Assembly: GCA_963757225.1 (NCBI GenBank)
Contig: CAVWQU010000017.1
Location: 8,866 to 72,865 of the forward strand
Reading direction: 5' to 3'
Length of the DNA: 64,000 nt
DNA from: an uncultured Actinomycetota bacterium
GTDB taxonomy: Bacteria > Actinomycetota > Actinomycetes > Actinomycetales > Dermatophilaceae
The notes under the pieces are model-generated. The model did not search any database. It saw nothing but the letters and a program-made list of their open reading frames with translations, and was not told the origin of the DNA. The position numbers and the translations under genes were made by a program. Below, one piece after another: positions 1 to 64,000 of this stretch; the first letter of the stretch is position 1; every line of letters starts with the position of its first letter.

Positions 1-1019
1 GGCTGAACCTGGTCCGCGAGCCAGCCGTGGTCGGCCAGCAGGTCGGCGAACTCCCGGACGGTGGACGCGTCGACGCCGTCAGGGTTGATCGGCAGCCGGA
101 ACATCGGCCGCTCGAGGTGCTCGAGCAGGGCGAGCTGCTCGGTCTCCTGGGCCACCCGCAGCGCATGGTCGCGCGCCTCGGCGATGAGCCCCTCGACGAG
201 AGGATCGGTGACCGTGAGCCCGGCGGCGTCGAGCCCGGCTCGGACCTTGGGTCGGCTGATGGTGCCCCGGGCAGCCGCGGCCAGCTCGCGCGGCCGCAGC
301 AGCGGCGCGCGGACCTGGTTGATGACGACGTCCCCGATGGGCAGGCGGGCGGCGCGGAGCTCGGTGACGGCGTCGACGGTCTCCTGGACCGGCATCTCCT
401 CCAGCAGCGTGACCACGTGCACCGCGGTCTGCGGGGACGTCAGCATCGTCGTGATCGAGTCGGCCTGGGACCGGATCGGCCCGACCTTGGCCAGGTCGGC
501 GACCTCCTCGTTCACCGAGAGGAACCGCACCACACGGCCGGTCGGCGGTGCGTCGAGGACGATCGCGTCGTAGGCCGGCGTCGTGTCGTGACGCGAGTGG
601 TGGCCGGCGGCGCGCCGGCGGTTCGCTTCGTAGACCTTGCCGATGAGCAGCACGTCCCGCACACCGGGAGCGATTGTCGTCGCGAAGTCGACCGCACCGA
701 ACCGTTCCAGCACCCCACCGGCCCGGCCGAGCTTGTAGAAGATCTGCAGGTACTCGATGAGGGCCGCCTTGGCGTCGACCGACAGGCCCCAGACCTCCCC
801 GCCGCCCGCGGCGCCCGCGATCCGGACCTCCTCGGTGGCCAGCGGCGGCACGTCGAAGGTCTGGCTGATGCCCTGCCGGCCCTCGACCTCGACCAACAGG
901 ACGCGGTGACCGCCGGAGGCCAGAGCCATGGCCATCGCCGCGGCCACCGTGGTCTTCCCGGTGCCGCCCTTGCCGGTCACGATGTGCAGCCGCACGCCGG
1001 ACGTGGTGCGCGCGGACAT
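1..1019 (-). CDS. ArsA/Get3-like anion-transporting ATPase (Rv3679-like), runs off the left edge
   Basis: Not in the ORF track. Manual translation from ATG at 1019 gives MSARTTSGVRLHIVTGKGGTGKTTVAAA...VLLVEVEGRQG, a deviant Walker A motif. Synteny with RidA/crp/nth. Confidence 0.85.
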   Translation of the reverse strand, partial: MSARTTSGVRLHIVTGKGGTGKTTVAAAMAMALASGGHRVLLVEVEGRQGISQTFDVPPLATEEVRIAGAAGGGEVWGLSVDAKAALIEYLQIFYKLGRAGGVLERFGAVDFATTIAPGVRDVLLIGKVYEANRRRAAGHHSRHDTTPAYDAIVLDAPPTGRVVRFLSVNEEVADLAKVGPIRSQADSITTMLTSPQTAVHVVTLLEEMPVQETVDAVTELRAARLPIGDVVINQVRAPLLRPRELAAAARGTISRPKVRAGLDAAGLTVTDPLVEGLIAEARDHALRVAQETEQLALLEHLERPMFRLPINPDGVDASTVREFADLLADHGWLADQVQ

Positions 1020-1029
1020 GCGGGTGACC

Positions 1030-1762
1030 CTACGACCCGGCCAACCGGGCCACCGCATCGAGGACCACCCGGAAGGCGGGCACGGCCGGCTCGATGAGCT
1101 CGTCGTGGCCGACACCGGGCAGCCGGAGCAGCTCGGGCCGATTCTCCAGGGCCTGCCGCTTGTCGTAGCTCACCGACACCGTCAAGCGGGACGGTGTCGT
1201 CGGCGTCGCCGTGGACCAGGACGACCGGCGCGAGAGGGACGTGGGCGGCGGGGTCGGCCGCCGTCCAGGACGCCGAGTCGGCGTCGCCCATGAACCGGGC
1301 CGCCGCTCCGTCGCCCAGCCCGAGCTCGTGCGTCAGCGCGAGGTCGACGCAGCCGGCGAGCGCGACGACTCCCGCCAGCGACCGCGCCTCGGGTCGGGTC
1401 GCCGCGAGCGTGACGAGGTGGCCGCCGGCCGAGTGACCCACGAGGACGAGGCGGTCCGGCAGGGCCGGGTCGGCCAGGACCGCGTCGACCGCCGCCGAGA
1501 TGTCGGCGAACGTCCCGGGCCAGCCGCCCCCCCGCATACCGGTCCGTCGGTACTCGACCACGGCGACGTGGTGCCCGGCACCGGCGAAGGCCTGCGCCTG
1601 GGGCGCCGCGTGGGTGCGGTCCCACTCGGGCTTCCAGAAGCCGCCGTGGACGACGACGACGGTCGTGCCGGTGGGATCGGTGGTGGGCATCCGGACGTCG
1701 TAGACCTGGTCGGGGTCGATCCCGTATGCGGTCGTATGGCTCGGGGGTGCGACGTCGGGCAT
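1030..1762 (-). pseudogene. Alpha/beta hydrolase (esterase/lipase) with apparent +1 frameshift near 1180
   Basis: HGGFW, GHSAGG and HGDADDTVP motifs. The C-terminal His motif (GVGHDELIEP) continues in another frame to TAG at 1030. Length 733 = 3n+1. Confidence 0.75.
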
Positions 1763-1793
1763 GAGGGGACCCTGCCATGGGTAGCGTGCCTTC

Positions 1794-2537
1794 GTGGCGG
1801 TCACCTGGCTGACGGCGTTCCTCGACACGGCGGCTCCGGAGGCGGTGGCGACCGAGGCGTACTGGGTCGCCGTCACCGGCTGGCCCCTGTCGGCGCGGCG
1901 GGGCGTGGACGGGGAGTTCGCCAGCCTGGAGCCGCCGGACGGGGACGGTCCGGTGCGGGTCCAGGTCGTCGGGGCGCAGCCTCCGGGCGGGATGCACCTC
2001 GACGTGCACACCGACGACGTGGACGGGCTGGTCGCGGCGGCGAGGGGGCTCGGGGCCGAGCTGCACGACACCGGGCAGGGCTACGTGGTGGGCCGCTCGC
2101 CCGGCGGGCTGGTCTTCTGCATCGTCCCGCACCGCAGCGGGCAGCGCCCCGGACCGGTGGGCTGGCCGGGTGGGGCGAGCCTCGTGGACCAGGTGTGCCT
2201 CGACATCCCGCCGGCCGTCTTCGACGCCGAGGCCGGGTTCTGGTCGCAGCTGACGTCGTGGCCGCACGTGGAGGGCGGCTCGCCGCAGTTCGACCGCATC
2301 CTGCCGCCGCCGGGCCAGCCGCTGCGGGTGTTGCTGCAGCGCACCGACGACGAGGCCGCACCGGTGCGGATGCACCTCGACCTCGCCAGCGAGGACCGCG
2401 ACGCCGAGGTCGCTCGGCACGTGGAGCTGGGTGGCCGGGTGGTCCGCCGCACCGACAACTGGACCACCCTGCTCGACCCCAGCGGTCGGGCCTACTGCGT
2501 CACCCGGCGCAGCCCGGTCTCCGGCACGCTGCCCTGA
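1794..2537 (+). CDS. VOC/glyoxalase-like family protein (tandem domains)
   Basis: Two repeats with MHLDV/MHLDL and LDPSGRAYC motifs. Confidence 0.8.
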   Translation: MAVTWLTAFLDTAAPEAVATEAYWVAVTGWPLSARRGVDGEFASLEPPDGDGPVRVQVVGAQPPGGMHLDVHTDDVDGLVAAARGLGAELHDTGQGYVVGRSPGGLVFCIVPHRSGQRPGPVGWPGGASLVDQVCLDIPPAVFDAEAGFWSQLTSWPHVEGGSPQFDRILPPPGQPLRVLLQRTDDEAAPVRMHLDLASEDRDAEVARHVELGGRVVRRTDNWTTLLDPSGRAYCVTRRSPVSGTLP

Positions 2538-2540
2538 GGT

Positions 2541-3101
2541 TCACGCCGGCTGGGCCGACGCGGCGTCGAGCTCCTTGCCCACGCTGCGAGCCATGAGGGC
2601 GGCGATGACGAGCACGATGCCCCAGATGATCGCGAGGATGGCGATCCAGATGACGATGGACAGGACGCCGACGCCCGGACGGGCCACGAACAGGATCCCG
2701 ATGAGCAGGGACAGCGCCGCGGCCACGAGCAGCATCCACCGCGGGCGGGTACGGGTGCTGGAGAAGGCGCCGAACGCCTGGAAGATCGCCCCGATGATGA
2801 ACCAGATCCCGAGGATCCAGGTGAGCACGACCGCCACGTCGAACGGGTGGATCACCGCGAGCAGGCCGGCGAGGATCGAGACGGCGCCGAAGAGGATGAG
2901 CCAGCCCCTGCCGGTGGCGTCCCTGGTGAACGCGCCGACGATGTAGACGAGTCCGGCGAGGAGCGCCCAGCAGCCCCACAGCACTGTGAACGCGACGGCC
3001 GTGACGTCCGGCCAGACGATCGCCATGATGCCGAAGACGATGGCGACGATCCCCAGGACGAGGAGCATCACCCAGTTGCGGTCGAGCCAGTTCTTCTCCA
3101 T
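2541..3101 (-). CDS. HdeD/DUF308 family membrane protein
   Basis: Six hydrophobic segments with LGIVAIVFG...WP repeats. Confidence 0.8.
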   Translation of the reverse strand: MEKNWLDRNWVMLLVLGIVAIVFGIMAIVWPDVTAVAFTVLWGCWALLAGLVYIVGAFTRDATGRGWLILFGAVSILAGLLAVIHPFDVAVVLTWILGIWFIIGAIFQAFGAFSSTRTRPRWMLLVAAALSLLIGILFVARPGVGVLSIVIWIAILAIIWGIVLVIAALMARSVGKELDAASAQPA

Positions 3102-3195
3102 GGAAGGAGCGTGACAGCACCAGGGGCCTCAGCACTCACACATCGGGGTGAAACACCGCGTGTCGCGGTGTCCGAGCGACCCCTACAGTGACGCC

Positions 3196-3351
3196 ATGAC
3201 GAAGTGGGAGTACGCCACGGTTCCGCTGATGATCCACGCCACCAAGCAGATCCTCGACAACTGGGGCGAGGACGGGTGGGAGCTGGTCCAGGTGGTGACC
3301 GGCCCGGACGGCAACGGTCTCGTGGCCTACCTGAAGCGACCGAAGGGCTGA
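3196..3351 (+). CDS. DUF4177 small protein (Rv3678A-like)
   Basis: MTKWEYATVPL...ILDNWGEDGWELVQV; conserved position upstream of RidA. Confidence 0.85.
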   Translation: MTKWEYATVPLMIHATKQILDNWGEDGWELVQVVTGPDGNGLVAYLKRPKG

Positions 3352-3359
3352 GGCGCGCG

Positions 3360-3833
3360 ATGAGTGCTGTCGAAGACCGGCTGGCCGAGCTCGGGCTCAG
3401 CGTCCCGGACGTGGCGACCCCCGCCGGCGCCTACGTCCCCGCCCTGCGCGAGGGCAACCTCGTCTTCACCTCCGGTCAGCTGCCGATGGTGTCCGGCGAC
3501 CTCCCCCAGACCGGCAAGGTCGGCGACGGGCATGGACTGGTCCCCGCGGACGACGCCAAGGCCCTCGCCCAGATCTGCGCGCTCAATGCGATCGCGGCGG
3601 TCAAGTCGGTCGTCGGTGACCTCGACTCGGTGACCCGCGTGGTCAAGGTGGTCGGGTTCGTCGCGTCGGACCCGTCGTTCACCGGCCAGCCCGGTGTCAT
3701 CAACGGCGCCAGCGAGCTGCTCGGCCGGGCCTTCGGCGACGCCGGCGTCCACGCGCGGTCGGCGGTCGGTGTGGCGTCGCTGCCGCTCGACTCGCCGGTC
3801 GAGGTGGAGATCGTCGTCGCGGTCGCCGACTGA
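3360..3833 (+). CDS. RidA/YjgF family protein
   Basis: VFTSGQLP, VVKVVGFVAS, HARSAVGVASLPLDSPVEVE. Confidence 0.9.
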   Translation: MSAVEDRLAELGLSVPDVATPAGAYVPALREGNLVFTSGQLPMVSGDLPQTGKVGDGHGLVPADDAKALAQICALNAIAAVKSVVGDLDSVTRVVKVVGFVASDPSFTGQPGVINGASELLGRAFGDAGVHARSAVGVASLPLDSPVEVEIVVAVAD

Positions 3834-3843
3834 CGCGGTCGCC

Positions 3844-4671
3844 GTGACGGTTCGTGACTTCGCGCCCGGAGTCCTCGGGCCGCAGGCCGCCGCCTGGCTC
3901 GCCGGGCAGCGCAGCGACGCCGCCCGGCCCCGGTATGCGTCGACGGTGATGCTCGTCCGCGACGCCGCCGACGCGCGGGTCGAGGTGTTCATGCTGCGCC
4001 GGGTGGCCACCATGGCGTTCGCGCCACGGACGTGGGTGTTCCCGGGCGGCGGCGTCGATCCGCGCGACGACGCCGCCGACCTGCCGTGGGCCGGGCCGCA
4101 GCCGCGCGAGTGGGCCGCCCTGTTGGGGTGTGAGGAAGGTCTTGCTCGGGCGCTGGTCTGCGCCGCCGTGCGTGAGGTGTTCGAGGAGTGCGGGGTCCTG
4201 CTCGCCGGACCCTCGACCGACACCGTGGTCGCCGACCTGCGGGACCCGGAGTGGGACGCCGAACGGGCTGCGCTGCTGTCCAAGGAGCAGTCCTTCGCCG
4301 AGCTGCTCCTGCGGCGCGGACTGGTGCTGCGCTCCGACCTGCTCTCGGTGCAGGCTCGTTGGGTGACGCCGGAGTTCGAGCCGAGGCGCTACGACACGTT
4401 CATCTTCGCCGCCCTCCTGCCCGACGGCCAGATTCCCGACGACGACACCTCCGAGGCCGACCACGCAGACTGGACCGACCCAGCAGAGCTGCTTGCCGCA
4501 TACGGGATGGGCGAGGCGATCCTGCTGCCGCCGACCGTCGTTGCGGTCGAATGGGTCCGCGACGCCACCGCCGCCGCGGACCTCGTCACCACCTCCCGGC
4601 CGACCCGCGCGGTCATGCCGCAGCTGGTCGAGGTGGCCGGCCAGCCGATGATCCGGGCGGATCTGCCGTAG
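3844..4671 (+). CDS. NUDIX hydrolase
   Basis: VFPGGGVD...AAVREVFEECG Nudix box; RWVTPEFEPRRYDT. Start inferred. Confidence 0.85.
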   Translation: MTVRDFAPGVLGPQAAAWLAGQRSDAARPRYASTVMLVRDAADARVEVFMLRRVATMAFAPRTWVFPGGGVDPRDDAADLPWAGPQPREWAALLGCEEGLARALVCAAVREVFEECGVLLAGPSTDTVVADLRDPEWDAERAALLSKEQSFAELLLRRGLVLRSDLLSVQARWVTPEFEPRRYDTFIFAALLPDGQIPDDDTSEADHADWTDPAELLAAYGMGEAILLPPTVVAVEWVRDATAAADLVTTSRPTRAVMPQLVEVAGQPMIRADLP

Positions 4672-4680
4672 GCCTCAACC

Positions 4681-4766
4681 GCCGCTCGGCTCGGCTGTGA
4701 GCCGAGCGGCTCGGCTACCGGAATGTGGTGAGCCAAGGTGCTGGGCTGCGAGCCGAGCCGAACGGC
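4681..4766. repeat. Imperfect palindromic intergenic element (REP/MITE-like)
   Basis: GCCGCTCGGCTCGGCT (4681-4696) and AGCCGAGCCGAACGGC (4751-4766) form a 15/16 inverted repeat, with internal GCTCGGCT/AGCCGAGC units. Confidence 0.6.
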
Positions 4767-4785
4767 AGGCACTAGCGTCACGTCC

Positions 4786-5598
4786 GTGGAGGCGGACGGC
4801 TGGCAGTCCGGAGCAGTGAGCGAGCGGGCCTACTGCCTGCTCGCCCCCAACCCCGGCCCGATGACCCTCGAGGGCACGAACACGTGGGTCCTGCTCGAAC
4901 CCGGCTCGACCGAGGCCGTCGTCGTCGACCCCGGCCCGCTGGACCTGGAGCACCTCGAACGTGTGCTGCGGTTCGTCGAGGATCGGGGCGCCCGAGTGGC
5001 TTTGACCCTCCTGACCCATCACCACCTCGACCACGCGGAGGCGGCAGAGCACTTCGCGGCCCAGACCGCGGCGCCGGTCCGCGCCATCGGAACCGGGCAC
5101 GACGACCTGGCCGACGGGGAGACGGTGCGGGTCGGCGGGCTGGAGGTCACCGTCGTCACCACCCCCGGGCATACCGGTGACTCGGTCTCGTTCCTGCTGC
5201 CGGCCGAGTCGGCGCTGCTGACCGGCGACACCGTCCTCGGCCGGGGGACGACGGTGGTGGCGTGGCCGGACGGTGAGCTCGCCGCATACCTCGCGTCGTT
5301 GAATCGGATCGAACGCCTCGCGGCGTCCGGGGAGGCGGCGCGGATCCTGCCCGGCCACGGTCCCCTGGTGCCCGACGCGGCGGCCACCGTCCGGTTCTAC
5401 CTCGACCACCGGGCCGAGCGGCTCGACGAGGTCCGGGCGGCTCTGGCGGCCGGCGACACGGAGCCCCGACAGGTCGTCGCGCGGGTCTACGCGGACGTGC
5501 CGAAGGAGGTCTGGCCCTACGCCGAGCTGAGCGTCAGAGCCCAGCTGGACTACCTGCGGTACCGGTCCGCAGACGGCGGACGTAACGTGAATGAGTGA
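4786..5598 (+). CDS. MBL-fold metallo-hydrolase (Rv3677c-like)
   Basis: NPGPMTLEGTNTW, THHHLDH, TPGHTGD, LTGD, LPGHG. Confidence 0.9.
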   Translation: MEADGWQSGAVSERAYCLLAPNPGPMTLEGTNTWVLLEPGSTEAVVVDPGPLDLEHLERVLRFVEDRGARVALTLLTHHHLDHAEAAEHFAAQTAAPVRAIGTGHDDLADGETVRVGGLEVTVVTTPGHTGDSVSFLLPAESALLTGDTVLGRGTTVVAWPDGELAAYLASLNRIERLAASGEAARILPGHGPLVPDAAATVRFYLDHRAERLDEVRAALAAGDTEPRQVVARVYADVPKEVWPYAELSVRAQLDYLRYRSADGGRNVNE

Positions 5599-6999
5599 CC
5601 CACCACCCTGAGCCCGCCACCATCGGGCAGCTGCGCGCCTCCGGACACGAGCCGCGCACCGTCAAGGCCGAGATCCGCGCGAACCTCGTCCGTCTCCTCC
5701 GAGCGGGGGAGAACCCCTTCCCCGGGATCGTCGGGTTCGACGACAGCGTCCTGCCCGACGTCCAGCGGGCCCTGCTCGCGGGACACGACATGGTCCTGCT
5801 CGGCGAGCGCGGCCAGGGCAAGACCCGGCTGATGCGGACCATCGGCGGCCTCCTCGACGAGTGGTCGCCCTACATCGCCGGCTGCGAGATCCACGACGAG
5901 CCTCTGGCGCCCATCTGCCAGCGCTGCCGCACGCTGGTCGCCGCCTCGGAGAACGACGGTGACGACGTGCCGATCGAGTGGCGGCATCGCGACGACCGCT
6001 ACACCGAGAAGCTCGCGACTCCCGACACCAGCGTCGGCGACCTCGTCGGCGACGTCGACCCGACCAAGGTCGCCGAGGGCCGCACGCTCGGCGACCCCGA
6101 GACGATCCACTACGGGCTGCTGCCCCGGGCGCACCGTGGCGTCTTCGCCATCAACGAGCTGCCCGACCTCGCCGAACGCATCCAGGTCGCGCTGTTCAAC
6201 GTGCTGGAGGAGCGCGACATCCAGGTCCGCGGGTATGCGGTCCGGCTCCCGCTGGACGTCCTGGTGGTCGCCTCGGCGAACCCCGAGGACTACACCAACC
6301 GCGGCCGGATCATCACCCCGCTCAAGGACCGGTTCGGCTCCGAGGTCCGCACCCACTACCTCGACGACGTGGACGAGGAGGTCGCGCTGATCACGCCAGG
6401 AGGCCGGACTCGTGGCGGCGGTGCCCGCCCACCTGCTCGAGGTCATCGCCCGGCTGGTCATGGAGCTGCGGACGTCGTCCTCGGTCGACCAGCGCTCCGG
6501 CGTCTCGGCGCGGTTCGCCATCGCGGCGGCCGAGGCGACGTCGGCGTCCGCGCTGCGGCGGGCGGCGCTGACCGGCGAGGAGGACGCGGTGGCGCGCATC
6601 GGCGACCTCGCCGACGTGCTGCCGACGCTGCGCGGCAAGGTCGAGTTCGAGATGGGCGAGGAGGGCCGCGAGCTCGAGGTCATCGGCCACCTGCTGCGCC
6701 TCTCGACGGCGGCGACCTTCCGGGAGCGGGTTGCTGGCACGGACCTGTCCGGCGTGACGGCGCACTTCGAGGACGGCTCGGTCGTGGAGACCGGTGACCT
6801 CGTCCCGGCGACGACGCTGCTGTCGCAGCTGGGTACGACGCCCGGGTTGGCGGCGATCCTGGCCCGGCTCGGCGTCGGCGAGGACTCGGTGTCGCCGGGT
6901 CAGGTGGCGGCGGCGGTCGAGTTCGTCCTCGAGGGCCTGCACCTGACGAGGCGGCTGTCCAAGGTCCAGGCCGACGGCCAGACGATCTACGGGAGCTGA
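5595..6999 (+). pseudogene. AAA+ ATPase, Mg-chelatase/MoxR-like (Rv0958-like), apparent +1 frameshift near 6396
   Basis: GERGQGKT and INELPDL in frame 1; the C-terminal half (SGVSARF...EFVLEGLHL) lies in ORF 6412-6999. Junction reads ATC ACG c CAG GAG. Confidence 0.85.
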
Positions 7000-7000
7000 C

Positions 7001-9004
7001 GTGCCCTCCGGGAGGCATCGCGCCGGGCGCTACCGCTACGGCTCCTGGGACGGCGGCGCCGACCCGCTGGCGCCACCGTTCGACGTCCGGGCGGCGGTGG
7101 ACGAGATCGGGCACGACGTCATGGAGGGCTCCTCGCTGCGCGAGGCCATGGAGCGCCTCATGCGGCGCGGTCTCGGCGACCGGGCCGGGCTCGACGAGCT
7201 GCGCCGCGAGCTGGCCCGCCGGCGGCGTGAGGTGGAGCGGCGCGGCAACCTGGCCGGAACCCTCGACCAGGTCCGCGAGGAGCTCGACCAGGCACTGTCC
7301 GCTGAGCGGGAGTTCCTGGCCGGCCGCGACGGCGACGACGCCCGGCTCGCCGAGATGTCGCTCGACACGTTGCCGGAGGACACCGCCGGCCAGGTCCGGG
7401 AGCTGAACGACTACCAGTGGCGCAGCGCCGAGGGGCAGCAGCACTGGCAGAACGTGCTCGACCTGCTGCGCAAGGAGGTTCTCGACGCGCAGTTCGCCGG
7501 GATGAAGGAGGCCCTCTCGGGTCAGAACCCGGCCGCCATGGAGGCGGTCCGGGAGATGATGGCCGACCTCAACGCGTTGCTGGCCAAGCACGCTCGCGGG
7601 GAGGACACGACCGAGGACTTCGACCAGTTCATGGAGAAGCACGGTGAGTTCTTCCCCGAGAACCCGAAGGACGTCGACGAGCTCATCGACGCGCTCGCCC
7701 GGCGTCAGGCCGCCGCCGAGCGGATGATGCGCTCGCTCTCTCGCGAACAGCGCGAGGAGCTCGCTGGCCTCATGCAGCAGGCCATGCAGGACATGGGCCT
7801 CGAGATGGAGATGACCCAGCTGGCCGACTCGCTCCGGTCGCTGCGACCCGGGATGTTCCGCGGCCGCCAGCCGGCCGACATCGACGGCAACGAGTCCCTC
7901 GGCATGGGCGACGCGGTCGGCGCCGTGGCCGACCTCGCCGACCTCGAGGCGCTGGAGAACCAGCTGTCCCAGGCGTCGGCGCTCGGCAGCGGCCTCGACG
8001 ACGTCGACGTCGACACCCTGGAGCGGCAGTTGCCCGGGTCGTCGGTCCGCGACTTCGAGGCGCTGCGCGAGCTCGAGCGCGAGCTGGAGCGACAGGGCTA
8101 CCTCCGGTCCGACTCCGACGGACTGTCGTTGACCCCCAAGGCGTTGCGGCGGTTGGGCGAGACGGCGCTGCGCCGGATCTTCCAGCACCTCGACGCCGAC
8201 GCGTCCGGCTCGCACGTCGACCCGCGGTCGGGCGGCGCCGACGAGCGCACCGGCGCATACCTGCCGTGGGAGTTCGGCGACGAGCGGCCGCTCGACGCGG
8301 TACGGACGGTCCAGAACGCCGTGCTGCGCCGCGCGGGTTTAGGTATGCCTCGCGACGGTGAGGATCGCGGCATACGGCTCGAGGTCGAGGACTTCGCCGT
8401 AGCCGAGACCACGCGCCGCACGGGCGCGGCGGTCGCACTCCTCGTGGACCTGTCGTTCTCGATGATCCAGGAGGGCCGCTGGGGCCCCATGAAGCAGACG
8501 GCGCTCGCGCTGTCGCACCTCATCCAGAGCCGGTTCCGCCAGGACGCACTGCAGATCATCGGGTTCGACCGGACCGCGCGACCGCTCACCCCGATGCAGC
8601 TGGCCGAGGTCGAGCCGCAGTGGATCCAGGGCACCAACCTCCACCACGCCCTGCTCCTCGCGGGTCGTCACGTGCGCCGCCACCCCGAGGCCGAGCCCGT
8701 CGTCCTCATCGTCACCGACGGTGAGCCGACTGCCCACCTCGAGGCGGACGGCCTGCCGGTGTTCCAGTGGCCCACGACCCCAGAGACGGTCCGCGCCACT
8801 GTCGGCGAGGTCGACGCGCTGACCCGCTACGGGGTCGCGCTGAACTTCTTCCTTCTCGGCGACGACCCGGGCCTGGCCCGGTTCGTCGACTCGGTCGCGC
8901 GGCGCAACGGCGGACGGGTCTTCACCCCCGACGTCGGCCGGCTCGGTGAGTACGTCGTCGCCGACTACCTTCGCGCCCGTGCGGGACGGCGCCGTTCGGC
9001 CTGA
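7001..9004 (+). CDS. VWA domain protein (Rv0959-like), partner of the AAA ATPase
   Basis: MIDAS DLSFS, GTNLHHAL, VTDGEPT. Confidence 0.88.
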   Translation: MPSGRHRAGRYRYGSWDGGADPLAPPFDVRAAVDEIGHDVMEGSSLREAMERLMRRGLGDRAGLDELRRELARRRREVERRGNLAGTLDQVREELDQALSAEREFLAGRDGDDARLAEMSLDTLPEDTAGQVRELNDYQWRSAEGQQHWQNVLDLLRKEVLDAQFAGMKEALSGQNPAAMEAVREMMADLNALLAKHARGEDTTEDFDQFMEKHGEFFPENPKDVDELIDALARRQAAAERMMRSLSREQREELAGLMQQAMQDMGLEMEMTQLADSLRSLRPGMFRGRQPADIDGNESLGMGDAVGAVADLADLEALENQLSQASALGSGLDDVDVDTLERQLPGSSVRDFEALRELERELERQGYLRSDSDGLSLTPKALRRLGETALRRIFQHLDADASGSHVDPRSGGADERTGAYLPWEFGDERPLDAVRTVQNAVLRRAGLGMPRDGEDRGIRLEVEDFAVAETTRRTGAAVALLVDLSFSMIQEGRWGPMKQTALALSHLIQSRFRQDALQIIGFDRTARPLTPMQLAEVEPQWIQGTNLHHALLLAGRHVRRHPEAEPVVLIVTDGEPTAHLEADGLPVFQWPTTPETVRATVGEVDALTRYGVALNFFLLGDDPGLARFVDSVARRNGGRVFTPDVGRLGEYVVADYLRARAGRRRSA

Positions 9005-9067
9005 CGGGCGTCCCCCAAGCCGCACCTGGGCCGTGGGATGTGTGACGCTGCAGGTGCGACCACACCG

Positions 9068-9104
9068 GTCGTACGCGCGTACGACACCGTGACCTGAATG
9101 TGAC
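9068..9104 (+). promoter_or_regulatory. 18-bp perfect palindrome plus GTGAC-n6-GTGAC box (MtrA/GlnR-type) upstream of the secreted peptidase
   Basis: GTCGTACGCGCGTACGAC at 9068-9085; GTGAC ctgaat GTGAC at 9089-9104. Confidence 0.4.
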
Positions 9105-9136
9105 TTTTGCGGCTGACTGTGGTTCGGTGGTCAGCA

Positions 9137-10055
9137 ATGTCTGCGACTCCACCACCCCCGTCGACGGGCCGCGAGGCCTCCGGCCGCCACCGCGGCAGCG
9201 CTCTCCCGGTGACCCTCCCGAAGACCGACCGCTGGCGCTCCCTGCCCTGGCGCACGGTCGGCCTGCGTTCGGCTGCGGGCCTTGCCCTGGTCGTCGGCGC
9301 GGGTGTCGTGACGCTGGGTCCGGCTCGCGTCCCCGAAGGGGCGGCCACGCCGGCTGCCGCACAGATCGGCACCGCCGACGCCGCCCAGCTGGACGCTGCC
9401 GCCATGTCGCTGCGGCTGTCGGAGCGGTCCAGCCGGTCCGGTCGGTCGGAGCTGCTCCTCACCGAGGCGCTCGGCCCGGAGGAGGCGGCCCACCCCCAGG
9501 CCCGCGTGAACCCGGCGGCCCCGATCCCCACCTCCGGCCCCACCGCCCGCTCCGGCCCCGACGCCCACGCCGACCCCGGCGCCAACGCCCACGGCGAAGA
9601 CCACGCCGAAGCCGACCGCCACCCCGTCGCCCCCGTCGCCCAAGGCCTCGGCCGCTCCGGCGACGCCGACCGGCATCTCACAGGCCGCCTGTGCGTCCGG
9701 GTCCGCCGTCGAGTCCGGCCTGACCAAGGACGCCATCCGGGTGCACCGCGCCGTCTGCGCGCTGTTCTCGGGTGTCACCGGGTGGGGCGGCCGTACCGGC
9801 AGTGGTGGCGAGCACAGCAGCGGCCAGGCGCTGGACATCATGATTCCCAACAGCTCGGTCGGCCAGGCCATCGCCAACTACGTCCGCGCGAACTACAAGG
9901 CCCTCGGTGTCAGCGAGGTCATCTGGTCGCAGCACATCTGGACCGTCCAGCGCTCGGGCGAGGGCTGGCGAGCCATGCCGGACCGTGGGTCGACGACGGC
10001 CAACCACTACGACCACGTCCACGTGACGGTCTACGGGAGCTCGGGCACCGTCTGA
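9137..10055 (+). pseudogene. Membrane-anchored/secreted protein with Pro/Thr linker and C-terminal M15-like metallopeptidase domain; apparent frameshift near 9527
   Basis: TM segment, PTPTPAP linker, then EHSSGQALDIM and NHYDHVHV. Frame change in a C-run; length 919 = 3n+1. Confidence 0.7.
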
Positions 10056-10070
10056 GCGACGGGCCAGCAG

Positions 10071-10748
10071 CTAGCGAGCTCTGCGCCGCAGCCGGTCGAC
10101 GTCGAGCAGCAGCACCGCTCGCGCCTCGAGCTTGAGCCAGCCCCGGCCGGCGAAGTCGGCGAGCGCCTTGTTGACCGTCTCGCGGGACGCGCCGACCAGC
10201 TGGGCCAGCTCCTCCTGCGTGAGGTCGTGGCTGACCATGACCCCCTCCTCCACCGGCCGCCCGAACCGCTCGGCGAGGTCCAGCAGCGCCTTGGCCACCC
10301 GGCCGGGCACGTCGGTGAAGACGAGGTCCGCGAGGTGCTCGTTGGTTCGGCGCAGCCGCTGGGCCAGGGCCGCGAGCAACGCCTTGGCGACCTCGGGCCG
10401 CCCGGTCAGCAGGCCGGTGAGGGAGTCGTTGCCCAGCCCGAGGAGCTGCGTCTCGGCCACCGCGGTGGCGGTCATCGTGCGGGGGCCGGGGTCGAACAGG
10501 CTCAGCTCGCCGAACATCTCGCCGGGCCCGAGGATCGCCACGAGGTTCTCGCGGCCGTCGGAGCTGGACCGGCCGAGCTTGATCTTGCCCTCGCCGATGA
10601 CGTAGAGCGAGTCACCGGTCTCGCCCTCCCGGAAGAGGATGTCGCCGCGTTCCATGCGGGCCGGCGTCATCTGGGCCAGCAGCGCCTCGGCGTCCTCGCT
10701 GTCCAGGGCCGCGAAGAGCGGTGCCCTGCGCACAACCTCGTGGTCCAC
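10071..10748 (-). CDS. crp: Crp/Fnr family regulator (GlxR/Rv3676 orthologue)
   Basis: [16 protein letters not shown] cNMP domain and [22 protein letters not shown]. Confidence 0.95.
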
Positions 10749-10840
10749 GCGCACAGTGTGCCAGAACGGTCGGTTTGCGCCCCTCGACCACCGCGGCGCC
10801 CGGGGCCGGGACTGACAGCCGCGGGATCTACTCTGCTCGG

Positions 10841-11677
10841 GTGTCTTCCGCCCCCGAGACGCTCGTCGCGTCGGCCGTCCCGGACGAGAGCCCGGTCGCG
10901 CGGACGCGGCGCGCCCGGCGGATGTACCGCGCGCTGCACGAGCGGTACCCCTACGCCCACTGCGAGCTGGACTTCACCAACCCGCTCGAGCTGCTCGTCG
11001 CGACCATCCTCTCGGCCCAGACGACCGACCAGCGGGTGAACCTCGTGACCCCGCACGTCTTCGCTCGATACCCGGACGCCGCCGCATACGCCGGAGCCGA
11101 CCGCACCGAGCTGGAGACGATGATCCAGTCGACCGGCTTCTTCCGGAACAAGTCCGACGCCCTGATCAAGCTCGGCGGCGCCCTGGTCGAGCGGTTCGAC
11201 GGAGAGGTCCCCGGCCGCCTCGCGGACCTCGTGACGCTCCCGGGGGTCGGCCGCAAAACCGCGAACGTGGTGCTGGGCAACGCGTTCGGGGTGCCGGGGA
11301 TCACCGTCGACACGCACTTCGGCCGGTTGGTCCGCCGGTTCGGCTGGACCGACGAGACCGACCCCGTCAAGGTCGAGCACCTGGTCGGGGGGATCTTCCC
11401 TCGGCGCGACTGGACGATGCTCAGCCACGTCCTCATCTTCCACGGCCGCCGCACCTGCCACGCCAAGAAGCCCGCCTGCGGCGCCTGCCCGGTCGCCGCC
11501 TGGTGCCCGAGCTACGGCATCGGGCCGACCGACCGCGACGAGGCCCTGAGCCTGCTGGCCTACGAGCTCAAGCCCGGGGCGCGGCTGCCCGAGCCGCCGC
11601 CCGGACCGCTTCCCGCCCCGCTCGCGAAGCCCCGCCGCCGGCCCGTCGCGGCCTCGGCTGTCGCGCAGGATCACTGA
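10841..11677 (+). CDS. nth: Endonuclease III
   Basis: [18 protein letters not shown] Hh[25 protein letters not shown] 4Fe-4S motif. Confidence 0.95.
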
Positions 11678-11681
11678 CCGC

Positions 11682-12407
11682 ATGTCGCGTAGGCCATCCC
11701 TCGCCGGCCCGGGGGAGACGCTCCGTCCGCTGGCGCCACCCGCCGGGAGCGCCGCGACGCGGCCGCCGGAGTGGCTGACCCGCATGCTGCGGAACGCGGA
11801 ATCCACCGACCCGAGCTGGTTCAGCCGGTTCGTCCCGCCCGACGACGGGGGCCGCGAGTCGGCGGTGTTGTTGCTGTTCGGTCCCGATCTCGACGGCGCG
11901 GAGTCGTTGCTGCTCATCGAACGTTCCCACGACATGCGTTCCCATCCAGGCCAGGTCGCGCTGCCCGGTGGCGCCACCGAACCCGGCGACGCCGACGCGG
12001 TGGCCACCGCGCTGCGCGAGGCGACCGAGGAGGTGAACCTCGATGCCGCCGGCGTCGAGGTGGTCGGCGTCCTGCCGCCGCTGTACCTGCCACCGAGCGG
12101 GTTCGTCGTGACGACCGTCGTGGGCTGGTGGGGGACACCGGGGCCGGTATCGGTCGGCGACCCGCACGAGGTCGCCCAGGTGCTGCAGGCGCCCCTGGCC
12201 TTCCTCACCGACCCAGCAGTGCGGCATACCGTCACCCACCCGTCGGGGTACCGGGGGCCGGCGTTCCAGCTCGGCGACGACCTGCTCCTCTGGGGCTTCA
12301 CCGCCGGGGTGGTGACCAAGGCGCTGGAGCTGGCGGACCTGGACCGGTCGTGGGACGAGGCCCGCGAGGTGCCGCTGCCCGAGCGCTTCCTGCGAGGCCG
12401 TTCGTGA
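11682..12407 (+). CDS. CoA pyrophosphatase (Nudix)
   Basis: HPGQVALPGG...ALREATEEVN, WGFTA. Confidence 0.9.
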   Translation: MSRRPSLAGPGETLRPLAPPAGSAATRPPEWLTRMLRNAESTDPSWFSRFVPPDDGGRESAVLLLFGPDLDGAESLLLIERSHDMRSHPGQVALPGGATEPGDADAVATALREATEEVNLDAAGVEVVGVLPPLYLPPSGFVVTTVVGWWGTPGPVSVGDPHEVAQVLQAPLAFLTDPAVRHTVTHPSGYRGPAFQLGDDLLLWGFTAGVVTKALELADLDRSWDEAREVPLPERFLRGRS

Positions 12408-13609
12408 GCGGGACCGTCCTGGACGTCCTCCTCGTCCTCATGCTGGTGCTGTACGCCGTGACCGGGTACCGCCAGGGGATCGTCGTGAGCACGGTCTCCC
12501 TGGTCGGGTTCCTCGGGGGTGGAGCCCTGGGTATGTGGCTGCTGCCGTCGATCCTCGCCAACGTCGAGTGGGTCACCAGCAACGAGGTGATCCGCGTCCT
12601 CGTGCTGGTGTTCCTCGTCTTCCTCTGCGCGACCGTGGGCCAGGCCATTGCCGTCCCGGTCGGGAACCGGTTACGCGCCCAGGTCCGGGGCCGGTCGGGC
12701 CAGACCGTGGACGCGGTCCTCGGCGGGGTCGCCACGGTCATCGCCGTGTCCCTGCTCGTGTGGTTCGTGGCCGGCGCGGTGCGCGGGGCCGCGCCGACGC
12801 CCCTGGCCAAGGCGATCGGCGAGTCCCGGGTGCTCGCGACCATCGACCGCGTCATGCCGCCGGCCACGGGCCAGCTGTTCGCCGGGTTCCGGTCGATGCT
12901 GGACCAGAGCGGGATCCCGAAGGTCTTCGGCGGCCTCTCCCCGGAGCCGATCCAGCCGGTGGCACCGCCGGAGTCCGGGGTCGCCGCGACCGCCGGCGTG
13001 CAGCAGGCTTCCCAGTCCGTGGTGCGGGTCACCGGCGTCGCGGTCCCCTGTCGCCGCGGCCAGGAGGGAAGCGGCTGGGTCGTCGCCCCCGGCAAGGTCG
13101 TCACCAACGCGCACGTCGTCGCGGGGATGCGCGAGGCGTCCGTTCAGGTCGGCGGGGTCGGCCGCGAGTACCCCGCGCAGATCGTCGTCTTCGACCCCGA
13201 GCGCGACCTCGCGGTGCTCGACGTCGACGGGCTCACCGCGGCGCCGCTGCGGCTCGGCGGTGGGCTATCGGGCGGCGACGAGTCGGTGGTCGCCGGGTTC
13301 CCGCTCGACGGGCCCTACCGCCTGGACCCGGCCCGCGTCCGGCGCACGTTGACGGCGACCGGTTCGGACATCTACGGCCAGCCGGGCGTGACCCGGGAGA
13401 TCTACTCGCTCTACGCCCGGGTCGAGCCCGGCAACAGCGGCGGCCCGCTCCTCACCTCGACCGGTGAGGTCGTCGGCGTGGTGTTCGCCAAGTCGCTCGA
13501 CGACCCGACGACGGGGTATGCGTTGACCCTCAACGAGGCTCGGCCGGTCCTCGACGCGGCAGCGGGCGCGAGTCAGCCGGTCTCGACCGGCGGCTGCTCG
13601 ACCGGCTAG
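12404..13609 (+). CDS. marP: MarP-family membrane serine protease
   Basis: Four N-terminal TMs; TNAHVV, DLAVL, GNSGGP; GTGA overlap with the upstream gene. Confidence 0.9.
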   Translation: MSGTVLDVLLVLMLVLYAVTGYRQGIVVSTVSLVGFLGGGALGMWLLPSILANVEWVTSNEVIRVLVLVFLVFLCATVGQAIAVPVGNRLRAQVRGRSGQTVDAVLGGVATVIAVSLLVWFVAGAVRGAAPTPLAKAIGESRVLATIDRVMPPATGQLFAGFRSMLDQSGIPKVFGGLSPEPIQPVAPPESGVAATAGVQQASQSVVRVTGVAVPCRRGQEGSGWVVAPGKVVTNAHVVAGMREASVQVGGVGREYPAQIVVFDPERDLAVLDVDGLTAAPLRLGGGLSGGDESVVAGFPLDGPYRLDPARVRRTLTATGSDIYGQPGVTREIYSLYARVEPGNSGGPLLTSTGEVVGVVFAKSLDDPTTGYALTLNEARPVLDAAAGASQPVSTGGCSTG

Positions 13610-13612
13610 CCC

Positions 13613-13660
13613 CGGTTCGTGCTCACCGCAGGGAGTTCCGGCGGCATCCACCACGAACCG
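13613..13660. repeat. Inverted repeat between convergent genes (terminator/REP-like)
   Basis: CGGTTCGTG ... CACGAACCG; the same arm recurs at 19896-19927. Confidence 0.45.
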
Positions 13661-13682
13661 ATCTGAGCGATCGCGGGCCCGG

Positions 13683-14603
13683 TCAGTCGACGGTGTCGAG
13701 CCAGTCGACGATCGCCGAGCTGACCCGGTCGGGCGCCTCCTCGGTGAGGAAGTGGCCGGCACCGTCGACGAGCTGGAACGAGTACGGCCCGCTCACGTAG
13801 TCCGCGGAACCGTGCGTGCACTCCGCCAGGACGCACCCGTCCTCGGTGCCCTGCAGCTGGAGCACCGGTCGGTCGACCGGCCCGCGGATGCGCCGGTTGA
13901 ACAGGGGGCCGTCCTGGCGTACCTGCGACCGGCCGAACCAGCGGTAGTGCTCCGCGGCGGAGTGGGCCACGAAGGGCAGCGCCATGGCGTTGCCGTAGCG
14001 CTCCACGTCCTCCGGGGTCGGGTAGTCGCCGAACGGCGAGGCCCAGGCCCGCAGGACCTCCTCGACGTAGGCGTGGTCCTTGGTCATCTCTCGCTCCGGG
14101 ACGAACGGGCGCTGCAGCTCGACGAGGTACCGGCTGGCCTGCCGCTGCCGCCGGTCGCGTACCGACGCGCGCCGCATGACCCGCGGGTGCGGCATCGAGA
14201 GCGACCCGACGGCGCGGACCACGTCCGGCTGGAGGTACGGCATGGACCATGCGATGAACCCGCCGAGGCCTTGGCCCACCACGATGGCGTCGTCCTCGCC
14301 GAGCGACCGGATGAGGGACGCCGCATCCTCCGCGCCGGTGTAGGTGCTGTAGCCGCGCGGCGGCTTGTCGCTGGCGCCGTAGCCGCGCAGGTCCATCGCG
14401 ACCGCCCGCCAGCCGGCGTCGGCGATCGCCGCCATCTGGTGGCGCCACGTGTACCAGAACTGCGGAAACCCGTGCATCAACAGGACCATCGGCCCGTCGC
14501 CGACCTCCGCGACGTGGAACCGGGCACCGTTCGCCGAGACGAGGCGGTGGCTCCAGGGACCGTCGAGGAGGACCGATGCGGCGTCGAGGGTCACGCTGGT
14601 CAC
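13683..14603 (-). CDS. Alpha/beta hydrolase, epoxide-hydrolase-like (Rv3670/EphE-like)
   Basis: HGFPQFWYTW, DLRGYGASDKP, GAGHF. Confidence 0.88.
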   Translation of the reverse strand: MTSVTLDAASVLLDGPWSHRLVSANGARFHVAEVGDGPMVLLMHGFPQFWYTWRHQMAAIADAGWRAVAMDLRGYGASDKPPRGYSTYTGAEDAASLIRSLGEDDAIVVGQGLGGFIAWSMPYLQPDVVRAVGSLSMPHPRVMRRASVRDRRQRQASRYLVELQRPFVPEREMTKDHAYVEEVLRAWASPFGDYPTPEDVERYGNAMALPFVAHSAAEHYRWFGRSQVRQDGPLFNRRIRGPVDRPVLQLQGTEDGCVLAECTHGSADYVSGPYSFQLVDGAGHFLTEEAPDRVSSAIVDWLDTVD

Positions 14604-14673
14604 GCGAGCGCCGGTGGCGCGACGGTCCGGGCTCGCAGGAGCGGCGGGGCGGGCGGAGCCGACCCGGCCGGCG

Positions 14674-15180
14674 TCACCGAGCCGTCGGTCGCTGGTCGAG
14701 CGCGACCTGGGCGTTGGGAGCCGGGACCGCCTTGGCGTGCTCCGCGCCGGCGGACGCCGACCCCAGCACCGCGTCCATCGTCTCCTGGGCCTGGGCGATC
14801 GCGCGGTCCGGGCGCGGGTTGACCTGGTTCAGGGCGTTGCGACCGAGCAGGGCCAGGATCGCGGTGACGATGAACAGGACCACGGCCATGATGAGGAACC
14901 CCGCCCACACCGGCAGCCAGATGGCGATGACCATCGACAGCGCGATGAACAGCAGCCCGAGCCCGTAGAGCGCCAGCACGCCCGCTGTCGCGAGCATCCC
15001 GGCGCCCTTCCCGGCGATCCCGAGCTGAGCGGTGATCTCGGTCTTGGCCAGCTGGATCTCGGTGCGGACGATGACGCGCAGGTCCTCGACCACCTGGGCG
15101 ACCAGCTGGCCGATCGTGCGTTCCTGCGAGTGCCGCAGGTCGTTCGGCACGGGTCGCGTCGCGTCGTGGTCGGTGGTCAT
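14674..15180 (-). CDS. Holin-X/YhjD-like membrane protein (Rv3669-like)
   Basis: IGQLV...IVRTEIQLAKTE followed by two TMs. Confidence 0.8.
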   Translation of the reverse strand: MTTDHDATRPVPNDLRHSQERTIGQLVAQVVEDLRVIVRTEIQLAKTEITAQLGIAGKGAGMLATAGVLALYGLGLLFIALSMVIAIWLPVWAGFLIMAVVLFIVTAILALLGRNALNQVNPRPDRAIAQAQETMDAVLGSASAGAEHAKAVPAPNAQVALDQRPTAR

Positions 15181-15261
15181 CGAGCCTCCGGGGGCGTGGG
15201 CAGGTCGTCCGTATGCGGGTCGTCCCGAGACGCGCCCGGGGCTGAACGCGGGTTCTTGCTC

Positions 15262-16596
15262 TCAGGAGCCTATCGCCGGGTCGGGTCTGATGTAGACGTC
15301 AGGAACGCCGTCCGCATCGTCGTCCCGGGTCTCCTCGGCCTCGATCCGCCGGTAGTGCCGGTTCCGGAGCCGGAGCACCACCGCTGCGAGGAGGGCCGAG
15401 AGGACCGAACCGACGAGGATGCCGAGCCGCACGTGGTCGTCGCGCTCCGACCCCAGACCGAACGCCAGCTCGCCGATCAGCAACGACACGGTGAAACCCA
15501 CGCCGCCCAGCAGTGAGAGGCCGAGCACGTCGGCCCAGGCGAGGTCGTCGTCGAGGGACGCCTTGGTGAACCGGGCGAAGAGGTAGGTCCCCCCGAACAC
15601 CCCGACACACTTGCCGACGACGAGCCCGACGACGACGCCCAGGGCCGCCGGGTCCGAGAACGTGGCGCCGAGGCCGCCGGGACCGATGGTCACCCCGGCC
15701 GCGAAGAACGCGAAGACCGGGACGGCGAAACCGGCGGACCACGGTCGCAGCCCGTGCTCGATCCGCTCGGCCAGGCTGTGCTGGTCCGGCGCGTGCTCCT
15801 GCCGCTTCGACACGGGCACCAGGAGGCCCAGGAGGACTCCGGCGACGGTCGCGTGGACGCCGCTCGCGTGGACGAGGCCCCAGGCCACGAGGGCGGGCAC
15901 CGCCAGCAGGCCCGGGTTGGTCCACCCGCGGCGCAGGAACCACCACCAGAGGCCGAGGGGCAGGACCGCGAGCAGCAGGAACAGGATCTGGACGCCGCTG
16001 GTGTAGAAGATCGCGATGATGGTGATCGCGATGAGGTCGTCGACGACGGCCAGGGTCAGCAGGAACGACCGCAGCGCGGACGGCAGATGGGTGGCGATGA
16101 CCGCCAGCACGGCGAGGGCGAACGCGATGTCGGTCGCCGTCGGGATCGCCCACCCCCGGAACACGTCCCCCTCGCCGCCGGCCAGCATCGCCGTGCCGAC
16201 GAACAGGAGGGCGGGGACCGCCACGCCGCAGGCCGCCGCGGCGATCGGCAGGGCCGCCTTGCGGCGGTCGGAGAGGTCGCCGGCGACGAACTCCCGCTTC
16301 AGCTCGATGCCCGCCACGAGAAAGAACAGTGCGAGCAGGCCGTCGGCGGCCCACGTGCCCAGGCTGAGGTCGAGATGCAGCGCGTGGGGACCGATGACGA
16401 AGTCCCGCAACGCGATGTACGCGTCCTGCCACGGGGTGTTCGCCCAGACGATGGCGATGACGGCGGCGCCGAGGAGCAGCGCGCCCCCGACCGTCTCGGT
16501 GCGGAGAGCGTCCGCGACGTAGCGCGCCTCCGGCCAGGTCCCCCGCGACAGCAACCGCTGGGGCGGAGGGTCCGACGGCCCCTCGGATGACGTCAC
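15262..16596 (-). CDS. nhaA: Na+/H+ antiporter NhaA
   Basis: [36 protein letters not shown]. Start inferred. Confidence 0.93.
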
Positions 16597-16657
16597 TCCA
16601 CGAAGGCTAGCGACGGGGGCTGCCCGCGGCCCCGCCCGGGGCGGTTCAATACCCTGC

Positions 16658-17674
16658 ATGAGCAATTCCGTCGCGGACCTGTACGCCCGCTGCACGGACG
16701 ACCCGGAAGGTCACGGCCGCGAGACGACGGTCTACGACGCGATCCACGCGAAGATCAGCCCGCGCAGCGAGGTGCTGCGGCTGCTCCCGCACCGTGAGCG
16801 CCGCATGGTGGGCGCCTGGTGCTTCGTCGACCTCTACGGTCCGCGGGCGGTCCCGGCCGGGGAGGGGGACGCGATGCACGTGGCGCCGCACCCGCATACC
16901 GGCCTGCAGACCGTGTCCTGGCTCGTCGCCGGCGAGGTGACCCACCGCGACTCCCTGGGGACCACCGCGCAGGTCGTCCCCGGGCGGGCGGCGGTCATGA
17001 CCGCGGGCGAGGGCATCGCCCACGGCGAGGACGTCGTGCCGCCGGTGTCCGGCTCGGCGGACGGCCTCCTCCAGGGCGCGCAGCTGTGGGTCGCGCTCCC
17101 GGATACCGAACGGCACCGCGTCCGCGGGTTCGTCCTGCACGAGCCGGCGCCGTACCTCGAGGCCGACGGGGTGCTCGCCCGGGTCTTCGTGGGCACGCTG
17201 GGCGGGGTGACGGCCGACGCCGAGGCCTTCACGCCGTTGGTCGGTGCCGAGCTGACCCCGCGCGGCGAGGGTCCGGCGAGGCTGCCGCTCGACCCCGCAT
17301 ACGAGCACGTCCTCGTCCCGCTGTCCGGGTCGGCGACGGTCGAGGGGACCGCGGTGGCGCACGGGCAGGCGATGTACCTCGGGCTCGACCGCTCCGCGCT
17401 CGACCTGGAGCTCTCGGCCGATGCGCGGGTGCTCCTTCTCGGGGGTGAGCCGTTCGCCGAGGAGATCGTCATGTGGTGGAACTTCGTCGCCCGCACCCAC
17501 GAGGAGATCGAGCGGGCGCGGGCGCAGTGGAACGCGGGGTCCGACGACCGCTTCGGCGAGGTGACGCAGTACCCGACCGACGAACGGCTCGCCGCGCCAC
17601 CGTTGCCCAACGTCCGGCTGCAGCCTCGCGGCCGGGTGCGATCCGTGGAGTCTCCACCGGGGAGCTCGTCCTGA
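16658..17674 (+). CDS. Pirin family protein
   Basis: [35 protein letters not shown]. Confidence 0.92.
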
Positions 17675-19876
17675 AGCGCGTACCCGCCGCCGCCTGGCGA
17701 CGCGCGGTCCGGGTCACGCTGACCGCCATCGTGGCGTTCTACGGCTGCCGTTACGGCCTCGGCGACCCGACCATGGCCCTCTACGCGGTCTTCGCGGTCC
17801 TCGCGTTCTCGCTCCTGTCGCAGACGTCCGGCCCTCCCGCGGTTCGCACACGAACGCTGTTGGCCTGCTTGGCGTTCGGCCTCGTCGACGTGACGATCGC
17901 GACCTACGCCGCGGTCAACACCGGAGTCGCCGTCGCGGCGATGTTCGTCTTCGGTTTCCTCGTCTCGTTCGCCGGCGTCTGTGGCGTCCGGGTCAGCGAG
18001 GTCTCCACCGGGTTGCAGCTGCTCTTCATCCTGCCGTCGCTGCCTCCGTTCGACCCCGGGTCGCTCGGCTCGCGGCTGGTCGGGCTGACCCTCGGCATGG
18101 CCCTGCTCATCGTCACCGACCGGTTCCTGCTGGCCGACCCGGGACCGCCCGGCTTCGCCGAACGACTGGCCGACGCGACCGGCAAGGCCTCGGCGCTGGC
18201 CGCGGGCATCGTCGGCGCGTGCGAGCTCGGAGGGTCGGTCAAGGCTCCCGAGCTGGACCGTCTGGTCGCGGAGGCCAAGGCGGCGTCGTCGGGCTTGCGC
18301 CTGTTCGAGGTCCCCCTGGTCGAACGACCGTCGGCACCGAGCCGGCTGGACCGCGGCCTGACCGACGCCGCCGGCGCGCTGCGGGCCACGACGTACCGCC
18401 TGATGGTCCTGCGCACCGAGGTCGACGCGGATCCAGAGGGCCTGCCGGTCCCCGTCGTCGCGGCGATCGCGTCGACGCTCGCCGATGCGCGCGCGGCGCT
18501 GGTCGGACAGGGGCCGGCGCCGTCCACCGACGGGCTCACCGCCGCGCTCGAGACCGAACGGGACCTGTGGCGGCGGGTGCTCGCCGACGCAGCCCGAGTC
18601 GGCCGAGGCGCGCGAAGTGCGCTCACTCAGCGGGGCGACGACGCTGGTCGCCGCCATCCAGGCGGCCAACGGCGCCCGCGCGATGGTGCTCGCGCTCCGG
18701 GCCGGGTACGGCGCGTCGGTGTCCGCCGAGGACTCCGGGCCCAACGACCCGTTCTGGTATGCGCGTGGCTCGGCCCTGTCGCTGGTGTGGCACCGGGTCC
18801 GCCGGAACCTCACGGTGCGCTCGGTGGAGCTCCAGAACGCGTTGCGGCTCGCCGCCGGCCTGGCGCTGGCCCGGTTCATCGCGGGCGAGTTCTCCCTGTC
18901 CCACGGCCTCTGGGTCCTGCTCGCCACCTTGACCCTGACCCGGACGTCGGTCCGCGCCACCCGGGGTGCCCTCAAACCGGCGCTGATCGGGACCCTGGTG
19001 GGGGTCATCCTGGCGGGACTGCTGCTGTTCCTGGCCGGGGAGAACGCAGCTCCCTACGTCGTGATGATGCCGATCGCGCTGTTCGCCGCCGTGCTGGCCG
19101 GCCCGACGGTGGGCCCGATCGGGACGCAGGCGACGTTCACCCTGGTCGTGGCCTGCCTGTTCAGCCAGGTGGCGCCGCCAACGCTGGAGCTGGCCAAGGA
19201 CCGGCTCGTCGACGTCCTCATCGGCGCCTGCGTCGGCGTGGCCGTCGGCGTCCTTGCATGGCCCCGCGGCGGCCGGGCCGAGCTGCAGCGGGCGGGTTCG
19301 CGCTGTCTCTCGGCGGCGGCTGACTGCGTCGACACGACCGCCGACTGGATCGTCGCGGTGTGCCCGCCGGACGCCTTGGGGACGCGGCTCGACACGGTGC
19401 GACGGGCGCTCGCCCTCTACGAGTCGACCTACGCCCAGTACCGCAGCGAACCGGCCGACAACCGCGACACCACCGACTGGCTCATCCTCGAGGTGGTCAC
19501 CGCGCGGGCCGCCAACGGGGCCGAGGCGGCGGCCCGCTGGGCGGAGCAGCGCGGAGCCCTGCCCTGGGAGGACGTCCGCGCCGACCTCGAGACCGCCGCA
19601 CGCCGGATCGCCGACGAGCTCCGGTCCTGCGCCTACCGGATCACGAACCCGACCGACGCCGGGTCCACCGGAAGCCGGGCCACCCTGCGCGAGGCGGACC
19701 GAGCGGCGGTCCGGGCGGGCCTGGCCGAGACCGCACGAGAACCAGGCCGCGACCAGCACCCCAACGCCACCCTCCGGGCCGTCGAGGCCTGGGGCTGGCT
19801 CTGGTGGCTGGCCGACGACCTGTCCCGCCTGGAGGGCGAGACGGTGCCGACGGCGGCCCGAGCGCCCGCTCGCTGA
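17671..19876 (+). pseudogene. FUSC-like (aromatic acid exporter family) membrane protein, apparent +1 frameshift near 18590; start uncertain
   Basis: N-terminal TM block in ORF 17473-19323; second TM block (LQNALRLAAGLA...DRLVDVLIG) in ORF 18485-19876. Confidence 0.7.
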
Positions 19877-19895
19877 CCGGTCGGGCCCCGGCGAC

Positions 19896-19986
19896 GTCGG
19901 TTGGTGGCAATTTCGCCACGAACCGACCCACAAGAGCAGCCCGGCACGTCCGTATGTGGCGTTTCGGCCACAAACGGACGTGCCGG
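19896..19986. terminator. Two tandem hairpins between convergent FUSC and acs genes
   Basis: 13-bp stem 19896-19927 (1 mismatch) and 20-bp stem 19941-19986 (1 mismatch), both closing with GTGGC...GCCAC. Confidence 0.7.
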
Positions 19987-19997
19987 TCAGTCGCGGC

Positions 19998-21992
19998 TCA
20001 GTCCTCGGACTTGCCGGTGCTGAGGCCCTCCTTGATGAGGTCCATGACCGACGAGTCGGCGAGGGTGGTGACGTCACCCACCTCACGGTTCTCGGCGACA
20101 TCGCGCAGCAGCCGGCGCATGATCTTGCCGGAGCGGGTCTTCGGCAGCTCCTTGACGATCATGATCTGCCGGGGCTTGGCGATGGGGCCGATCTCCTGGG
20201 CCACGTGGTTGCGCAGCTCCTTGACCAGGTCCACGCCCTCGCCCGGCTCGTCGGCCTCCTCCACCGCCTCGCTGCGCAGGATGACGAACGCGCAGACCGC
20301 CTGGCCGGTCGTCGCGTCGTTCGCGCCGACCACCGCGGCCTCGGCGACCTTCGGGTGCGACACCAGCGCCGACTCGATCTCGGTCGTGGACAGCCGGTGC
20401 CCCGAGACGTTCATGACGTCGTCGACCCGGCCGAGCAGCCAGATGTTGCCCTCGTCGTCCTTCTTCGCTCCGTCGCCGGCGAAGTAGAGCCCGTCGAACC
20501 GCGACCAGTAGGTCTCCTGGTAGCGCTCCGGGTCGCCCCAGATGCCGCGCAGCATCGACGGCCACGGCTTGTCGATGACGAGGTACCCGCCGCCGCCGTC
20601 CGGCACCGACTTCGCCTCGTCGTCGACGACGTCGACCGAGATCCCGGGGATCGCCCTCTGGGCCGACCCGGGCTTCAGGGCCGTCACGCCCGGGAGCGGG
20701 CTGATCATGATCGCGCCGGTCTCGGTCTGCCACCACGTGTCGACGATGGGCGCCCGGTCGCCGCCGATGACGCGGCGGTACCAGATCCACGCCTCGGGGT
20801 TGATCGGCTCGCCGACGCTCCCGAGGACCCGCAGCGACGACAGGTCGAACTTGCCGGGGATCGCCTCGCCCCACTTCATGAACGTCCGGATCGCGGTCGG
20901 CGCGGTGTAGAGGATCGTCACCTTGTACTTCTCGACGATCTCCCACCAGCGGCCCTGGTGCGGGGTGTCCGGCGTTCCCTCGTACATGACCTGCGTCGCG
21001 CCGTTGGCCATCGGCCCGTAGACGATGTAGGAGTGGCCGGTCACCCAGCCGATGTCGGCGGTGCACCAGTAGACGTCGGTCTCGGGGTGGACGTCGTGCA
21101 CGACGGAGTTCGTGTAGGCGGCCTGGGTCAGGTATCCGCCGGTGGTGTGGAAGATGCCCTTCGGCTTCCCGGTCGTGCCGGACGTGTAGAGGATGAACAG
21201 CGGGTGCTCCGCCTCCATACCCTGCGCCTCGTGGGTGTCGGCGGCCTTCTCGAGCGCGTCGTGCCACCAGACGTCGCGGTCGTTCCACTCGGTGTCCTGA
21301 CCCGTCCGCTGCACGACGAGGACGTGCTCGACCGTCGTCTCGCCCTTGGCCAGGGCCGCGTCGACCGCGGGCTTGAGCGCGGCGGGGGCGCCGCGGCGGT
21401 AGCCGCCGTCGGAGGTGATGACCAGCTTGCACTTGGCGTCGTTGATGCGCGTGTAGAGCGCCTCGGCCGAGAACCCACCGAAGACCACGGAGTGCGGCGC
21501 CCCGATCCGGGCGCAGGCCAGCATCGCCACGGCGGCCTCGGGGATCATCGGCAGGTAGATGGCCACGGTGTCGCCCTTGCCGACCCCCAGGTCCAGCAGG
21601 GCGTTCGCAGCCTTCTGCACCTGCTGGTGCAGCTCGGCATACGTGATGTCGCGGGTGTCACCGTCCGGCTCGCCGACGAAGTGGATCGCCACCTTGTCGC
21701 CGTGGCCGGCCTCGACGTGGCGGTCGACGCAGTTGTAGGCGACGTTGAGCTCGCCGTCCGCGAACCAGGTGGCGAACGGCGCCTTGCTCCAGTCGAGGAC
21801 CTCGGTGAAGTCCTTGCTCCACGCCAGCCGGCTGCGGGCCTGGTCGGCCCAGAACGCCTCGTAGTCCTCGTCGGCCTTCGCGTAGAGGTCCTCGGTGCCG
21901 TTCGCCTGGGCCGCGAACTCCGGCTCCGGGGGAAACGAGCGGTCCTCGTGTCCGAGGTTCTCGAGGGTCTGCTGGGACGTCTCGTTCGACAC
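19998..21992 (-). CDS. acs: Acetyl-CoA synthetase
   Basis: YTSGTTGKPKG, DIGWVTGHSY, DTWWQTETG, PKTRSGKIMRR. Confidence 0.96.
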   Translation of the reverse strand: MSNETSQQTLENLGHEDRSFPPEPEFAAQANGTEDLYAKADEDYEAFWADQARSRLAWSKDFTEVLDWSKAPFATWFADGELNVAYNCVDRHVEAGHGDKVAIHFVGEPDGDTRDITYAELHQQVQKAANALLDLGVGKGDTVAIYLPMIPEAAVAMLACARIGAPHSVVFGGFSAEALYTRINDAKCKLVITSDGGYRRGAPAALKPAVDAALAKGETTVEHVLVVQRTGQDTEWNDRDVWWHDALEKAADTHEAQGMEAEHPLFILYTSGTTGKPKGIFHTTGGYLTQAAYTNSVVHDVHPETDVYWCTADIGWVTGHSYIVYGPMANGATQVMYEGTPDTPHQGRWWEIVEKYKVTILYTAPTAIRTFMKWGEAIPGKFDLSSLRVLGSVGEPINPEAWIWYRRVIGGDRAPIVDTWWQTETGAIMISPLPGVTALKPGSAQRAIPGISVDVVDDEAKSVPDGGGGYLVIDKPWPSMLRGIWGDPERYQETYWSRFDGLYFAGDGAKKDDEGNIWLLGRVDDVMNVSGHRLSTTEIESALVSHPKVAEAAVVGANDATTGQAVCAFVILRSEAVEEADEPGEGVDLVKELRNHVAQEIGPIAKPRQIMIVKELPKTRSGKIMRRLLRDVAENREVGDVTTLADSSVMDLIKEGLSTGKSED

Positions 21993-22142
21993 TGGGCATC
22001 CTCCTGCGACGGTGCTGGGGCTGACGCTGGTATGCGGGTGAGCGGGTGGAAGGCGCGGGCACCTCACTGCCAACCTACTCAACGGGTATGCGGGTGGCGC
22101 GGGCAAGTGAGTGGCTTCACGGACCGGTCGGGCGGCCGATCC

Positions 22143-22826
22143 GTGAGGGCGAGCGGCCTCGAACTCCTCACCGTGGGTGACCTGGTCTACCGCGGGGTGA
22201 TCGCGGTCTCGCGTGCCGCGTTCCGCGGTCTCGGCGTGCGCATCGAGCTGCGGGGGGAGGAGCACCTGCCCGCCACGGGCGGCGCCGTCCTGGCCAGCAA
22301 CCACGTCAGCTTCCTGGACTTCCTGTTCGTCGGCCTCGTCGGGGTGCAGCAGGGCCGTCTGGTGCGGTTCCTGGCGAAGGAGAGCCTCTTCCGACCGCCC
22401 GTCCTCGGCTGGTCGATGGGCCGGATGCGGCACATCAGCGTCGACCGCGCCCACGGCACGGCCGCTCTCCGCGAGGCGGTCCGGGTCGCCGCGTCCGGCG
22501 AGGTGGTCGGCATCTTCCCGGAGGGCACGTTCTCCCGGAACGGGGCCCTCCTCCCGTTCCGGCCCGGAGCCGCCGCCGTCGCGGTCTGGGACCAGGTGCC
22601 GCTCCTCCCGGTCGTGGTCTGGGGCGGCCAGGACGTCCTGTCCGTGCGCCCCTGGCGGTTCCGGCTGCGCCGGGGCGTGACCGTGACGGTCGTCGTCGGC
22701 GAGCCGCTGCGCCCCGGGCCGCACGCCGACCCCCATACCGTCACCCACGTGCTTCGGGCCCGGGTCGGCGACCTCCTGAGCGGCACGCCGCAGACCCTGG
22801 ATCGGGAGCCTTCGCCGGCCAGATGA
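22143..22826 (+). CDS. Lysophospholipid acyltransferase (PlsC family)
   Basis: NHVSFLD, FLAKESLF, FPEGT. Start uncertain (22143 or 22173). Confidence 0.85.
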   Translation: MRASGLELLTVGDLVYRGVIAVSRAAFRGLGVRIELRGEEHLPATGGAVLASNHVSFLDFLFVGLVGVQQGRLVRFLAKESLFRPPVLGWSMGRMRHISVDRAHGTAALREAVRVAASGEVVGIFPEGTFSRNGALLPFRPGAAAVAVWDQVPLLPVVVWGGQDVLSVRPWRFRLRRGVTVTVVVGEPLRPGPHADPHTVTHVLRARVGDLLSGTPQTLDREPSPAR

Positions 22827-22839
22827 ACACTGGTTGAAC
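22824..22839 (-). promoter_or_regulatory. Candidate PHO box (PhoP direct repeats) upstream of pit
   Basis: TGAAC at 22824 and 22835, i.e. GTTCA repeats with an 11-nt period on the minus strand. Confidence 0.5.
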
Positions 22840-22891
22840 TCCGCCGCCGAACGCTGTCTGCGCGTGGTGCGCGGGCCCCAGACTCGGCCTC

Positions 22892-24106
22892 ATGACCACA
22901 GCAACGCTGGTGCTCGTCCTGGTGGTGGTGGTGGCTCTCGCGTTCGACTTCACGAACGGCTTCCACGACACGGGCAACGCGATGGCCACGTCCATCGCGA
23001 CGGGCGCCCTTCGCCCCAAGATCGCGGTCGGCCTCGCGGCGATCCTCAACCTCGTGGGCGCGTTCCTGTCCGTCGAGGTCGCCCTGACGGTCACCAACGC
23101 CGTCATCAACATCCAGGACGGCAAGGGCGCCCCCCAGGCCGCCCTCCTCGCCGACGGCGGCTACGCGCTGCTCCTCATCATCCTGGCCGGCCTCGTCGGC
23201 GGGATCGTCTGGAATGTCCTGACGTGGCTGCTCGGCCTGCCGTCGTCGTCCTCGCACGCCCTGTTCGGCGGGCTCATCGGCTCGGCCATCGCGGCGCTCG
23301 GAATGAGCGGTGTGAAGTGGACCGGTGACGGCACCAAGCTGGACGGGGTCATCGGCAAGGTGATCCTGCCCGCGGTGGCCTCGCCGGTCATCGCCGGCGT
23401 CGTGGCGGCGCTCGGGACCTGGCTGATCTTCCGGGTCGTGGGCCACATCGCCAAGGAGTTCGCCGACCAGGGCTTCCGCTGGGGCCAGATCGGCAGCGCG
23501 TCGCTCGTCTCGCTGGCCCACGGCACCAACGACGCCCAGAAGACGATGGGCGTCATCACCCTCGCGTTGATCGCCGCCGGTCAGTGGACCGACACCACAG
23601 CGGTGCCGCTCTGGGTCAAGTTCACCTGCGCGGTCGCCATCGCCGCCGGCACCTACGCCGGTGGGTGGCGGGTGATCCGCACGCTCGGTAAGGGCCTGAT
23701 CGACATCTCCCCACCACAGGGGATGGCGGCGGAGGCCGCGTCCGCCGCCGTGATCCTGTCCTCGAGCCACCTCGGCTTCGCGCTGTCGACCACCCAGGTG
23801 GCGACCGGCTCGATCCTCGGCTCGGGGGTCGGCAAACCCGGCGCCCCCGTCCGGTGGGGCATCGCCGGCCGGATGGCGGTCGCCTGGCTCATCACGCTGC
23901 CCGCCGCCGGTCTGGTCGGTGCCGTCATGTGGTATGTCGGCAACGCGCTCGGTGGAGCGCTCGGACCGGTCGTCGTCGTCCTCATCCTTATCGCGCTGAC
24001 CGGGTACATGTGGATGCGCTCGCGGCGTCAGCCGATTACCGCCGCCAACGTCAACGACGAGTGGGAAGCGATGCCCGAGACCAGGAAGCTGGAGCGTGTC
24101 TCATGA
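22892..24106 (+). CDS. pitA: Inorganic phosphate transporter (PiT family)
   Basis: FTNGFHDTGNA, PSSSSHAL, AHGTNDAQKTMG. Confidence 0.93.
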   Translation: MTTATLVLVLVVVVALAFDFTNGFHDTGNAMATSIATGALRPKIAVGLAAILNLVGAFLSVEVALTVTNAVINIQDGKGAPQAALLADGGYALLLIILAGLVGGIVWNVLTWLLGLPSSSSHALFGGLIGSAIAALGMSGVKWTGDGTKLDGVIGKVILPAVASPVIAGVVAALGTWLIFRVVGHIAKEFADQGFRWGQIGSASLVSLAHGTNDAQKTMGVITLALIAAGQWTDTTAVPLWVKFTCAVAIAAGTYAGGWRVIRTLGKGLIDISPPQGMAAEAASAAVILSSSHLGFALSTTQVATGSILGSGVGKPGAPVRWGIAGRMAVAWLITLPAAGLVGAVMWYVGNALGGALGPVVVVLILIALTGYMWMRSRRQPITAANVNDEWEAMPETRKLERVS

Positions 24107-24399
24107 ACAACCTCGCCCTGGCCGCGGACGGCGCCTGGAAGGTGCTCGTCGCCAGCCTCATCCTCGGCGCCGGCCTGCCGTTCGTCTTCGCCTTGGGTGT
24201 GCGCGCCCGGGCCGCCGCGGCCGGTGCTCGGGCCGACGGCGAGCAGGCGGAGCGGCGCCCGTTCGGCAACGTGCTGTTCGTGCTCTGCCTGCTCGTCGTC
24301 CTCTTCGGTGTCGCCCTCGGGATCACCATCGTGGTGGCCTCGGGCTTCGGCAAGTCCGTGTCGTTCCAGCACATCTACCCGACCATCGTCGGCAAGTGA
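24103..24399 (+). CDS. Small membrane protein coupled to pit
   Basis: ATGA overlap; LILGAGLP motif; two TMs. Confidence 0.75.
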   Translation: MNNLALAADGAWKVLVASLILGAGLPFVFALGVRARAAAAGARADGEQAERRPFGNVLFVLCLLVVLFGVALGITIVVASGFGKSVSFQHIYPTIVGK

Positions 24400-24409
24400 G
24401 GACGGTTCC

Positions 24410-24709
24410 GTGGCTCTGAACGCGCGCCTTCGTGGCGTCATGGACTGGCTGCTCGAGGGCTACCCCGCGGGCGTGCCCCCGAAGGACTACATCCCGCTCG
24501 TGGCGCTGCTCCGTCGCCGGCTGAGCGACGACGAGATCCGGGAGATCGCCGACGAGATCGTCGCCCTGGGCTTCGCGCCGGGCGAGACCACCAGCGACAT
24601 CGGGGTCTCCATCACCCAGCTCACCGACGCGCTGCCCAGCCCGGAGGACGTCACTCGGGTCGAGGAGCACCTCAACCGCTACCACGACTGGCCGCTCGAA
24701 GCCTCCTGA
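24410..24709 (+). CDS. DUF3349 family protein
   Basis: WLLEGYPAGVPPKDYIPLVALLRRRLS. Confidence 0.85.
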   Translation: MALNARLRGVMDWLLEGYPAGVPPKDYIPLVALLRRRLSDDEIREIADEIVALGFAPGETTSDIGVSITQLTDALPSPEDVTRVEEHLNRYHDWPLEAS

Positions 24710-24724
24710 CGCGGGCGCCGACAG

Positions 24725-24765
24725 CGGTATGCCCGGTGCCCCTGCGTGGGGCACCGGGCATACCG
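24725..24765. terminator. Perfect 18-bp hairpin between convergent genes, carrying inverted GTATGC/GCATAC copies
   Basis: CGGTATGCCCGGTGCCCC tgcgt GGGGCACCGGGCATACCG. Confidence 0.8.
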
Positions 24766-24785
24766 GTCTATCGAGGGATTCTCGG

Positions 24786-26306
<1,521 letters not shown>

Positions 26307-26445
26307 GGGTGGGGGTACTCCTTCGATGGCCCGGCCACCTGCGGCCGGGCAATGGGTGCCCCCACCTTCGCGGGAAATTCTCAGGAATTACCTCCGGCCT
26401 GGGTAAAACCTGTGTCAAGAATTTCTCCACGCCACTGAACCTGGG

Positions 26446-27010
26446 TCACCAGCGGTGGGCGACGTCGATCACCAGACGGGATCCATCGCCGGGTCCGGCG
26501 ATGACGAACGCGCGGAACGGCAGCCGGGCCCGAACGCCCAGACCCACTGTCGTCTGCCCCTCGAAGCTGCCCGCGAAGGCCACCTGGCGGAACGTGGTGT
26601 ATCCCGAAACGTCGGCCATCTCGGTCGGGTTGGACGGGGTGCCGAGGCTCGGCGCGTGGACGACGACACCTGAGGCGGGCGCCGCCGCGCAGGGCCACTG
26701 GCGTGCCGATCGGGTCGTTGAGGACCGCCTCGACGTAGTCCACCCGGAATGCCGCGGAAGCCCCATGACCCAGATCGAGGACCAGCCGGTCGTAGCAGTC
26801 GTGCCGGCCGGCCCGCACTGCGGTGAGGGCCGAGGCGGACGCGACGCCTCCCGACTTCACCAGTGACCCCCAGGTGATGCCGCAGTACGGCGCCGCCGAT
26901 GCGGAGGCGGCGGTGGTCAGCCCGAGGGACCCGACCAGGGCGAGGAACGCGAGGACCACCGTGGTGTAGGCGAGCACGTGGCGGTGGGAGTGGGGCTGAC
27001 GAGGTGTCAT
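26446..27010 (-). pseudogene. Secreted AMIN-like domain protein, apparent frameshift near 26670
   Basis: Signal peptide, AAPYCGITWGS, RAGRHDCYDRLV, then FEGQTTVGLGVRARLPF...RLVIDVAHRW in another frame. Length 565 = 3n+1; strong RBS AAGGAGGA. Confidence 0.75.
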
Positions 27011-27070
27011 GGTGTCCTCCTTTCGGACACACAGATAACGCACAGCCCCCCGTTCCGGTTGACACGGCGA

Positions 27071-27099
27071 ACGCCCCGGACCCTCGAGGTCCGGGGCGT
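27071..27099 (-). terminator. Hairpin downstream of actP
   Basis: ACGCCCCGGACC ctcga GGTCCGGGGCGT, perfect 12-bp stem. Confidence 0.7.
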
Positions 27100-27121
27100 C
27101 GGCCCCATGCCGCAATGCGGA

Positions 27122-28768
27122 CTAGTGGTGCAGGACCTCCTTCTCGGCACCGGCCCCGGTGAGGGAGCGGACCTCCATCTCGACGTACTTCGCCTCGTTG
27201 TGCTCCTTCGAGGTGACCGTGCCGAGCCAGCCGAGGAAGAACCCGAGCGGGATGGAGATGAGGCCAGGGTTGGCCAGCGGGAACCAGTGGAAGTCGATGG
27301 ACGGGTCCGTGATCATCGAGGCGGCCTTGCCCGCCGTCACCTTGCCGCCCGACACGGTCGGGCTGAAGATGATGAGGACGATGGAGCTGATGAGCCCGCC
27401 GTAGATGCTCCACAGCGCACCACGGGTGTTGAACCGCTTCCAGAACAGGGAGTAGAGGATCGTCGGCAGGTTCGCGCTCGCGGCGATGGCGAACGCCAGG
27501 GCCACGAGGAACGCGATGTTCTGCCCGTTGGCGAAGATGCCGCCGATGATCGCGACGATGCCGATGACGACGGCCGCGATGCGGGCCACCCGGACCTCGG
27601 CGTCGGCTCCACCCTCGCCGCGCTTGATGACCTGGCCGTAGATGTCGTGGGCGAAGCTGGCGCTGGCCGTGATGGTCAGGCCCGCCACGACGGCGAGGAT
27701 CGTCGCGAAGGCGACGGCGGCGATGATGCCGAGCAGCACGGTGCCACCGAGCTCGTACGCCAGGAGCGGCGCCGCCGAGTTCGCTCCGCCGGGTGCGGCA
27801 CTGATGGCCGCCGGACCGACGAGGGCCGCGGCGCCGTAGCCGAGGACCAGGGTGAACAGGTAGAAGATGCCGATCAGCCAGATGGCCCACTCGACGGACT
27901 TCCGAGCCTGCTTCGACGAGGGCACCGTGTAGAAGCGCATCAGCACGTGCGGCAGCCCCGCGGTCCCGAGGACCAGGGCGAGGCCGAGCGAGATGAAGTC
28001 GATCTTGCTCGTGGTGGTCGCGCCGTACTGCAGGCCCGGGCCGAGGATGGCCTCGCCCTTGCTCGACGCCGCGACAGCGGACCCGAGCAGGGTGGACAGG
28101 CTGAAGCCGTTGAGCGCGAGCACCCAGACGGTCATGACGAACGCCCCGATGATGAGCAGCGTCGCCTTGACGATCTGCACCCAGGTGGTTCCCTTCATCC
28201 CGCCGATGAGGACGTAGCCGACCATGATGATGCCGACGACGGCGATGACCACGCTCTGGCCGACGCGAGCGTCGATCCCGAGCAGCAGCGCCACGAGGCC
28301 ACCGGCACCGGCCATCTGCGCCAGCAGGTAGAAGAAGCTGACCACCAGGGTCGAGATCGCCGCGGCCACCCGGACCGGACGCTGCCGGAGCCGGAAGGAC
28401 AGGACGTCGGCCATAGTGAACCGGCCGGTGTTGCGGAGCAGCTCGGCGACGAGGAGCAGCGCGACGAGCCAGGCGACGAGGAAGCCGATGGAGTAGAGGA
28501 ACCCGTCGTAGCCGTTGATGGCGATCGCCCCCGCGATGCCGAGGAACGAGGCGGCCGACAGGTAGTCGCCCGAGATGGCGATGCCGTTCTGGCGACCGCT
28601 GAACGCCCGGCCCCCCGCGTAGTAGTCCGCCGCCGTCCGGTTGTTGCGAGAGGCCCGGATGACGATGCCCAGCGTGATGAGGACGAAGAGCGCGAAGATC
28701 GCGATGTTGAGGCCCGGGCTGCCGACGTTGGTGGCGGCGGGCAACACGGCGGGGATGACGGCGCTCAT
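27122..28768 (-). CDS. actP: Cation/acetate (monocarboxylate) symporter, SSS family
   Basis: NGIAISGDYLSAASFLG, GGMKGTTWVQ, GTAGLPHVLMRFYT. Confidence 0.92.
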   Translation of the reverse strand: MSAVIPAVLPAATNVGSPGLNIAIFALFVLITLGIVIRASRNNRTAADYYAGGRAFSGRQNGIAISGDYLSAASFLGIAGAIAINGYDGFLYSIGFLVAWLVALLLVAELLRNTGRFTMADVLSFRLRQRPVRVAAAISTLVVSFFYLLAQMAGAGGLVALLLGIDARVGQSVVIAVVGIIMVGYVLIGGMKGTTWVQIVKATLLIIGAFVMTVWVLALNGFSLSTLLGSAVAASSKGEAILGPGLQYGATTTSKIDFISLGLALVLGTAGLPHVLMRFYTVPSSKQARKSVEWAIWLIGIFYLFTLVLGYGAAALVGPAAISAAPGGANSAAPLLAYELGGTVLLGIIAAVAFATILAVVAGLTITASASFAHDIYGQVIKRGEGGADAEVRVARIAAVVIGIVAIIGGIFANGQNIAFLVALAFAIAASANLPTILYSLFWKRFNTRGALWSIYGGLISSIVLIIFSPTVSGGKVTAGKAASMITDPSIDFHWFPLANPGLISIPLGFFLGWLGTVTSKEHNEAKYVEMEVRSLTGAGAEKEVLHH

Positions 28769-29118
28769 GCCTGGTTCCCTTCCACGCGCTCACGGAGCGC
28801 CTCGGCGGCGGGGTCGAAGTGACGGTCGGCCCAGCGCACGTAGGCGATGGTGATGGCGAACGTCGAGACGAACTGGAGCAGGCCGAAGATCAGGCCGACG
28901 TTGATCTCGCCGAACACCTTGGTCGACATGAAGCCGACCGCGAAGGACGAGAGCAGGACGTAGAGGAAGTACCACGCGAGGAACAGCGCGGTCAGCGGGA
29001 AGACGAAGCGGCGGAACTTCCGCTTCAGCTCTTGGAACTCGTCGGACTGTTGGACCTCCGCGTAGCGGGATCCGGAGTCCGATGCGGCGACCTCACGGTC
29101 GAGAGCGTCGTTGCTCAC
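28765..29118 (-). CDS. DUF485 (YjcH-like) membrane partner of ActP
   Basis: EFQELKRKFRRFVFP, INVGLIFGLLQF; ATGA overlap with actP. Confidence 0.88.
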   Translation of the reverse strand: MSNDALDREVAASDSGSRYAEVQQSDEFQELKRKFRRFVFPLTALFLAWYFLYVLLSSFAVGFMSTKVFGEINVGLIFGLLQFVSTFAITIAYVRWADRHFDPAAEALRERVEGNQA

Positions 29119-29218
29119 GGCGGACACCTCCGGTGATGGGGCAGGGCACACGGGCGCGGGGCGCCACCCGTGGCTCGGCCAGCGTCGACCCTGTGGTGTC
29201 CGGGCGGAAGACGACGCG

Positions 29219-29291
29219 CGCCGGATGGGGAGAGCGGTCGCCCAGCGGGGTTGGCGGCCGCGCCGAACGGCGTTCTGCGTGCGCCGAGCGG
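29219..29291 (-). promoter_or_regulatory. Candidate LytTR binding array: four 10-bp direct repeats
   Basis: CGCCGGATGG 29219, CGCCCAGCGG 29239, CGCCGAACGG 29261, CGCCGAGCGG 29282 (periods 20/22/21). Confidence 0.6.
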
Positions 29292-29303
29292 TCGTGGGGG
29301 CGC

Positions 29304-30863
29304 TCAGTCGGAGCGCGCCGGCGGGTCCGCGGCCCGGAGGTCCTCGGGGGCGTGCAGCCGGACCATGGTCCGCGAGGTGCCGACGGGCACCGAGCCCGGA
29401 GTCGCATACGAGACCAGGACCGCCACGAGGAACGCGGTCGGGACGGTCCACGCGGCGGGCTGGGCGAGCAGCGCCCCGAGCCAGCCGCCGCCGACCGACC
29501 CCGGCCCGCCCAGGACGGTGATCGTCGTCGCGGTGAGGGCGAGCACACCGCCGGTCACCAGGCCGGCGGTGGCGCCCGCCACCGAGAGCCGTCGCCACCA
29601 GACGCCGAGGACCAGCAGCGGGCAGAACGTCGACGCCGCCACCGCGAAGGCGAGGCCCACCGTGTCGGCGAGGCTGGTGTTGACCGCGAGCCAGCTCGCC
29701 GCATACGGGATGACGACGGCGATGACGGCCGCGATCCGGAAAGTCCGGATCCGCGGGATGTCGCCGCCCGCGCGGCGGCCGACGGTGCGGGCCAGGAAGT
29801 CCTGGTCGATGACGCCGGCGACCGAGATGGTCAGGCCGGAGGCGGTGGAGAGGAAGGCGGCGAACGCGCCGCCCGCGAGGACGGCGGAGAGGACCGTCCC
29901 GAGCATGCCCGGTGCGATGACGGCGGGCAGCAGCAGGGTCACCGAGTCGGCCCGGGCGCCGTCGGGCAGGGTCGGGAGGTAGACGCGGCCGAGCACGCCG
30001 TAGACGGGGGTGAAGAGGTAGAACAGACCGAGCAGCCCGACCACGACGAGCGTCGTGCGCCGGGCCGCGCGGCCGTCGGGGTTGGTGTAGAACCGGACCA
30101 GCACGTGCGGTAGTCCCATCGTGCCGAAGCAGAGCGCCAGGATGGTCGAATACGTTGCGTAGACCGGGTGTTCGCGCCCGCCGAACCCGCTGAGCGCCTG
30201 CGCCCAGTCCGCGCCGCCCGACGACGTGACGTTCGGGGCCGGCGCGCCGCTCTGCCACCACAGCGCGAGCAGGACGAAGGCCGGGATCGAGATCGCGGTG
30301 AGCTTGAGCCAGTACTGGATGGCCTGTACGAGGGTGATCGACCGCATGCCGCCGGCGGTCACGTTGGCGAGGACGACCACGGCGACGATGAGGCTGCCCA
30401 ACGCGGGGGGTGCGCCGGTGACGGTGCTGAGGGCGATTCCGGCGCCCTGGAACTGCGGAAGCAGGTAGAGCCATCCGATGCCGATGACCAGCAGCGACGC
30501 CAGGGCGCGCACGCGGCGCGACTCCAGGCGGGCCTCGGCGAAGTCGGGGAGGGTGTAGGCGCCGGACCGCCGCAGCGGGGCAGCGACGAGGACCAGGAGC
30601 ACGACGTAGCCGACGGTGTAGCCGACGGGGAACCAGAGCATGTCGGCGCCGAGCGCGTAGACCAGCCCGGCGATGCCGAGGAACGAGGCGGCGGAGAGGT
30701 ACTCGCCGCCGATGGCCGACGCGTTCCAGCCCGCGCTGACGCTGCGTCCGGCGACGTAGAAGTCGCTTGTCGTGCGTGACAGCCGCAGCCCCAGAGCCCC
30801 CGCGACGAGGGTGACGCCACACACGACCGCGATGGCCAGGACGCCGGCCTGGGCGATGCTCAC
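29304..30863 (-). CDS. Second ActP-like SSS symporter (regulatory-cluster paralogue)
   Basis: NASAIGGEYLSAASFLG, GGMRSIT, GTMGLPHVLVRFYT. Confidence 0.88.
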   Translation of the reverse strand: MSIAQAGVLAIAVVCGVTLVAGALGLRLSRTTSDFYVAGRSVSAGWNASAIGGEYLSAASFLGIAGLVYALGADMLWFPVGYTVGYVVLLVLVAAPLRRSGAYTLPDFAEARLESRRVRALASLLVIGIGWLYLLPQFQGAGIALSTVTGAPPALGSLIVAVVVLANVTAGGMRSITLVQAIQYWLKLTAISIPAFVLLALWWQSGAPAPNVTSSGGADWAQALSGFGGREHPVYATYSTILALCFGTMGLPHVLVRFYTNPDGRAARRTTLVVVGLLGLFYLFTPVYGVLGRVYLPTLPDGARADSVTLLLPAVIAPGMLGTVLSAVLAGGAFAAFLSTASGLTISVAGVIDQDFLARTVGRRAGGDIPRIRTFRIAAVIAVVIPYAASWLAVNTSLADTVGLAFAVAASTFCPLLVLGVWWRRLSVAGATAGLVTGGVLALTATTITVLGGPGSVGGGWLGALLAQPAAWTVPTAFLVAVLVSYATPGSVPVGTSRTMVRLHAPEDLRAADPPARSD

Positions 30864-30870
30864 CGCTGCC

Positions 30871-31263
30871 TCACTGGTGTCTCATGAGGTCGGAGAACTC
30901 GCGCTCGATCCGCTCCGACTGGTGGACGTAGATGCGAGCGGCCACGAAGACGACGGGATAGATCAGGACCCCGATCGCCAACCAGGGCAACGGGATCGGC
31001 CCGACCATGATGTCGCGCGTGGCGGGCACGAGGACGAAGAGCGTCGGCAGGCCGAGGACGACCACCGCGATGCCCAGCAGGATCGCCAGCGACAGCCGGA
31101 GCTGGGCCCGGAGCAGCGCGGACAGGTAGACCTCGCCCAGTCCGGTCTGTTCCTCGAGCTCCTGCGCCGGTGGGCGGCGCTCGCCGGGGCGACGGGCCTC
31201 GCGTCGCGGGGAGGTGATCCGCACGCGCCGCGGCGGCGGCCCGGGCGGTTGGGGGCTGCTCAT
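30871..31263 (-). CDS. DUF485-like two-TM membrane protein
   Basis: ELEEQTGLGEVYLSALLRAQL, two TMs; coupled to the response regulator gene. Confidence 0.75.
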   Translation of the reverse strand: MSSPQPPGPPPRRVRITSPRREARRPGERRPPAQELEEQTGLGEVYLSALLRAQLRLSLAILLGIAVVVLGLPTLFVLVPATRDIMVGPIPLPWLAIGVLIYPVVFVAARIYVHQSERIEREFSDLMRHQ

Positions 31264-32015
31264 CGGGCTGCGGGTCGCAGGAGGCGGTCGCGCAGGTCCC
31301 GGGTATGCCGGCGGCTCACCTGGAGCTCGACATCACCCACGCGCACCACGGCCCGTCCCGAGTCGCTCGACACCTCCGTCACGTGGGCGAGCGAGACCAG
31401 GGTCGAGCGGTGGATGCGGACGAAACCCTTGTCGCCCCAACGTTCCTCGAGAGCGTTGAGCGAGACGCGAACGAGATGCGAGCCGGTAGCCGTGTGCATC
31501 CGCGCGTAGTCGCCGTGAGCACTGGCGTAGAGAATCTGGCTGCGCAGGATGAACCGGGTGACCCCGCCCAGCTCGACGGGGATGGTCTCGTCCTCGAGCG
31601 GCGCGGACGCGGTGGTGGCCTCGGAGCGTTTCGCCACCACCCGGCGGACCGCTTCGCCGAGCCGCTCGGAGCGGATCGGCTTCATGACGTAGTCGGTCGC
31701 CTGGAGCTCGAACGCGTCGACGGCGTGCTCCTCGTAGGCGGTGACGAAGACGACCTGGGGGCGCTCGGCGAACCGAGCGAGCACCTTGGCGAGGTCCAGG
31801 CCGTCCAGCCCGGGCATCGAGATGTCGCAGAAGACGACGTCGACGGGGTGCTCCTCGAGCGCCCGCAGGGCCTCGGTGCCGGAGGACGCGGTGTGGAGCT
31901 CGCCGACCCGGTTGTCCCGCTGGAGCAGGAAGGTCAGCTCGGCCAGGGTCGGCGCCTCGTCGTCGACGACCAGCGCGCGCAGCGGCGCGTCGGCGGACGG
32001 CGACGTCACGGGCAT
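31260..32015 (-). CDS. LytTR-family response regulator
   Basis: VVDDE, FCDISMPGLDG, FVTAY, DYVMKP; FVRIHRS and VSRR in the LytTR domain. Confidence 0.92.
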   Translation of the reverse strand: MPVTSPSADAPLRALVVDDEAPTLAELTFLLQRDNRVGELHTASSGTEALRALEEHPVDVVFCDISMPGLDGLDLAKVLARFAERPQVVFVTAYEEHAVDAFELQATDYVMKPIRSERLGEAVRRVVAKRSEATTASAPLEDETIPVELGGVTRFILRSQILYASAHGDYARMHTATGSHLVRVSLNALEERWGDKGFVRIHRSTLVSLAHVTEVSSDSGRAVVRVGDVELQVSRRHTRDLRDRLLRPAAR

Positions 32016-32047
32016 ACCGCTGAGGATAGGTCGTGGGTGCGCCAGGG

Positions 32048-33232
32048 TCAGGGTTCGGCGCGGACGCCCGGTGCGTACTTGGGTACGCGGAAGGTGACCT
32101 TGGTCCCGGCCCCGGGCGCGGTCTCGACGACGAGCCCGTGCCGGTCGCCGAACGCCTGGCGCAGCCGCGCGTCGACGTTGCCGAGGCCCAGGCTGTCGGC
32201 CTCGCTCTCGCCGGCGAGGACGGCGCGGATGGTCTCCGGGTCGCCGCCGACACCGTCGTCCTCGATGGAGATCTCGGCCTCGGCCCCGTGGTCCGCGGCG
32301 GTGATGGTGATGTGCCCGACGCCGGTCTTGCGTTCGAGACCATGCCGAACCGCGTTCTCCACCAAGGGTTGTACCGCGAGGAACGGTACGGCGACGGGGA
32401 GCACCTCGGGGGCGATGGTGAGGGACACGACGAGCCGGTCGCCGAACCGGGCCTTCTCGAGGACGAGGTAGCGCTCGATGTTGCGCAGCTCGTCGCGCAG
32501 CGTGGTGTAGGCACCGCCCCGACGGAACGCATACCGGGTGAAGTCGGCGAACTCGAGCAGGAGCTCCCGGGCGCGGTCGGGGTCGGTCCGGGTGAACGAC
32601 GCGATGGCGCCGAGGCAGTTGTAGATGAAGTGCGGGGAGATCTGCGCGCGCAGGGCGCGCAGCTCGGCCTCCATGAGGCGGGTGCGCTGACGCTCGAGCT
32701 CGGCGAGCTCGACCTGCGTGGAGATCCAGCGGGCCAGCTCCTCGGTGGCGCGGACCAGCCCGGTCGAGACGCTGGGCCCGTAGGCGGCGAGGGCGGCGAC
32801 GACCTGCTCGTCGGCGACGATCGGGGCCAGGACGCCGGAACGGATCGGGCAGTCGGGGTCGTCGCAGGTCACGCTGCGCTCGTCGAGGACGACTGTCTGT
32901 CCCGAGGCGAGGACCGGCTGGGCCTGGGCGTGGACCGCCTCGCGGTGGTGCGACCCCACGCCGTCCCAGGCGAGCACTGCGTGCGGGTCGGTGAGGGCGA
33001 CGGCCCGGCTGCCGAGCATCGACCGCAGCTGACGGGTGGCCTTCTGGGCGCCCTCCGGGGTGAGACCGTCGCGCAGGAAGCGGGTCGCCAGGGCCGCGCG
33101 GTGCAGCGTCTCGTAGGTCGCCCGGTCGACCTGGCTGACGAACCGGCGTCGACGCAGGAGCCAGACCAGCAGCACGACGGCGGCGGTGAGGACCAGCCCG
33201 GCCAGGAACGCCGCGACATGGTTCCGGTCCAC
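32048..33232 (-). CDS. LytS/YehU-family sensor histidine kinase
   Basis: LRAQISPHFIYN, QPLVENAVRHG, EDDGVG, GLGNV. Confidence 0.92.
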   Translation of the reverse strand: MDRNHVAAFLAGLVLTAAVVLLVWLLRRRRFVSQVDRATYETLHRAALATRFLRDGLTPEGAQKATRQLRSMLGSRAVALTDPHAVLAWDGVGSHHREAVHAQAQPVLASGQTVVLDERSVTCDDPDCPIRSGVLAPIVADEQVVAALAAYGPSVSTGLVRATEELARWISTQVELAELERQRTRLMEAELRALRAQISPHFIYNCLGAIASFTRTDPDRARELLLEFADFTRYAFRRGGAYTTLRDELRNIERYLVLEKARFGDRLVVSLTIAPEVLPVAVPFLAVQPLVENAVRHGLERKTGVGHITITAADHGAEAEISIEDDGVGGDPETIRAVLAGESEADSLGLGNVDARLRQAFGDRHGLVVETAPGAGTKVTFRVPKYAPGVRAEP

Positions 33233-33299
33233 GGGGGCAGCGTAGGCGGGCGGAGTCGGGCGTGCGGCAGGTCCGGCGTCCGCCGCATACCGTGGTCCC

Positions 33300-34142
33300 G
33301 TGCCCGACCTCGCCGCCCGGCTTCGCGCGCTCGGCGACCTGCCGGGGGTCGCCGAGGGCCGTGACGCGGCCCGCGAGGCGTGCACCCGGCTGCGGTTCGA
33401 CGAGGCGCTGCGGCGGCGGATGCCGGAGGCGGCCGCGGAGTCCCGGGTCAGGGGGGCGCGGGCGAGTGCGGCGCTGGACGGGGCCGAGCTGCCGGTGGAC
33501 CGGGTACGGGCGCTCATGGTGGGAGCCGCGTCGTCCCCGGTGGACGCGGTCGACGTCGCCGTCCGAGGTGCGGTGCAGGCGACGGCTGAGTCGGAGCACG
33601 TGGTGCGCCTCGTCCTCACCACACCGTGGCAGGCCCTGGCGCGGCTGCACGTGGCGGCGATGGCCGGGGTGCTGCCGCCGGACCAGGTCGGGCGGCCGCG
33701 GCGGCCCGGCGAGCCGGCCCGGGAGCTCGTGGACGTGGGACCGCCGCCCTCCGCCGCAGAGGTAGCGGCTCGACTGGACGGGGTCTCGGACCTCGTGCGG
33801 GCGGTGGGCTCACCCGGTGTCTCGGCGCTGGTGGTGGCGTCGCTGGTGCACGCCGAGGTCGCGGCCGTGCGGCCGTTCGTTCAGGGCAACGGGGTGGTGG
33901 CGCGCGCGGTGGAGCGGGCGGTCGTCCGGGCGACCGGCCTGGACCCGACCGGGGTCGCGGTCGTCGAGGTCGGACACCTCCGCGGTGGTCTGGCGCCCTA
34001 CGTCGGCGCCCTCGCCGCCTACGCGACCGGGACACCCGACGGGGTCGCCCTCTGGTTGCGGCACTGCGCGGAGGCGGTGGTGGCCGGGGCCGACGAGGGT
34101 ATGCGCGTCTGCGCCGCCGTGCGGTCCGGCCGGCTGCCGTGA
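33300..34142 (+). CDS. Fic-like protein (Rv3662c/SCO3559-like)
   Basis: ARASAALDGA, QALARLH, degenerate Fic motif RPFVQGNGVVAR. Confidence 0.8.
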   Translation: MPDLAARLRALGDLPGVAEGRDAAREACTRLRFDEALRRRMPEAAAESRVRGARASAALDGAELPVDRVRALMVGAASSPVDAVDVAVRGAVQATAESEHVVRLVLTTPWQALARLHVAAMAGVLPPDQVGRPRRPGEPARELVDVGPPPSAAEVAARLDGVSDLVRAVGSPGVSALVVASLVHAEVAAVRPFVQGNGVVARAVERAVVRATGLDPTGVAVVEVGHLRGGLAPYVGALAAYATGTPDGVALWLRHCAEAVVAGADEGMRVCAAVRSGRLP

Positions 34143-34194
34143 CCCGTGCGCTGAGCGGTCTGGCGGGTCGCAGCGTGGGCGAGTACAACAGAGG

Positions 34195-34372
34195 GACAAC
34201 TCCAGACCACCGTCCGACGACCGGGCACCCACGCGCGGCAGTCCACTGAATGGGCAGCTCGTCATTGGGTTCATCCCTCGGCGACAACCACTGAATGCAC
34301 GCTCTGGTCACCCCGCCGCCTGACGGTCGTGATGGCACCTCACCTCTCCTGAGCTGAGGTGCCATCACTTTT
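34195..34372 (+). ncRNA. Probable Ms1-type (RNA-polymerase-binding) RNA
   Basis: Lies between the Fic-like gene and ssd, the known Ms1 locus. TACAAC -10-like hexamer at 34184, approximate 5'/3' complementarity, CACGCTCTGGTCACCC segment, intrinsic terminator. Boundaries approximate. Confidence 0.6.
34329..34372 (+). terminator. Intrinsic terminator
   Basis: GTGATGGCACCTCA...TGAGGTGCCATCAC, perfect 14-bp stem followed by TTTT. Confidence 0.85.
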
Positions 34373-34384
34373 CGTGCGGAGGTT

Positions 34385-34466
34385 GTGCACACGGCCTGGA
34401 CGTTCCGTCCCACCGTCCACAGCCTCGTCCTGCGGTCTTCCGACGACGGTGCGCTCGGTCGAGGCT
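34385..34466 (+). promoter_or_regulatory. Tad promoter element, copy 1
   Basis: GTGCACA-n14-CGTCCCAC-n2-TCCACAG, 28/38 identical to 52782-52819; GAGGCT 45 nt after the TCCACAG start. Confidence 0.6.
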
Positions 34467-34506
34467 GGTGCCCGGGCTCGAGGGGCGGGCTGGTCGGGGG
34501 TCGGTC

Positions 34507-35250
34507 GTGACGGGTGGCGGACACGCTCTACTGGTGGTGATGGGGGCGTCCGGCGGCGTGGGCGCATCGGCGCTCGCGACCGCGGTGGCGGTGCGAGCCG
34601 CGCGAGCCGGCACCGACGTCGTGCTCGTGGACGGCTGCCCGCTGGGCGGCGGCCTCGACGTGGTCCTGGGTGCCGAGCAGGAGGGTGGGATCCGGTGGCC
34701 GGAGCTGTATCGGCTGGTCGGGTCGGCCGACGGCCGCGCTCTGCTCGCGCGGTTGCCGTCGACGGAGGGCGTGCGGGTGCTGTCGTTCGGGCGTGACGGT
34801 TCCGAGCCGCCCGCAGACGTCGCGGGCGCCGTGGTGTCCGCGTTGGTCGCGGAGAGTGCCCTGGTCGTCGTGGACGCGAGCGCCGCCGGCGGCACCGCGG
34901 CGGTGGCCGCACTGACGGCCGCTCACCGGGTGCTCGTCGTCGCGGGCGACGGGATGAGCCAGCTCGCCGCACTGTCCGTGGTGTCGGGGCTGCTGGCATC
35001 GGGCAGCGGGCGGGTCGGAGTCGAGATGGCGGTGTGTCTGCGCGGGCCGTCGGCGAGCGCCGGGCCGGTCGCCCGCCTCGTCGAGTCGGAGCTGCGGTGG
35101 CCGGTGATCAGCGCACTGGAGGACGACCGCCGTATGGCGACTGACCTCGTCCACGGGGTGGCGCCCGGGTCCCGGGAGAGCGGGCCCACGGTGCGCGTCG
35201 CCGACGAGATCCTCGGGTGGGTGCTGCTCGATCGCCGGGGTGCGGCATGA
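34507..35250 (+). CDS. ssd: Ssd/CpaE-like (TadZ) MinD-type protein, short form
   Basis: GASGGVGASALA, DGCPLGGGLDVVLGAE, GIRWP; first gene of the tad operon. Confidence 0.82.
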   Translation: MTGGGHALLVVMGASGGVGASALATAVAVRAARAGTDVVLVDGCPLGGGLDVVLGAEQEGGIRWPELYRLVGSADGRALLARLPSTEGVRVLSFGRDGSEPPADVAGAVVSALVAESALVVVDASAAGGTAAVAALTAAHRVLVVAGDGMSQLAALSVVSGLLASGSGRVGVEMAVCLRGPSASAGPVARLVESELRWPVISALEDDRRMATDLVHGVAPGSRESGPTVRVADEILGWVLLDRRGAA

Positions 35251-36458
35251 GCACGATCGACTCGTGGAGTACGGCGGCCCACGCCTCCGGGCTGCCGGCG
35301 CCGGCGTGGGAGCAGATCCGGGGTGGTCGCCGGCCCGAGCCGCTCAGTCTCGCCGCGGTCGCCGCGGTGGACGTGGCCGTCGACGGGCTCGGCGGGGCGG
35401 CCGCGCTGCGCGGCTCCCTGCACGCCCAGCTCCTAGGAGCCGGACCCCTCGAGCCCCTGCTGGAGCGGACGGCGGTGACCGACGTGGCGGTCAACGGGGA
35501 CGGCTCGGTCTGGGTCGACGCCGGCGCGGGACTGGTTCGCGCGGACGTCGACGTGGGCGGTCCCGACGCGGTTCGGCGGCTGGCGGTCCGGCTGGCCGGC
35601 CTCGCCGGGCGACGGCTCGACGAGACGTCGCCCTACGTCGACGGGGTGCTGCCCTCCGGCGTCCGGCTCCACGCGATCCTGCCGCCGCTCGTGGCCGGGG
35701 GTCCGCACCTCACGTTGCGGGTTCCGGCCCGGACCGCGATGACCTTGGCGGAGCTCGACTCGCGGTCGATGTTCCCGGCCGGCTGGGCCGAACTGCTCCG
35801 GCGACTGGTTCGACGACGGGTGGCCTTCGTCGTCTCCGGCGGGACGGGCGTGGGCAAGACCACGCTGCTCGGGGCGCTGCTCGGCGAGGCCCCGCCCGCC
35901 GAGCGGGTGATCGTCGTGGAGGACGTCCGCGAGCTGCGCGTCGACCAGCCGCAGGTCGTCCGGTTGGAGGCGCGACCGCCGAACGTCGAGGGGGCCGGTG
36001 AGGTGACCCTGACCACGCTGGTCCGGCAGGCCCTGCGGATGCGTCCCGACCGCCTGGTCCTCGGAGAGGCCCGGGGCGCCGAGGTGCGCGAGCTGCTGGC
36101 CGCCCTCAACACCGGTCACGAGGGCGGCTGCGGCACGCTGCACGCCAACAGCGCCGGCGACGTGGTGGCGCGGTTCGAGGCGCTCGGCGGACTGGCGGGG
36201 ATGTCGCCGGAAGCCGTCCACGCGCAGCTCGTCAGTGCCGTGGACGTCGTCGTGCACGTGGGGCGCCGACCGGTCGACGGGGTGGTCCGTCGCCGGGTCG
36301 AGACCGTCGGCGTCCTGGTCCGGGGGAGCGTCGGGGCCCCGGAGGTGGTGGATGCGCTGTCGACGGATCGGCCAGGGTCCGACCACGGACCGGGGTGGCC
36401 CCGGCTCGCCGGTCTCCTCCACCTGCCGGTCACCGGGCCACAGCGTGGCGGGCGGTGA
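35247..36458 (+). CDS. tadA: TadA/CpaF pilus assembly ATPase
   Basis: GGTGVGKTT, ALRMRPDRLVLGE, LNTGHEG, TLHAN. Confidence 0.92.
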   Translation: MSTIDSWSTAAHASGLPAPAWEQIRGGRRPEPLSLAAVAAVDVAVDGLGGAAALRGSLHAQLLGAGPLEPLLERTAVTDVAVNGDGSVWVDAGAGLVRADVDVGGPDAVRRLAVRLAGLAGRRLDETSPYVDGVLPSGVRLHAILPPLVAGGPHLTLRVPARTAMTLAELDSRSMFPAGWAELLRRLVRRRVAFVVSGGTGVGKTTLLGALLGEAPPAERVIVVEDVRELRVDQPQVVRLEARPPNVEGAGEVTLTTLVRQALRMRPDRLVLGEARGAEVRELLAALNTGHEGGCGTLHANSAGDVVARFEALGGLAGMSPEAVHAQLVSAVDVVVHVGRRPVDGVVRRRVETVGVLVRGSVGAPEVVDALSTDRPGSDHGPGWPRLAGLLHLPVTGPQRGGR

Positions 36459-37264
36459 CCGCGGTCGTCGTGGCGCTGTTGCTCGCAGCGGCCACGTGGC
36501 TCGTGGGGTGGGGTGCGCAGCAGGGGACCGGCACTGGGCTAGGTGGTGAACCTCCGACCGCGACGTCCGGCTCCCGTTCGCGAGCACCCTCCCGTGCGCG
36601 TTCTTCCCGTCGTGTGGTGCCACGGCGGCGGGGTGCCGGGCTCCGTTCCGCTCGCGCCGAGGCCGAGGCTCTCGACCTTCTCGACGCGCTCGCTCCCGCC
36701 CTGCGTTCCGGGCTCCCGCCGGTGGCCGCCGTTCGCCTCATCGGCCCGAGTCCCGGTTCGTCATACGCCTGGGATGCGGCGAGCGACGTGCCGTGGGCGT
36801 CCGGACCGCCCGCGGGACGCGAGGTCCTGCCCGGCTTCGAGGCGGCGGCGGCGCGCGGCGAGGCACTCGCCCCGCGGTGGTTCGCCTACGCCCGGACGTT
36901 GGGGTCCGACGACCTGCACCTGGTGGCGGCCGCGTGGTCGCTCTGCGACACGCTGGGATCACCCCTGGCACCGACGGTGTCGACCGTGTCCGAGGTCATC
37001 CGCCGACGTCGCTCGATGCGGCAGCGGATCGCCGCCGCCGTCGCCGGACCCCGGGCCACGATGCGGGTCCTCACGGCGCTCCCGCTGGCGGGACCGTTCG
37101 TGGCCCTCGCCGTCGGCGTGTCGCCGGGTGCCCTCTACTCCGAGCCGGCCGGGGCCCTCTCGCTTGCCGTCGGTCTGACCCTGCTCGGGCTCGGGCGGCT
37201 GTGGGCGGGGCGGATGATTCGCGGTGCCACGGTCGAGTCGCCTCGCTCCCGACGGCGAGGCTGA
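36455..37264 (+). CDS. tadB: TadB-like T2SS-F platform protein
   Basis: LRSGLPP, AGPRATMRVLTALP, C-terminal TMs. Confidence 0.8.
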   Translation: MTAVVVALLLAAATWLVGWGAQQGTGTGLGGEPPTATSGSRSRAPSRARSSRRVVPRRRGAGLRSARAEAEALDLLDALAPALRSGLPPVAAVRLIGPSPGSSYAWDAASDVPWASGPPAGREVLPGFEAAAARGEALAPRWFAYARTLGSDDLHLVAAAWSLCDTLGSPLAPTVSTVSEVIRRRRSMRQRIAAAVAGPRATMRVLTALPLAGPFVALAVGVSPGALYSEPAGALSLAVGLTLLGLGRLWAGRMIRGATVESPRSRRRG

Positions 37265-37266
37265 GC

Positions 37267-37917
37267 GTGCCGCGCCTCGGACTGGTTCTGGCCCTGGCGA
37301 TGCTCGGGGTGGCCGCTGTCCTGGTCCTCGGCTCCCGACCCCACCGCGAGCGTGCTGCGGCCGCCGCGCTCGCGCCGACTCCGCCCCGCCGCCGGCTGGG
37401 CCCGGACGGCGGTCAGCGCGGTTCCCGGACGAGGTGGCGCGGGCCGTGGCCCTTCGGAGCGCGACGGCCGCGGGCTCGAGCCCCGACCTCGGACGAGGTG
37501 GCGGCATCGATGGTCCTGCTGGCCGTGGCGCTCCAGTCGGGATGTGGCGTCGTCGAGGCGATCGAGCAGGTGGCCGTCGTCGCCGCACCGCGACCCGCGG
37601 GCGAGCTGGCCGTCGTGGCCGCCGCGCTCCGGTGGGGTTTGGACGAGGAGCACGCCTGGGCGGAGGCAGACGCGCTGTGGTCGCGCACGGCACTCGCCCT
37701 CCGGTTGGCCCGTGAGGCCGGCGTGGCGCCGTCGTCCCTGCTGCTGTCCGGCGCCGACGACCTGCGGTCGAACCGGCTCGCCGCGATCGACGTGGCCGCG
37801 TCACGGCTCGGCGTCCGACTGGTGGTCCCGCTGGGCGTGGCGTTCCTGCCCGCGTTCGTCCTGACCACGATCGTGCCGGTGGTCCTCGCCCTGGCCCGCC
37901 AGGTTCTTGCGTCGTGA
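37267..37917 (+). CDS. tadC: TadC-like T2SS-F platform protein
   Basis: LLAVALQSG, LRWG, LVVPLGVAFLPAFVL. Confidence 0.8.
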   Translation: MPRLGLVLALAMLGVAAVLVLGSRPHRERAAAAALAPTPPRRRLGPDGGQRGSRTRWRGPWPFGARRPRARAPTSDEVAASMVLLAVALQSGCGVVEAIEQVAVVAAPRPAGELAVVAAALRWGLDEEHAWAEADALWSRTALALRLAREAGVAPSSLLLSGADDLRSNRLAAIDVAASRLGVRLVVPLGVAFLPAFVLTTIVPVVLALARQVLAS

Positions 37918-37930
37918 GCCGATGGCGTCC

Positions 37931-38000
37931 CGGCACTCGCGGGGACTCGCGGGGACTCGCGGGGACCCGCGGGGACCCGCGGGACCCGCAGGGACTCGGC
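37931..38000 (+). repeat. Tandem repeat, about 7 copies of GGGGACYCGC
   Basis: cggcactcgc ggggactcgc ggggactcgc ggggacccgc ggggacccgc gggacccgca gggactcggc. Confidence 0.85.
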
Positions 38001-38016
38001 GTGAGATCGTCGGCGG

Positions 38017-38784
38017 GTGGCTGACTCCGATGTCGTCTCCGCCCTGCGAACCGCCGCCGCTGACCGCGACCCGAGCGTCCGCCGAGGACTCTGGTTGAGC
38101 TTCGTGTCCGCCTACTCCCTCGAGGCCGCCCTCGGCGGGCCGGCCACCAACCGCCCCGCGGACGGCGATCGCGCCGGCGGCATCCAGTGGCTCGGCCTGG
38201 ACCTCCAGCACGGCGACCTGAGCCTCCACGACGTCGTGCCGTTGGTCCGGGTGGCCGAACGGGCTGGAGTGCCGGTGTTCCCGCGGATGGCCTCGCACGC
38301 AGCGGACGCGATCGGCCGGGTCGTCGACGCCGGCGTGCAGGGGGTCATCGTGCCCGGGGTCGAGTCCGCCGGGGAGGCGGCCGCCCTGGTCCGGGCGATC
38401 CGGCTCCCGCCGAACGGCGCCCGCAGCACCGGAGCGGGCCGGACGTCGCTCGGCGTGACCGACCAGGTCGAGCCGCTCCTGCTGCCCATGGTCGAGACGG
38501 CCGCCGGCCTCGACAACGCGGCCGCCATCGTGGCCGTCGACGGGGTCGACGGGGTGTTCATCGGTCCCTACGACCTGTCGATGTCGTTGGGGTGCCATCC
38601 CGGCGAGGAGCCGGTCATGACGGCCATCGCGTCGATCGTGGACACCGTCCGCGCGGCCGGCAAGGTGGTCGGCATGTTCATGGGCCGTCCCGACCTGCTC
38701 GCCGTCGCACCGACCCTCGACCTGGTGGCCGTCGACACCGACGTCTCGGCGCTGCGCCGCGGCATCGCCGAGCTCTTCTCCTGA
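38017..38784 (+). CDS. HpcH/HpaI aldolase family protein
   Basis: LDLQHG, GVIVPGV, PMVET, DGVFIGPYDLS. Confidence 0.85.
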   Translation: MADSDVVSALRTAAADRDPSVRRGLWLSFVSAYSLEAALGGPATNRPADGDRAGGIQWLGLDLQHGDLSLHDVVPLVRVAERAGVPVFPRMASHAADAIGRVVDAGVQGVIVPGVESAGEAAALVRAIRLPPNGARSTGAGRTSLGVTDQVEPLLLPMVETAAGLDNAAAIVAVDGVDGVFIGPYDLSMSLGCHPGEEPVMTAIASIVDTVRAAGKVVGMFMGRPDLLAVAPTLDLVAVDTDVSALRRGIAELFS

Positions 38785-38865
38785 CCCAGGTTCCGCCGCC
38801 GGGCCCTTGAGGGCGGCGGGCGAGTCGGACCCGATTTCGCAGCGCCGCGTCCTATCCTGCGGCGC

Positions 38866-39204
38866 ATGGCGCAGCGAGTGCGAACGATCCTCATCTCCGA
38901 TCTCTCGGGGGACGAGGTGGAGGCAGGAGGGGAGTCGGTCGCCTTCAGCTACAAGGGCGTCGACTACACGATCGACCTGACGGCCAAAGAGGCCGCGGGG
39001 TTCGACAAGGCCATCGCGATGTACGTCGAGCACGCGACGAAGGCCGGGCGAGCCCGACCTGCTCGTTCGGGTTCCGGCTCGTCGCAGCATCACGCCGAGC
39101 GGATCGGCAACATGAAGCGATGGGCGGCGGAGCAGGGCCTCGACTACCCGAAGCGGGGCCGGCTCCCGAAGAGCCTGGTCGACGCGTACGACGCCGTCCA
39201 CTGA
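38866..39204 (+). CDS. lsr2: Lsr2-family nucleoid-associated protein
   Basis: ISDLSG, FSYKGVDYTIDL dimerisation domain; WAAEQG..KRGRLP AT-hook. Confidence 0.88.
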   Translation: MAQRVRTILISDLSGDEVEAGGESVAFSYKGVDYTIDLTAKEAAGFDKAIAMYVEHATKAGRARPARSGSGSSQHHAERIGNMKRWAAEQGLDYPKRGRLPKSLVDAYDAVH

Positions 39205-39223
39205 CCCCGGCTGAGGCCGTCGG

Positions 39224-41065
39224 TCAGGACAGTCCGACCCACGGCGCCGACGCCTGCATCGCCAGCCGGACCGGGGTGTTCGCCGCCCCGAACCCGGCGT
39301 AGCCACCGCGCCGCTCCAGCACTTCCACGTAGAACCGCCCCGCGACCAGCGGCGTGTAGACGTGGAACAGCTCGCCGTCGCCGTCACGGTCGTACAGCAC
39401 CCCGAGCCGACGCAGCCGGTCGAGCAGGACGGGGTCGAGGCCCAGCCGCGCCTGGAGGTCGTCGTAGTAACCGTCCGGGAACGTCAGCAGCGGCGCGCCG
39501 GCCGCACGCATACCCTCCACCCGGTCCACCAGGTCGGTGCACGCGAACGCCACCTGGTTGACCCCGGTCGGGGCGCGGCCGGCCCGCACGACGATGTTGT
39601 GCACGACCCGCACGCCGTCTTCGCGAGGCAGCAGCACCCGGCTGCGCAACCGCCCCGCCGGGTCGAAGAACTCCGAGACCGGACCCGGGCGCAGCCCGAA
39701 GAGGGTCCGGTAGAAGGAGACCTCGGCGTCGGAGCGGTCCACGTCCACGGCCGCGCCGACGTGGTCGATCCCCAGCCAGCCGTCGGCTCCCGCCGCGCGA
39801 TCCTGGTCTGCGGGGACGACCTGCACCGTGACCCCCGTCGGGCTGGTCACCGTGAACTCCGGCGCACCGCCGTGGCGGGCGGCCGGCTCCCAGTTCAGCG
39901 CCTCCGCCCGCGCCATCAACCGCGTCGGGTCGTCGACCGCGATTCCCAGAGCGGTCACCGACGGGCGGGGAAGCGCTGTCGCCCGACGCACCTGGAGGTC
40001 CGAACGGCCGTCGAGGACCACGCGCGCCCCGCCATTGCGGAACGTCCGCAGCGCGTCATCCGCACCGTTCATCGGCTGAAAGCCCAGCGATACCAACAGG
40101 TCCGGTACCGCGCTCGACCTCGGGTCCGCGGCGATCTCGACGAACGCAGCCGTCGGGCACGACGGCTCGACGGGTGGGTCGAACAGCTCCACCAGCGGCC
40201 GGGTTCGCGGACCGGGTGACGAGGCCGAGTCGCCCGTACGGTCGCGGTCCCAGTGCCGGCGCAGCTGCTCCTCGAGGAACAGCAGCGAGCGCATCGCGTC
40301 GCGCGCGGTCTCGTGCGGCTCGGCCTCCCGGACGATGTCGTTGAACACCTCCAGGGACAACGGCCCGCGGTATCCCGCCTCGACCACCGCCGCGACGATC
40401 CCCACCACGTCGAGCGACCCCTGGCCGGGGAAGCACCGGTGGTGCCGGCTCCACTCGAGCACGTCCATCGCCTTGTACGGCGCGTCGGCGACCTGGAGGT
40501 ACTCCATCCGGTCCCCGGGGATGCCGGCCAGCGCGGTCGCGTCGTCGCCTCGGGCGAGCAGGTGGAAGGTGTCCACCGCCAACCCGACCTCCGGCATACC
40601 GGCCTGCTCGACGACCTGCCACGCCTGGCCGACCCGGTCGATGCAGGTCCCCCACGCGAGCGCCTCGAAGGCCAGCGTGAAGCCGTGGTCGGCGGCGCGC
40701 CGGCCCACCGTCGCGAGCTGCTCGGCGGCCAGGTCGAGGTCCGGGCTCGCTTCAGGATGGACGGCCGAGCAGAGCAGCGTCCGGGTGGCGCCGAGCCGCT
40801 CCATCACCTCGAACTTCGCCTCGGCGAACCGCAGCCGGTCGGGGAACAACGCCGGCGAGATGCCCACGACGTCACGTAGCGGCTGGAAGAGGTCGATGGC
40901 CAGCCCGAGGTCCCTGGAGCGCGCAGCGACGTCCTCGGCTCGCACGGCCGACGCGGTGAGATCGGCGTCGAACAGCTCGATCCCCGCGAAGTGGGCGGCC
41001 GCGATGGCCTCGAGCTTGTCCTCGAGCGTTCCCGACACCGAGACGGTCGCGATGCTCTTGCGCAC
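39224..41065 (-). CDS. qsuB: 3-dehydroshikimate dehydratase, QsuB/QuiC1 type (AP-endonuclease barrel + HPPD-like domain)
   Basis: RKSIATVSVSGTL, FEALAWG, DTFH, QVADAP, WSRHHRCFPGQG, SLEVFND, GFGAANTPVR. Confidence 0.88.
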   Translation of the reverse strand: MRKSIATVSVSGTLEDKLEAIAAAHFAGIELFDADLTASAVRAEDVAARSRDLGLAIDLFQPLRDVVGISPALFPDRLRFAEAKFEVMERLGATRTLLCSAVHPEASPDLDLAAEQLATVGRRAADHGFTLAFEALAWGTCIDRVGQAWQVVEQAGMPEVGLAVDTFHLLARGDDATALAGIPGDRMEYLQVADAPYKAMDVLEWSRHHRCFPGQGSLDVVGIVAAVVEAGYRGPLSLEVFNDIVREAEPHETARDAMRSLLFLEEQLRRHWDRDRTGDSASSPGPRTRPLVELFDPPVEPSCPTAAFVEIAADPRSSAVPDLLVSLGFQPMNGADDALRTFRNGGARVVLDGRSDLQVRRATALPRPSVTALGIAVDDPTRLMARAEALNWEPAARHGGAPEFTVTSPTGVTVQVVPADQDRAAGADGWLGIDHVGAAVDVDRSDAEVSFYRTLFGLRPGPVSEFFDPAGRLRSRVLLPREDGVRVVHNIVVRAGRAPTGVNQVAFACTDLVDRVEGMRAAGAPLLTFPDGYYDDLQARLGLDPVLLDRLRRLGVLYDRDGDGELFHVYTPLVAGRFYVEVLERRGGYAGFGAANTPVRLAMQASAPWVGLS

Positions 41066-41072
41066 GGCGTCC

Positions 41073-41954
41073 CTAGCCCGTGCGGTGGCTGAGGGCCACG
41101 TGCTGTCCGGTGAGGGACTCGAAGTGCTCCTGCATCCGCCGGATGTCGGCGTCCCGCCCGGTGAGGAGCCGGAAGGCGGCCGCGTGCTGGTGGACCGCCA
41201 TGGCCCCACCGGTCATCACCCGACAGCCGGCGGCGCGGGCGCGGTGCACCAGCCCGGTCTCGAGCGGGAAGTAGATGATGTCGGCCACCCACTGGTCCGG
41301 TCGCAGCAGGGTGGGGTCGAGAGGTAGCCCGGGATGCGCGTCCATCCCGACGGGCGTCGCCTGGATGAGCCCGCCGGCGTCGCGGAGCGCGGCGGCCAGG
41401 TCGGTGGTCGACGACACCCGGTCGGCCCCGACCAGCGCGCCCAGCCGGGCGGCCACCGCGGCGGCCCGGTCGCCGTCCTGGTCGACGATGTCGAGGTGCG
41501 CGGCGCCGTAGCGCAGCGCGCCGTACCCGACCGCCACCCCTGCGCCACCAGCGCCGAGGAGGACCATCCGGTCGCCGAGCGCCTCGGGCAGCGTGGCCCG
41601 CAGCGCCTCCGCGAAGCCGACCCAGTCGGTGTTGTGGCCGACACTCCGACCGTCACGGATGACGACGAGGTTCGTCGCGCCCAAGGCCCGCGCTTCTGGG
41701 CTGGCCTCGTCGACGTGGCCCATCATCGCGTTCTTGAACGGGTGCGTGACCGCCAACCCGTCGAACCCCAGCCGCACCGCCCACCGCAGCACGTCGGCAG
41801 TGTCTGGCAGGCCGAGGCCGGTATGCGTCGCGTCCACGAGGCGGTAGGCGAGGGAGAGGCCCTGGGCCTCTCCCTCGCTCTCCTGCAAGGGCTTCGCCAG
41901 TGAGCCGCCGATGTTGTCACCGAGGAGGCCGACCACGAAGGACGTGGTGGTCAT
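41073..41954 (-). CDS. Shikimate/quinate dehydrogenase family protein
   Basis: VTHPFK, GATNLV, GHNTD, GAGGAG, ATPVGM, DIIYFP. Confidence 0.88.
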   Translation of the reverse strand: MTTTSFVVGLLGDNIGGSLAKPLQESEGEAQGLSLAYRLVDATHTGLGLPDTADVLRWAVRLGFDGLAVTHPFKNAMMGHVDEASPEARALGATNLVVIRDGRSVGHNTDWVGFAEALRATLPEALGDRMVLLGAGGAGVAVGYGALRYGAAHLDIVDQDGDRAAAVAARLGALVGADRVSSTTDLAAALRDAGGLIQATPVGMDAHPGLPLDPTLLRPDQWVADIIYFPLETGLVHRARAAGCRVMTGGAMAVHQHAAAFRLLTGRDADIRRMQEHFESLTGQHVALSHRTG

Positions 41955-41996
41955 CGCGAGGACCCCTCTCGGATCGGTATGCGGCGGACGCTGGGC

Positions 41997-43388
41997 TCAG
42001 CTGGTGCGCAGTGCGCCGGTGGTGCCGACGGTACGCGTCGAGTCTTGCGGCTGGCCGAGTTCCGTCGTGGGGACGAGGTGCGTCTTCTTCGGGCCGGTGG
42101 CCACCGCGATCGCGGAGATCGCGCAGGCGATGGCGGCGAAGATCGCCACCCGGCTCCACCCGTCGCTACCGGTGCCGGCGAGGGCGGCAGCGATGGTGGG
42201 CGTGAAGCCGGCCAGACCGAAACCGAACTGGGTGCCGATCGCCATGCCGGACAGCCGCACATTGGTCGGGAAGTACTCCGCGTACGTCGCCGGCCACACC
42301 GCGTTGGTCATGCTGTAGACGACCCCGGCGAGGAGCAGGCCGACGGTCCAGACGAGGACCCCGTTCTTCGAGGCGATCGCGGCCATGTACGCCACCGCCA
42401 GGATGCCCGACCCGATGGCGCCCGTGACGAAGATCGGCTTGCGGCCGACCTTGTCGGAAAGGGTCGCCCAGACCGGGATGATCGCGATGGCGATGAGGTT
42501 CGCCACGATGGCGATCCACAGCATGAACGTCGAGGAGAAGCCGTTGCCGTACGTCGCCGAGGTGGCGAAGGTCAGCGCGAAAACGGTGTAAAGCGTGTTG
42601 ATCATCGCGATGAACGCCGCGAACATCACCCGGAGCACGCCCCGCCAGTGGTACTTGAACAGGAAGGCCAGCGGGGTCTTCGGGACGTCGCCGTGGGCGA
42701 CCTCCTCGGAGAAGGCGGGGGTCTCCTCGAGCCGGCGCCGGATGATGTAGCCGGCCGCGACGACCACGGCGCTGAGCAGGAACGGGATCCGCCAGCCCCA
42801 GGTCAACAGCTGCTCCTCTGAGAGGAGTGCCGCCAAGGGGAGGAACACGGCGGGGGCCAGCACCTGGCCGCCCTGGGTCCCGCTGAGGGTCCAGCTGGTG
42901 AAGAAACCGCGCCGGTTGTCGGGCGCGTGCTCGAAGGACATCGAGTTGGCACCCGCCTGCTCACCCGAAGCCGAGAGGCCCTGCAGGAGACGCAGGACGA
43001 CGAGGAGGATCGGCGCCAGGATGCCGATGTGGTCGTAGGTCGGCAGGCAGCCCACGAGGAACGTCGAGAGTCCCATGAGCAGCAGCGTGCCGATGAGCAC
43101 CGGCTTGCGGCCCAGCTTGTCGCCGAGGTGACCCATGAAGAACGACCCGATCGGCCGAGCCACGTAGCCCACACCGAACGTCGCGAGCGAGGCGACGGTC
43201 GCGGCTGCGGCATTACCGGTGGGGAAGAAGATCTTCGGGAACACCAGCGCAGCGGCGGACCCGTAGATGACGAAGTCGTAGTACTCCAGCGCGCTGCCGA
43301 CCCACGCGGCGATGGCGGCCTTCTTCGGCGTCCGGGCGGGAAGCCCGTCGGCGGGGACCGCAGCGGCGGCCGAGTTCGTGTCTGGCAT
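41997..43388 (-). CDS. MFS transporter, MHS family (shikimate/quinate-type)
   Basis: GSALEYYDF, GDKLGRK, RLLQGLSASGE, WGWRIPF, LEETP. Confidence 0.88.
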   Translation of the reverse strand: MPDTNSAAAAVPADGLPARTPKKAAIAAWVGSALEYYDFVIYGSAAALVFPKIFFPTGNAAAATVASLATFGVGYVARPIGSFFMGHLGDKLGRKPVLIGTLLLMGLSTFLVGCLPTYDHIGILAPILLVVLRLLQGLSASGEQAGANSMSFEHAPDNRRGFFTSWTLSGTQGGQVLAPAVFLPLAALLSEEQLLTWGWRIPFLLSAVVVAAGYIIRRRLEETPAFSEEVAHGDVPKTPLAFLFKYHWRGVLRVMFAAFIAMINTLYTVFALTFATSATYGNGFSSTFMLWIAIVANLIAIAIIPVWATLSDKVGRKPIFVTGAIGSGILAVAYMAAIASKNGVLVWTVGLLLAGVVYSMTNAVWPATYAEYFPTNVRLSGMAIGTQFGFGLAGFTPTIAAALAGTGSDGWSRVAIFAAIACAISAIAVATGPKKTHLVPTTELGQPQDSTRTVGTTGALRTS

Positions 43389-43471
43389 CGTTGCCAACCC
43401 TTCGCGAGGATCGCCGGGACGGTGTGTCCAGCGATGGACGTGGGGGGAACCGTAGGACCGGCGCAGACATG

Positions 43472-43489
43472 ATGGCAAACGTTTGCCAT
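43472..43489. promoter_or_regulatory. LacI-type operator
   Basis: Perfect palindrome ATGGCAAACGTTTGCCAT with central CG. Weaker copy TGGCATCGTTGCCA at 43383-43396 overlaps the MFS start. Confidence 0.8.
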
Positions 43490-43499
43490 AATTTGCCAC

Positions 43500-44531
43500 A
43501 TGCCTCCGCTGCGCCGTCCGCGAGCCGTGACGATCACCGACGTGGCGCGGGCCGCCGGCGTGGCGCCGTCCACCGTGTCACGGGCGGTCACGCGCCCGGA
43601 CCGGGTCAACGCGGTGACCCGTGAGCACGTCCTCCAGGTGGCGAACCGCCTTGGCTACCGGCCCAGCCCGGTCGCGAGGGCGCTCGGCAGCGGCCGCACC
43701 CGGACCCTGGCCCTGATCCTTCCCGACATCACCAACCCCTACTTCGCCGGTGTCATCCGCGGCGCCGAGCGCCAGGCGGCGGCAACCGGCCACGTCCTCG
43801 TCATCGGGAGCTCGGAGGAGTCGGGCCGGGCCGAGTGGCGGATCGTGGAGAAGCTGGCCGGATCGGTGGACGGGTTTCTCGTCGTGTCGAGCCGGATGAG
43901 CGACCAGCGGATCCTCCAGACCGCCGGCCTGCGCCCGGTCGTCCTGGTCAACCGACAGACTCCCGGCGTCACCAGCGTCAGCCCCGACCAGGAGTCGGGG
44001 ACGCGGCAGATCATCGAGCACCTCTGGTCGCTGGGCCACCGCGAGCTGCTCTTCCTGGCCGGTCCACCGGAGTCGTGGCTGGGGGCCCGGCGCTGGGCCG
44101 GAATCAGTGCGGCGGCCAAGCGGCGGCGGATGACGGCGCGCCGGGTCGGCCCGTTCCCGCCGTCGATCGAGGGCGGCTACGTCGCGGGGGAGGCGGCCCT
44201 GTCCGACGCGGCCACCGCGGTCATCGCCCACAACGACCTGCTGGCCATCGGCGTCCTGTTGCGGCTGGCCTCCCGCGGCGTTCGGGTCCCCGACGAGGTC
44301 AGCGTCGTGGGCTTCGACAACATCTTCGGGTCCGACTGGTGCGACCCGCCGCTCACGACGCTCAGCGACCGCACCGACCAGGCCGGCCGCTCCGCCGTCG
44401 ACCTGCTCGTGTCACTCGTGGAGGAGCAGCCCGACGACGCGGAGCCGCCGGCGCAGATCGTCGCGCCGACCGAGCTGGTGATCCGCCGGTCCACCGGCCG
44501 CGCCCGGGTCGGGCGACTCGAGCCGGCATAG
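43500..44531 (+). CDS. LacI-family transcriptional regulator
   Basis: TITDVARAAGVAPSTVSR, NPYF, VSVVGFDN, PPLTT. Confidence 0.93.
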   Translation: MPPLRRPRAVTITDVARAAGVAPSTVSRAVTRPDRVNAVTREHVLQVANRLGYRPSPVARALGSGRTRTLALILPDITNPYFAGVIRGAERQAAATGHVLVIGSSEESGRAEWRIVEKLAGSVDGFLVVSSRMSDQRILQTAGLRPVVLVNRQTPGVTSVSPDQESGTRQIIEHLWSLGHRELLFLAGPPESWLGARRWAGISAAAKRRRMTARRVGPFPPSIEGGYVAGEAALSDAATAVIAHNDLLAIGVLLRLASRGVRVPDEVSVVGFDNIFGSDWCDPPLTTLSDRTDQAGRSAVDLLVSLVEEQPDDAEPPAQIVAPTELVIRRSTGRARVGRLEPA

Positions 44532-44544
44532 ATCTCCAGCCCCG

Positions 44545-45303
44545 TCAGGCCGGACGGCCCATGCTCCGTTCGATGCCGCTCGCGGCGACCTGCAGCGCCG
44601 ACACCAGGCGAGGGCGGTCGCGCCGCAGGCTGGGCACGACGATGCCCACGGACGCGACGACCTCGGTGCCCTGGCGGATCGGCACCGCCACGGAACAGGC
44701 GCCCAGGGTCATCTCCTCGACCGTCGTCGCATACCCCTCGGCCCGGACCCGACGCAGCTGCTCGGCGAGGAGACCGGGCGCGGTGACGGTATGCCGGGTC
44801 ACCCGCCGCAGCCTCGAGCGCAGCACTTCTCGCTGGACCGGCTCCGGAGCGAACGCCAGGAGCACCTTGCCGACTCCGGTGCAGTGCAACGGGAGCCGGG
44901 AGCCGACCGTGCTGACGATGGGCACGGAGGCGCGTCCGGACAGCCGTTCCACGTAGAGGACCTGGTGGCGGTCGCGCACGGCCAGGTGCACGGTGGCGAG
45001 GGTCGCCGCATACACGTCGTGGAGGAACGGGGACGCGGCCTGCCGCAGCCCGGTCTGGACCGGGGCCAGCAGGCCGACGTCCCAGATCCGCCGTCCGACG
45101 GCGTAGCGGCCGTCCGCCAGACGGGTCAGCGCGCCCCAGTCGACGAGCTCGCCGACCAGCCGATGGGCCGTCGGTATCGGCATCCCGGCCCGGGCGGCCA
45201 GCTCGGTCAGGCTGAGCATCCGGTGCCGCTGGTCGAACGCGCCGAGCAGCGACAGGGCGCGGGACGTGACGGTGGTCCCCGGCGTGGAGGTGTTGCCGGC
45301 CAT
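44545..45303 (-). CDS. pcaR: IclR-family regulator, PcaR-like
   Basis: SRALSLL..TAHRL HTH, GSRLPLHCTGVGK; divergent from pcaH. Confidence 0.85.
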   Translation of the reverse strand: MAGNTSTPGTTVTSRALSLLGAFDQRHRMLSLTELAARAGMPIPTAHRLVGELVDWGALTRLADGRYAVGRRIWDVGLLAPVQTGLRQAASPFLHDVYAATLATVHLAVRDRHQVLYVERLSGRASVPIVSTVGSRLPLHCTGVGKVLLAFAPEPVQREVLRSRLRRVTRHTVTAPGLLAEQLRRVRAEGYATTVEEMTLGACSVAVPIRQGTEVVASVGIVVPSLRRDRPRLVSALQVAASGIERSMGRPA

Positions 45304-45311
45304 CCGACCCC

Positions 45312-45326
45312 TTCCACTCAGCGGAA
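45312..45326. promoter_or_regulatory. Candidate IclR/PcaR operator
   Basis: TTCCACTCAGCGGAA imperfect palindrome in the pcaR-pcaH spacer. Confidence 0.6.
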
Positions 45327-45371
45327 CCTCATTCTGACGCACACCCGTCCCCGGGGCCTACCGTGACGGGC

Positions 45372-46145
45372 ATGACGACGACCGTCTCCTCCGACTCGGC
45401 CGCATCGACCCAGGCCGAGGTGAGCCGGGAGATCGCCGACATCGCCACCGCGTACCAGGCCTCCGGCGCCGAGGAGACGCAGCCGCGGCTGGACTACGCG
45501 CCGTACCGGAGCAGCCTGCTGCGGCACCCGACCAAGGACCTGCACCACGCCGACCCGGAGACCATCGAGCTCTGGGCACCGTGCTTCGGGCAGCGCGACG
45601 TGGCCCCCCTCGAGGCGGACCTCACCATCCAGGACGGCGGCGAGCCGCTGGGGGAGCGCATCGTGGTCACCGGGCGCGTGCTCGACGGTCAGGGCCGACC
45701 GGTCGCCGGCCAGCTGGTCGAGATCTGGCAGGCCAATGCCGGCGGTCGCTACATCCACAAGCGTGACCAGCACCCGGCCCCGCTCGACCCGCACTTCACC
45801 GGTGTCGGGCGCTGCCTGACCGCGCCGGACGGCACCTACCGGTTCCAGACGATCAAGCCGGGGCCGTACCCGTGGAAGAACCACCACAACGCCTGGCGCC
45901 CCGCGCACATCCACTTCTCGCTCTTCGGGACCGACTTCACGCAGCGCATGGTCACCCAGATGTACTTCCCCGGTGATCCGCTCTTCGCCCTGGACCCGAT
46001 CTACCAGGCCATCACCGACCAGCGGGCGCGCGACCGGCTCATCGCGACCTACGACCACGACGTCACCCAGCACGAGTGGTCGACCGGCTATCGATGGGAC
46101 ATCGTTCTCACTGGGAGCCAGAAGACCCTGATGGAGGAGTCGTGA
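45372..46145 (+). CDS. pcaH: Protocatechuate 3,4-dioxygenase beta subunit
   Basis: EIWQANAGGRYIH, KPGPYPW, WRPAHIHFS, TQMYF. Confidence 0.95.
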   Translation: MTTTVSSDSAASTQAEVSREIADIATAYQASGAEETQPRLDYAPYRSSLLRHPTKDLHHADPETIELWAPCFGQRDVAPLEADLTIQDGGEPLGERIVVTGRVLDGQGRPVAGQLVEIWQANAGGRYIHKRDQHPAPLDPHFTGVGRCLTAPDGTYRFQTIKPGPYPWKNHHNAWRPAHIHFSLFGTDFTQRMVTQMYFPGDPLFALDPIYQAITDQRARDRLIATYDHDVTQHEWSTGYRWDIVLTGSQKTLMEES

Positions 46146-46699
46146 CCGCGCTCGTGCCCACGCCCGGACAGACCGTCGGGCCGTTCTTCGGGTATGCCTT
46201 GCCGTTCGACCGCGACAACGAGCTGGTGCCGCTGTCGCACCCGTCCGCCGTTCGGTTGCACGGCCGGGTGACCGACGGACACGGCGTCGGGGTGCCCGAC
46301 GCGCTGCTCGAGCTGTGGCAGGCCGCACCCGACGGTTCCGTGGTGCAGCAGGACGGTTCGTTGCACCGGGACGGCTGGACGTTCACCGGGTGGGGTCGCG
46401 CGTCCACCGACGCCGACGGGCACTACGTCTTCACGACCCTGCGCCCGGGCGCGACCGAGGCGGGCCGGGCGCCGTTCTTCGCCGTGACCGTGTTCGCCCG
46501 GGGGCTGCTGAACCGGCTCTTCACCCGCGCCTACCTCCCCGACGACGCGGAGGCCCTGGCCGGCGACCCTCTGCTCGGGTCGCTCGACGCCGACCGCCGG
46601 GCGACGCTGGTCAGTCGCGCGGACGAGCACGGGTACGCCTTCGACGTGGCGCTCCAGGGCGACGGCGAGACGGTGTTCCTGCGGTACCCGGGCCAATGA
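46142..46699 (+). CDS. pcaG: Protocatechuate 3,4-dioxygenase alpha subunit
   Basis: TPGQTVGPFF, LELWQA, FARGLL, LQGDGETVF. Confidence 0.95.
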   Translation: MTALVPTPGQTVGPFFGYALPFDRDNELVPLSHPSAVRLHGRVTDGHGVGVPDALLELWQAAPDGSVVQQDGSLHRDGWTFTGWGRASTDADGHYVFTTLRPGATEAGRAPFFAVTVFARGLLNRLFTRAYLPDDAEALAGDPLLGSLDADRRATLVSRADEHGYAFDVALQGDGETVFLRYPGQ

Positions 46700-47937
46700 C
46701 CGACCTCTTCTGGCCCGGTGACGAGCGCGCCGGCGACACGATGTCCGAGTGGGCCTTCCTGGAGGCCATGGTCCGCGTCGAGGAGAGCTGGCTCGCCGGT
46801 CTGGTCTCCTTCGGGATCGCCCCGTACGCGGCCAAGGCGGACCTCGCCGGGCTCGTCGGACCGGCGGACGTCGAGGATCTTGCGACCGCTGCCGAGGCGG
46901 GCGCGAACCCGGTGATCCCCCTGGTGTCGTTGCTGCGCGGGCGGGTTCGCGAGGCCAACGAGGAGGCGGCGACCTGGCTGCACCGCGGGCTCACCAGCCA
47001 GGACGTGGTCGACACGGCGATGGTGCTCTGCTGTGACGAGGCGCTCGGCCGGGTGGAGTCTGACCTTCGTGACCAGGTCGCCGCGCTGGTTCGGCTCGCC
47101 GACGAGCACCGGACGACGGTGATGGCCGGCCGAACCCTGACGCAGCACGCGGTCCCGATCTCCTTCGGGCTGAAGGCATCCGGCTGGCTGGTCGGCGTCC
47201 TCGACGCCGCCGACGCGGTCGGGAGCGCGCGAGCCGCGCTCGCGGTCCAGGTTGGCGGAGCCGCGGGAAGCTTGGCCGCGACGACCGAGCTCGCCCGCGC
47301 GGCCGGCCTGGCCGACCCGCCGGCGGTCGCCATGGCCATGGCGGAGGGTCTGGCGGCGGCTCTCGGACTCCGGACGCGGCCGCCGTGGCACACGTCGCGA
47401 CGCCCGATGACGCGGGTCGGTGATGCTCTGGTAGCCGCAACGGACTCCTGGGGCCGGATCGCGTCGGACGTGGCGACCCTCGGGCGGCCCGAGATCGGTG
47501 AGCTGTCCGAGCCGGCGGTGGCCGGTCGCGGCGGCTCCTCGACCATGCCGCAGAAGCAGAACCCCGTGCTGTCCGTGCTGGTCCGCCGGGCCGCGATCAC
47601 CGCCCCCGGCCTGGCGGCCACCCTGCATACGGCAGCGGCGCTGGCCGTCGACGAGCGACCGGACGGGTCGTGGCACGCCGAGTGGGCGACGCTGCGGACC
47701 CTCGCCCGCCACGCCGTCGTGGCGGCGTCGCAGACCACCGAGCTGCTCGCCGGCCTCCGGGTCAATGCGGATCGGATGACGGAAACCGTTGTGCGTGCAC
47801 GCGGCTCGCTGCTCGCCGAGCGCACGTCGATCACCGGGGACGACACCGGCGAGCCCGGCGACTACCTCGGCGCAGCCGACGCGGTCATCGACGCGGTGGT
47901 GCGGCGTGCTCGCGGCCGTCTGGAGGAGCCCGCATGA
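46696..47937 (+). CDS. pcaB: 3-carboxy-cis,cis-muconate cycloisomerase
   Basis: HRGLTSQDVVDT, GRTLTQHA, GSSTMPQKQNP fumarase-superfamily signature. Confidence 0.9.
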   Translation: MTDLFWPGDERAGDTMSEWAFLEAMVRVEESWLAGLVSFGIAPYAAKADLAGLVGPADVEDLATAAEAGANPVIPLVSLLRGRVREANEEAATWLHRGLTSQDVVDTAMVLCCDEALGRVESDLRDQVAALVRLADEHRTTVMAGRTLTQHAVPISFGLKASGWLVGVLDAADAVGSARAALAVQVGGAAGSLAATTELARAAGLADPPAVAMAMAEGLAAALGLRTRPPWHTSRRPMTRVGDALVAATDSWGRIASDVATLGRPEIGELSEPAVAGRGGSSTMPQKQNPVLSVLVRRAAITAPGLAATLHTAAALAVDERPDGSWHAEWATLRTLARHAVVAASQTTELLAGLRVNADRMTETVVRARGSLLAERTSITGDDTGEPGDYLGAADAVIDAVVRRARGRLEEPA

Positions 47938-49178
47938 GCCTTCGCCTCGTCGGGACGCAGCTGAGTGACCCCGGACCGGTGGGCGCCCGCAAGCCCCTGC
48001 TCGTTCTCGGCCCGTCGCTGGGGACCTCGGTCCACGCGCTGTGGGCCCCCTGCATCGGCGGGCTCGCCGACCGGTTCCACCTGGTCGGCTGGGATCTGCC
48101 CGGCCACGGTGCGAGTCCGGCGGCGAACGGGTCGACGATGGACTTCGCCGACTTGGCTGGCGCGGTCGTCGACCTCGTCGACGCGGTCCAGGAGGAACGG
48201 GGAGAGCCGACCGGACCGTTCACCTACGCCGGTGACTCGGCCAGCGGAGCAGTCGGCCTCCAGCTGTTCCTCGACGCCCCGGACCGGGTGCGCGCCGCCG
48301 TGATCCTCTGCAGCAGCGCGGCGTTCGGGGTGATGCCCGGCTGGCTGGACCGAGCGGCCGCCGCCCGCGCCAGCGGGACCGCGTCCCTGGTGCCGCTGTC
48401 CCTGCAACGGTGGTTCACCGACGGGTTCGCCGACCGCGAACCGGAGCGGGTGTCGGCGCTCCTGCACTCGCTGCGCGAGGTGGACGACGAGAGCTACGCC
48501 CAGGTCTGCGAGGCCCTGTCCCGGTTCGACGTCCGGAACCGTCTCGGAGAGATCATCGTCCCGGTCCTCGCGGTCGCCGGCTCCGAGGACGTGGCCACGC
48601 CGCCCGCCCTGCTGGAGGAGATCGCCGCCGGCATCCCCGGTACGCGGCTCATGGTCCTCGACGGCGTCGCGCACCTGCCGCCGGCCGAGGCGCCGTCGGT
48701 GGTCGTCAAGCTGCTCGCGCAGCACCTGGAGCCGCGGGAGGACGCGACCACCCGCATACCCTCCGTCCCCGAGCCCGTGGCGGACCCCCTCTACGAACAG
48801 GGAATGGCCGTCCGCCGCGCGGTCCTGGGCGACGCCCACGTCGACCGGGCGAACGCCGCGCTCACCGACCTGACCGGCGACTTCCAGGAGCTCATCACGC
48901 GCTACGCCTGGGGGTCGATCTGGACCCGGCCGGGCCTCGACCGGCGCAGCCGCTCGATGATCACCCTCACCGCCCTCATCGCTCGCGGTCACCACGAGGA
49001 GCTGGCCATGCACCTGCGGGCCGCCCGCACCAACGGCCTGACCGACGACGAGATCAAGGAGGTCATCCTCCAGAGCGCGATCTACTGCGGCGTCCCGGAC
49101 GCCAACACCGCCTTCCGCGTGGCCCAGACCGTGCTGTCGGAGGCCCCGCAACCCGTACCGACCGAGGAGCAGCCCTGA
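47934..49178 (+). CDS. pcaL: Fused 3-oxoadipate enol-lactonase / 4-carboxymuconolactone decarboxylase (PcaD-PcaC)
   Basis: N-terminal hydrolase (PSLGT, DLPGHG); C-terminal CMD domain (FQELITRYAWG, AIYCGVP). Confidence 0.9.
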   Translation: MSLRLVGTQLSDPGPVGARKPLLVLGPSLGTSVHALWAPCIGGLADRFHLVGWDLPGHGASPAANGSTMDFADLAGAVVDLVDAVQEERGEPTGPFTYAGDSASGAVGLQLFLDAPDRVRAAVILCSSAAFGVMPGWLDRAAAARASGTASLVPLSLQRWFTDGFADREPERVSALLHSLREVDDESYAQVCEALSRFDVRNRLGEIIVPVLAVAGSEDVATPPALLEEIAAGIPGTRLMVLDGVAHLPPAEAPSVVVKLLAQHLEPREDATTRIPSVPEPVADPLYEQGMAVRRAVLGDAHVDRANAALTDLTGDFQELITRYAWGSIWTRPGLDRRSRSMITLTALIARGHHEELAMHLRAARTNGLTDDEIKEVILQSAIYCGVPDANTAFRVAQTVLSEAPQPVPTEEQP

Positions 49179-50377
49179 TGACGCACCACACCGGTGAGTC
49201 CGCCTACGTCTACGCGGCGGTGCGGACGCCGTTCGGCAAGTTCAACGGAGGTCTGGCCGGGGTCCGCCCCGACGACCTGGCCGCCACGGCGATGCGCGGG
49301 GTGCTGGCGCGGGTACCGGACCTGGACCCCCAGGACATCGGCGACGTCGTCTGGGGCAACGCCAACGGTGCCGGCGAGGACAACCGCAACGTCGGCCGGA
49401 TGGCCGTGCTGCTGTCCGGGCTCCCAGTCACGCTGCCCGCGACGACGGTCAACCGTTTGTGCGGATCGAGCCTCGACGCGGCCATGATCGGGTCGCGGAC
49501 GGTCGAGTCCGGCGACACCGACGTCGTCCTGGTCGGTGGGGTGGAGTCGATGACCCGCGCGCCGTGGGTGCTGCCCAAGCCCGCTCGCCCGTTCCCCGCC
49601 GGCGACATGACGGCGGTGTCGACGACGCTCGGGTGGCGTCTCGTCAACCCGAGGATGCCGGCCGAGTGGACGGCGTCCCTGGGGGAGTGCAACGAGCAGC
49701 TGCAGGAGAAGTTCGCGATCTCTCGGGAGCGGCAGGACGCGTTCGCGACGCGTTCGCACCAGCTGGCCGACGCGGCGTGGAGCGAGGGGTTCTACGACGA
49801 CCTCACGGTCGCCGTGCCGGGCACGGAGGTCACGCGCGACGAGTCGATCCGGCCGGGCACGTCGATGGAGAAGCTGGCCACCCTGACGCCGTCGTTTCGC
49901 GTGGAGGGCACCATCACGGCCGGTAACGCGTCGCCCCTCAACGACGGTGCCTCGGCCGTGGTCCTCGGTTCTCGAGCCGCGTCGTCGCGGATCGGCAGCG
50001 CGCCTCTTGCTCGGGTCGCCGGCCGGGCGGCGGCCGCGCTCGAGCCGCAGATGTTCGGCTACGCGCCGGTCGAGGCGGCCGAGAAGGCCTTGCAGCGAGC
50101 GGGGATCGGGTGGTCGGACATCGGAGCCGTCGAGCTGAACGAGGCGTTCGCCGTGCAGTCCCTGGCCTGTGTCGACGCCTGGGGCGTGGATCCCGACATC
50201 GTCAACGCGAAGGGCGGCGCCATCGCCATCGGCCATCCACTCGGGGCCTCCGGTGGTCGCATCCTCGGGACGCTGGTCAAGCGGATGCGCGACGGCGGTC
50301 ACCGGTGGGGTGTCGCCGCGATCTGCATCGGCGTCGGCCAGGGTCTGGCGGTCGTGCTCGAGAACGAGGACGCGTGA
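49178..50377 (+). CDS. pcaF: 3-oxoadipyl-CoA thiolase
   Basis: NRLCGSS, GVESM, NEAFA, GHPLGASG, CIGVGQG. Confidence 0.9.
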   Translation: MTHHTGESAYVYAAVRTPFGKFNGGLAGVRPDDLAATAMRGVLARVPDLDPQDIGDVVWGNANGAGEDNRNVGRMAVLLSGLPVTLPATTVNRLCGSSLDAAMIGSRTVESGDTDVVLVGGVESMTRAPWVLPKPARPFPAGDMTAVSTTLGWRLVNPRMPAEWTASLGECNEQLQEKFAISRERQDAFATRSHQLADAAWSEGFYDDLTVAVPGTEVTRDESIRPGTSMEKLATLTPSFRVEGTITAGNASPLNDGASAVVLGSRAASSRIGSAPLARVAGRAAAALEPQMFGYAPVEAAEKALQRAGIGWSDIGAVELNEAFAVQSLACVDAWGVDPDIVNAKGGAIAIGHPLGASGGRILGTLVKRMRDGGHRWGVAAICIGVGQGLAVVLENEDA

Positions 50378-51096
50378 TGTCGCGGGTCTCGGTCGTGGTC
50401 GACCCGGACGAGGCGGTGGCGGGCATCGCCGACGGTTCCACGGTTCTGGTCGGTGGCTTCGGCATGGCCGGTATGCCGGTCGACCTCATCGACGCCCTCA
50501 TCCGACAGGGCGCGTCGGACCTCACGGTCGTGTCCAACAACGCCGGCAACGGCGACACCGGTCTGGCCGCCCTGCTGGCGGCCGGCCGGGTGCGGAAGAT
50601 GGTCTGCTCGTTCCCGCGTCAGTCCGACTCGTGGGTGTTCGACGGGCTGTACCGGGCGGGCAAGGTGCAGCTCGAGGTGGTCCCGCAGGGAAACCTGGCC
50701 GAGCGGATGCGGGCCGCCGGAGCGGGGATCGGGGCGTTCTTCTCGCCGACCAGCGTCGGCACCCCGCTCGCTGAGGGCAAGGAGACACGGACCATCGACG
50801 GCCGCGACTACGTGCTGGAGCTCCCGATCCGCGGTGACGTCGCCCTGATCCATGCCCACGTGTCCGACGCGATGGGAAACCTCGTCTACCGCAAGACCGC
50901 CCGCAACTTCGGGCCGGTGATGGCGGCCGCGGCGGCGTTGACCATCGCCGAGGTGTCGCGGGTCGTGCCCGTCGGCGGCCTGGACCCGGAGAACGTCGTC
51001 ACGCCGTCGATCTTCGTCAACCGGGTCCTGGACCTCTCGGGAGTCGGGGCCGGCAGGGGGTCGGCTCGAGAGCCGGCCCGAACGGAGGCGTCATGA
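50377..51096 (+). CDS. pcaI: 3-oxoadipate CoA-transferase subunit A
   Basis: GGFGMAG, SNNAG, PQGNLAERMRAAGAGI, KTARNF. Confidence 0.92.
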   Translation: MSRVSVVVDPDEAVAGIADGSTVLVGGFGMAGMPVDLIDALIRQGASDLTVVSNNAGNGDTGLAALLAAGRVRKMVCSFPRQSDSWVFDGLYRAGKVQLEVVPQGNLAERMRAAGAGIGAFFSPTSVGTPLAEGKETRTIDGRDYVLELPIRGDVALIHAHVSDAMGNLVYRKTARNFGPVMAAAAALTIAEVSRVVPVGGLDPENVVTPSIFVNRVLDLSGVGAGRGSAREPARTEAS

Positions 51097-51764
51097 CCGT
51101 CGAGCACACCGAGCGCGGGCCGCTCGACCGCAAGGAGGTCGCCGCGCTGGTCGCGCGCGACATCCCGCCGGGATCCTTCGTCAACCTGGGGATCGGCCAG
51201 CCGACGATGGTCGCCGACTTCCTCGACCCCGCTTCCGGGGTCATCCTGCACACCGAGAACGGGATGCTCGGGATGGGACCGGCCGCGGTGGGCGACCAGA
51301 TCGACCCCGACCTGACCAACGCGGGCAAGATCCCCGTCACCGAGCTGCCGGGCGCCTCGTACTTCCACCACGCCGACTCGTTCGCGATGATGCGCGGCGG
51401 GCACCTCGACGTCTGTGTCCTGGGTGCGTTCCAGGTCTCGGAGCGCGGCGACCTGGCCAACTGGCATACCGGCGCACCGGACGCGATCCCGGCCGTCGGC
51501 GGGGCGATGGACCTGGCGATCGGGGCCAAGCAGACCTTCGTGGTGATGACCCTGTTCGCCAAGGACGGCACGGCGAAGCTCGTGCCCGAGTGCACCTACC
51601 CATTGACCGGAGTGCACTGTGTCACCCGCGTCTTCACCGACTACGGCGTCTTTCAGATCACGCCCGACGGGGTGCTGGTCTCGCAGACCTACGGGATCTC
51701 GTTTGCCGAACTGGCAACACGAGTTGACGTGCCCTTGTCGATGGGTGAGACGCTGCCCGGGTGA
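51093..51764 (+). CDS. pcaJ: 3-oxoadipate CoA-transferase subunit B
   Basis: VNLGIGQP, HTENG, RGGHLD, GGAMDL. Confidence 0.92.
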   Translation: MTVEHTERGPLDRKEVAALVARDIPPGSFVNLGIGQPTMVADFLDPASGVILHTENGMLGMGPAAVGDQIDPDLTNAGKIPVTELPGASYFHHADSFAMMRGGHLDVCVLGAFQVSERGDLANWHTGAPDAIPAVGGAMDLAIGAKQTFVVMTLFAKDGTAKLVPECTYPLTGVHCVTRVFTDYGVFQITPDGVLVSQTYGISFAELATRVDVPLSMGETLPG

Positions 51765-52414
51765 GCCACCACGACCACGATCCCGACCCCACCACCCTGC
51801 ACACCCCTGAGTTCTGGGACGACCGCTACGGGTCGACCGAGGCCCTGTGGAGTGGTCGGCCGAACCAGCGGCTCGTGGAGAACGTGGCGGGTCTGAGCCC
51901 CGGTGTCGCGCTCGAGATCGGGTGCGGCGAAGGTGCGGACGCGATCTGGCTCGCGCAGCAGGGGTGGACCGTCACGGCGGTCGACGTGTCGAGGGTCGCG
52001 CTGGAGCGGGCAGCGAGCCACGCCGCCGAGACCGACCTCGCCGCGGCCGATCGGATCACCTGGAGCCAGCGAGACCTGCGCGAATGGGCGCCCGAGCCGG
52101 AGTCCTACGACCTGGTGAGCGAGCACTTCCTGCACCTGCCGAGTGCGGTGCGGGTGCCTCAGCACGCGCGGCTGGCGGCGGCGGTCAAGCCCGGCGGGAC
52201 CCTCCTCATCGTCGGGCACCACCCGGGCGACAACGCGATGATGCAGCGGCCCCACTCGGACGACCTCTTCTTCACCCCGGAGGAGGAGGCGAGCCGGCTT
52301 CCCGCCGAGGAGTGGGACGTCGTCGCGACCTCACCGACGCGGCCGGCCCGCGACCCGGACGGCCACGAGATGGATCTGACCGACGCGGTCGTGCGGGCGG
52401 TCCGGAGGAGCTGA
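51761..52414 (+). CDS. Class I SAM-dependent methyltransferase
   Basis: FWDDRY..WSGRPN, LEIGCGEGAD, VDVS. Confidence 0.88.
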   Translation: MSHHDHDPDPTTLHTPEFWDDRYGSTEALWSGRPNQRLVENVAGLSPGVALEIGCGEGADAIWLAQQGWTVTAVDVSRVALERAASHAAETDLAAADRITWSQRDLREWAPEPESYDLVSEHFLHLPSAVRVPQHARLAAAVKPGGTLLIVGHHPGDNAMMQRPHSDDLFFTPEEEASRLPAEEWDVVATSPTRPARDPDGHEMDLTDAVVRAVRRS

Positions 52415-52560
52415 CCCGCCGCGTCGCGACGGGAACGTTGACGCCACGGCCACGCAGGCGACCGAAATCCCCGAGTTCCGTCGCCCGCGTGGACGTTCCG
52501 TGGCTGTCGGTGAGGAGGACGCTCGGCGGGTTCCTGATACGCACCCCGGAGGGCGGGCGG

Positions 52561-52704
52561 TCAGTCGTCGGCGGCGTCAGGGTCCTCTTCGGGCTCGAAG
52601 GTGTTCGGCTCGCCGGTGGTCCGCTCGATGCCGTCACCGCTACCGCCCTCGATCGGTCCGTCGGTGTCGGTCTCGGTCGCGGGGGTGGTCTCGTCGTGGC
52701 TCAT
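52561..52704 (-). CDS. Small acidic hypothetical protein (47 aa)
   Basis: RBS GAGAAGGGG then ATG; MSHDETTP...GEPNTFEPEEDPDAADD with GC-rich third positions. Confidence 0.55.
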   Translation of the reverse strand: MSHDETTPATETDTDGPIEGGSGDGIERTTGEPNTFEPEEDPDAADD

Positions 52705-52781
52705 CGTGGACCCCTTCTCGTCTGATGTATGCCGTTCTCCTACCCGCGTCGTCGAGCCGGCAACCGTTCCGCGCTGGCCGC

Positions 52782-52863
52782 GTGCACATGGTCTGCGCAG
52801 GTCGTCCCACGATCCACAGGTGGCGCGGCCGCTCTGGTCGGCGCTCCCTCGCGCCGCGAGCAT
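52782..52863 (+). promoter_or_regulatory. Tad promoter element, copy 2 (upstream of flp)
   Basis: GTGCACA-n14-CGTCCCAC-n2-TCCACAG; GAGCAT 45 nt after the TCCACAG start, matching copy 1. Confidence 0.6.
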
Positions 52864-52920
52864 CGTCCCGACCAGGCCGGACCGTCCGGCTGACGCCGAG
52901 CGGCGTGATGGCGAGAGGGG

Positions 52921-53157
52921 ATGTCGATGCGGGTTTCGATGCGTGCCCGAGTGCGGGCGAGGGGGCGGGCGAGACTGCGGGCGAGGGGGCGGCAGGTCGG
53001 CCGGCTTCGGTCGGCCGGCATGACGACGGCGGAGTATGCGGTGGGCACCTTGGCGGCGGTCGCCTTCGCCGCCGTGCTGCTGGCGGTCGTCAAGTCGGGC
53101 GCGGTCATGTCCGCGCTGACGGGCATCATCACGACGGCGCTGGGTTCGGCCGGCTGA
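52921..53157 (+). CDS. Flp-type major pilin (DUF4244)
   Basis: Arg-rich leader, then G|MTTAEYAVGTLAAVAFA prepilin motif. Confidence 0.88.
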   Translation: MSMRVSMRARVRARGRARLRARGRQVGRLRSAGMTTAEYAVGTLAAVAFAAVLLAVVKSGAVMSALTGIITTALGSAG

Positions 53158-53159
53158 CC

Positions 53160-53510
53160 ATGCGCGGTGGCCGGCGGGACCCTGGCATGGTGACGGCCGA
53201 GCTCGCGCTCGCGCTGCCGGTCGTCGTCCTCGTCCTCGTGCTCGGCCTCGGGGCCATCCGCGTGGGGATCGACCAGGTCCGGTGCGTCGACGCCGCCCGG
53301 CTCGCGGCTCGCGCCCTGGCGCGAGGCGACGCGGAGGCGGCCGCTCGCGCGGTGGCGGTCTCCACCGGCCCGCCCGGTGCGGTGGTCGTCCTCGGTACCG
53401 GCGGCTCGGAGGTCTCGGCCACCGTCTCGGCCGACCGAGACCTGGCCGGCGGGCGCGTCCTCACGGTTCGGGGTTCGGCGACCGCCGCCCGCGAGGAGAA
53501 GGAGCCGTGA
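53160..53510 (+). CDS. tadE: TadE-family minor pilin
   Basis: G|MVTAELALALP, RCVDAARLAAR. Confidence 0.85.
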   Translation: MRGGRRDPGMVTAELALALPVVVLVLVLGLGAIRVGIDQVRCVDAARLAARALARGDAEAAARAVAVSTGPPGAVVVLGTGGSEVSATVSADRDLAGGRVLTVRGSATAAREEKEP

Positions 53511-53914
53511 GCCAGGGGGTCCGCGGGCTCGCGGGCGCCCGCGGGCCGGCCCGGTCGCGGCACCGCGGCTCGGGGACGGTGCTGCTCGTGGGGGTCGTCG
53601 GGGCGCTGGTCGCCCTGACCGTGGGCGCCCTCTGGGTCGTGAGCGCCGTGGTGGCCTCCCACCGTGCTCAGTCGGCGGCCGACCTCGCGGCGCTGGCCGC
53701 GGCGGCCGTGCTCGTCCGGGGCGACTCGTCCGCTCGCGCCTGCGAGCGGGGGACGGCGATCGCCGCCCTCAACGGTGCACGCCTCGCGTCGTGCCGAGCC
53801 GGTCCGGACCTCACGGTCGAGCTGGTCGTCGACGTCCCGTCGACGGTGTCACGCGTGGGGACCGCGACGGCGCGGGCTCGAGCCGGGCCGGCGACCTCGG
53901 GCGCCGGGCCATGA
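53507..53914 (+). CDS. Rv3654c-family TadE-like minor pilin
   Basis: RG|SGTVLL, HRAQSAADLAALA, ARARAGP. Confidence 0.85.
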   Translation: MSQGVRGLAGARGPARSRHRGSGTVLLVGVVGALVALTVGALWVVSAVVASHRAQSAADLAALAAAAVLVRGDSSARACERGTAIAALNGARLASCRAGPDLTVELVVDVPSTVSRVGTATARARAGPATSGAGP

Positions 53915-53971
53915 GGCGCGGGTCGAGAGTGGGGGGCGAGAGTGGGGGGGTCGAGAGCGGCAGCGCCCGGG

Positions 53972-56443
53972 TCACTCACGGTGGCTGGCGCCGTCCAGGG
54001 TGAGGTCGAGGAGGGTCACGGCCCGGGCCTTGTCCAGCGGCTCGTTGCCGTTGCCGCACTTGGGGGACTGCACGCACGACGGACATCCCGCCACGCAGCC
54101 ACATCCGGCGACGGCGGCACGCGTACCGGACAGCCAGGCCTCCATCGCGTCGTACCCGCGTTCGGCGAAGCCCGCACCCCCCGGATAGCCGTCGTAGACG
54201 AGGATCGTCGGCGCCCCGGTGTCCGGATGCAGGGCGGTCGAGACGCCACCGATGTCCCACCGGTCGGAGGTGGCGACGAGCGGGAGCATCCCGATAGCGG
54301 CGTGCTCGGCGGCATGGGTCGCGCCGGGGATCGCCGCCTCGGGGACACCCCAGGTGCCCAGCAGCTCGGCGGGGACGGTCCACCAGACCGCCTTGGTCGG
54401 CAGGGTGCGCACCGGCAGCTCCAGGGGATGCTCGCCGATCACCTCGCCGGTCGGGAGCCGGCGGAGGAACGAGGTGACCTGGGTGCGGACCTCGACGTCC
54501 CCGAAGGAGCACCCGACCGGTCCCCACGAGCGGGTGCGGTCGACCGCCACGATGTTGAAGGCCGACACCGAGCGGGCCTGCGTCGACCACCCAGGGTCAC
54601 CGACCCGGACCAGGGCGCACCCCTCGTCGAGGTCGAGGCTGACGACGACGAAGGTGTCGCCCTGGTGGACGTAGACCGCGCCGGCGTGGACGGCGGTGTG
54701 CGATCGGGCGTCGTCGATCGTGCCGAGGACGCGTCCGGTCCGATGGTCCGCGATCCGCAGCGTGGTGCCGGACCCGCGCAGCGAGACCCGGTCCGTGGGC
54801 CGGTCGCCCTCGGCCCAGAACCAGCCGGTCGGCCGCCGGCGCAGGACGCCCGAGGCGGCCAGGCGGTCGAGCAGCGGCACCATCGAGGTCCCGAAGTACG
54901 CCTCGTCGGCCTCGGTGAGGGGCAGCTCGGCCGCGGCCGCGGCGAGATGCGGCCCGAGCACGTAGGGGTTCTCCGGGTCGAGGACCGCGGCCTCGACCGA
55001 CGCCCCGAAGACGGCGTCGGGGTGATTGACGAGGTAGGTGTCCAGCGGGTCGTCGGCGGCGACGAGCACGGCCAGCGACTCGGCTCCCGCGCGTCCCGCG
55101 CGTCCGGCCTGCTGCCACATCGAGGCACGGGTGCCGGGCCACCCGGCCAGCAGGACGGCGTCCAGGCCGGAGACGTCGATGCCGAGCTCGAGGGCGGTCG
55201 TCGCCGCCAGACCCAGCAGGCCGCCCGCCCGCAGCGCGGCCTCGAGCTCGCGGCGCTCCTCCGGCAGGTACCCACCGCGGTAGGCGGCGACCGTGTCGCC
55301 CAACGTGACGTCGAGCTCCCGCAGGTGGCTGCGGGCGGCGGCGGAGATGACCTCCACGCCGGCTCGCGAGCGGGCGAAGGCGACGGTCTGGACCCCCTGG
55401 GCCACGAGGTCGGACAGCAGGTCGGCCGACTCGGCGACGGCGCTGCGCCGTCGCGACGGCGCTCCCCGGCCGGACCCGGGGCCGTCCTGGGCGCCCTGCG
55501 GGACCTCAGCGGTGGCCGGTTCGACCGGGAGGTCGGGCGAGCCGGGCTCGGCTCGCCAGGCATACCCCGTCTCTCCGGGCTGCCACAGGCCGAAGGTGAG
55601 CGCCGCCCGCGGCGAGCCGTCCTCGGTGACCGCCTGCACGGGCATACCGACGAGGCGAGCGGCGTGGACGGAGGGGTCGGCGACCGTCGCGGAGGCCAGC
55701 ACGAACGTCGGCGACGACCGGTACCGCGCGCAGACCCGACGCAGCCGGCGCAGCACCATCGCGAGGTGCGACCCGAAGACGCCGCGGTAGACGTGGCACT
55801 CGTCGACGACGACGTAGCGCAGGGCCCGCAGGAAGGGCGCCCAGTGCTCGTGGCCCGGCAGCAGCGAGTGATGGAGCAGGTCGGGGTTGGTCAGGACGTA
55901 GTTGGCGTGCTCGCGGACCCAGCGCCGGTCGTCCGGGGAGGTGTCCCCGTCGTAGGCGGCGGCCCGCAGCCCGGGCAGGGCCAGCCGGTCCAGCCGGTCG
56001 AGCTGGTCGTGGGCCAGCGCCTTGGTCGGGGCGAGGTAGAGCGCGGTCGCGCCCCGCCCGTTCGGGGCCAGCGAACCGTCGACGACGTCGGAGAGGGCGG
56101 GCAGCAGGTAGCCCAGCGACTTGCCCGACGCCGTGCCCGTCGACAGCACCACGTGGGACCCGGCGTGGGCGGCCTCGGCCGCCTCCAGCTGGTGGCTCCA
56201 CAGGGTCGACAGACCGGCCTGGGTGAGCGCCGCGTAGAGGGTGGGCGTCACCCAGTCCGGCCACGGGGCCGGCGAGGCCTCCCGGGCCGGCACGCGGTGG
56301 ACGTGGGTCAGGCGCTCGCTGCGCGCACCCTGCGCCAGATGGCTCAGCAGCGCCTCCGGGGAGGGTCGACCGGCCGTCCGGGCAGGCCCGATCGGCGGGG
56401 TCGCGGGCGATCCCGGGAGAACGGGTGGAACGGCGGTGGACAT
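53972..56443 (-). CDS. DEAD/DEAH helicase with DUF1998 (Rv3649/SftH-like)
   Basis: TGTASGKS, PTKAL, DECH, SAT, QQAGRAGR; C-terminal CGC..GCPSCVQSPKC. Confidence 0.92.
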   Translation of the reverse strand: MSTAVPPVLPGSPATPPIGPARTAGRPSPEALLSHLAQGARSERLTHVHRVPAREASPAPWPDWVTPTLYAALTQAGLSTLWSHQLEAAEAAHAGSHVVLSTGTASGKSLGYLLPALSDVVDGSLAPNGRGATALYLAPTKALAHDQLDRLDRLALPGLRAAAYDGDTSPDDRRWVREHANYVLTNPDLLHHSLLPGHEHWAPFLRALRYVVVDECHVYRGVFGSHLAMVLRRLRRVCARYRSSPTFVLASATVADPSVHAARLVGMPVQAVTEDGSPRAALTFGLWQPGETGYAWRAEPGSPDLPVEPATAEVPQGAQDGPGSGRGAPSRRRSAVAESADLLSDLVAQGVQTVAFARSRAGVEVISAAARSHLRELDVTLGDTVAAYRGGYLPEERRELEAALRAGGLLGLAATTALELGIDVSGLDAVLLAGWPGTRASMWQQAGRAGRAGAESLAVLVAADDPLDTYLVNHPDAVFGASVEAAVLDPENPYVLGPHLAAAAAELPLTEADEAYFGTSMVPLLDRLAASGVLRRRPTGWFWAEGDRPTDRVSLRGSGTTLRIADHRTGRVLGTIDDARSHTAVHAGAVYVHQGDTFVVVSLDLDEGCALVRVGDPGWSTQARSVSAFNIVAVDRTRSWGPVGCSFGDVEVRTQVTSFLRRLPTGEVIGEHPLELPVRTLPTKAVWWTVPAELLGTWGVPEAAIPGATHAAEHAAIGMLPLVATSDRWDIGGVSTALHPDTGAPTILVYDGYPGGAGFAERGYDAMEAWLSGTRAAVAGCGCVAGCPSCVQSPKCGNGNEPLDKARAVTLLDLTLDGASHRE

Positions 56444-56572
56444 CGCCGATACGGTACGTCCGCCCGACCCCACAGAGTAGGGTGCGGGCGTCGGTTGGGG
56501 CGGCATGTCGCGCGCCCGACATGAGGATCGCGCTCCCGGAGGGACGCACGGTCGGGCAGAACAGGGAGGACT

Positions 56573-56911
56573 TTGGACCTCGAGATCCGGAGCTCGGTGG
56601 TCGACGGCCGCACGGTGGTGCATGTCGTCGGCGAGATCGACGTCTATACGGCGCCCCAGCTCCGAGAGCGGCTGGACCAGGAGATCGAGGCGGGGCACCA
56701 CGACCTGATCGTGGACCTGTCGGGCGTCTCCTTCATGGACTCCACCGGCCTCGGCGTCCTCGTCGGCCGGCTGAAGCAGATCCGCCTCAACGACGGGTCG
56801 ATGCGCCTGGTGTGCGCCCACGACCGGGTGCTCAAGGTCTTCCTCATCACCGGTCTCGACAAGGTCTTCGCGATCTACCCGACGGTCGGCGAAGCCGTCG
56901 CCGCCGAATAG
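56573..56911 (+). CDS. bldG: STAS anti-sigma factor antagonist, BldG-like
   Basis: GEIDVYTAPQLRE, FMDSTGLGVL, ITGL; RBS GGAGG before TTG; divergent from the helicase. Confidence 0.88.
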   Translation: MDLEIRSSVVDGRTVVHVVGEIDVYTAPQLRERLDQEIEAGHHDLIVDLSGVSFMDSTGLGVLVGRLKQIRLNDGSMRLVCAHDRVLKVFLITGLDKVFAIYPTVGEAVAAE

Positions 56912-57113
56912 GTGTGGCGGACCTCTCAACGGTTCGCCCAGGGGGGCCGAGGTGCGGGCCGCACCCACTCTGCTTTGATTAGGGCCAGCACCTGCCTACA
57001 GGTAGGGTTTCCCGGCGAATCACCCGCGCGTTCCTGCTGTGCTCACTTCTGGGGGCCAAAGACGGGTTCGTCCACTCGAGGGTGAGTGAGCGTCCTCAAG
57101 GAGGAAGTGCAGT

Positions 57114-59561
57114 ATGCCCAACCTTGCCCCGGCAGCGGCCACCCCGCTGGAGCTGGCAGGCAGCAACCTGGTCCTTGTCTACGCGGTGCTCGCCATCGCA
57201 GTCATCGCCCTGGTGTTCGGCCTGTTCTTCCGTCGTCAGGTGCTTGCCACCGACCCCGGCACCGAGAACATGCAGACCATCGGCGCTGCGGTGGAGGAGG
57301 GCGCACAGGCCTACCTCAACCGCCAGTTCCGCACTCTCAGCATCTTCGTCGTCCTCGTCTTCGGGCTGTTGTTCCTGCTCCCGGCCGACACGTTCACCAT
57401 CAAGCTGGGCCGGTCACTGTTCTTCGTCGTCGGCGCGCTGTTCTCGGCGCTCATCGGCTACCTGGGCATGTCGCTCGCCGTGAAGGCCAACGTCCGGGTC
57501 GCCTCGGCCGCCCGGGACGGCAACCGCGACCTCGGTATGCGCATCGCGTTCCGCACCGGTGGCACGGTCGGCATGGCCACGGTGGGCCTCGGCCTGCTCG
57601 GTGCCGCGGTCGTCGTGCTCGTCTACAAGGGCGATGCACCCAAGGTCCTCGAGGGCTTCGGCTTCGGCGCCGCACTGCTCGCCATGTTCATGCGCGTCGG
57701 CGGCGGCATCTTCACCAAGGCCGCCGACGTCGGCGCCGACCTCGTCGGCAAGGTCGAGGCGGGCATCCCGGAGGACGACCCGCGCAACGCGGCCACCATT
57801 GCCGACAACGTGGGCGACAACGTCGGCGACTGCGCCGGCATGGCCGCCGACCTGTTCGAGTCGTACGCGGTCACGCTGGTCGCCGCGCTCATCCTCGGCT
57901 CGGTCGCGCTCGGAACCCAGGGTCTCGTCTTCCCGCTCATCATCCCGGCCATCGGCGCGGTCACCGCGATCATCGGCGTGTTCATCACGCGGGTGAAGCC
58001 GGGTCAGAACGCCCTCTCGGCGATCAACCAGGGCTTCTACATCTCCGCGGTCATCTCGGCGGTGCTGTCGGTCGTCGCGGTCTTCCTCTACCTGCCGACC
58101 GCGTCCCCCGAGACCGTGGACGCCGCCACCGGGGCCGCTGTCGCCGGCGTGGACGGGCTGCGGATCCGGGCGGCCGTCGCCGTCATCCTCGGCATCGTCC
58201 TCGCCGCGATCATCCTCTGGCTGACCGGGCACTTCACCGGCACCGACAAGCGCCCGACGCGCGACGTCGCCCGGACCTCGCGCACCGGCGCGGCCACCGT
58301 CATCCTCGCCGGCATCGGTGTCGGGTTCGAGTCGGCGGTCTACACCGCGGTCATCATCGGGGCGGCGGTCTACGGCGCGTTCCTGCTCGGTGGCGGCTCT
58401 GTCTCGCTGGCGTTGTTCTTCGTGGCCGTCGCCGGTACCGGCCTGCTCACCACGGTCGGCGTCATCGTCGCCATGGACACCTTCGGTCCGGTCTCCGACA
58501 ACGCCCAGGGCATCGCCGAGATGTCCGGCGACATCGACGCCGAGGGCGCACGGATCCTCACCGACCTCGACGCCGTCGGCAACACCACCAAGGCGATCAC
58601 CAAGGGCATCGCCATCGCCACCGCGGTGCTGGCCGCCACGGCCCTGTTCGGCTCGTTCACCGACGCGTGGAGCTCCACCGTCCAGAACCTGCTCAACACG
58701 AACCAGATCACCGAGGCCCCGAGCCAGTTCGTGCAGGACATGTTCAACACCCAGATCGTCACGCCGACCACGCTCGTCGGCCTGCTCCTGGGTGCCGCGG
58801 TCGTGTTCCTCTTCTCCGGTCTGGCGATCAACGCGGTCACCCGTGCCGCCGGTGCCATCGTCTTCGAGGTGCGGCGCCAGTTCCGCGAGCACCCCGGGAT
58901 CATGGACTACACCGAGAAGCCCGAGTACGGCCGCGTCGTCGACATCTGCACGCGTGACTCGCTGCGCGAGCTCGCCACCCCGGGCCTCCTCGCGGCCCTC
59001 GCGCCGGTCACGGTCGGCTTCGGCCTCGGCATCGGTGCCCTGGCCGGCTTCCTCGCCGGCGCCATCGGCACCGGGTGCCTCATGGCCGTGTTCCTGGCCA
59101 ACTCCGGCGGGTCGTGGGACAACGCGAAGAAGATCGTCGAGGACGGCCACTACGGCGGCAAGGGCTCCGCCGCCCACGAGGCCACCGTCATCGGTGACAC
59201 CGTCGGCGACCCGTTCAAGGACACCGCCGGCCCGGCCATCAACCCGCTGCTCAAGGTCATGAACCTCGTGTCGGTGCTCATCGCGCCGGCCATCGTGATC
59301 CTGACCGTCGGCAACGCCGCGAACCCGCTGGTCCGCTACGGCATCGCCGTCATCGCGCTGATCATCATCGTGGCCGCAGTGGCCGTCTCCCGGTCGCGCG
59401 ACATCTCGTTCGGCGGGGACGACGACGACGTCGACGAGGAGCCGCTCGACGACGACGAGCTCGCGGCGAGTCCCGAGGCCGACGAGTACGTCACCGGTGC
59501 GGACGAGACCGAGGCCGCCCGCGCTCGCGCCGAGGCGGACGAGGAGCAGTCCCGGGTCTGA
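57114..59561 (+). CDS. hppA: Membrane H+-translocating pyrophosphatase, K+-independent type
   Basis: GGIFTKAADVGADLVGKVE, EDDPRN, DNVGDNVGD, GDTVGDPFKD. GNTTKA (Lys) marks the K+-independent clade. Confidence 0.95.
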   Translation: MPNLAPAAATPLELAGSNLVLVYAVLAIAVIALVFGLFFRRQVLATDPGTENMQTIGAAVEEGAQAYLNRQFRTLSIFVVLVFGLLFLLPADTFTIKLGRSLFFVVGALFSALIGYLGMSLAVKANVRVASAARDGNRDLGMRIAFRTGGTVGMATVGLGLLGAAVVVLVYKGDAPKVLEGFGFGAALLAMFMRVGGGIFTKAADVGADLVGKVEAGIPEDDPRNAATIADNVGDNVGDCAGMAADLFESYAVTLVAALILGSVALGTQGLVFPLIIPAIGAVTAIIGVFITRVKPGQNALSAINQGFYISAVISAVLSVVAVFLYLPTASPETVDAATGAAVAGVDGLRIRAAVAVILGIVLAAIILWLTGHFTGTDKRPTRDVARTSRTGAATVILAGIGVGFESAVYTAVIIGAAVYGAFLLGGGSVSLALFFVAVAGTGLLTTVGVIVAMDTFGPVSDNAQGIAEMSGDIDAEGARILTDLDAVGNTTKAITKGIAIATAVLAATALFGSFTDAWSSTVQNLLNTNQITEAPSQFVQDMFNTQIVTPTTLVGLLLGAAVVFLFSGLAINAVTRAAGAIVFEVRRQFREHPGIMDYTEKPEYGRVVDICTRDSLRELATPGLLAALAPVTVGFGLGIGALAGFLAGAIGTGCLMAVFLANSGGSWDNAKKIVEDGHYGGKGSAAHEATVIGDTVGDPFKDTAGPAINPLLKVMNLVSVLIAPAIVILTVGNAANPLVRYGIAVIALIIIVAAVAVSRSRDISFGGDDDDVDEEPLDDDELAASPEADEYVTGADETEAARARAEADEEQSRV

Positions 59562-59579
59562 CCCGGACCGAACCGAACG

Positions 59580-59609
59580 CAGGGCCCACCCGAGACCGGG
59601 TGGGCCCTG
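59580..59609 (+). terminator. Hairpin after hppA
   Basis: CAGGGCCCACCC gagacc GGGTGGGCCCTG, perfect 12-bp stem. Confidence 0.75.
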
Positions 59610-59637
59610 TGTCGTCTCCACCGGCATACGGTGGGGC

Positions 59638-61149
59638 GTGCCGCCGTCCGAGTCGCCTCCGCCGCCCCGTGTCGACCTCACCAGCGTGGCGATTCTGCGG
59701 GCCGACCTCGTCCGGGCCGCCTACACGGTCGACGGAGTTCGCGCGGTCCTCGGCCCGGTCGCGGAAGCGGCACTCCACCGCGAGCAGCCGCTGCCCGCCG
59801 ACCTCGTCACGCGCGGGGCCAGGGACCCGGCCGCCGTCCTGGCGCGATGCTTCGCGCTCGGTCTGCCCGTCGGCGTCGACGACCTCGACCGCTCACTGCC
59901 CAGCCTGACGACGGCGGGGGCTGACGCGCTCGGCCTGGTCGAGGTGAGCGCCGGCGAAGCCCGCGCTCGCTGTGACCTGCGCCCGTACGGCGATGAGGCC
60001 CACGACTGGTGGGTCGTCTCCGACCAGTCCGAGATCGCCCGCGGTGGTGCCCTGCCGCCGGACCACGTCCTCGGGGCCGGACCGGCCTCGATGACGGTGG
60101 CTCAGTGGACCCCGCGTCGCCGCGTGCGGCGCGCGCTCGACCTCGGCACCGGCTGCGGGGTCCAGACGCTGCACCTGACCACCCATGCCGACGAGGTCGT
60201 GGCCACCGACCTCTCGCGGCGCGCTCTGGCCTTCGCGCGGTTCACGACGGAGCTCGCGCGGACGCCGGTCGAGCTGAGGTCGGGGAACCTGCTGGAGCCT
60301 GTCGCCGGCGAACGGTTCGACCTCGTCGTCAGCAACCCGCCGTTTGTCATCACGCCCCGCCGCCCCGGTGTCGAGACCTACGAGTACCGCGACGCCGGCC
60401 TGGTCGGCGACGCCGTCGTCGGGCGGCTCGTCGGCACCGTCGGGGACCACCTCGAACCCGACGGCGTGGCCCTGTTCATCGGCAACTGGGAGACCCGCTC
60501 GGGGCAGACCTGGCGGGACGCGTGGACCACCTGGCTGGACGGGACCGGACTCGACGCGTGGGTCGTGCAGCGCGACGAGCAGGACCCGGCCGAGTACGCC
60601 GAGCTGTGGGCCGGCGACGCCGGTGCACGCAGCGGGACGACCGGGTACGAAGCGTTGTATGCCGCGTGGCTCGCCGACTTCGCCGATCGGGGCATCGAGC
60701 GCATCGGCTTCGGCGTGGTCGCGTTACACCGTCCGACCGGCGGGCGGCGGCCCTGGACCGACCTCATCGACCACCGCGGCCCCGTGGCCCCCGCGATGGG
60801 ACCGACGGTGGACGCCGCCCTTCGGGCGCGGACGTGGCTGGCCGAACACGACGACCACGCCCTGCTCGACGTCGCGTGGTCGTGCGCCCCTGACGTGACC
60901 GAGGAACGGTTCGGGCGGCCGGGGGCCGACGACCCGCAGGTCATCCAGCTCCGCCAGGGCGGCGGTCTCGGCCGGACCGTCCGCCTGGACACCGTGGGGG
61001 CAGCCCTGGTCGGCGTCTGCGACGGCACCCTCACCGCTCGGCAGGCGCTCGGAGCGATCGCGTCGCTCCTGGAGCAGCCCGAGGGGGCCGTGACGGCCGC
61101 CGCCGTTCCGCTCCTCCGGGAGCTGGTGGCCCACGGCTTGCTCGTTTGA
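59638..61149 (+). CDS. MTS-like SAM methyltransferase (NPPF type)
   Basis: LDLGTGCGVQ, VVSNPPFVI, YRDAG. Confidence 0.85.
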   Translation: MPPSESPPPPRVDLTSVAILRADLVRAAYTVDGVRAVLGPVAEAALHREQPLPADLVTRGARDPAAVLARCFALGLPVGVDDLDRSLPSLTTAGADALGLVEVSAGEARARCDLRPYGDEAHDWWVVSDQSEIARGGALPPDHVLGAGPASMTVAQWTPRRRVRRALDLGTGCGVQTLHLTTHADEVVATDLSRRALAFARFTTELARTPVELRSGNLLEPVAGERFDLVVSNPPFVITPRRPGVETYEYRDAGLVGDAVVGRLVGTVGDHLEPDGVALFIGNWETRSGQTWRDAWTTWLDGTGLDAWVVQRDEQDPAEYAELWAGDAGARSGTTGYEALYAAWLADFADRGIERIGFGVVALHRPTGGRRPWTDLIDHRGPVAPAMGPTVDAALRARTWLAEHDDHALLDVAWSCAPDVTEERFGRPGADDPQVIQLRQGGGLGRTVRLDTVGAALVGVCDGTLTARQALGAIASLLEQPEGAVTAAAVPLLRELVAHGLLV

Positions 61150-61174
61150 GCATGAACCGGGCCGGAAGAAGTCC

Positions 61175-61190
61175 GTTACCGCCACGTAAC
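61175..61190 (+). promoter_or_regulatory. Candidate GlnR box
   Basis: GTTAC-cgccac-GTAAC (GTnAC-n6-GTnAC) about 80 bp upstream of an amino-acid permease. Confidence 0.55.
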
Positions 61191-61270
61191 CGCTGATGGG
61201 TCCGACAGGGACATGATGGCCGTGATCGACACCACAGTTTCGGGGTAGCACGAGCGCTGAGGACGGTTAC

Positions 61271-62878
61271 ATGACCACCACGGAAACCAGTCACGCCGAC
61301 TCGCTGCACGCGGAGCAAGCGGGCTACAAGCAGTCCCTCGGCAGCCGGCACGTCCAGATGATCGCCATCGGCGGCGCCATCGGCACCGGCCTCTTCCTCG
61401 GCTCGGCGTCGCGGCTCGCCAGTACCGGACCGGCGCTGCTGTTCAGCTACGCGTTCGTCGGTGTCATCGCCTACCTCCTCATGCGGGCCCTCGGCGAGCT
61501 GGTCCTGCACCGCGCCACGTCCGGCGCGTTCGTGTCGTACATGCGGGAGTTCTACGGCGAGAAGGCCGCCTTCGTCACGGGCTGGATGTACTGGCTGAAC
61601 TGGGCGCTGACCGGCATCGCCGAGCTCTCGGCGGTCGGCCTCTACGTCCAGTTCTGGTTCCCGACCATGCCGACCTGGGCGACCGTGCTGATCGCGCTCG
61701 CCGTCGTCCTGTTCATCAACCTGCTCTCGGCGCGGGCCTTCGGCGAGTTCGAGTTCTGGGCGTCGATCCTCAAGGTCGCCGCGATCGTCGTCTTCCTCGT
61801 CGTCGGCGTCATCGTCGTGCTCTTCAAGCTCGACATCGGCGGCCACCAGGCCGGCATCCAGAACCTCTGGAGCAACCCCGGCGGGTTCTGGCCGAGCGAG
61901 GACCCCTTCCACTGGTACGGCCCGATCCTCGTCATGTCCGGAGTCGTCTTCGCGTACGCCGCCATCGAGATGGTCGCGATCGCCGCCGGTGAGATGGAGA
62001 ACTCCGACAAGGAGGTCCCCAAGGCGATCAACGCCGTGATCTTCCGGATCGCCGTCTTCTACTGCGGCTCGATCCTGCTCATCGTCTGCATGCTCCCGAC
62101 GAGCGAGTTCAAGTCGGGCATCAGCCCCTTCGTGACCATCTTCGACCGGATGGGCCTCGACTGGATGGCCGCCGCGATCCAGGCGATCCTCATCGTCGCG
62201 GCGATGTCGAGCCTCAACTCCGGGCTGTACTCGACCGGCCGGGTCCTGCGCAGCCTCGGCATGTCGAAGCAGGCTCCGAGGTTCACGCTAAAGATGAGCA
62301 GCTCGGGGGTGCCGTGGGCCGGCATCGTCATGACCTCGGTCGTCTTCGTCTTCGGGGCGGTCCTCAACGCGGTCACCCCCGACGCCTTCGAGATCGCCCT
62401 GGAGGCGGCGGCGCTCGGCGTCCTCTTCACGTGGGCAACGATCTTCATCTGCCAGCTGAGACTGAGAAAGCTGGTCAACCTCGGCATCATCCCCAAGAGT
62501 CCCTTCCAGGCGCCCGGGTATCCCTGGACGAGCTATGTCGGCCTCGCCTTCCTCGTCCTGGTCGTCATCGGTCTCGCCGTCCAGGGCTGGCAGCACTCGC
62601 CCTACTTCTGGAAGAAGACCGACTTCCTCGTCGTGGTCCTCGGGATCCCCCTCATCGCGGTGGTCCTCCAGCTCGGCTGGATGGTCGTGCGCCCCAAGGT
62701 CGTGGCCAACACCGGTGACCGGCTCAAGGCGGTGTGGTCCGACACCGGTCCCACCTACGGCACCAGGCTCATCGACCTGGAGGACGAGCCGATCGACCCG
62801 CTGCTCCTGCCACCGATCGACCCTGACCTGCTCGAGCCGCCGCACGACAACCAGCCGCACGACAAGGACGACTCGTGA
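61271..62878 (+). CDS. APC amino-acid permease, L-asparagine permease (AnsP)-like
   Basis: RHVQMIAIGGAIGTGLFLG, FGEFEFW, SSLNSGLYSTGR. Confidence 0.9.
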   Translation: MTTTETSHADSLHAEQAGYKQSLGSRHVQMIAIGGAIGTGLFLGSASRLASTGPALLFSYAFVGVIAYLLMRALGELVLHRATSGAFVSYMREFYGEKAAFVTGWMYWLNWALTGIAELSAVGLYVQFWFPTMPTWATVLIALAVVLFINLLSARAFGEFEFWASILKVAAIVVFLVVGVIVVLFKLDIGGHQAGIQNLWSNPGGFWPSEDPFHWYGPILVMSGVVFAYAAIEMVAIAAGEMENSDKEVPKAINAVIFRIAVFYCGSILLIVCMLPTSEFKSGISPFVTIFDRMGLDWMAAAIQAILIVAAMSSLNSGLYSTGRVLRSLGMSKQAPRFTLKMSSSGVPWAGIVMTSVVFVFGAVLNAVTPDAFEIALEAAALGVLFTWATIFICQLRLRKLVNLGIIPKSPFQAPGYPWTSYVGLAFLVLVVIGLAVQGWQHSPYFWKKTDFLVVVLGIPLIAVVLQLGWMVVRPKVVANTGDRLKAVWSDTGPTYGTRLIDLEDEPIDPLLLPPIDPDLLEPPHDNQPHDKDDS

Positions 62879-63708
62879 CCAGGCGGTTCCGGCGGCTGTG
62901 GCCCGCTGCCGTCGTCGCGACCCTGTCCGCCGTGCTAGCCGGCTGCTCGTCCGGCGGTGCCATCCCGACGCCCCAGGCCACCGGCACCGGGAAGATGACG
63001 ATCGGCATCTCCTTCGACCAGCCCGGGATCGGGCTCAAGAGCGGGAACACCTACAGCGGGTTCGACGTCGAGACGGCCAAGTACGTCGCCGCGGCCATGG
63101 GTGTCCCGCCGGAGAACATCACCTGGAAAGAGGCCAACCCAAGCCAGCGCGAGAACCTCCTGATCGACAAGTCGGTCGACATGGTCTTCTCCTCGTACTC
63201 GATCACCGACGCGCGCAAGCAGAAGGTCGACTTCGCCGGGCCGTACTTCGTGGCGCACCAGGACCTGCTGATCCGGCGCAACGACGCCGAGATCACCGGC
63301 CCGGAGAGCCTCGACGGCAAGAACCTCTGTTCCGTGGCCAACACGACGTCCGCCGCCTACGTCAAGGAGCACTACATCGGCCGGATCCAGCTCCAGGAGT
63401 ACCAGACCTTCTCCGAGTGCGTCGACGCCCTCGCCAAGGGGCAGATCGACGCGGTGACGACCGACGACGTGATCCTCGCCGGCTTCGCCGCCCTGCCCGA
63501 GTACAAGGGCCTGCTCAAGGTGGTCGGCAAGGGGTTCACCGACGAGCGCTACGGGGTCGGCCTGCCCAAGGGCGACAGCGCGACGGTGGCCAAGGTCAAC
63601 GACGCCCTGAAGAAGTACATCGCCGACGGCACCTGGAAGACCGTGCTGGACAACACGGTCGGGCCGTCCGGCTACGTCATCCCGAGCCCGCCGACGCCGG
63701 GGAGCTAG
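62875..63708 (+). CDS. Glutamate ABC transporter substrate-binding lipoprotein (GluB-like)
   Basis: Lipobox LAGC, FDQPG, YSITDAR, FAGPY, VTTDDVIL, YGVGL. Confidence 0.88.
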   Translation: MTRRFRRLWPAAVVATLSAVLAGCSSGGAIPTPQATGTGKMTIGISFDQPGIGLKSGNTYSGFDVETAKYVAAAMGVPPENITWKEANPSQRENLLIDKSVDMVFSSYSITDARKQKVDFAGPYFVAHQDLLIRRNDAEITGPESLDGKNLCSVANTTSAAYVKEHYIGRIQLQEYQTFSECVDALAKGQIDAVTTDDVILAGFAALPEYKGLLKVVGKGFTDERYGVGLPKGDSATVAKVNDALKKYIADGTWKTVLDNTVGPSGYVIPSPPTPGS

Positions 63709-63724
63709 CACGGCCCCGCCCGGG

Positions 63725-64000
63725 GCGGACCTCGGGAGGCTCCTCGCCGCATACCCGCCGTTCGACCGTCTCGACGAGGAGACCCGCGCCGCGCTCGCCG
63801 GTGCAGCGCGGGTCGACGAGTATGCGTCGGGCGAGCTGGTGCTCGACGCGTTCGCCACGGCGAGTGTCGAGGTCTACGTCGTCGTCAGCGGGCGCGTAGA
63901 GCTGTGGAACGACCCGGCGCGGCTCGGCGGGCCCCCAGACGAGGTGCTCGGTCCGGGTGGCCTCTTCGGCTTCTCGGCGATGCTCACCGAACGCTCCATC
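63725..64000 (+). CDS. N-terminal cNMP-binding domain protein (possibly cNMP-CBS-nucleotidyltransferase), partial; start codon not identified
   Basis: Manual translation ADLGRLLAAYPPFDRL...VYVVVSGRVEL...LGPGGLFGFSAML is typical of a CAP effector domain. Confidence 0.6.

Follow-up and report, generated by a model that had tools for sequence, protein, structure and literature searches.

Same-strand self-spacing of the genome-wide hexamer GCATAC in Dermatophilaceae and its possible reading as a Chi-like signal

The window, the whole stretch of 64,000 nucleotides analysed here from an uncultured member of the Dermatophilaceae, carries exactly 51 dispersed copies of the hexamer GCATAC, 28 of them reading GCATAC and 23 GTATGC on the plus strand, besides an ssd-type tad locus that is interrupted by the insertion of an aromatic-acid (pca) cluster. 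The features referred to in the text are as follows.

1534..63754, plus strand: extent of the dispersed plus-strand GCATAC set (28 starts)
1534, 4498, 5169, 5284, 8255, 8370, 11084, 12224, 16894, 17297, 21637, 24758, 29404, 29701, plus strand: GCATAC starts, first half
32012, 32529, 33285, 39508, 40594, 44729, 45008, 47625, 48754, 51464, 55560, 55642, 59624, 63749, plus strand: GCATAC starts, second half
1724..63825, minus strand: extent of the dispersed minus-strand GCATAC set (23 starts, GTATGC on the plus strand)
1724, 3933, 6233, 8343, 13516, 15211, 18757, 22030, 22086, 24727, 31303, 34099, minus strand: GTATGC starts, first part
41821, 41977, 44789, 46192, 50471, 52727, 53034, 57112, 57535, 60657, 63820, minus strand: GTATGC starts, second part
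8370..8375, plus strand: GCATAC in frame 1, with ATA as a rare Ile codon (48754 is of the same class)
24725..24765, no strand: inverted GCATAC pair as hairpin arms between convergent genes (C17:33591)
33285..33290, plus strand: GCATAC whose first base lies 15 nt upstream of the called start codon at 33300, with TA at -12/-11
34540..53914, plus strand: ssd-type tadA/tadB/tadC, DUF4244 flp and tadE-like genes (context, outside the signal)

The original prediction had counted about 51 copies by eye, which proved exact in both orientations, every coordinate it cited being right; its roughly eight CATAC-core variants correspond to 8 non-G CATAC, and the several-fold rarity of GATAC/GTATC is borne out by 12 occurrences versus 59 of CATAC/GTATG. 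Its base-composition model, with about 15 copies, overestimated the expected number, as dinucleotide shuffles of the window give 7.46±2.70 copies with a maximum of 15. The hairpin at 24725..24765, with further complementary bases 10 inside and 2 outside the word pair, is taken to be a putative terminator, and the copy at 33285..33290 probably also serves as a leaderless -10 element, with 20 cases of this kind genome-wide. A promoter role for GCATAC generally was rejected, since only about 20-30 copies lie at -15/-16 from a start codon and no T is found at -7 overall. Between neighbouring copies in the window the strand alternates in 31 of 50 cases, and the pairs closer than 1 kb comprise 14 on the same and 14 on opposite strands; the polar spacing described below is visible only with genome-scale counts, not within the window alone.

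Genome-wide, 3,300 copies were counted in 4,265,052 bp, about one per 1.3 kb, making GCATAC the top-ranked hexamer at 6.1-fold over an order-1 Markov model, and 3,669 called genes hold 2,524 copies where synonymous shuffling within genes leaves about 577 (4.4-fold), so that the proposed enrichment was upheld under both nulls. The excess over the synonymous-codon null extends to all six frame classes, the ATA-Ile class reaching 132 copies versus 18.9, and the word takes in 51% of all TAT codons and 37% of all ATA codons, in line with the claim that it occupies several reading frames and forces rare codons, among them the ATA-Ile sites correctly named at 8370 and 48754. Short intergenic DNA carries 1.5-1.7 copies/kb versus 0.71/kb in genes, accessory islands are depleted, and only 231 of 2,963 copies occur in close inverted pairs, some of which form hairpins. 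Strand skew is absent, as had been predicted: 25 contigs above 70 kb are balanced whatever their GC skew, and the per-contig balance is closer than expected by chance (chi2 7.1, df 25). A KOPS or primase site was rejected, strong replichore skew being absent. The 40 most enriched genes show, by eye, no common functional class; phage TJE1 holds 5 copies versus 7.7 expected, and none of the six viral loci above 62% GC is GCATAC-rich (78 viral loci examined).

Flank preference is graded, with information confined to about -2..+1 and almost none at distal positions. Lineages differ in dialect, -1 being C in the clade of genome G000 and G in most other lineages; the hexamer was therefore the survey word, the 7-mer CGCATAC being misleading. 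The flanks do not make GCATAC/GTATGC into a palindrome, no longer conserved repeat or RNA element was found around the copies, and the window has no Rfam match. A REP-type or terminator repeat family was rejected, with no information beyond these flanks and 2,524 of 3,300 copies in called genes.

Transitions and transversions both converge on GCATAC, which agrees with the earlier argument that several neighbours feed the word and that a single deamination hotspot is insufficient. Third-base G before Tyr-Ala stands at 51% (870/1700) versus 19% (653/3378), the TAT share in G-TAY-GCG is 72% versus about 4%, and A at -1 lowers occupancy to 3.5%. A neutral by-product, either of a context-dependent mutation hotspot or of a codon-pair habit, would fit the commonest routes, which are C-to-T on either strand, and the standing of GCGTAC, GCACAC and GCATGC below order-2 expectation, but not the C-to-G pull at positions 1 and 6, the ATC-Ile and GCC-TAC that lie opposite ATA-Ile and GCA-TAC in poor genomes, or the enrichment between genes (649 copies versus 109-134 expected); nor can point mutation create strand-specific spacing over 1 kb. 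This explanation is largely refuted and scarcely credible, and we infer that selection, and not mutation, maintains GCATAC.

Across 200 genomes of the family, 117 are rich (≥300/Mb) and 77 poor (<150/Mb), with the poor lineages scattered over the Dermatophilaceae tree. In orthologous genes, 236 copies in 424.7 kb from 25 rich genomes compare with 9 in 378.2 kb from 19 poor ones. Cross-genus retention amounts to 726 of 1,294 same-residue comparisons (0.56, from pairs that are not independent) versus a class baseline of 0.23, and none of four control words departs from its baseline by more than 0.09. Named isolates fall in both classes, by rounded genome sizes: Terrabacter terrae (572/Mb), Intrasporangium oryzae (660) and Ornithinimicrobium panacihumi (391) are rich; Intrasporangium zincisolvens (45/Mb) and Mobilicoccus pelagius (65/Mb) are poor. 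Comparison with the word-poor congener G016, covering 800 kb of 4.58 Mb, gave 277 orthologues and 56 synteny-gap candidates with no evident DNA enzyme by eye, and the list of P-loop proteins in G000 gave no lead to a candidate reader. A switch to CGTACG in poor genomes was rejected: this palindrome is enriched in several of them, but loci from G258, G073 and Streptomyces show no self-spacing of it; in G016 its self-spacing is only mild, and it is treated as separate from GCATAC. At low power, neither G016 nor six pooled sets of poor loci yielded another polar word.

A distinctive property of GCATAC lies in its spacing. Relative to an expectation built from sites reachable by synonymous change in coding DNA, same-strand pairs stand at 0.34-0.61 within 6-1000 bp and rise to 0.80 between 1 and 1.5 kb, 0.95 between 1.5 and 2 kb and 1.04-1.10 at larger distances, and opposite-strand pairs give, in sum, 1.02-1.37 from 60 bp outward; adjacent copies genome-wide alternate in strand 2022 versus 1229. 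None of 12 control entries (11 distinct words) displayed same-strand-only repulsion, and among 1,376 hexamers GCATAC is the most same-strand-depleted (z -13.8; opposite strand +2.1), the next five all overlapping it. The pattern recurs in other rich genomes (57 loci; same strand 0.29/0.63/0.68, opposite strand 0.94/1.04/1.16) and outside the genus (43 loci). Because oppositely oriented genes retain it at 0.2-1.5 kb (0.60/0.45/0.74 on the same DNA strand versus 1.03/1.08/1.10 on opposite ones), the repulsion follows the DNA strand and not mRNA sense, and an RNA-level reading was rejected. A per-strand cost that rises as the square of gap length reproduces the curve, with 0.40/0.48/0.52/0.63/0.77/0.88 versus the observed 0.39/0.52/0.60/0.59/0.80/0.94; agreement at 0.5-1 kb is poorer for a saturating-reach model.

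The original prediction had linked the word to the Tad pilus and DNA uptake. That link is unsupported, because GCATAC is genome-wide and the ssd-tadA-flp locus is of an ordinary actinobacterial type, and mapping across relatives did not rescue it: comEC (197 of 200 family genomes, both classes), comEA, the ssd-tad genes and canonical Flp (65/117 rich versus 31/77 poor genomes) do not track richness, and TadA occurs in 19/19 rich and 10/10 poor loci, which were themselves retrieved by TadA. The absence of comEC from G000 reflects its 72% completeness, the motif scan having also missed rpoB, rpoC, tuf and atpD. Several traits nevertheless fit a self-DNA mark for natural transformation that, like DUS and USS, builds up through uptake drive: GCATAC is unskewed, occurs about once per kb in all frames, is missing from foreign genes and accessory islands, forms hairpin pairs and has lineage dialects, and competence genes are intact across the family. 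Its density of one per 1.3 kb resembles that of USS (about 1,000 bp; PMC7811141), and foreign genes likewise lack uptake sequences according to PMC2817400. However, uptake of USS-DNA is described as independent of orientation (PMC1939737), and such orientation-blind action on double-stranded DNA is at odds with same-strand-only repulsion; recognition would have to occur on the entering single strand. In a Neisseria-like control (47 loci), unpaired DUS gave 0.88 on the same and 1.09 on opposite strands at 0.08-1 kb, at most a weak form of the effect from 412 noisy DUS, versus 0.61 and 1.14 (summed) for unpaired GCATAC. With a short six-base core, and with neither a class-diagnostic column nor rate relaxation in ComEA/ComEC, this reading is unlikely.

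A methylase or repair origin, the other proposal, found no support: no DNA methyltransferase is common to the rich genomes tested in six Pfam families (4-5 rich genomes each, a small sample), those over the cut-off being 2/4 for PF01555, 3/4 for PF02384, 2/4 for PF00145, 3/5 for PF07669, 2/5 for PF02086 and 1/5 for PF20473. The single-contig genome G143 has a D12-type methyltransferase gene only, a motif scan of the 72% complete G000 found none, MutL was found in 0/5 rich genomes, and NucS, present in 5/5 genomes searched, does not track GCATAC. These results weigh against a one-strand modification serving as a new-strand repair mark or feeding a modification-biased repair drive. In such a scheme each orientation would serve one daughter duplex, which would account for equal strand density and for a redundancy limited to the same strand at about 1 kb. 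With its penultimate A, the word resembles one-strand m6A motifs. A methylation-directed model has also been put forward for HIP1 (PMC4390886); even so, a modification mark appears decidedly improbable.

The preferred reading, plausible if somewhat short of probable, is that GCATAC acts as a one-way stop or switch signal, Chi-like in function (the role Chi has for RecBCD and AddAB), for a putative DNA-travelling enzyme. This enzyme would load at scattered places, probably DNA breaks, travel along one strand and, as a polar reader, stop at the first GCATAC met; a reader that started at a site and covered the DNA ahead would make convergent pairs redundant, an effect unseen beyond 60 bp. The process would be two-ended and independent of fork direction, for example where breaks with two ends, or incoming DNA, are resected. 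Pairs of the form GTATGC...GCATAC closer than 60 bp are depleted in genes (8 seen, ratio 0.3-0.4), and the Chi-like reading does not account for this. Chi is often replichore-skewed (PMC5443536), a skew that GCATAC lacks, and the first 100 plus-strand Chi sites of E. coli, a low-power sample with no codon correction, are not self-spaced (1.08/0.85/1.28/0.91/0.90, CV 1.02), so that self-spacing is not established for textbook Chi.

AdnAB, at present regarded as possibly Chi-independent, is the default candidate reader only. According to PMC5314763, information on a Chi phenomenon is lacking for mycobacterial AdnAB. AdnA was found in 70/70 genomes searched. The Walker A/B motifs are intact in rich and poor genomes alike, and AdnA motif Ia, matching the region at which AddB reads Chi (PMC3321194), varies among rich genomes. 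In a comparison of 21 rich with 21 poor genomes, no AdnA/AdnB column distinguishes the two classes (best difference 0.52), and no single column is changed in more than 6 of 11 poor lineages; scattered independent losses would not surface as one column. Neither protein shows rate relaxation in 13 poor-rich pairs. No break-repair gene examined tracks the word, RecC being present in 12/40 rich and 18/40 poor genomes, SbcD in 39/40 and 31/40, and Ku in 40/40 and 39/40.

GCATAC could instead be a polar site for a chromosome-organising protein, for example a place where a loop-extruding or translocating motor is loaded or is halted in one direction; a one-way barrier to a motor that loads at random predicts the same pair statistics as the Chi-like reading. 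Graded flanks would suggest a binding protein, and even spacing, enrichment in short intergenic DNA and site conservation as for HIP1 (PMC5861425) point the same way. Yet no precedent was found, MksF/JetA (PF11855) does not track the word (8/40 rich, 10/40 poor), a plain nucleoid protein binding double-stranded DNA would be orientation-blind, and the word's repeated disappearance from free-standing lineages points to a dispensable role, which leaves an organising site distinctly unlikely. Taken jointly, the Chi-like reading would make GCATAC the first actinobacterial Chi-type signal, unskewed, with two independent self-spacing strand networks that halt or switch a DNA-travelling enzyme moving in either direction, gained in Dermatophilaceae and repeatedly lost, and read by AdnAB or an undescribed strand-reading protein; this full proposition is more tentative still.

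No description of GCATAC, and no uptake-type or Chi-type genome word for Actinomycetota, was found in the literature searched. Whether end resection in actinobacteria follows a Chi-like sequence is an unsettled question according to PMC5314763, and the hexamer provides a defined six-base candidate, for which rich and poor named relatives are natural controls. It could matter for genetic tools in the main phosphorus-removing wastewater bacteria, which this family holds (PMC9123174), and the strand-resolved spacing test can itself serve to classify iterated genome words by mode of reading.

Among known systems, Dam/GATC is the strand signal of MutHLS repair, a dispersed short site like GCATAC that acts over about 1-2 kb; GCATAC differs in being non-palindromic, with MutL in 0/5 and a D12-type methyltransferase in 2/5 rich genomes. 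Chi (RecBCD/AddAB; PMC3321194, PMC5443536) is likewise short, non-palindromic, over-represented and located inside genes, the one-strand reading of GCATAC being suggested by its spacing; the two differ in replichore skew, in the strong same-strand spacing absent from the 100-site E. coli sample, and in that RecC is missing from 28/40 rich genomes searched; AdnA keeps its ATPase motifs. DUS (Neisseriaceae) and USS (Pasteurellaceae) share a density of about one per 1-1.3 kb, equal strands, all frames, absence from accessory DNA, some hairpin copies and lineage dialects, whereas GCATAC has a 6-base core rather than 9-10, strongly strand-specific spacing, 231/2,963 copies in close inverted pairs and no link to competence genes. 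Its peptides are not clearly enriched (Tyr-Ala 21.5 versus 18.7 per 10,000 residues; control Phe-Ala 28.5 versus 24.1), unlike uptake-sequence tripeptides, reported as about doubled. Cyanobacterial HIP1 is similarly hyper-abundant, conserved in and between genes and lost in some lineages (PMC5861425), but is a palindrome tied to orphan methyltransferases (PMC4390886), whereas GCATAC is asymmetric, with no shared methyltransferase in six families. What is new in GCATAC is same-strand-only repulsion without replichore skew, which holds in other genera and separates it from the palindromic HIP1 and, less firmly, from DUS.

The window contains 51 copies of the hexamer GCATAC (28 in this orientation and 23 as GTATGC), exactly the number originally counted, against 7.46±2.70 expected after shuffling; the 8 CATAC variants and the several-fold rarity of GATAC were likewise recovered. 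In the source assembly G000 (uncultured Dermatophilaceae; 4.27 Mb in 49 contigs, 72% complete, about 71% GC), in which the window spans C17:8866-72865, 3,300 copies account for about 40% of all ATA/TAT trinucleotides (3,300/8,303). Genes were called with a self-trained model (3,832 genes, 85% coding) that misses some of them, making "non-coding" counts approximate except in short intergenic gaps, where copy density is 1.5-1.7/kb compared with 0.71/kb in genes. The enrichment withstood a codon-aware null applied genome-wide: 2,524 coding copies are present versus about 577 in ten within-gene synonymous shuffles, with every frame class raised 1.7- to 10-fold. This null is conservative, because the inflated rare codons are retained in it. 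Word-free stretches longer than 6.5 kb are mostly lower-GC blocks with accessory-looking genes. Near-duplicate gene sets (smc, recG, and others) lie on contigs C3/C45 and C6/C16, suggesting some strain mixing in the assembly.

Among 200 genomes of the family, 117 are rich in the word (≥300 copies/Mb; median 623, maximum 1,806), 77 are poor (<150; median 56), and 6 fall between; these densities derive from rounded genome sizes and are raw with respect to GC, and background may account for two 2.6 Mb genomes lying slightly over 300. Rich named records include Lapillicoccus, Terrabacter, two Intrasporangium isolates, Ornithinimicrobium, and Leekyejoonella, poor ones Janibacter, Mobilicoccus, and Intrasporangium zincisolvens, and intermediate ones two Pedococcus/Phycicoccus isolates. 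The congener G016 carries 4 copies in 420 kb. Poor genomes are scattered over seven or more positions (among them G016 next to G006 and G079 next to G143) in a midpoint-rooted FastTree phylogeny of six proteins from 40 genomes. One old origin with repeated loss is favored on this outgroup-free tree, because sites are shared across genera. Outside the family, the 218 genomes examined from the same class all stay at or below about 330/Mb; this set and some other tallies take in five genomes marked unpublished, on which alone no claim depends. A weaker signal may exist there: genomes of one outside family, f52 (e.g., G346, G321, and G432), show a modest GCATAC excess, about 1.2-1.5-fold over the reversed word and up to 306/Mb. 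Across 40 comEC-region loci (L087-L126), GC is higher in several poor genomes than in the rich ones next to them on the tree (G016 0.749 vs. G006 0.725; G148/G159/G181 0.74-0.75), but lower in other poor genomes (0.67-0.68). One viral contig (L418/L419, 55-57% GC) has GCATAC about 4.5-5-fold over order-1 expectation and a repeated inverted pair.

The information of the word resides in its six bases and soft flanks (C 68%, G 27%, and A 1% at -1; C 57% at +1), with no distal flank information within -20/+25 of the G000 copies. Lineages differ at -1, where the G000 clade has C and most other genera have G. Tyrosine in the context G-TAY-GCG is encoded by TAT in 72% of cases, compared with about 4% elsewhere, a preference abolished by A at -1. 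The third base preceding Tyr-Ala is G in 870 of 1,700 cases, versus 653 of 3,378 preceding Tyr followed by another G-starting codon, and that preceding His-Thr is G in 417/665 versus 317/796; these excesses are C-to-G pulls at both ends of the word. In aligned orthologues, the word in rich genomes faces GCC-TAC, G-TAC-GC, or ATC-Ile in poor ones, and at one leuS column the word is found in 15 of 18 rich genomes but in 0 of 12 poor ones. Several neighbors converge on the word, which, together with the pulls, largely rules out a mutation hotspot and bears out the earlier argument against a single deamination hotspot. Across genera, 0.56 of sites are retained, compared with a class baseline of 0.23 and with control words that stay near baseline, although the pairs are not independent; amino-acid pairs show no clear shift in frequency. 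A neutral origin is very improbable.

The copies are also spaced more evenly than if synonymously reachable sites were filled at random (variance/mean at 2 kb, 0.90 vs. 1.118±0.032), and this evenness is entirely same-strand. Observed/expected ratios for same-strand pairs are 0.34-0.61 at distances up to 1 kb, rise to 0.80 at 1-1.5 kb, and reach about 1.05 past 2 kb, whereas opposite-strand pairs in both arrangements are at or above expectation from 60 bp, apart from one bin at 0.84. In a scan for same-strand depletion without preselection, GCATAC ranks first of 1,376 hexamers, and same-strand-only repulsion recurs in 57 loci from other rich genomes, of which 43 come from beyond the genus. The spacing is set by the DNA strand even between genes of opposite orientation, and strand counts are more balanced than chance. 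A model with a per-strand cost rising as the square of the gap reproduces the curve; the 1-2 kb range need not be a tract length, because a mean per-strand spacing of 2.5 kb could give rise to it. The pattern suggests an agent that loads at scattered places, moves one way along one strand, and gains by meeting the word soon. A reader that starts at the word and covers a stretch is disfavored, because convergent-pair redundancy is seen only below 60 bp. A polar architectural site, which would likewise depend on strand, is unlikely. About 15 short-spaced inverted pairs, GCATAC-N3-8-GTATGC, occur in G000 intergenic regions without a hairpin stem, for example:
C11:58741, hairpin-free inverted pair
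C21:37109, hairpin-free inverted pair, resembling a CsoR-type operator
C25:57935, hairpin-free inverted pair
C29:3725, hairpin-free inverted pair

The proposed connection of the word with the Tad pilus and DNA uptake gained no support from the comparison: comEC and Flp do not track the word, and the usual ssd-tadA-tadB-tadC-DUF4244-tadE set of the window is found in rich and poor loci alike. The window TadA is nearest to Lapillicoccus records (83%, 67%), followed by Intrasporangium and Terrabacter, pointing to Dermatophilaceae as the family. Tad clusters often co-occur with ComEA/ComEC in actinobacteria (PMC4322843), a paper in which the term "uptake sequence" does not occur. Further features of these regions are:
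window 38017-52704, shikimate/protocatechuate (pca) cluster and regulators, inserted between tadC and flp/tadE, with parts also present at the equivalent position in locus L001
window 59686-61149 (+), DUF7059-MTS-DUF7782 methyltransferase carrying the motif NPPF, with homologues in both rich and poor loci
G000 C11:11005-18196, second Flp/Tad locus of lower GC encoding canonical Flp pilins, seemingly broken up in the gene calls and located in an 8.6 kb word-free stretch (island)

Other candidate readers fared similarly. None of RecC, Ku, SbcD, or MksF/JetA follows the word between rich and poor genomes. The candidate reader AdnAB is present in 70/70 genomes searched, and comparing it between rich and poor genomes revealed no diagnostic column; its motif Ia is variable and its rates are unchanged. 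An unbiased gene comparison extending over 800 kb of G016 (about 18% of its genome) pointed to no reader. No methyltransferase family is common to the rich genomes tested, and MutL is missing in 5/5; that the word is a one-strand modification mark is quite unlikely.

Uptake sequences of Neisseriaceae (DUS) and Chi served as controls. In 47 non-overlapping Neisseria-like loci (768 kb, 850 DUS), kept from 62 of at least 6 kb, pooled DUS repel alike in both orientations; 438 lie in inverted pairs, a share inflated by the symmetry-forcing search pattern. The 412 unpaired DUS give ratios within 1 kb of 0.88 (same strand) and 1.09 (opposite), compared with 0.61 and 1.14 for GCATAC, so their polar effect is much weaker, with a slight trend possible. 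Among Chi sites of E. coli K-12, the first 100 on the plus strand are not self-spaced. A strand signature of GCATAC strength is absent from both controls in these small samples, which counts against filing the word as either. Uptake read at a single-strand stage, where strand could matter, is rather unlikely.

Other words stand out in GCATAC-poor actinobacteria. The palindrome CGTACG shows a separate HIP-like excess in several of them:
G258, loci L022, L210, and L371-L376
G073, loci L109, L196, and L377-L383
Streptomyces, a subset of L045-L079, and L384-L390
G016, genome tiles
The GTA share of Val codons in C-GTN-CG is 53%, 32%, 23%, and 5% in G258, G073, Streptomyces, and G016, respectively, against 2.1%, 1.9%, 2.8%, and 0.2% elsewhere. 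CGTACG lacks self-spacing, except mildly in G016, and a literature search listed no paper with this word. Codon-aware lists for the poor groups (G073, G074, and G112 with pooled Propionibacteriales-type loci; pooled G148/G159/G181/G099; Pseudonocardiaceae loci) are topped by the near-neighbor words GGCGTA (95 vs. 47.5, 46 vs. 20.5, and 112 vs. 57 expected), CATCCG (136 vs. 70), and CGGATA (32 vs. 11.7). These are possible dialects; no polar spacing was detected in samples of this size.

The literature searched, which excluded most subscription journals and REBASE, yielded no description of GCATAC as a motif or genome signature and none of an actinobacterial Chi or uptake word; the hexamer could be listed in supplementary motif tables of genome-word surveys. 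Taken together, GCATAC is a real, selected, family-level genome word with a spacing property unseen at such strength in the DUS and Chi controls. Very probably, its reading depends on strand and its maintenance on selection or drive. Tentatively, at somewhat less than even chance, its function most resembles that of a Chi-type polar stop signal, but by skew or reader it is not a member of Chi.
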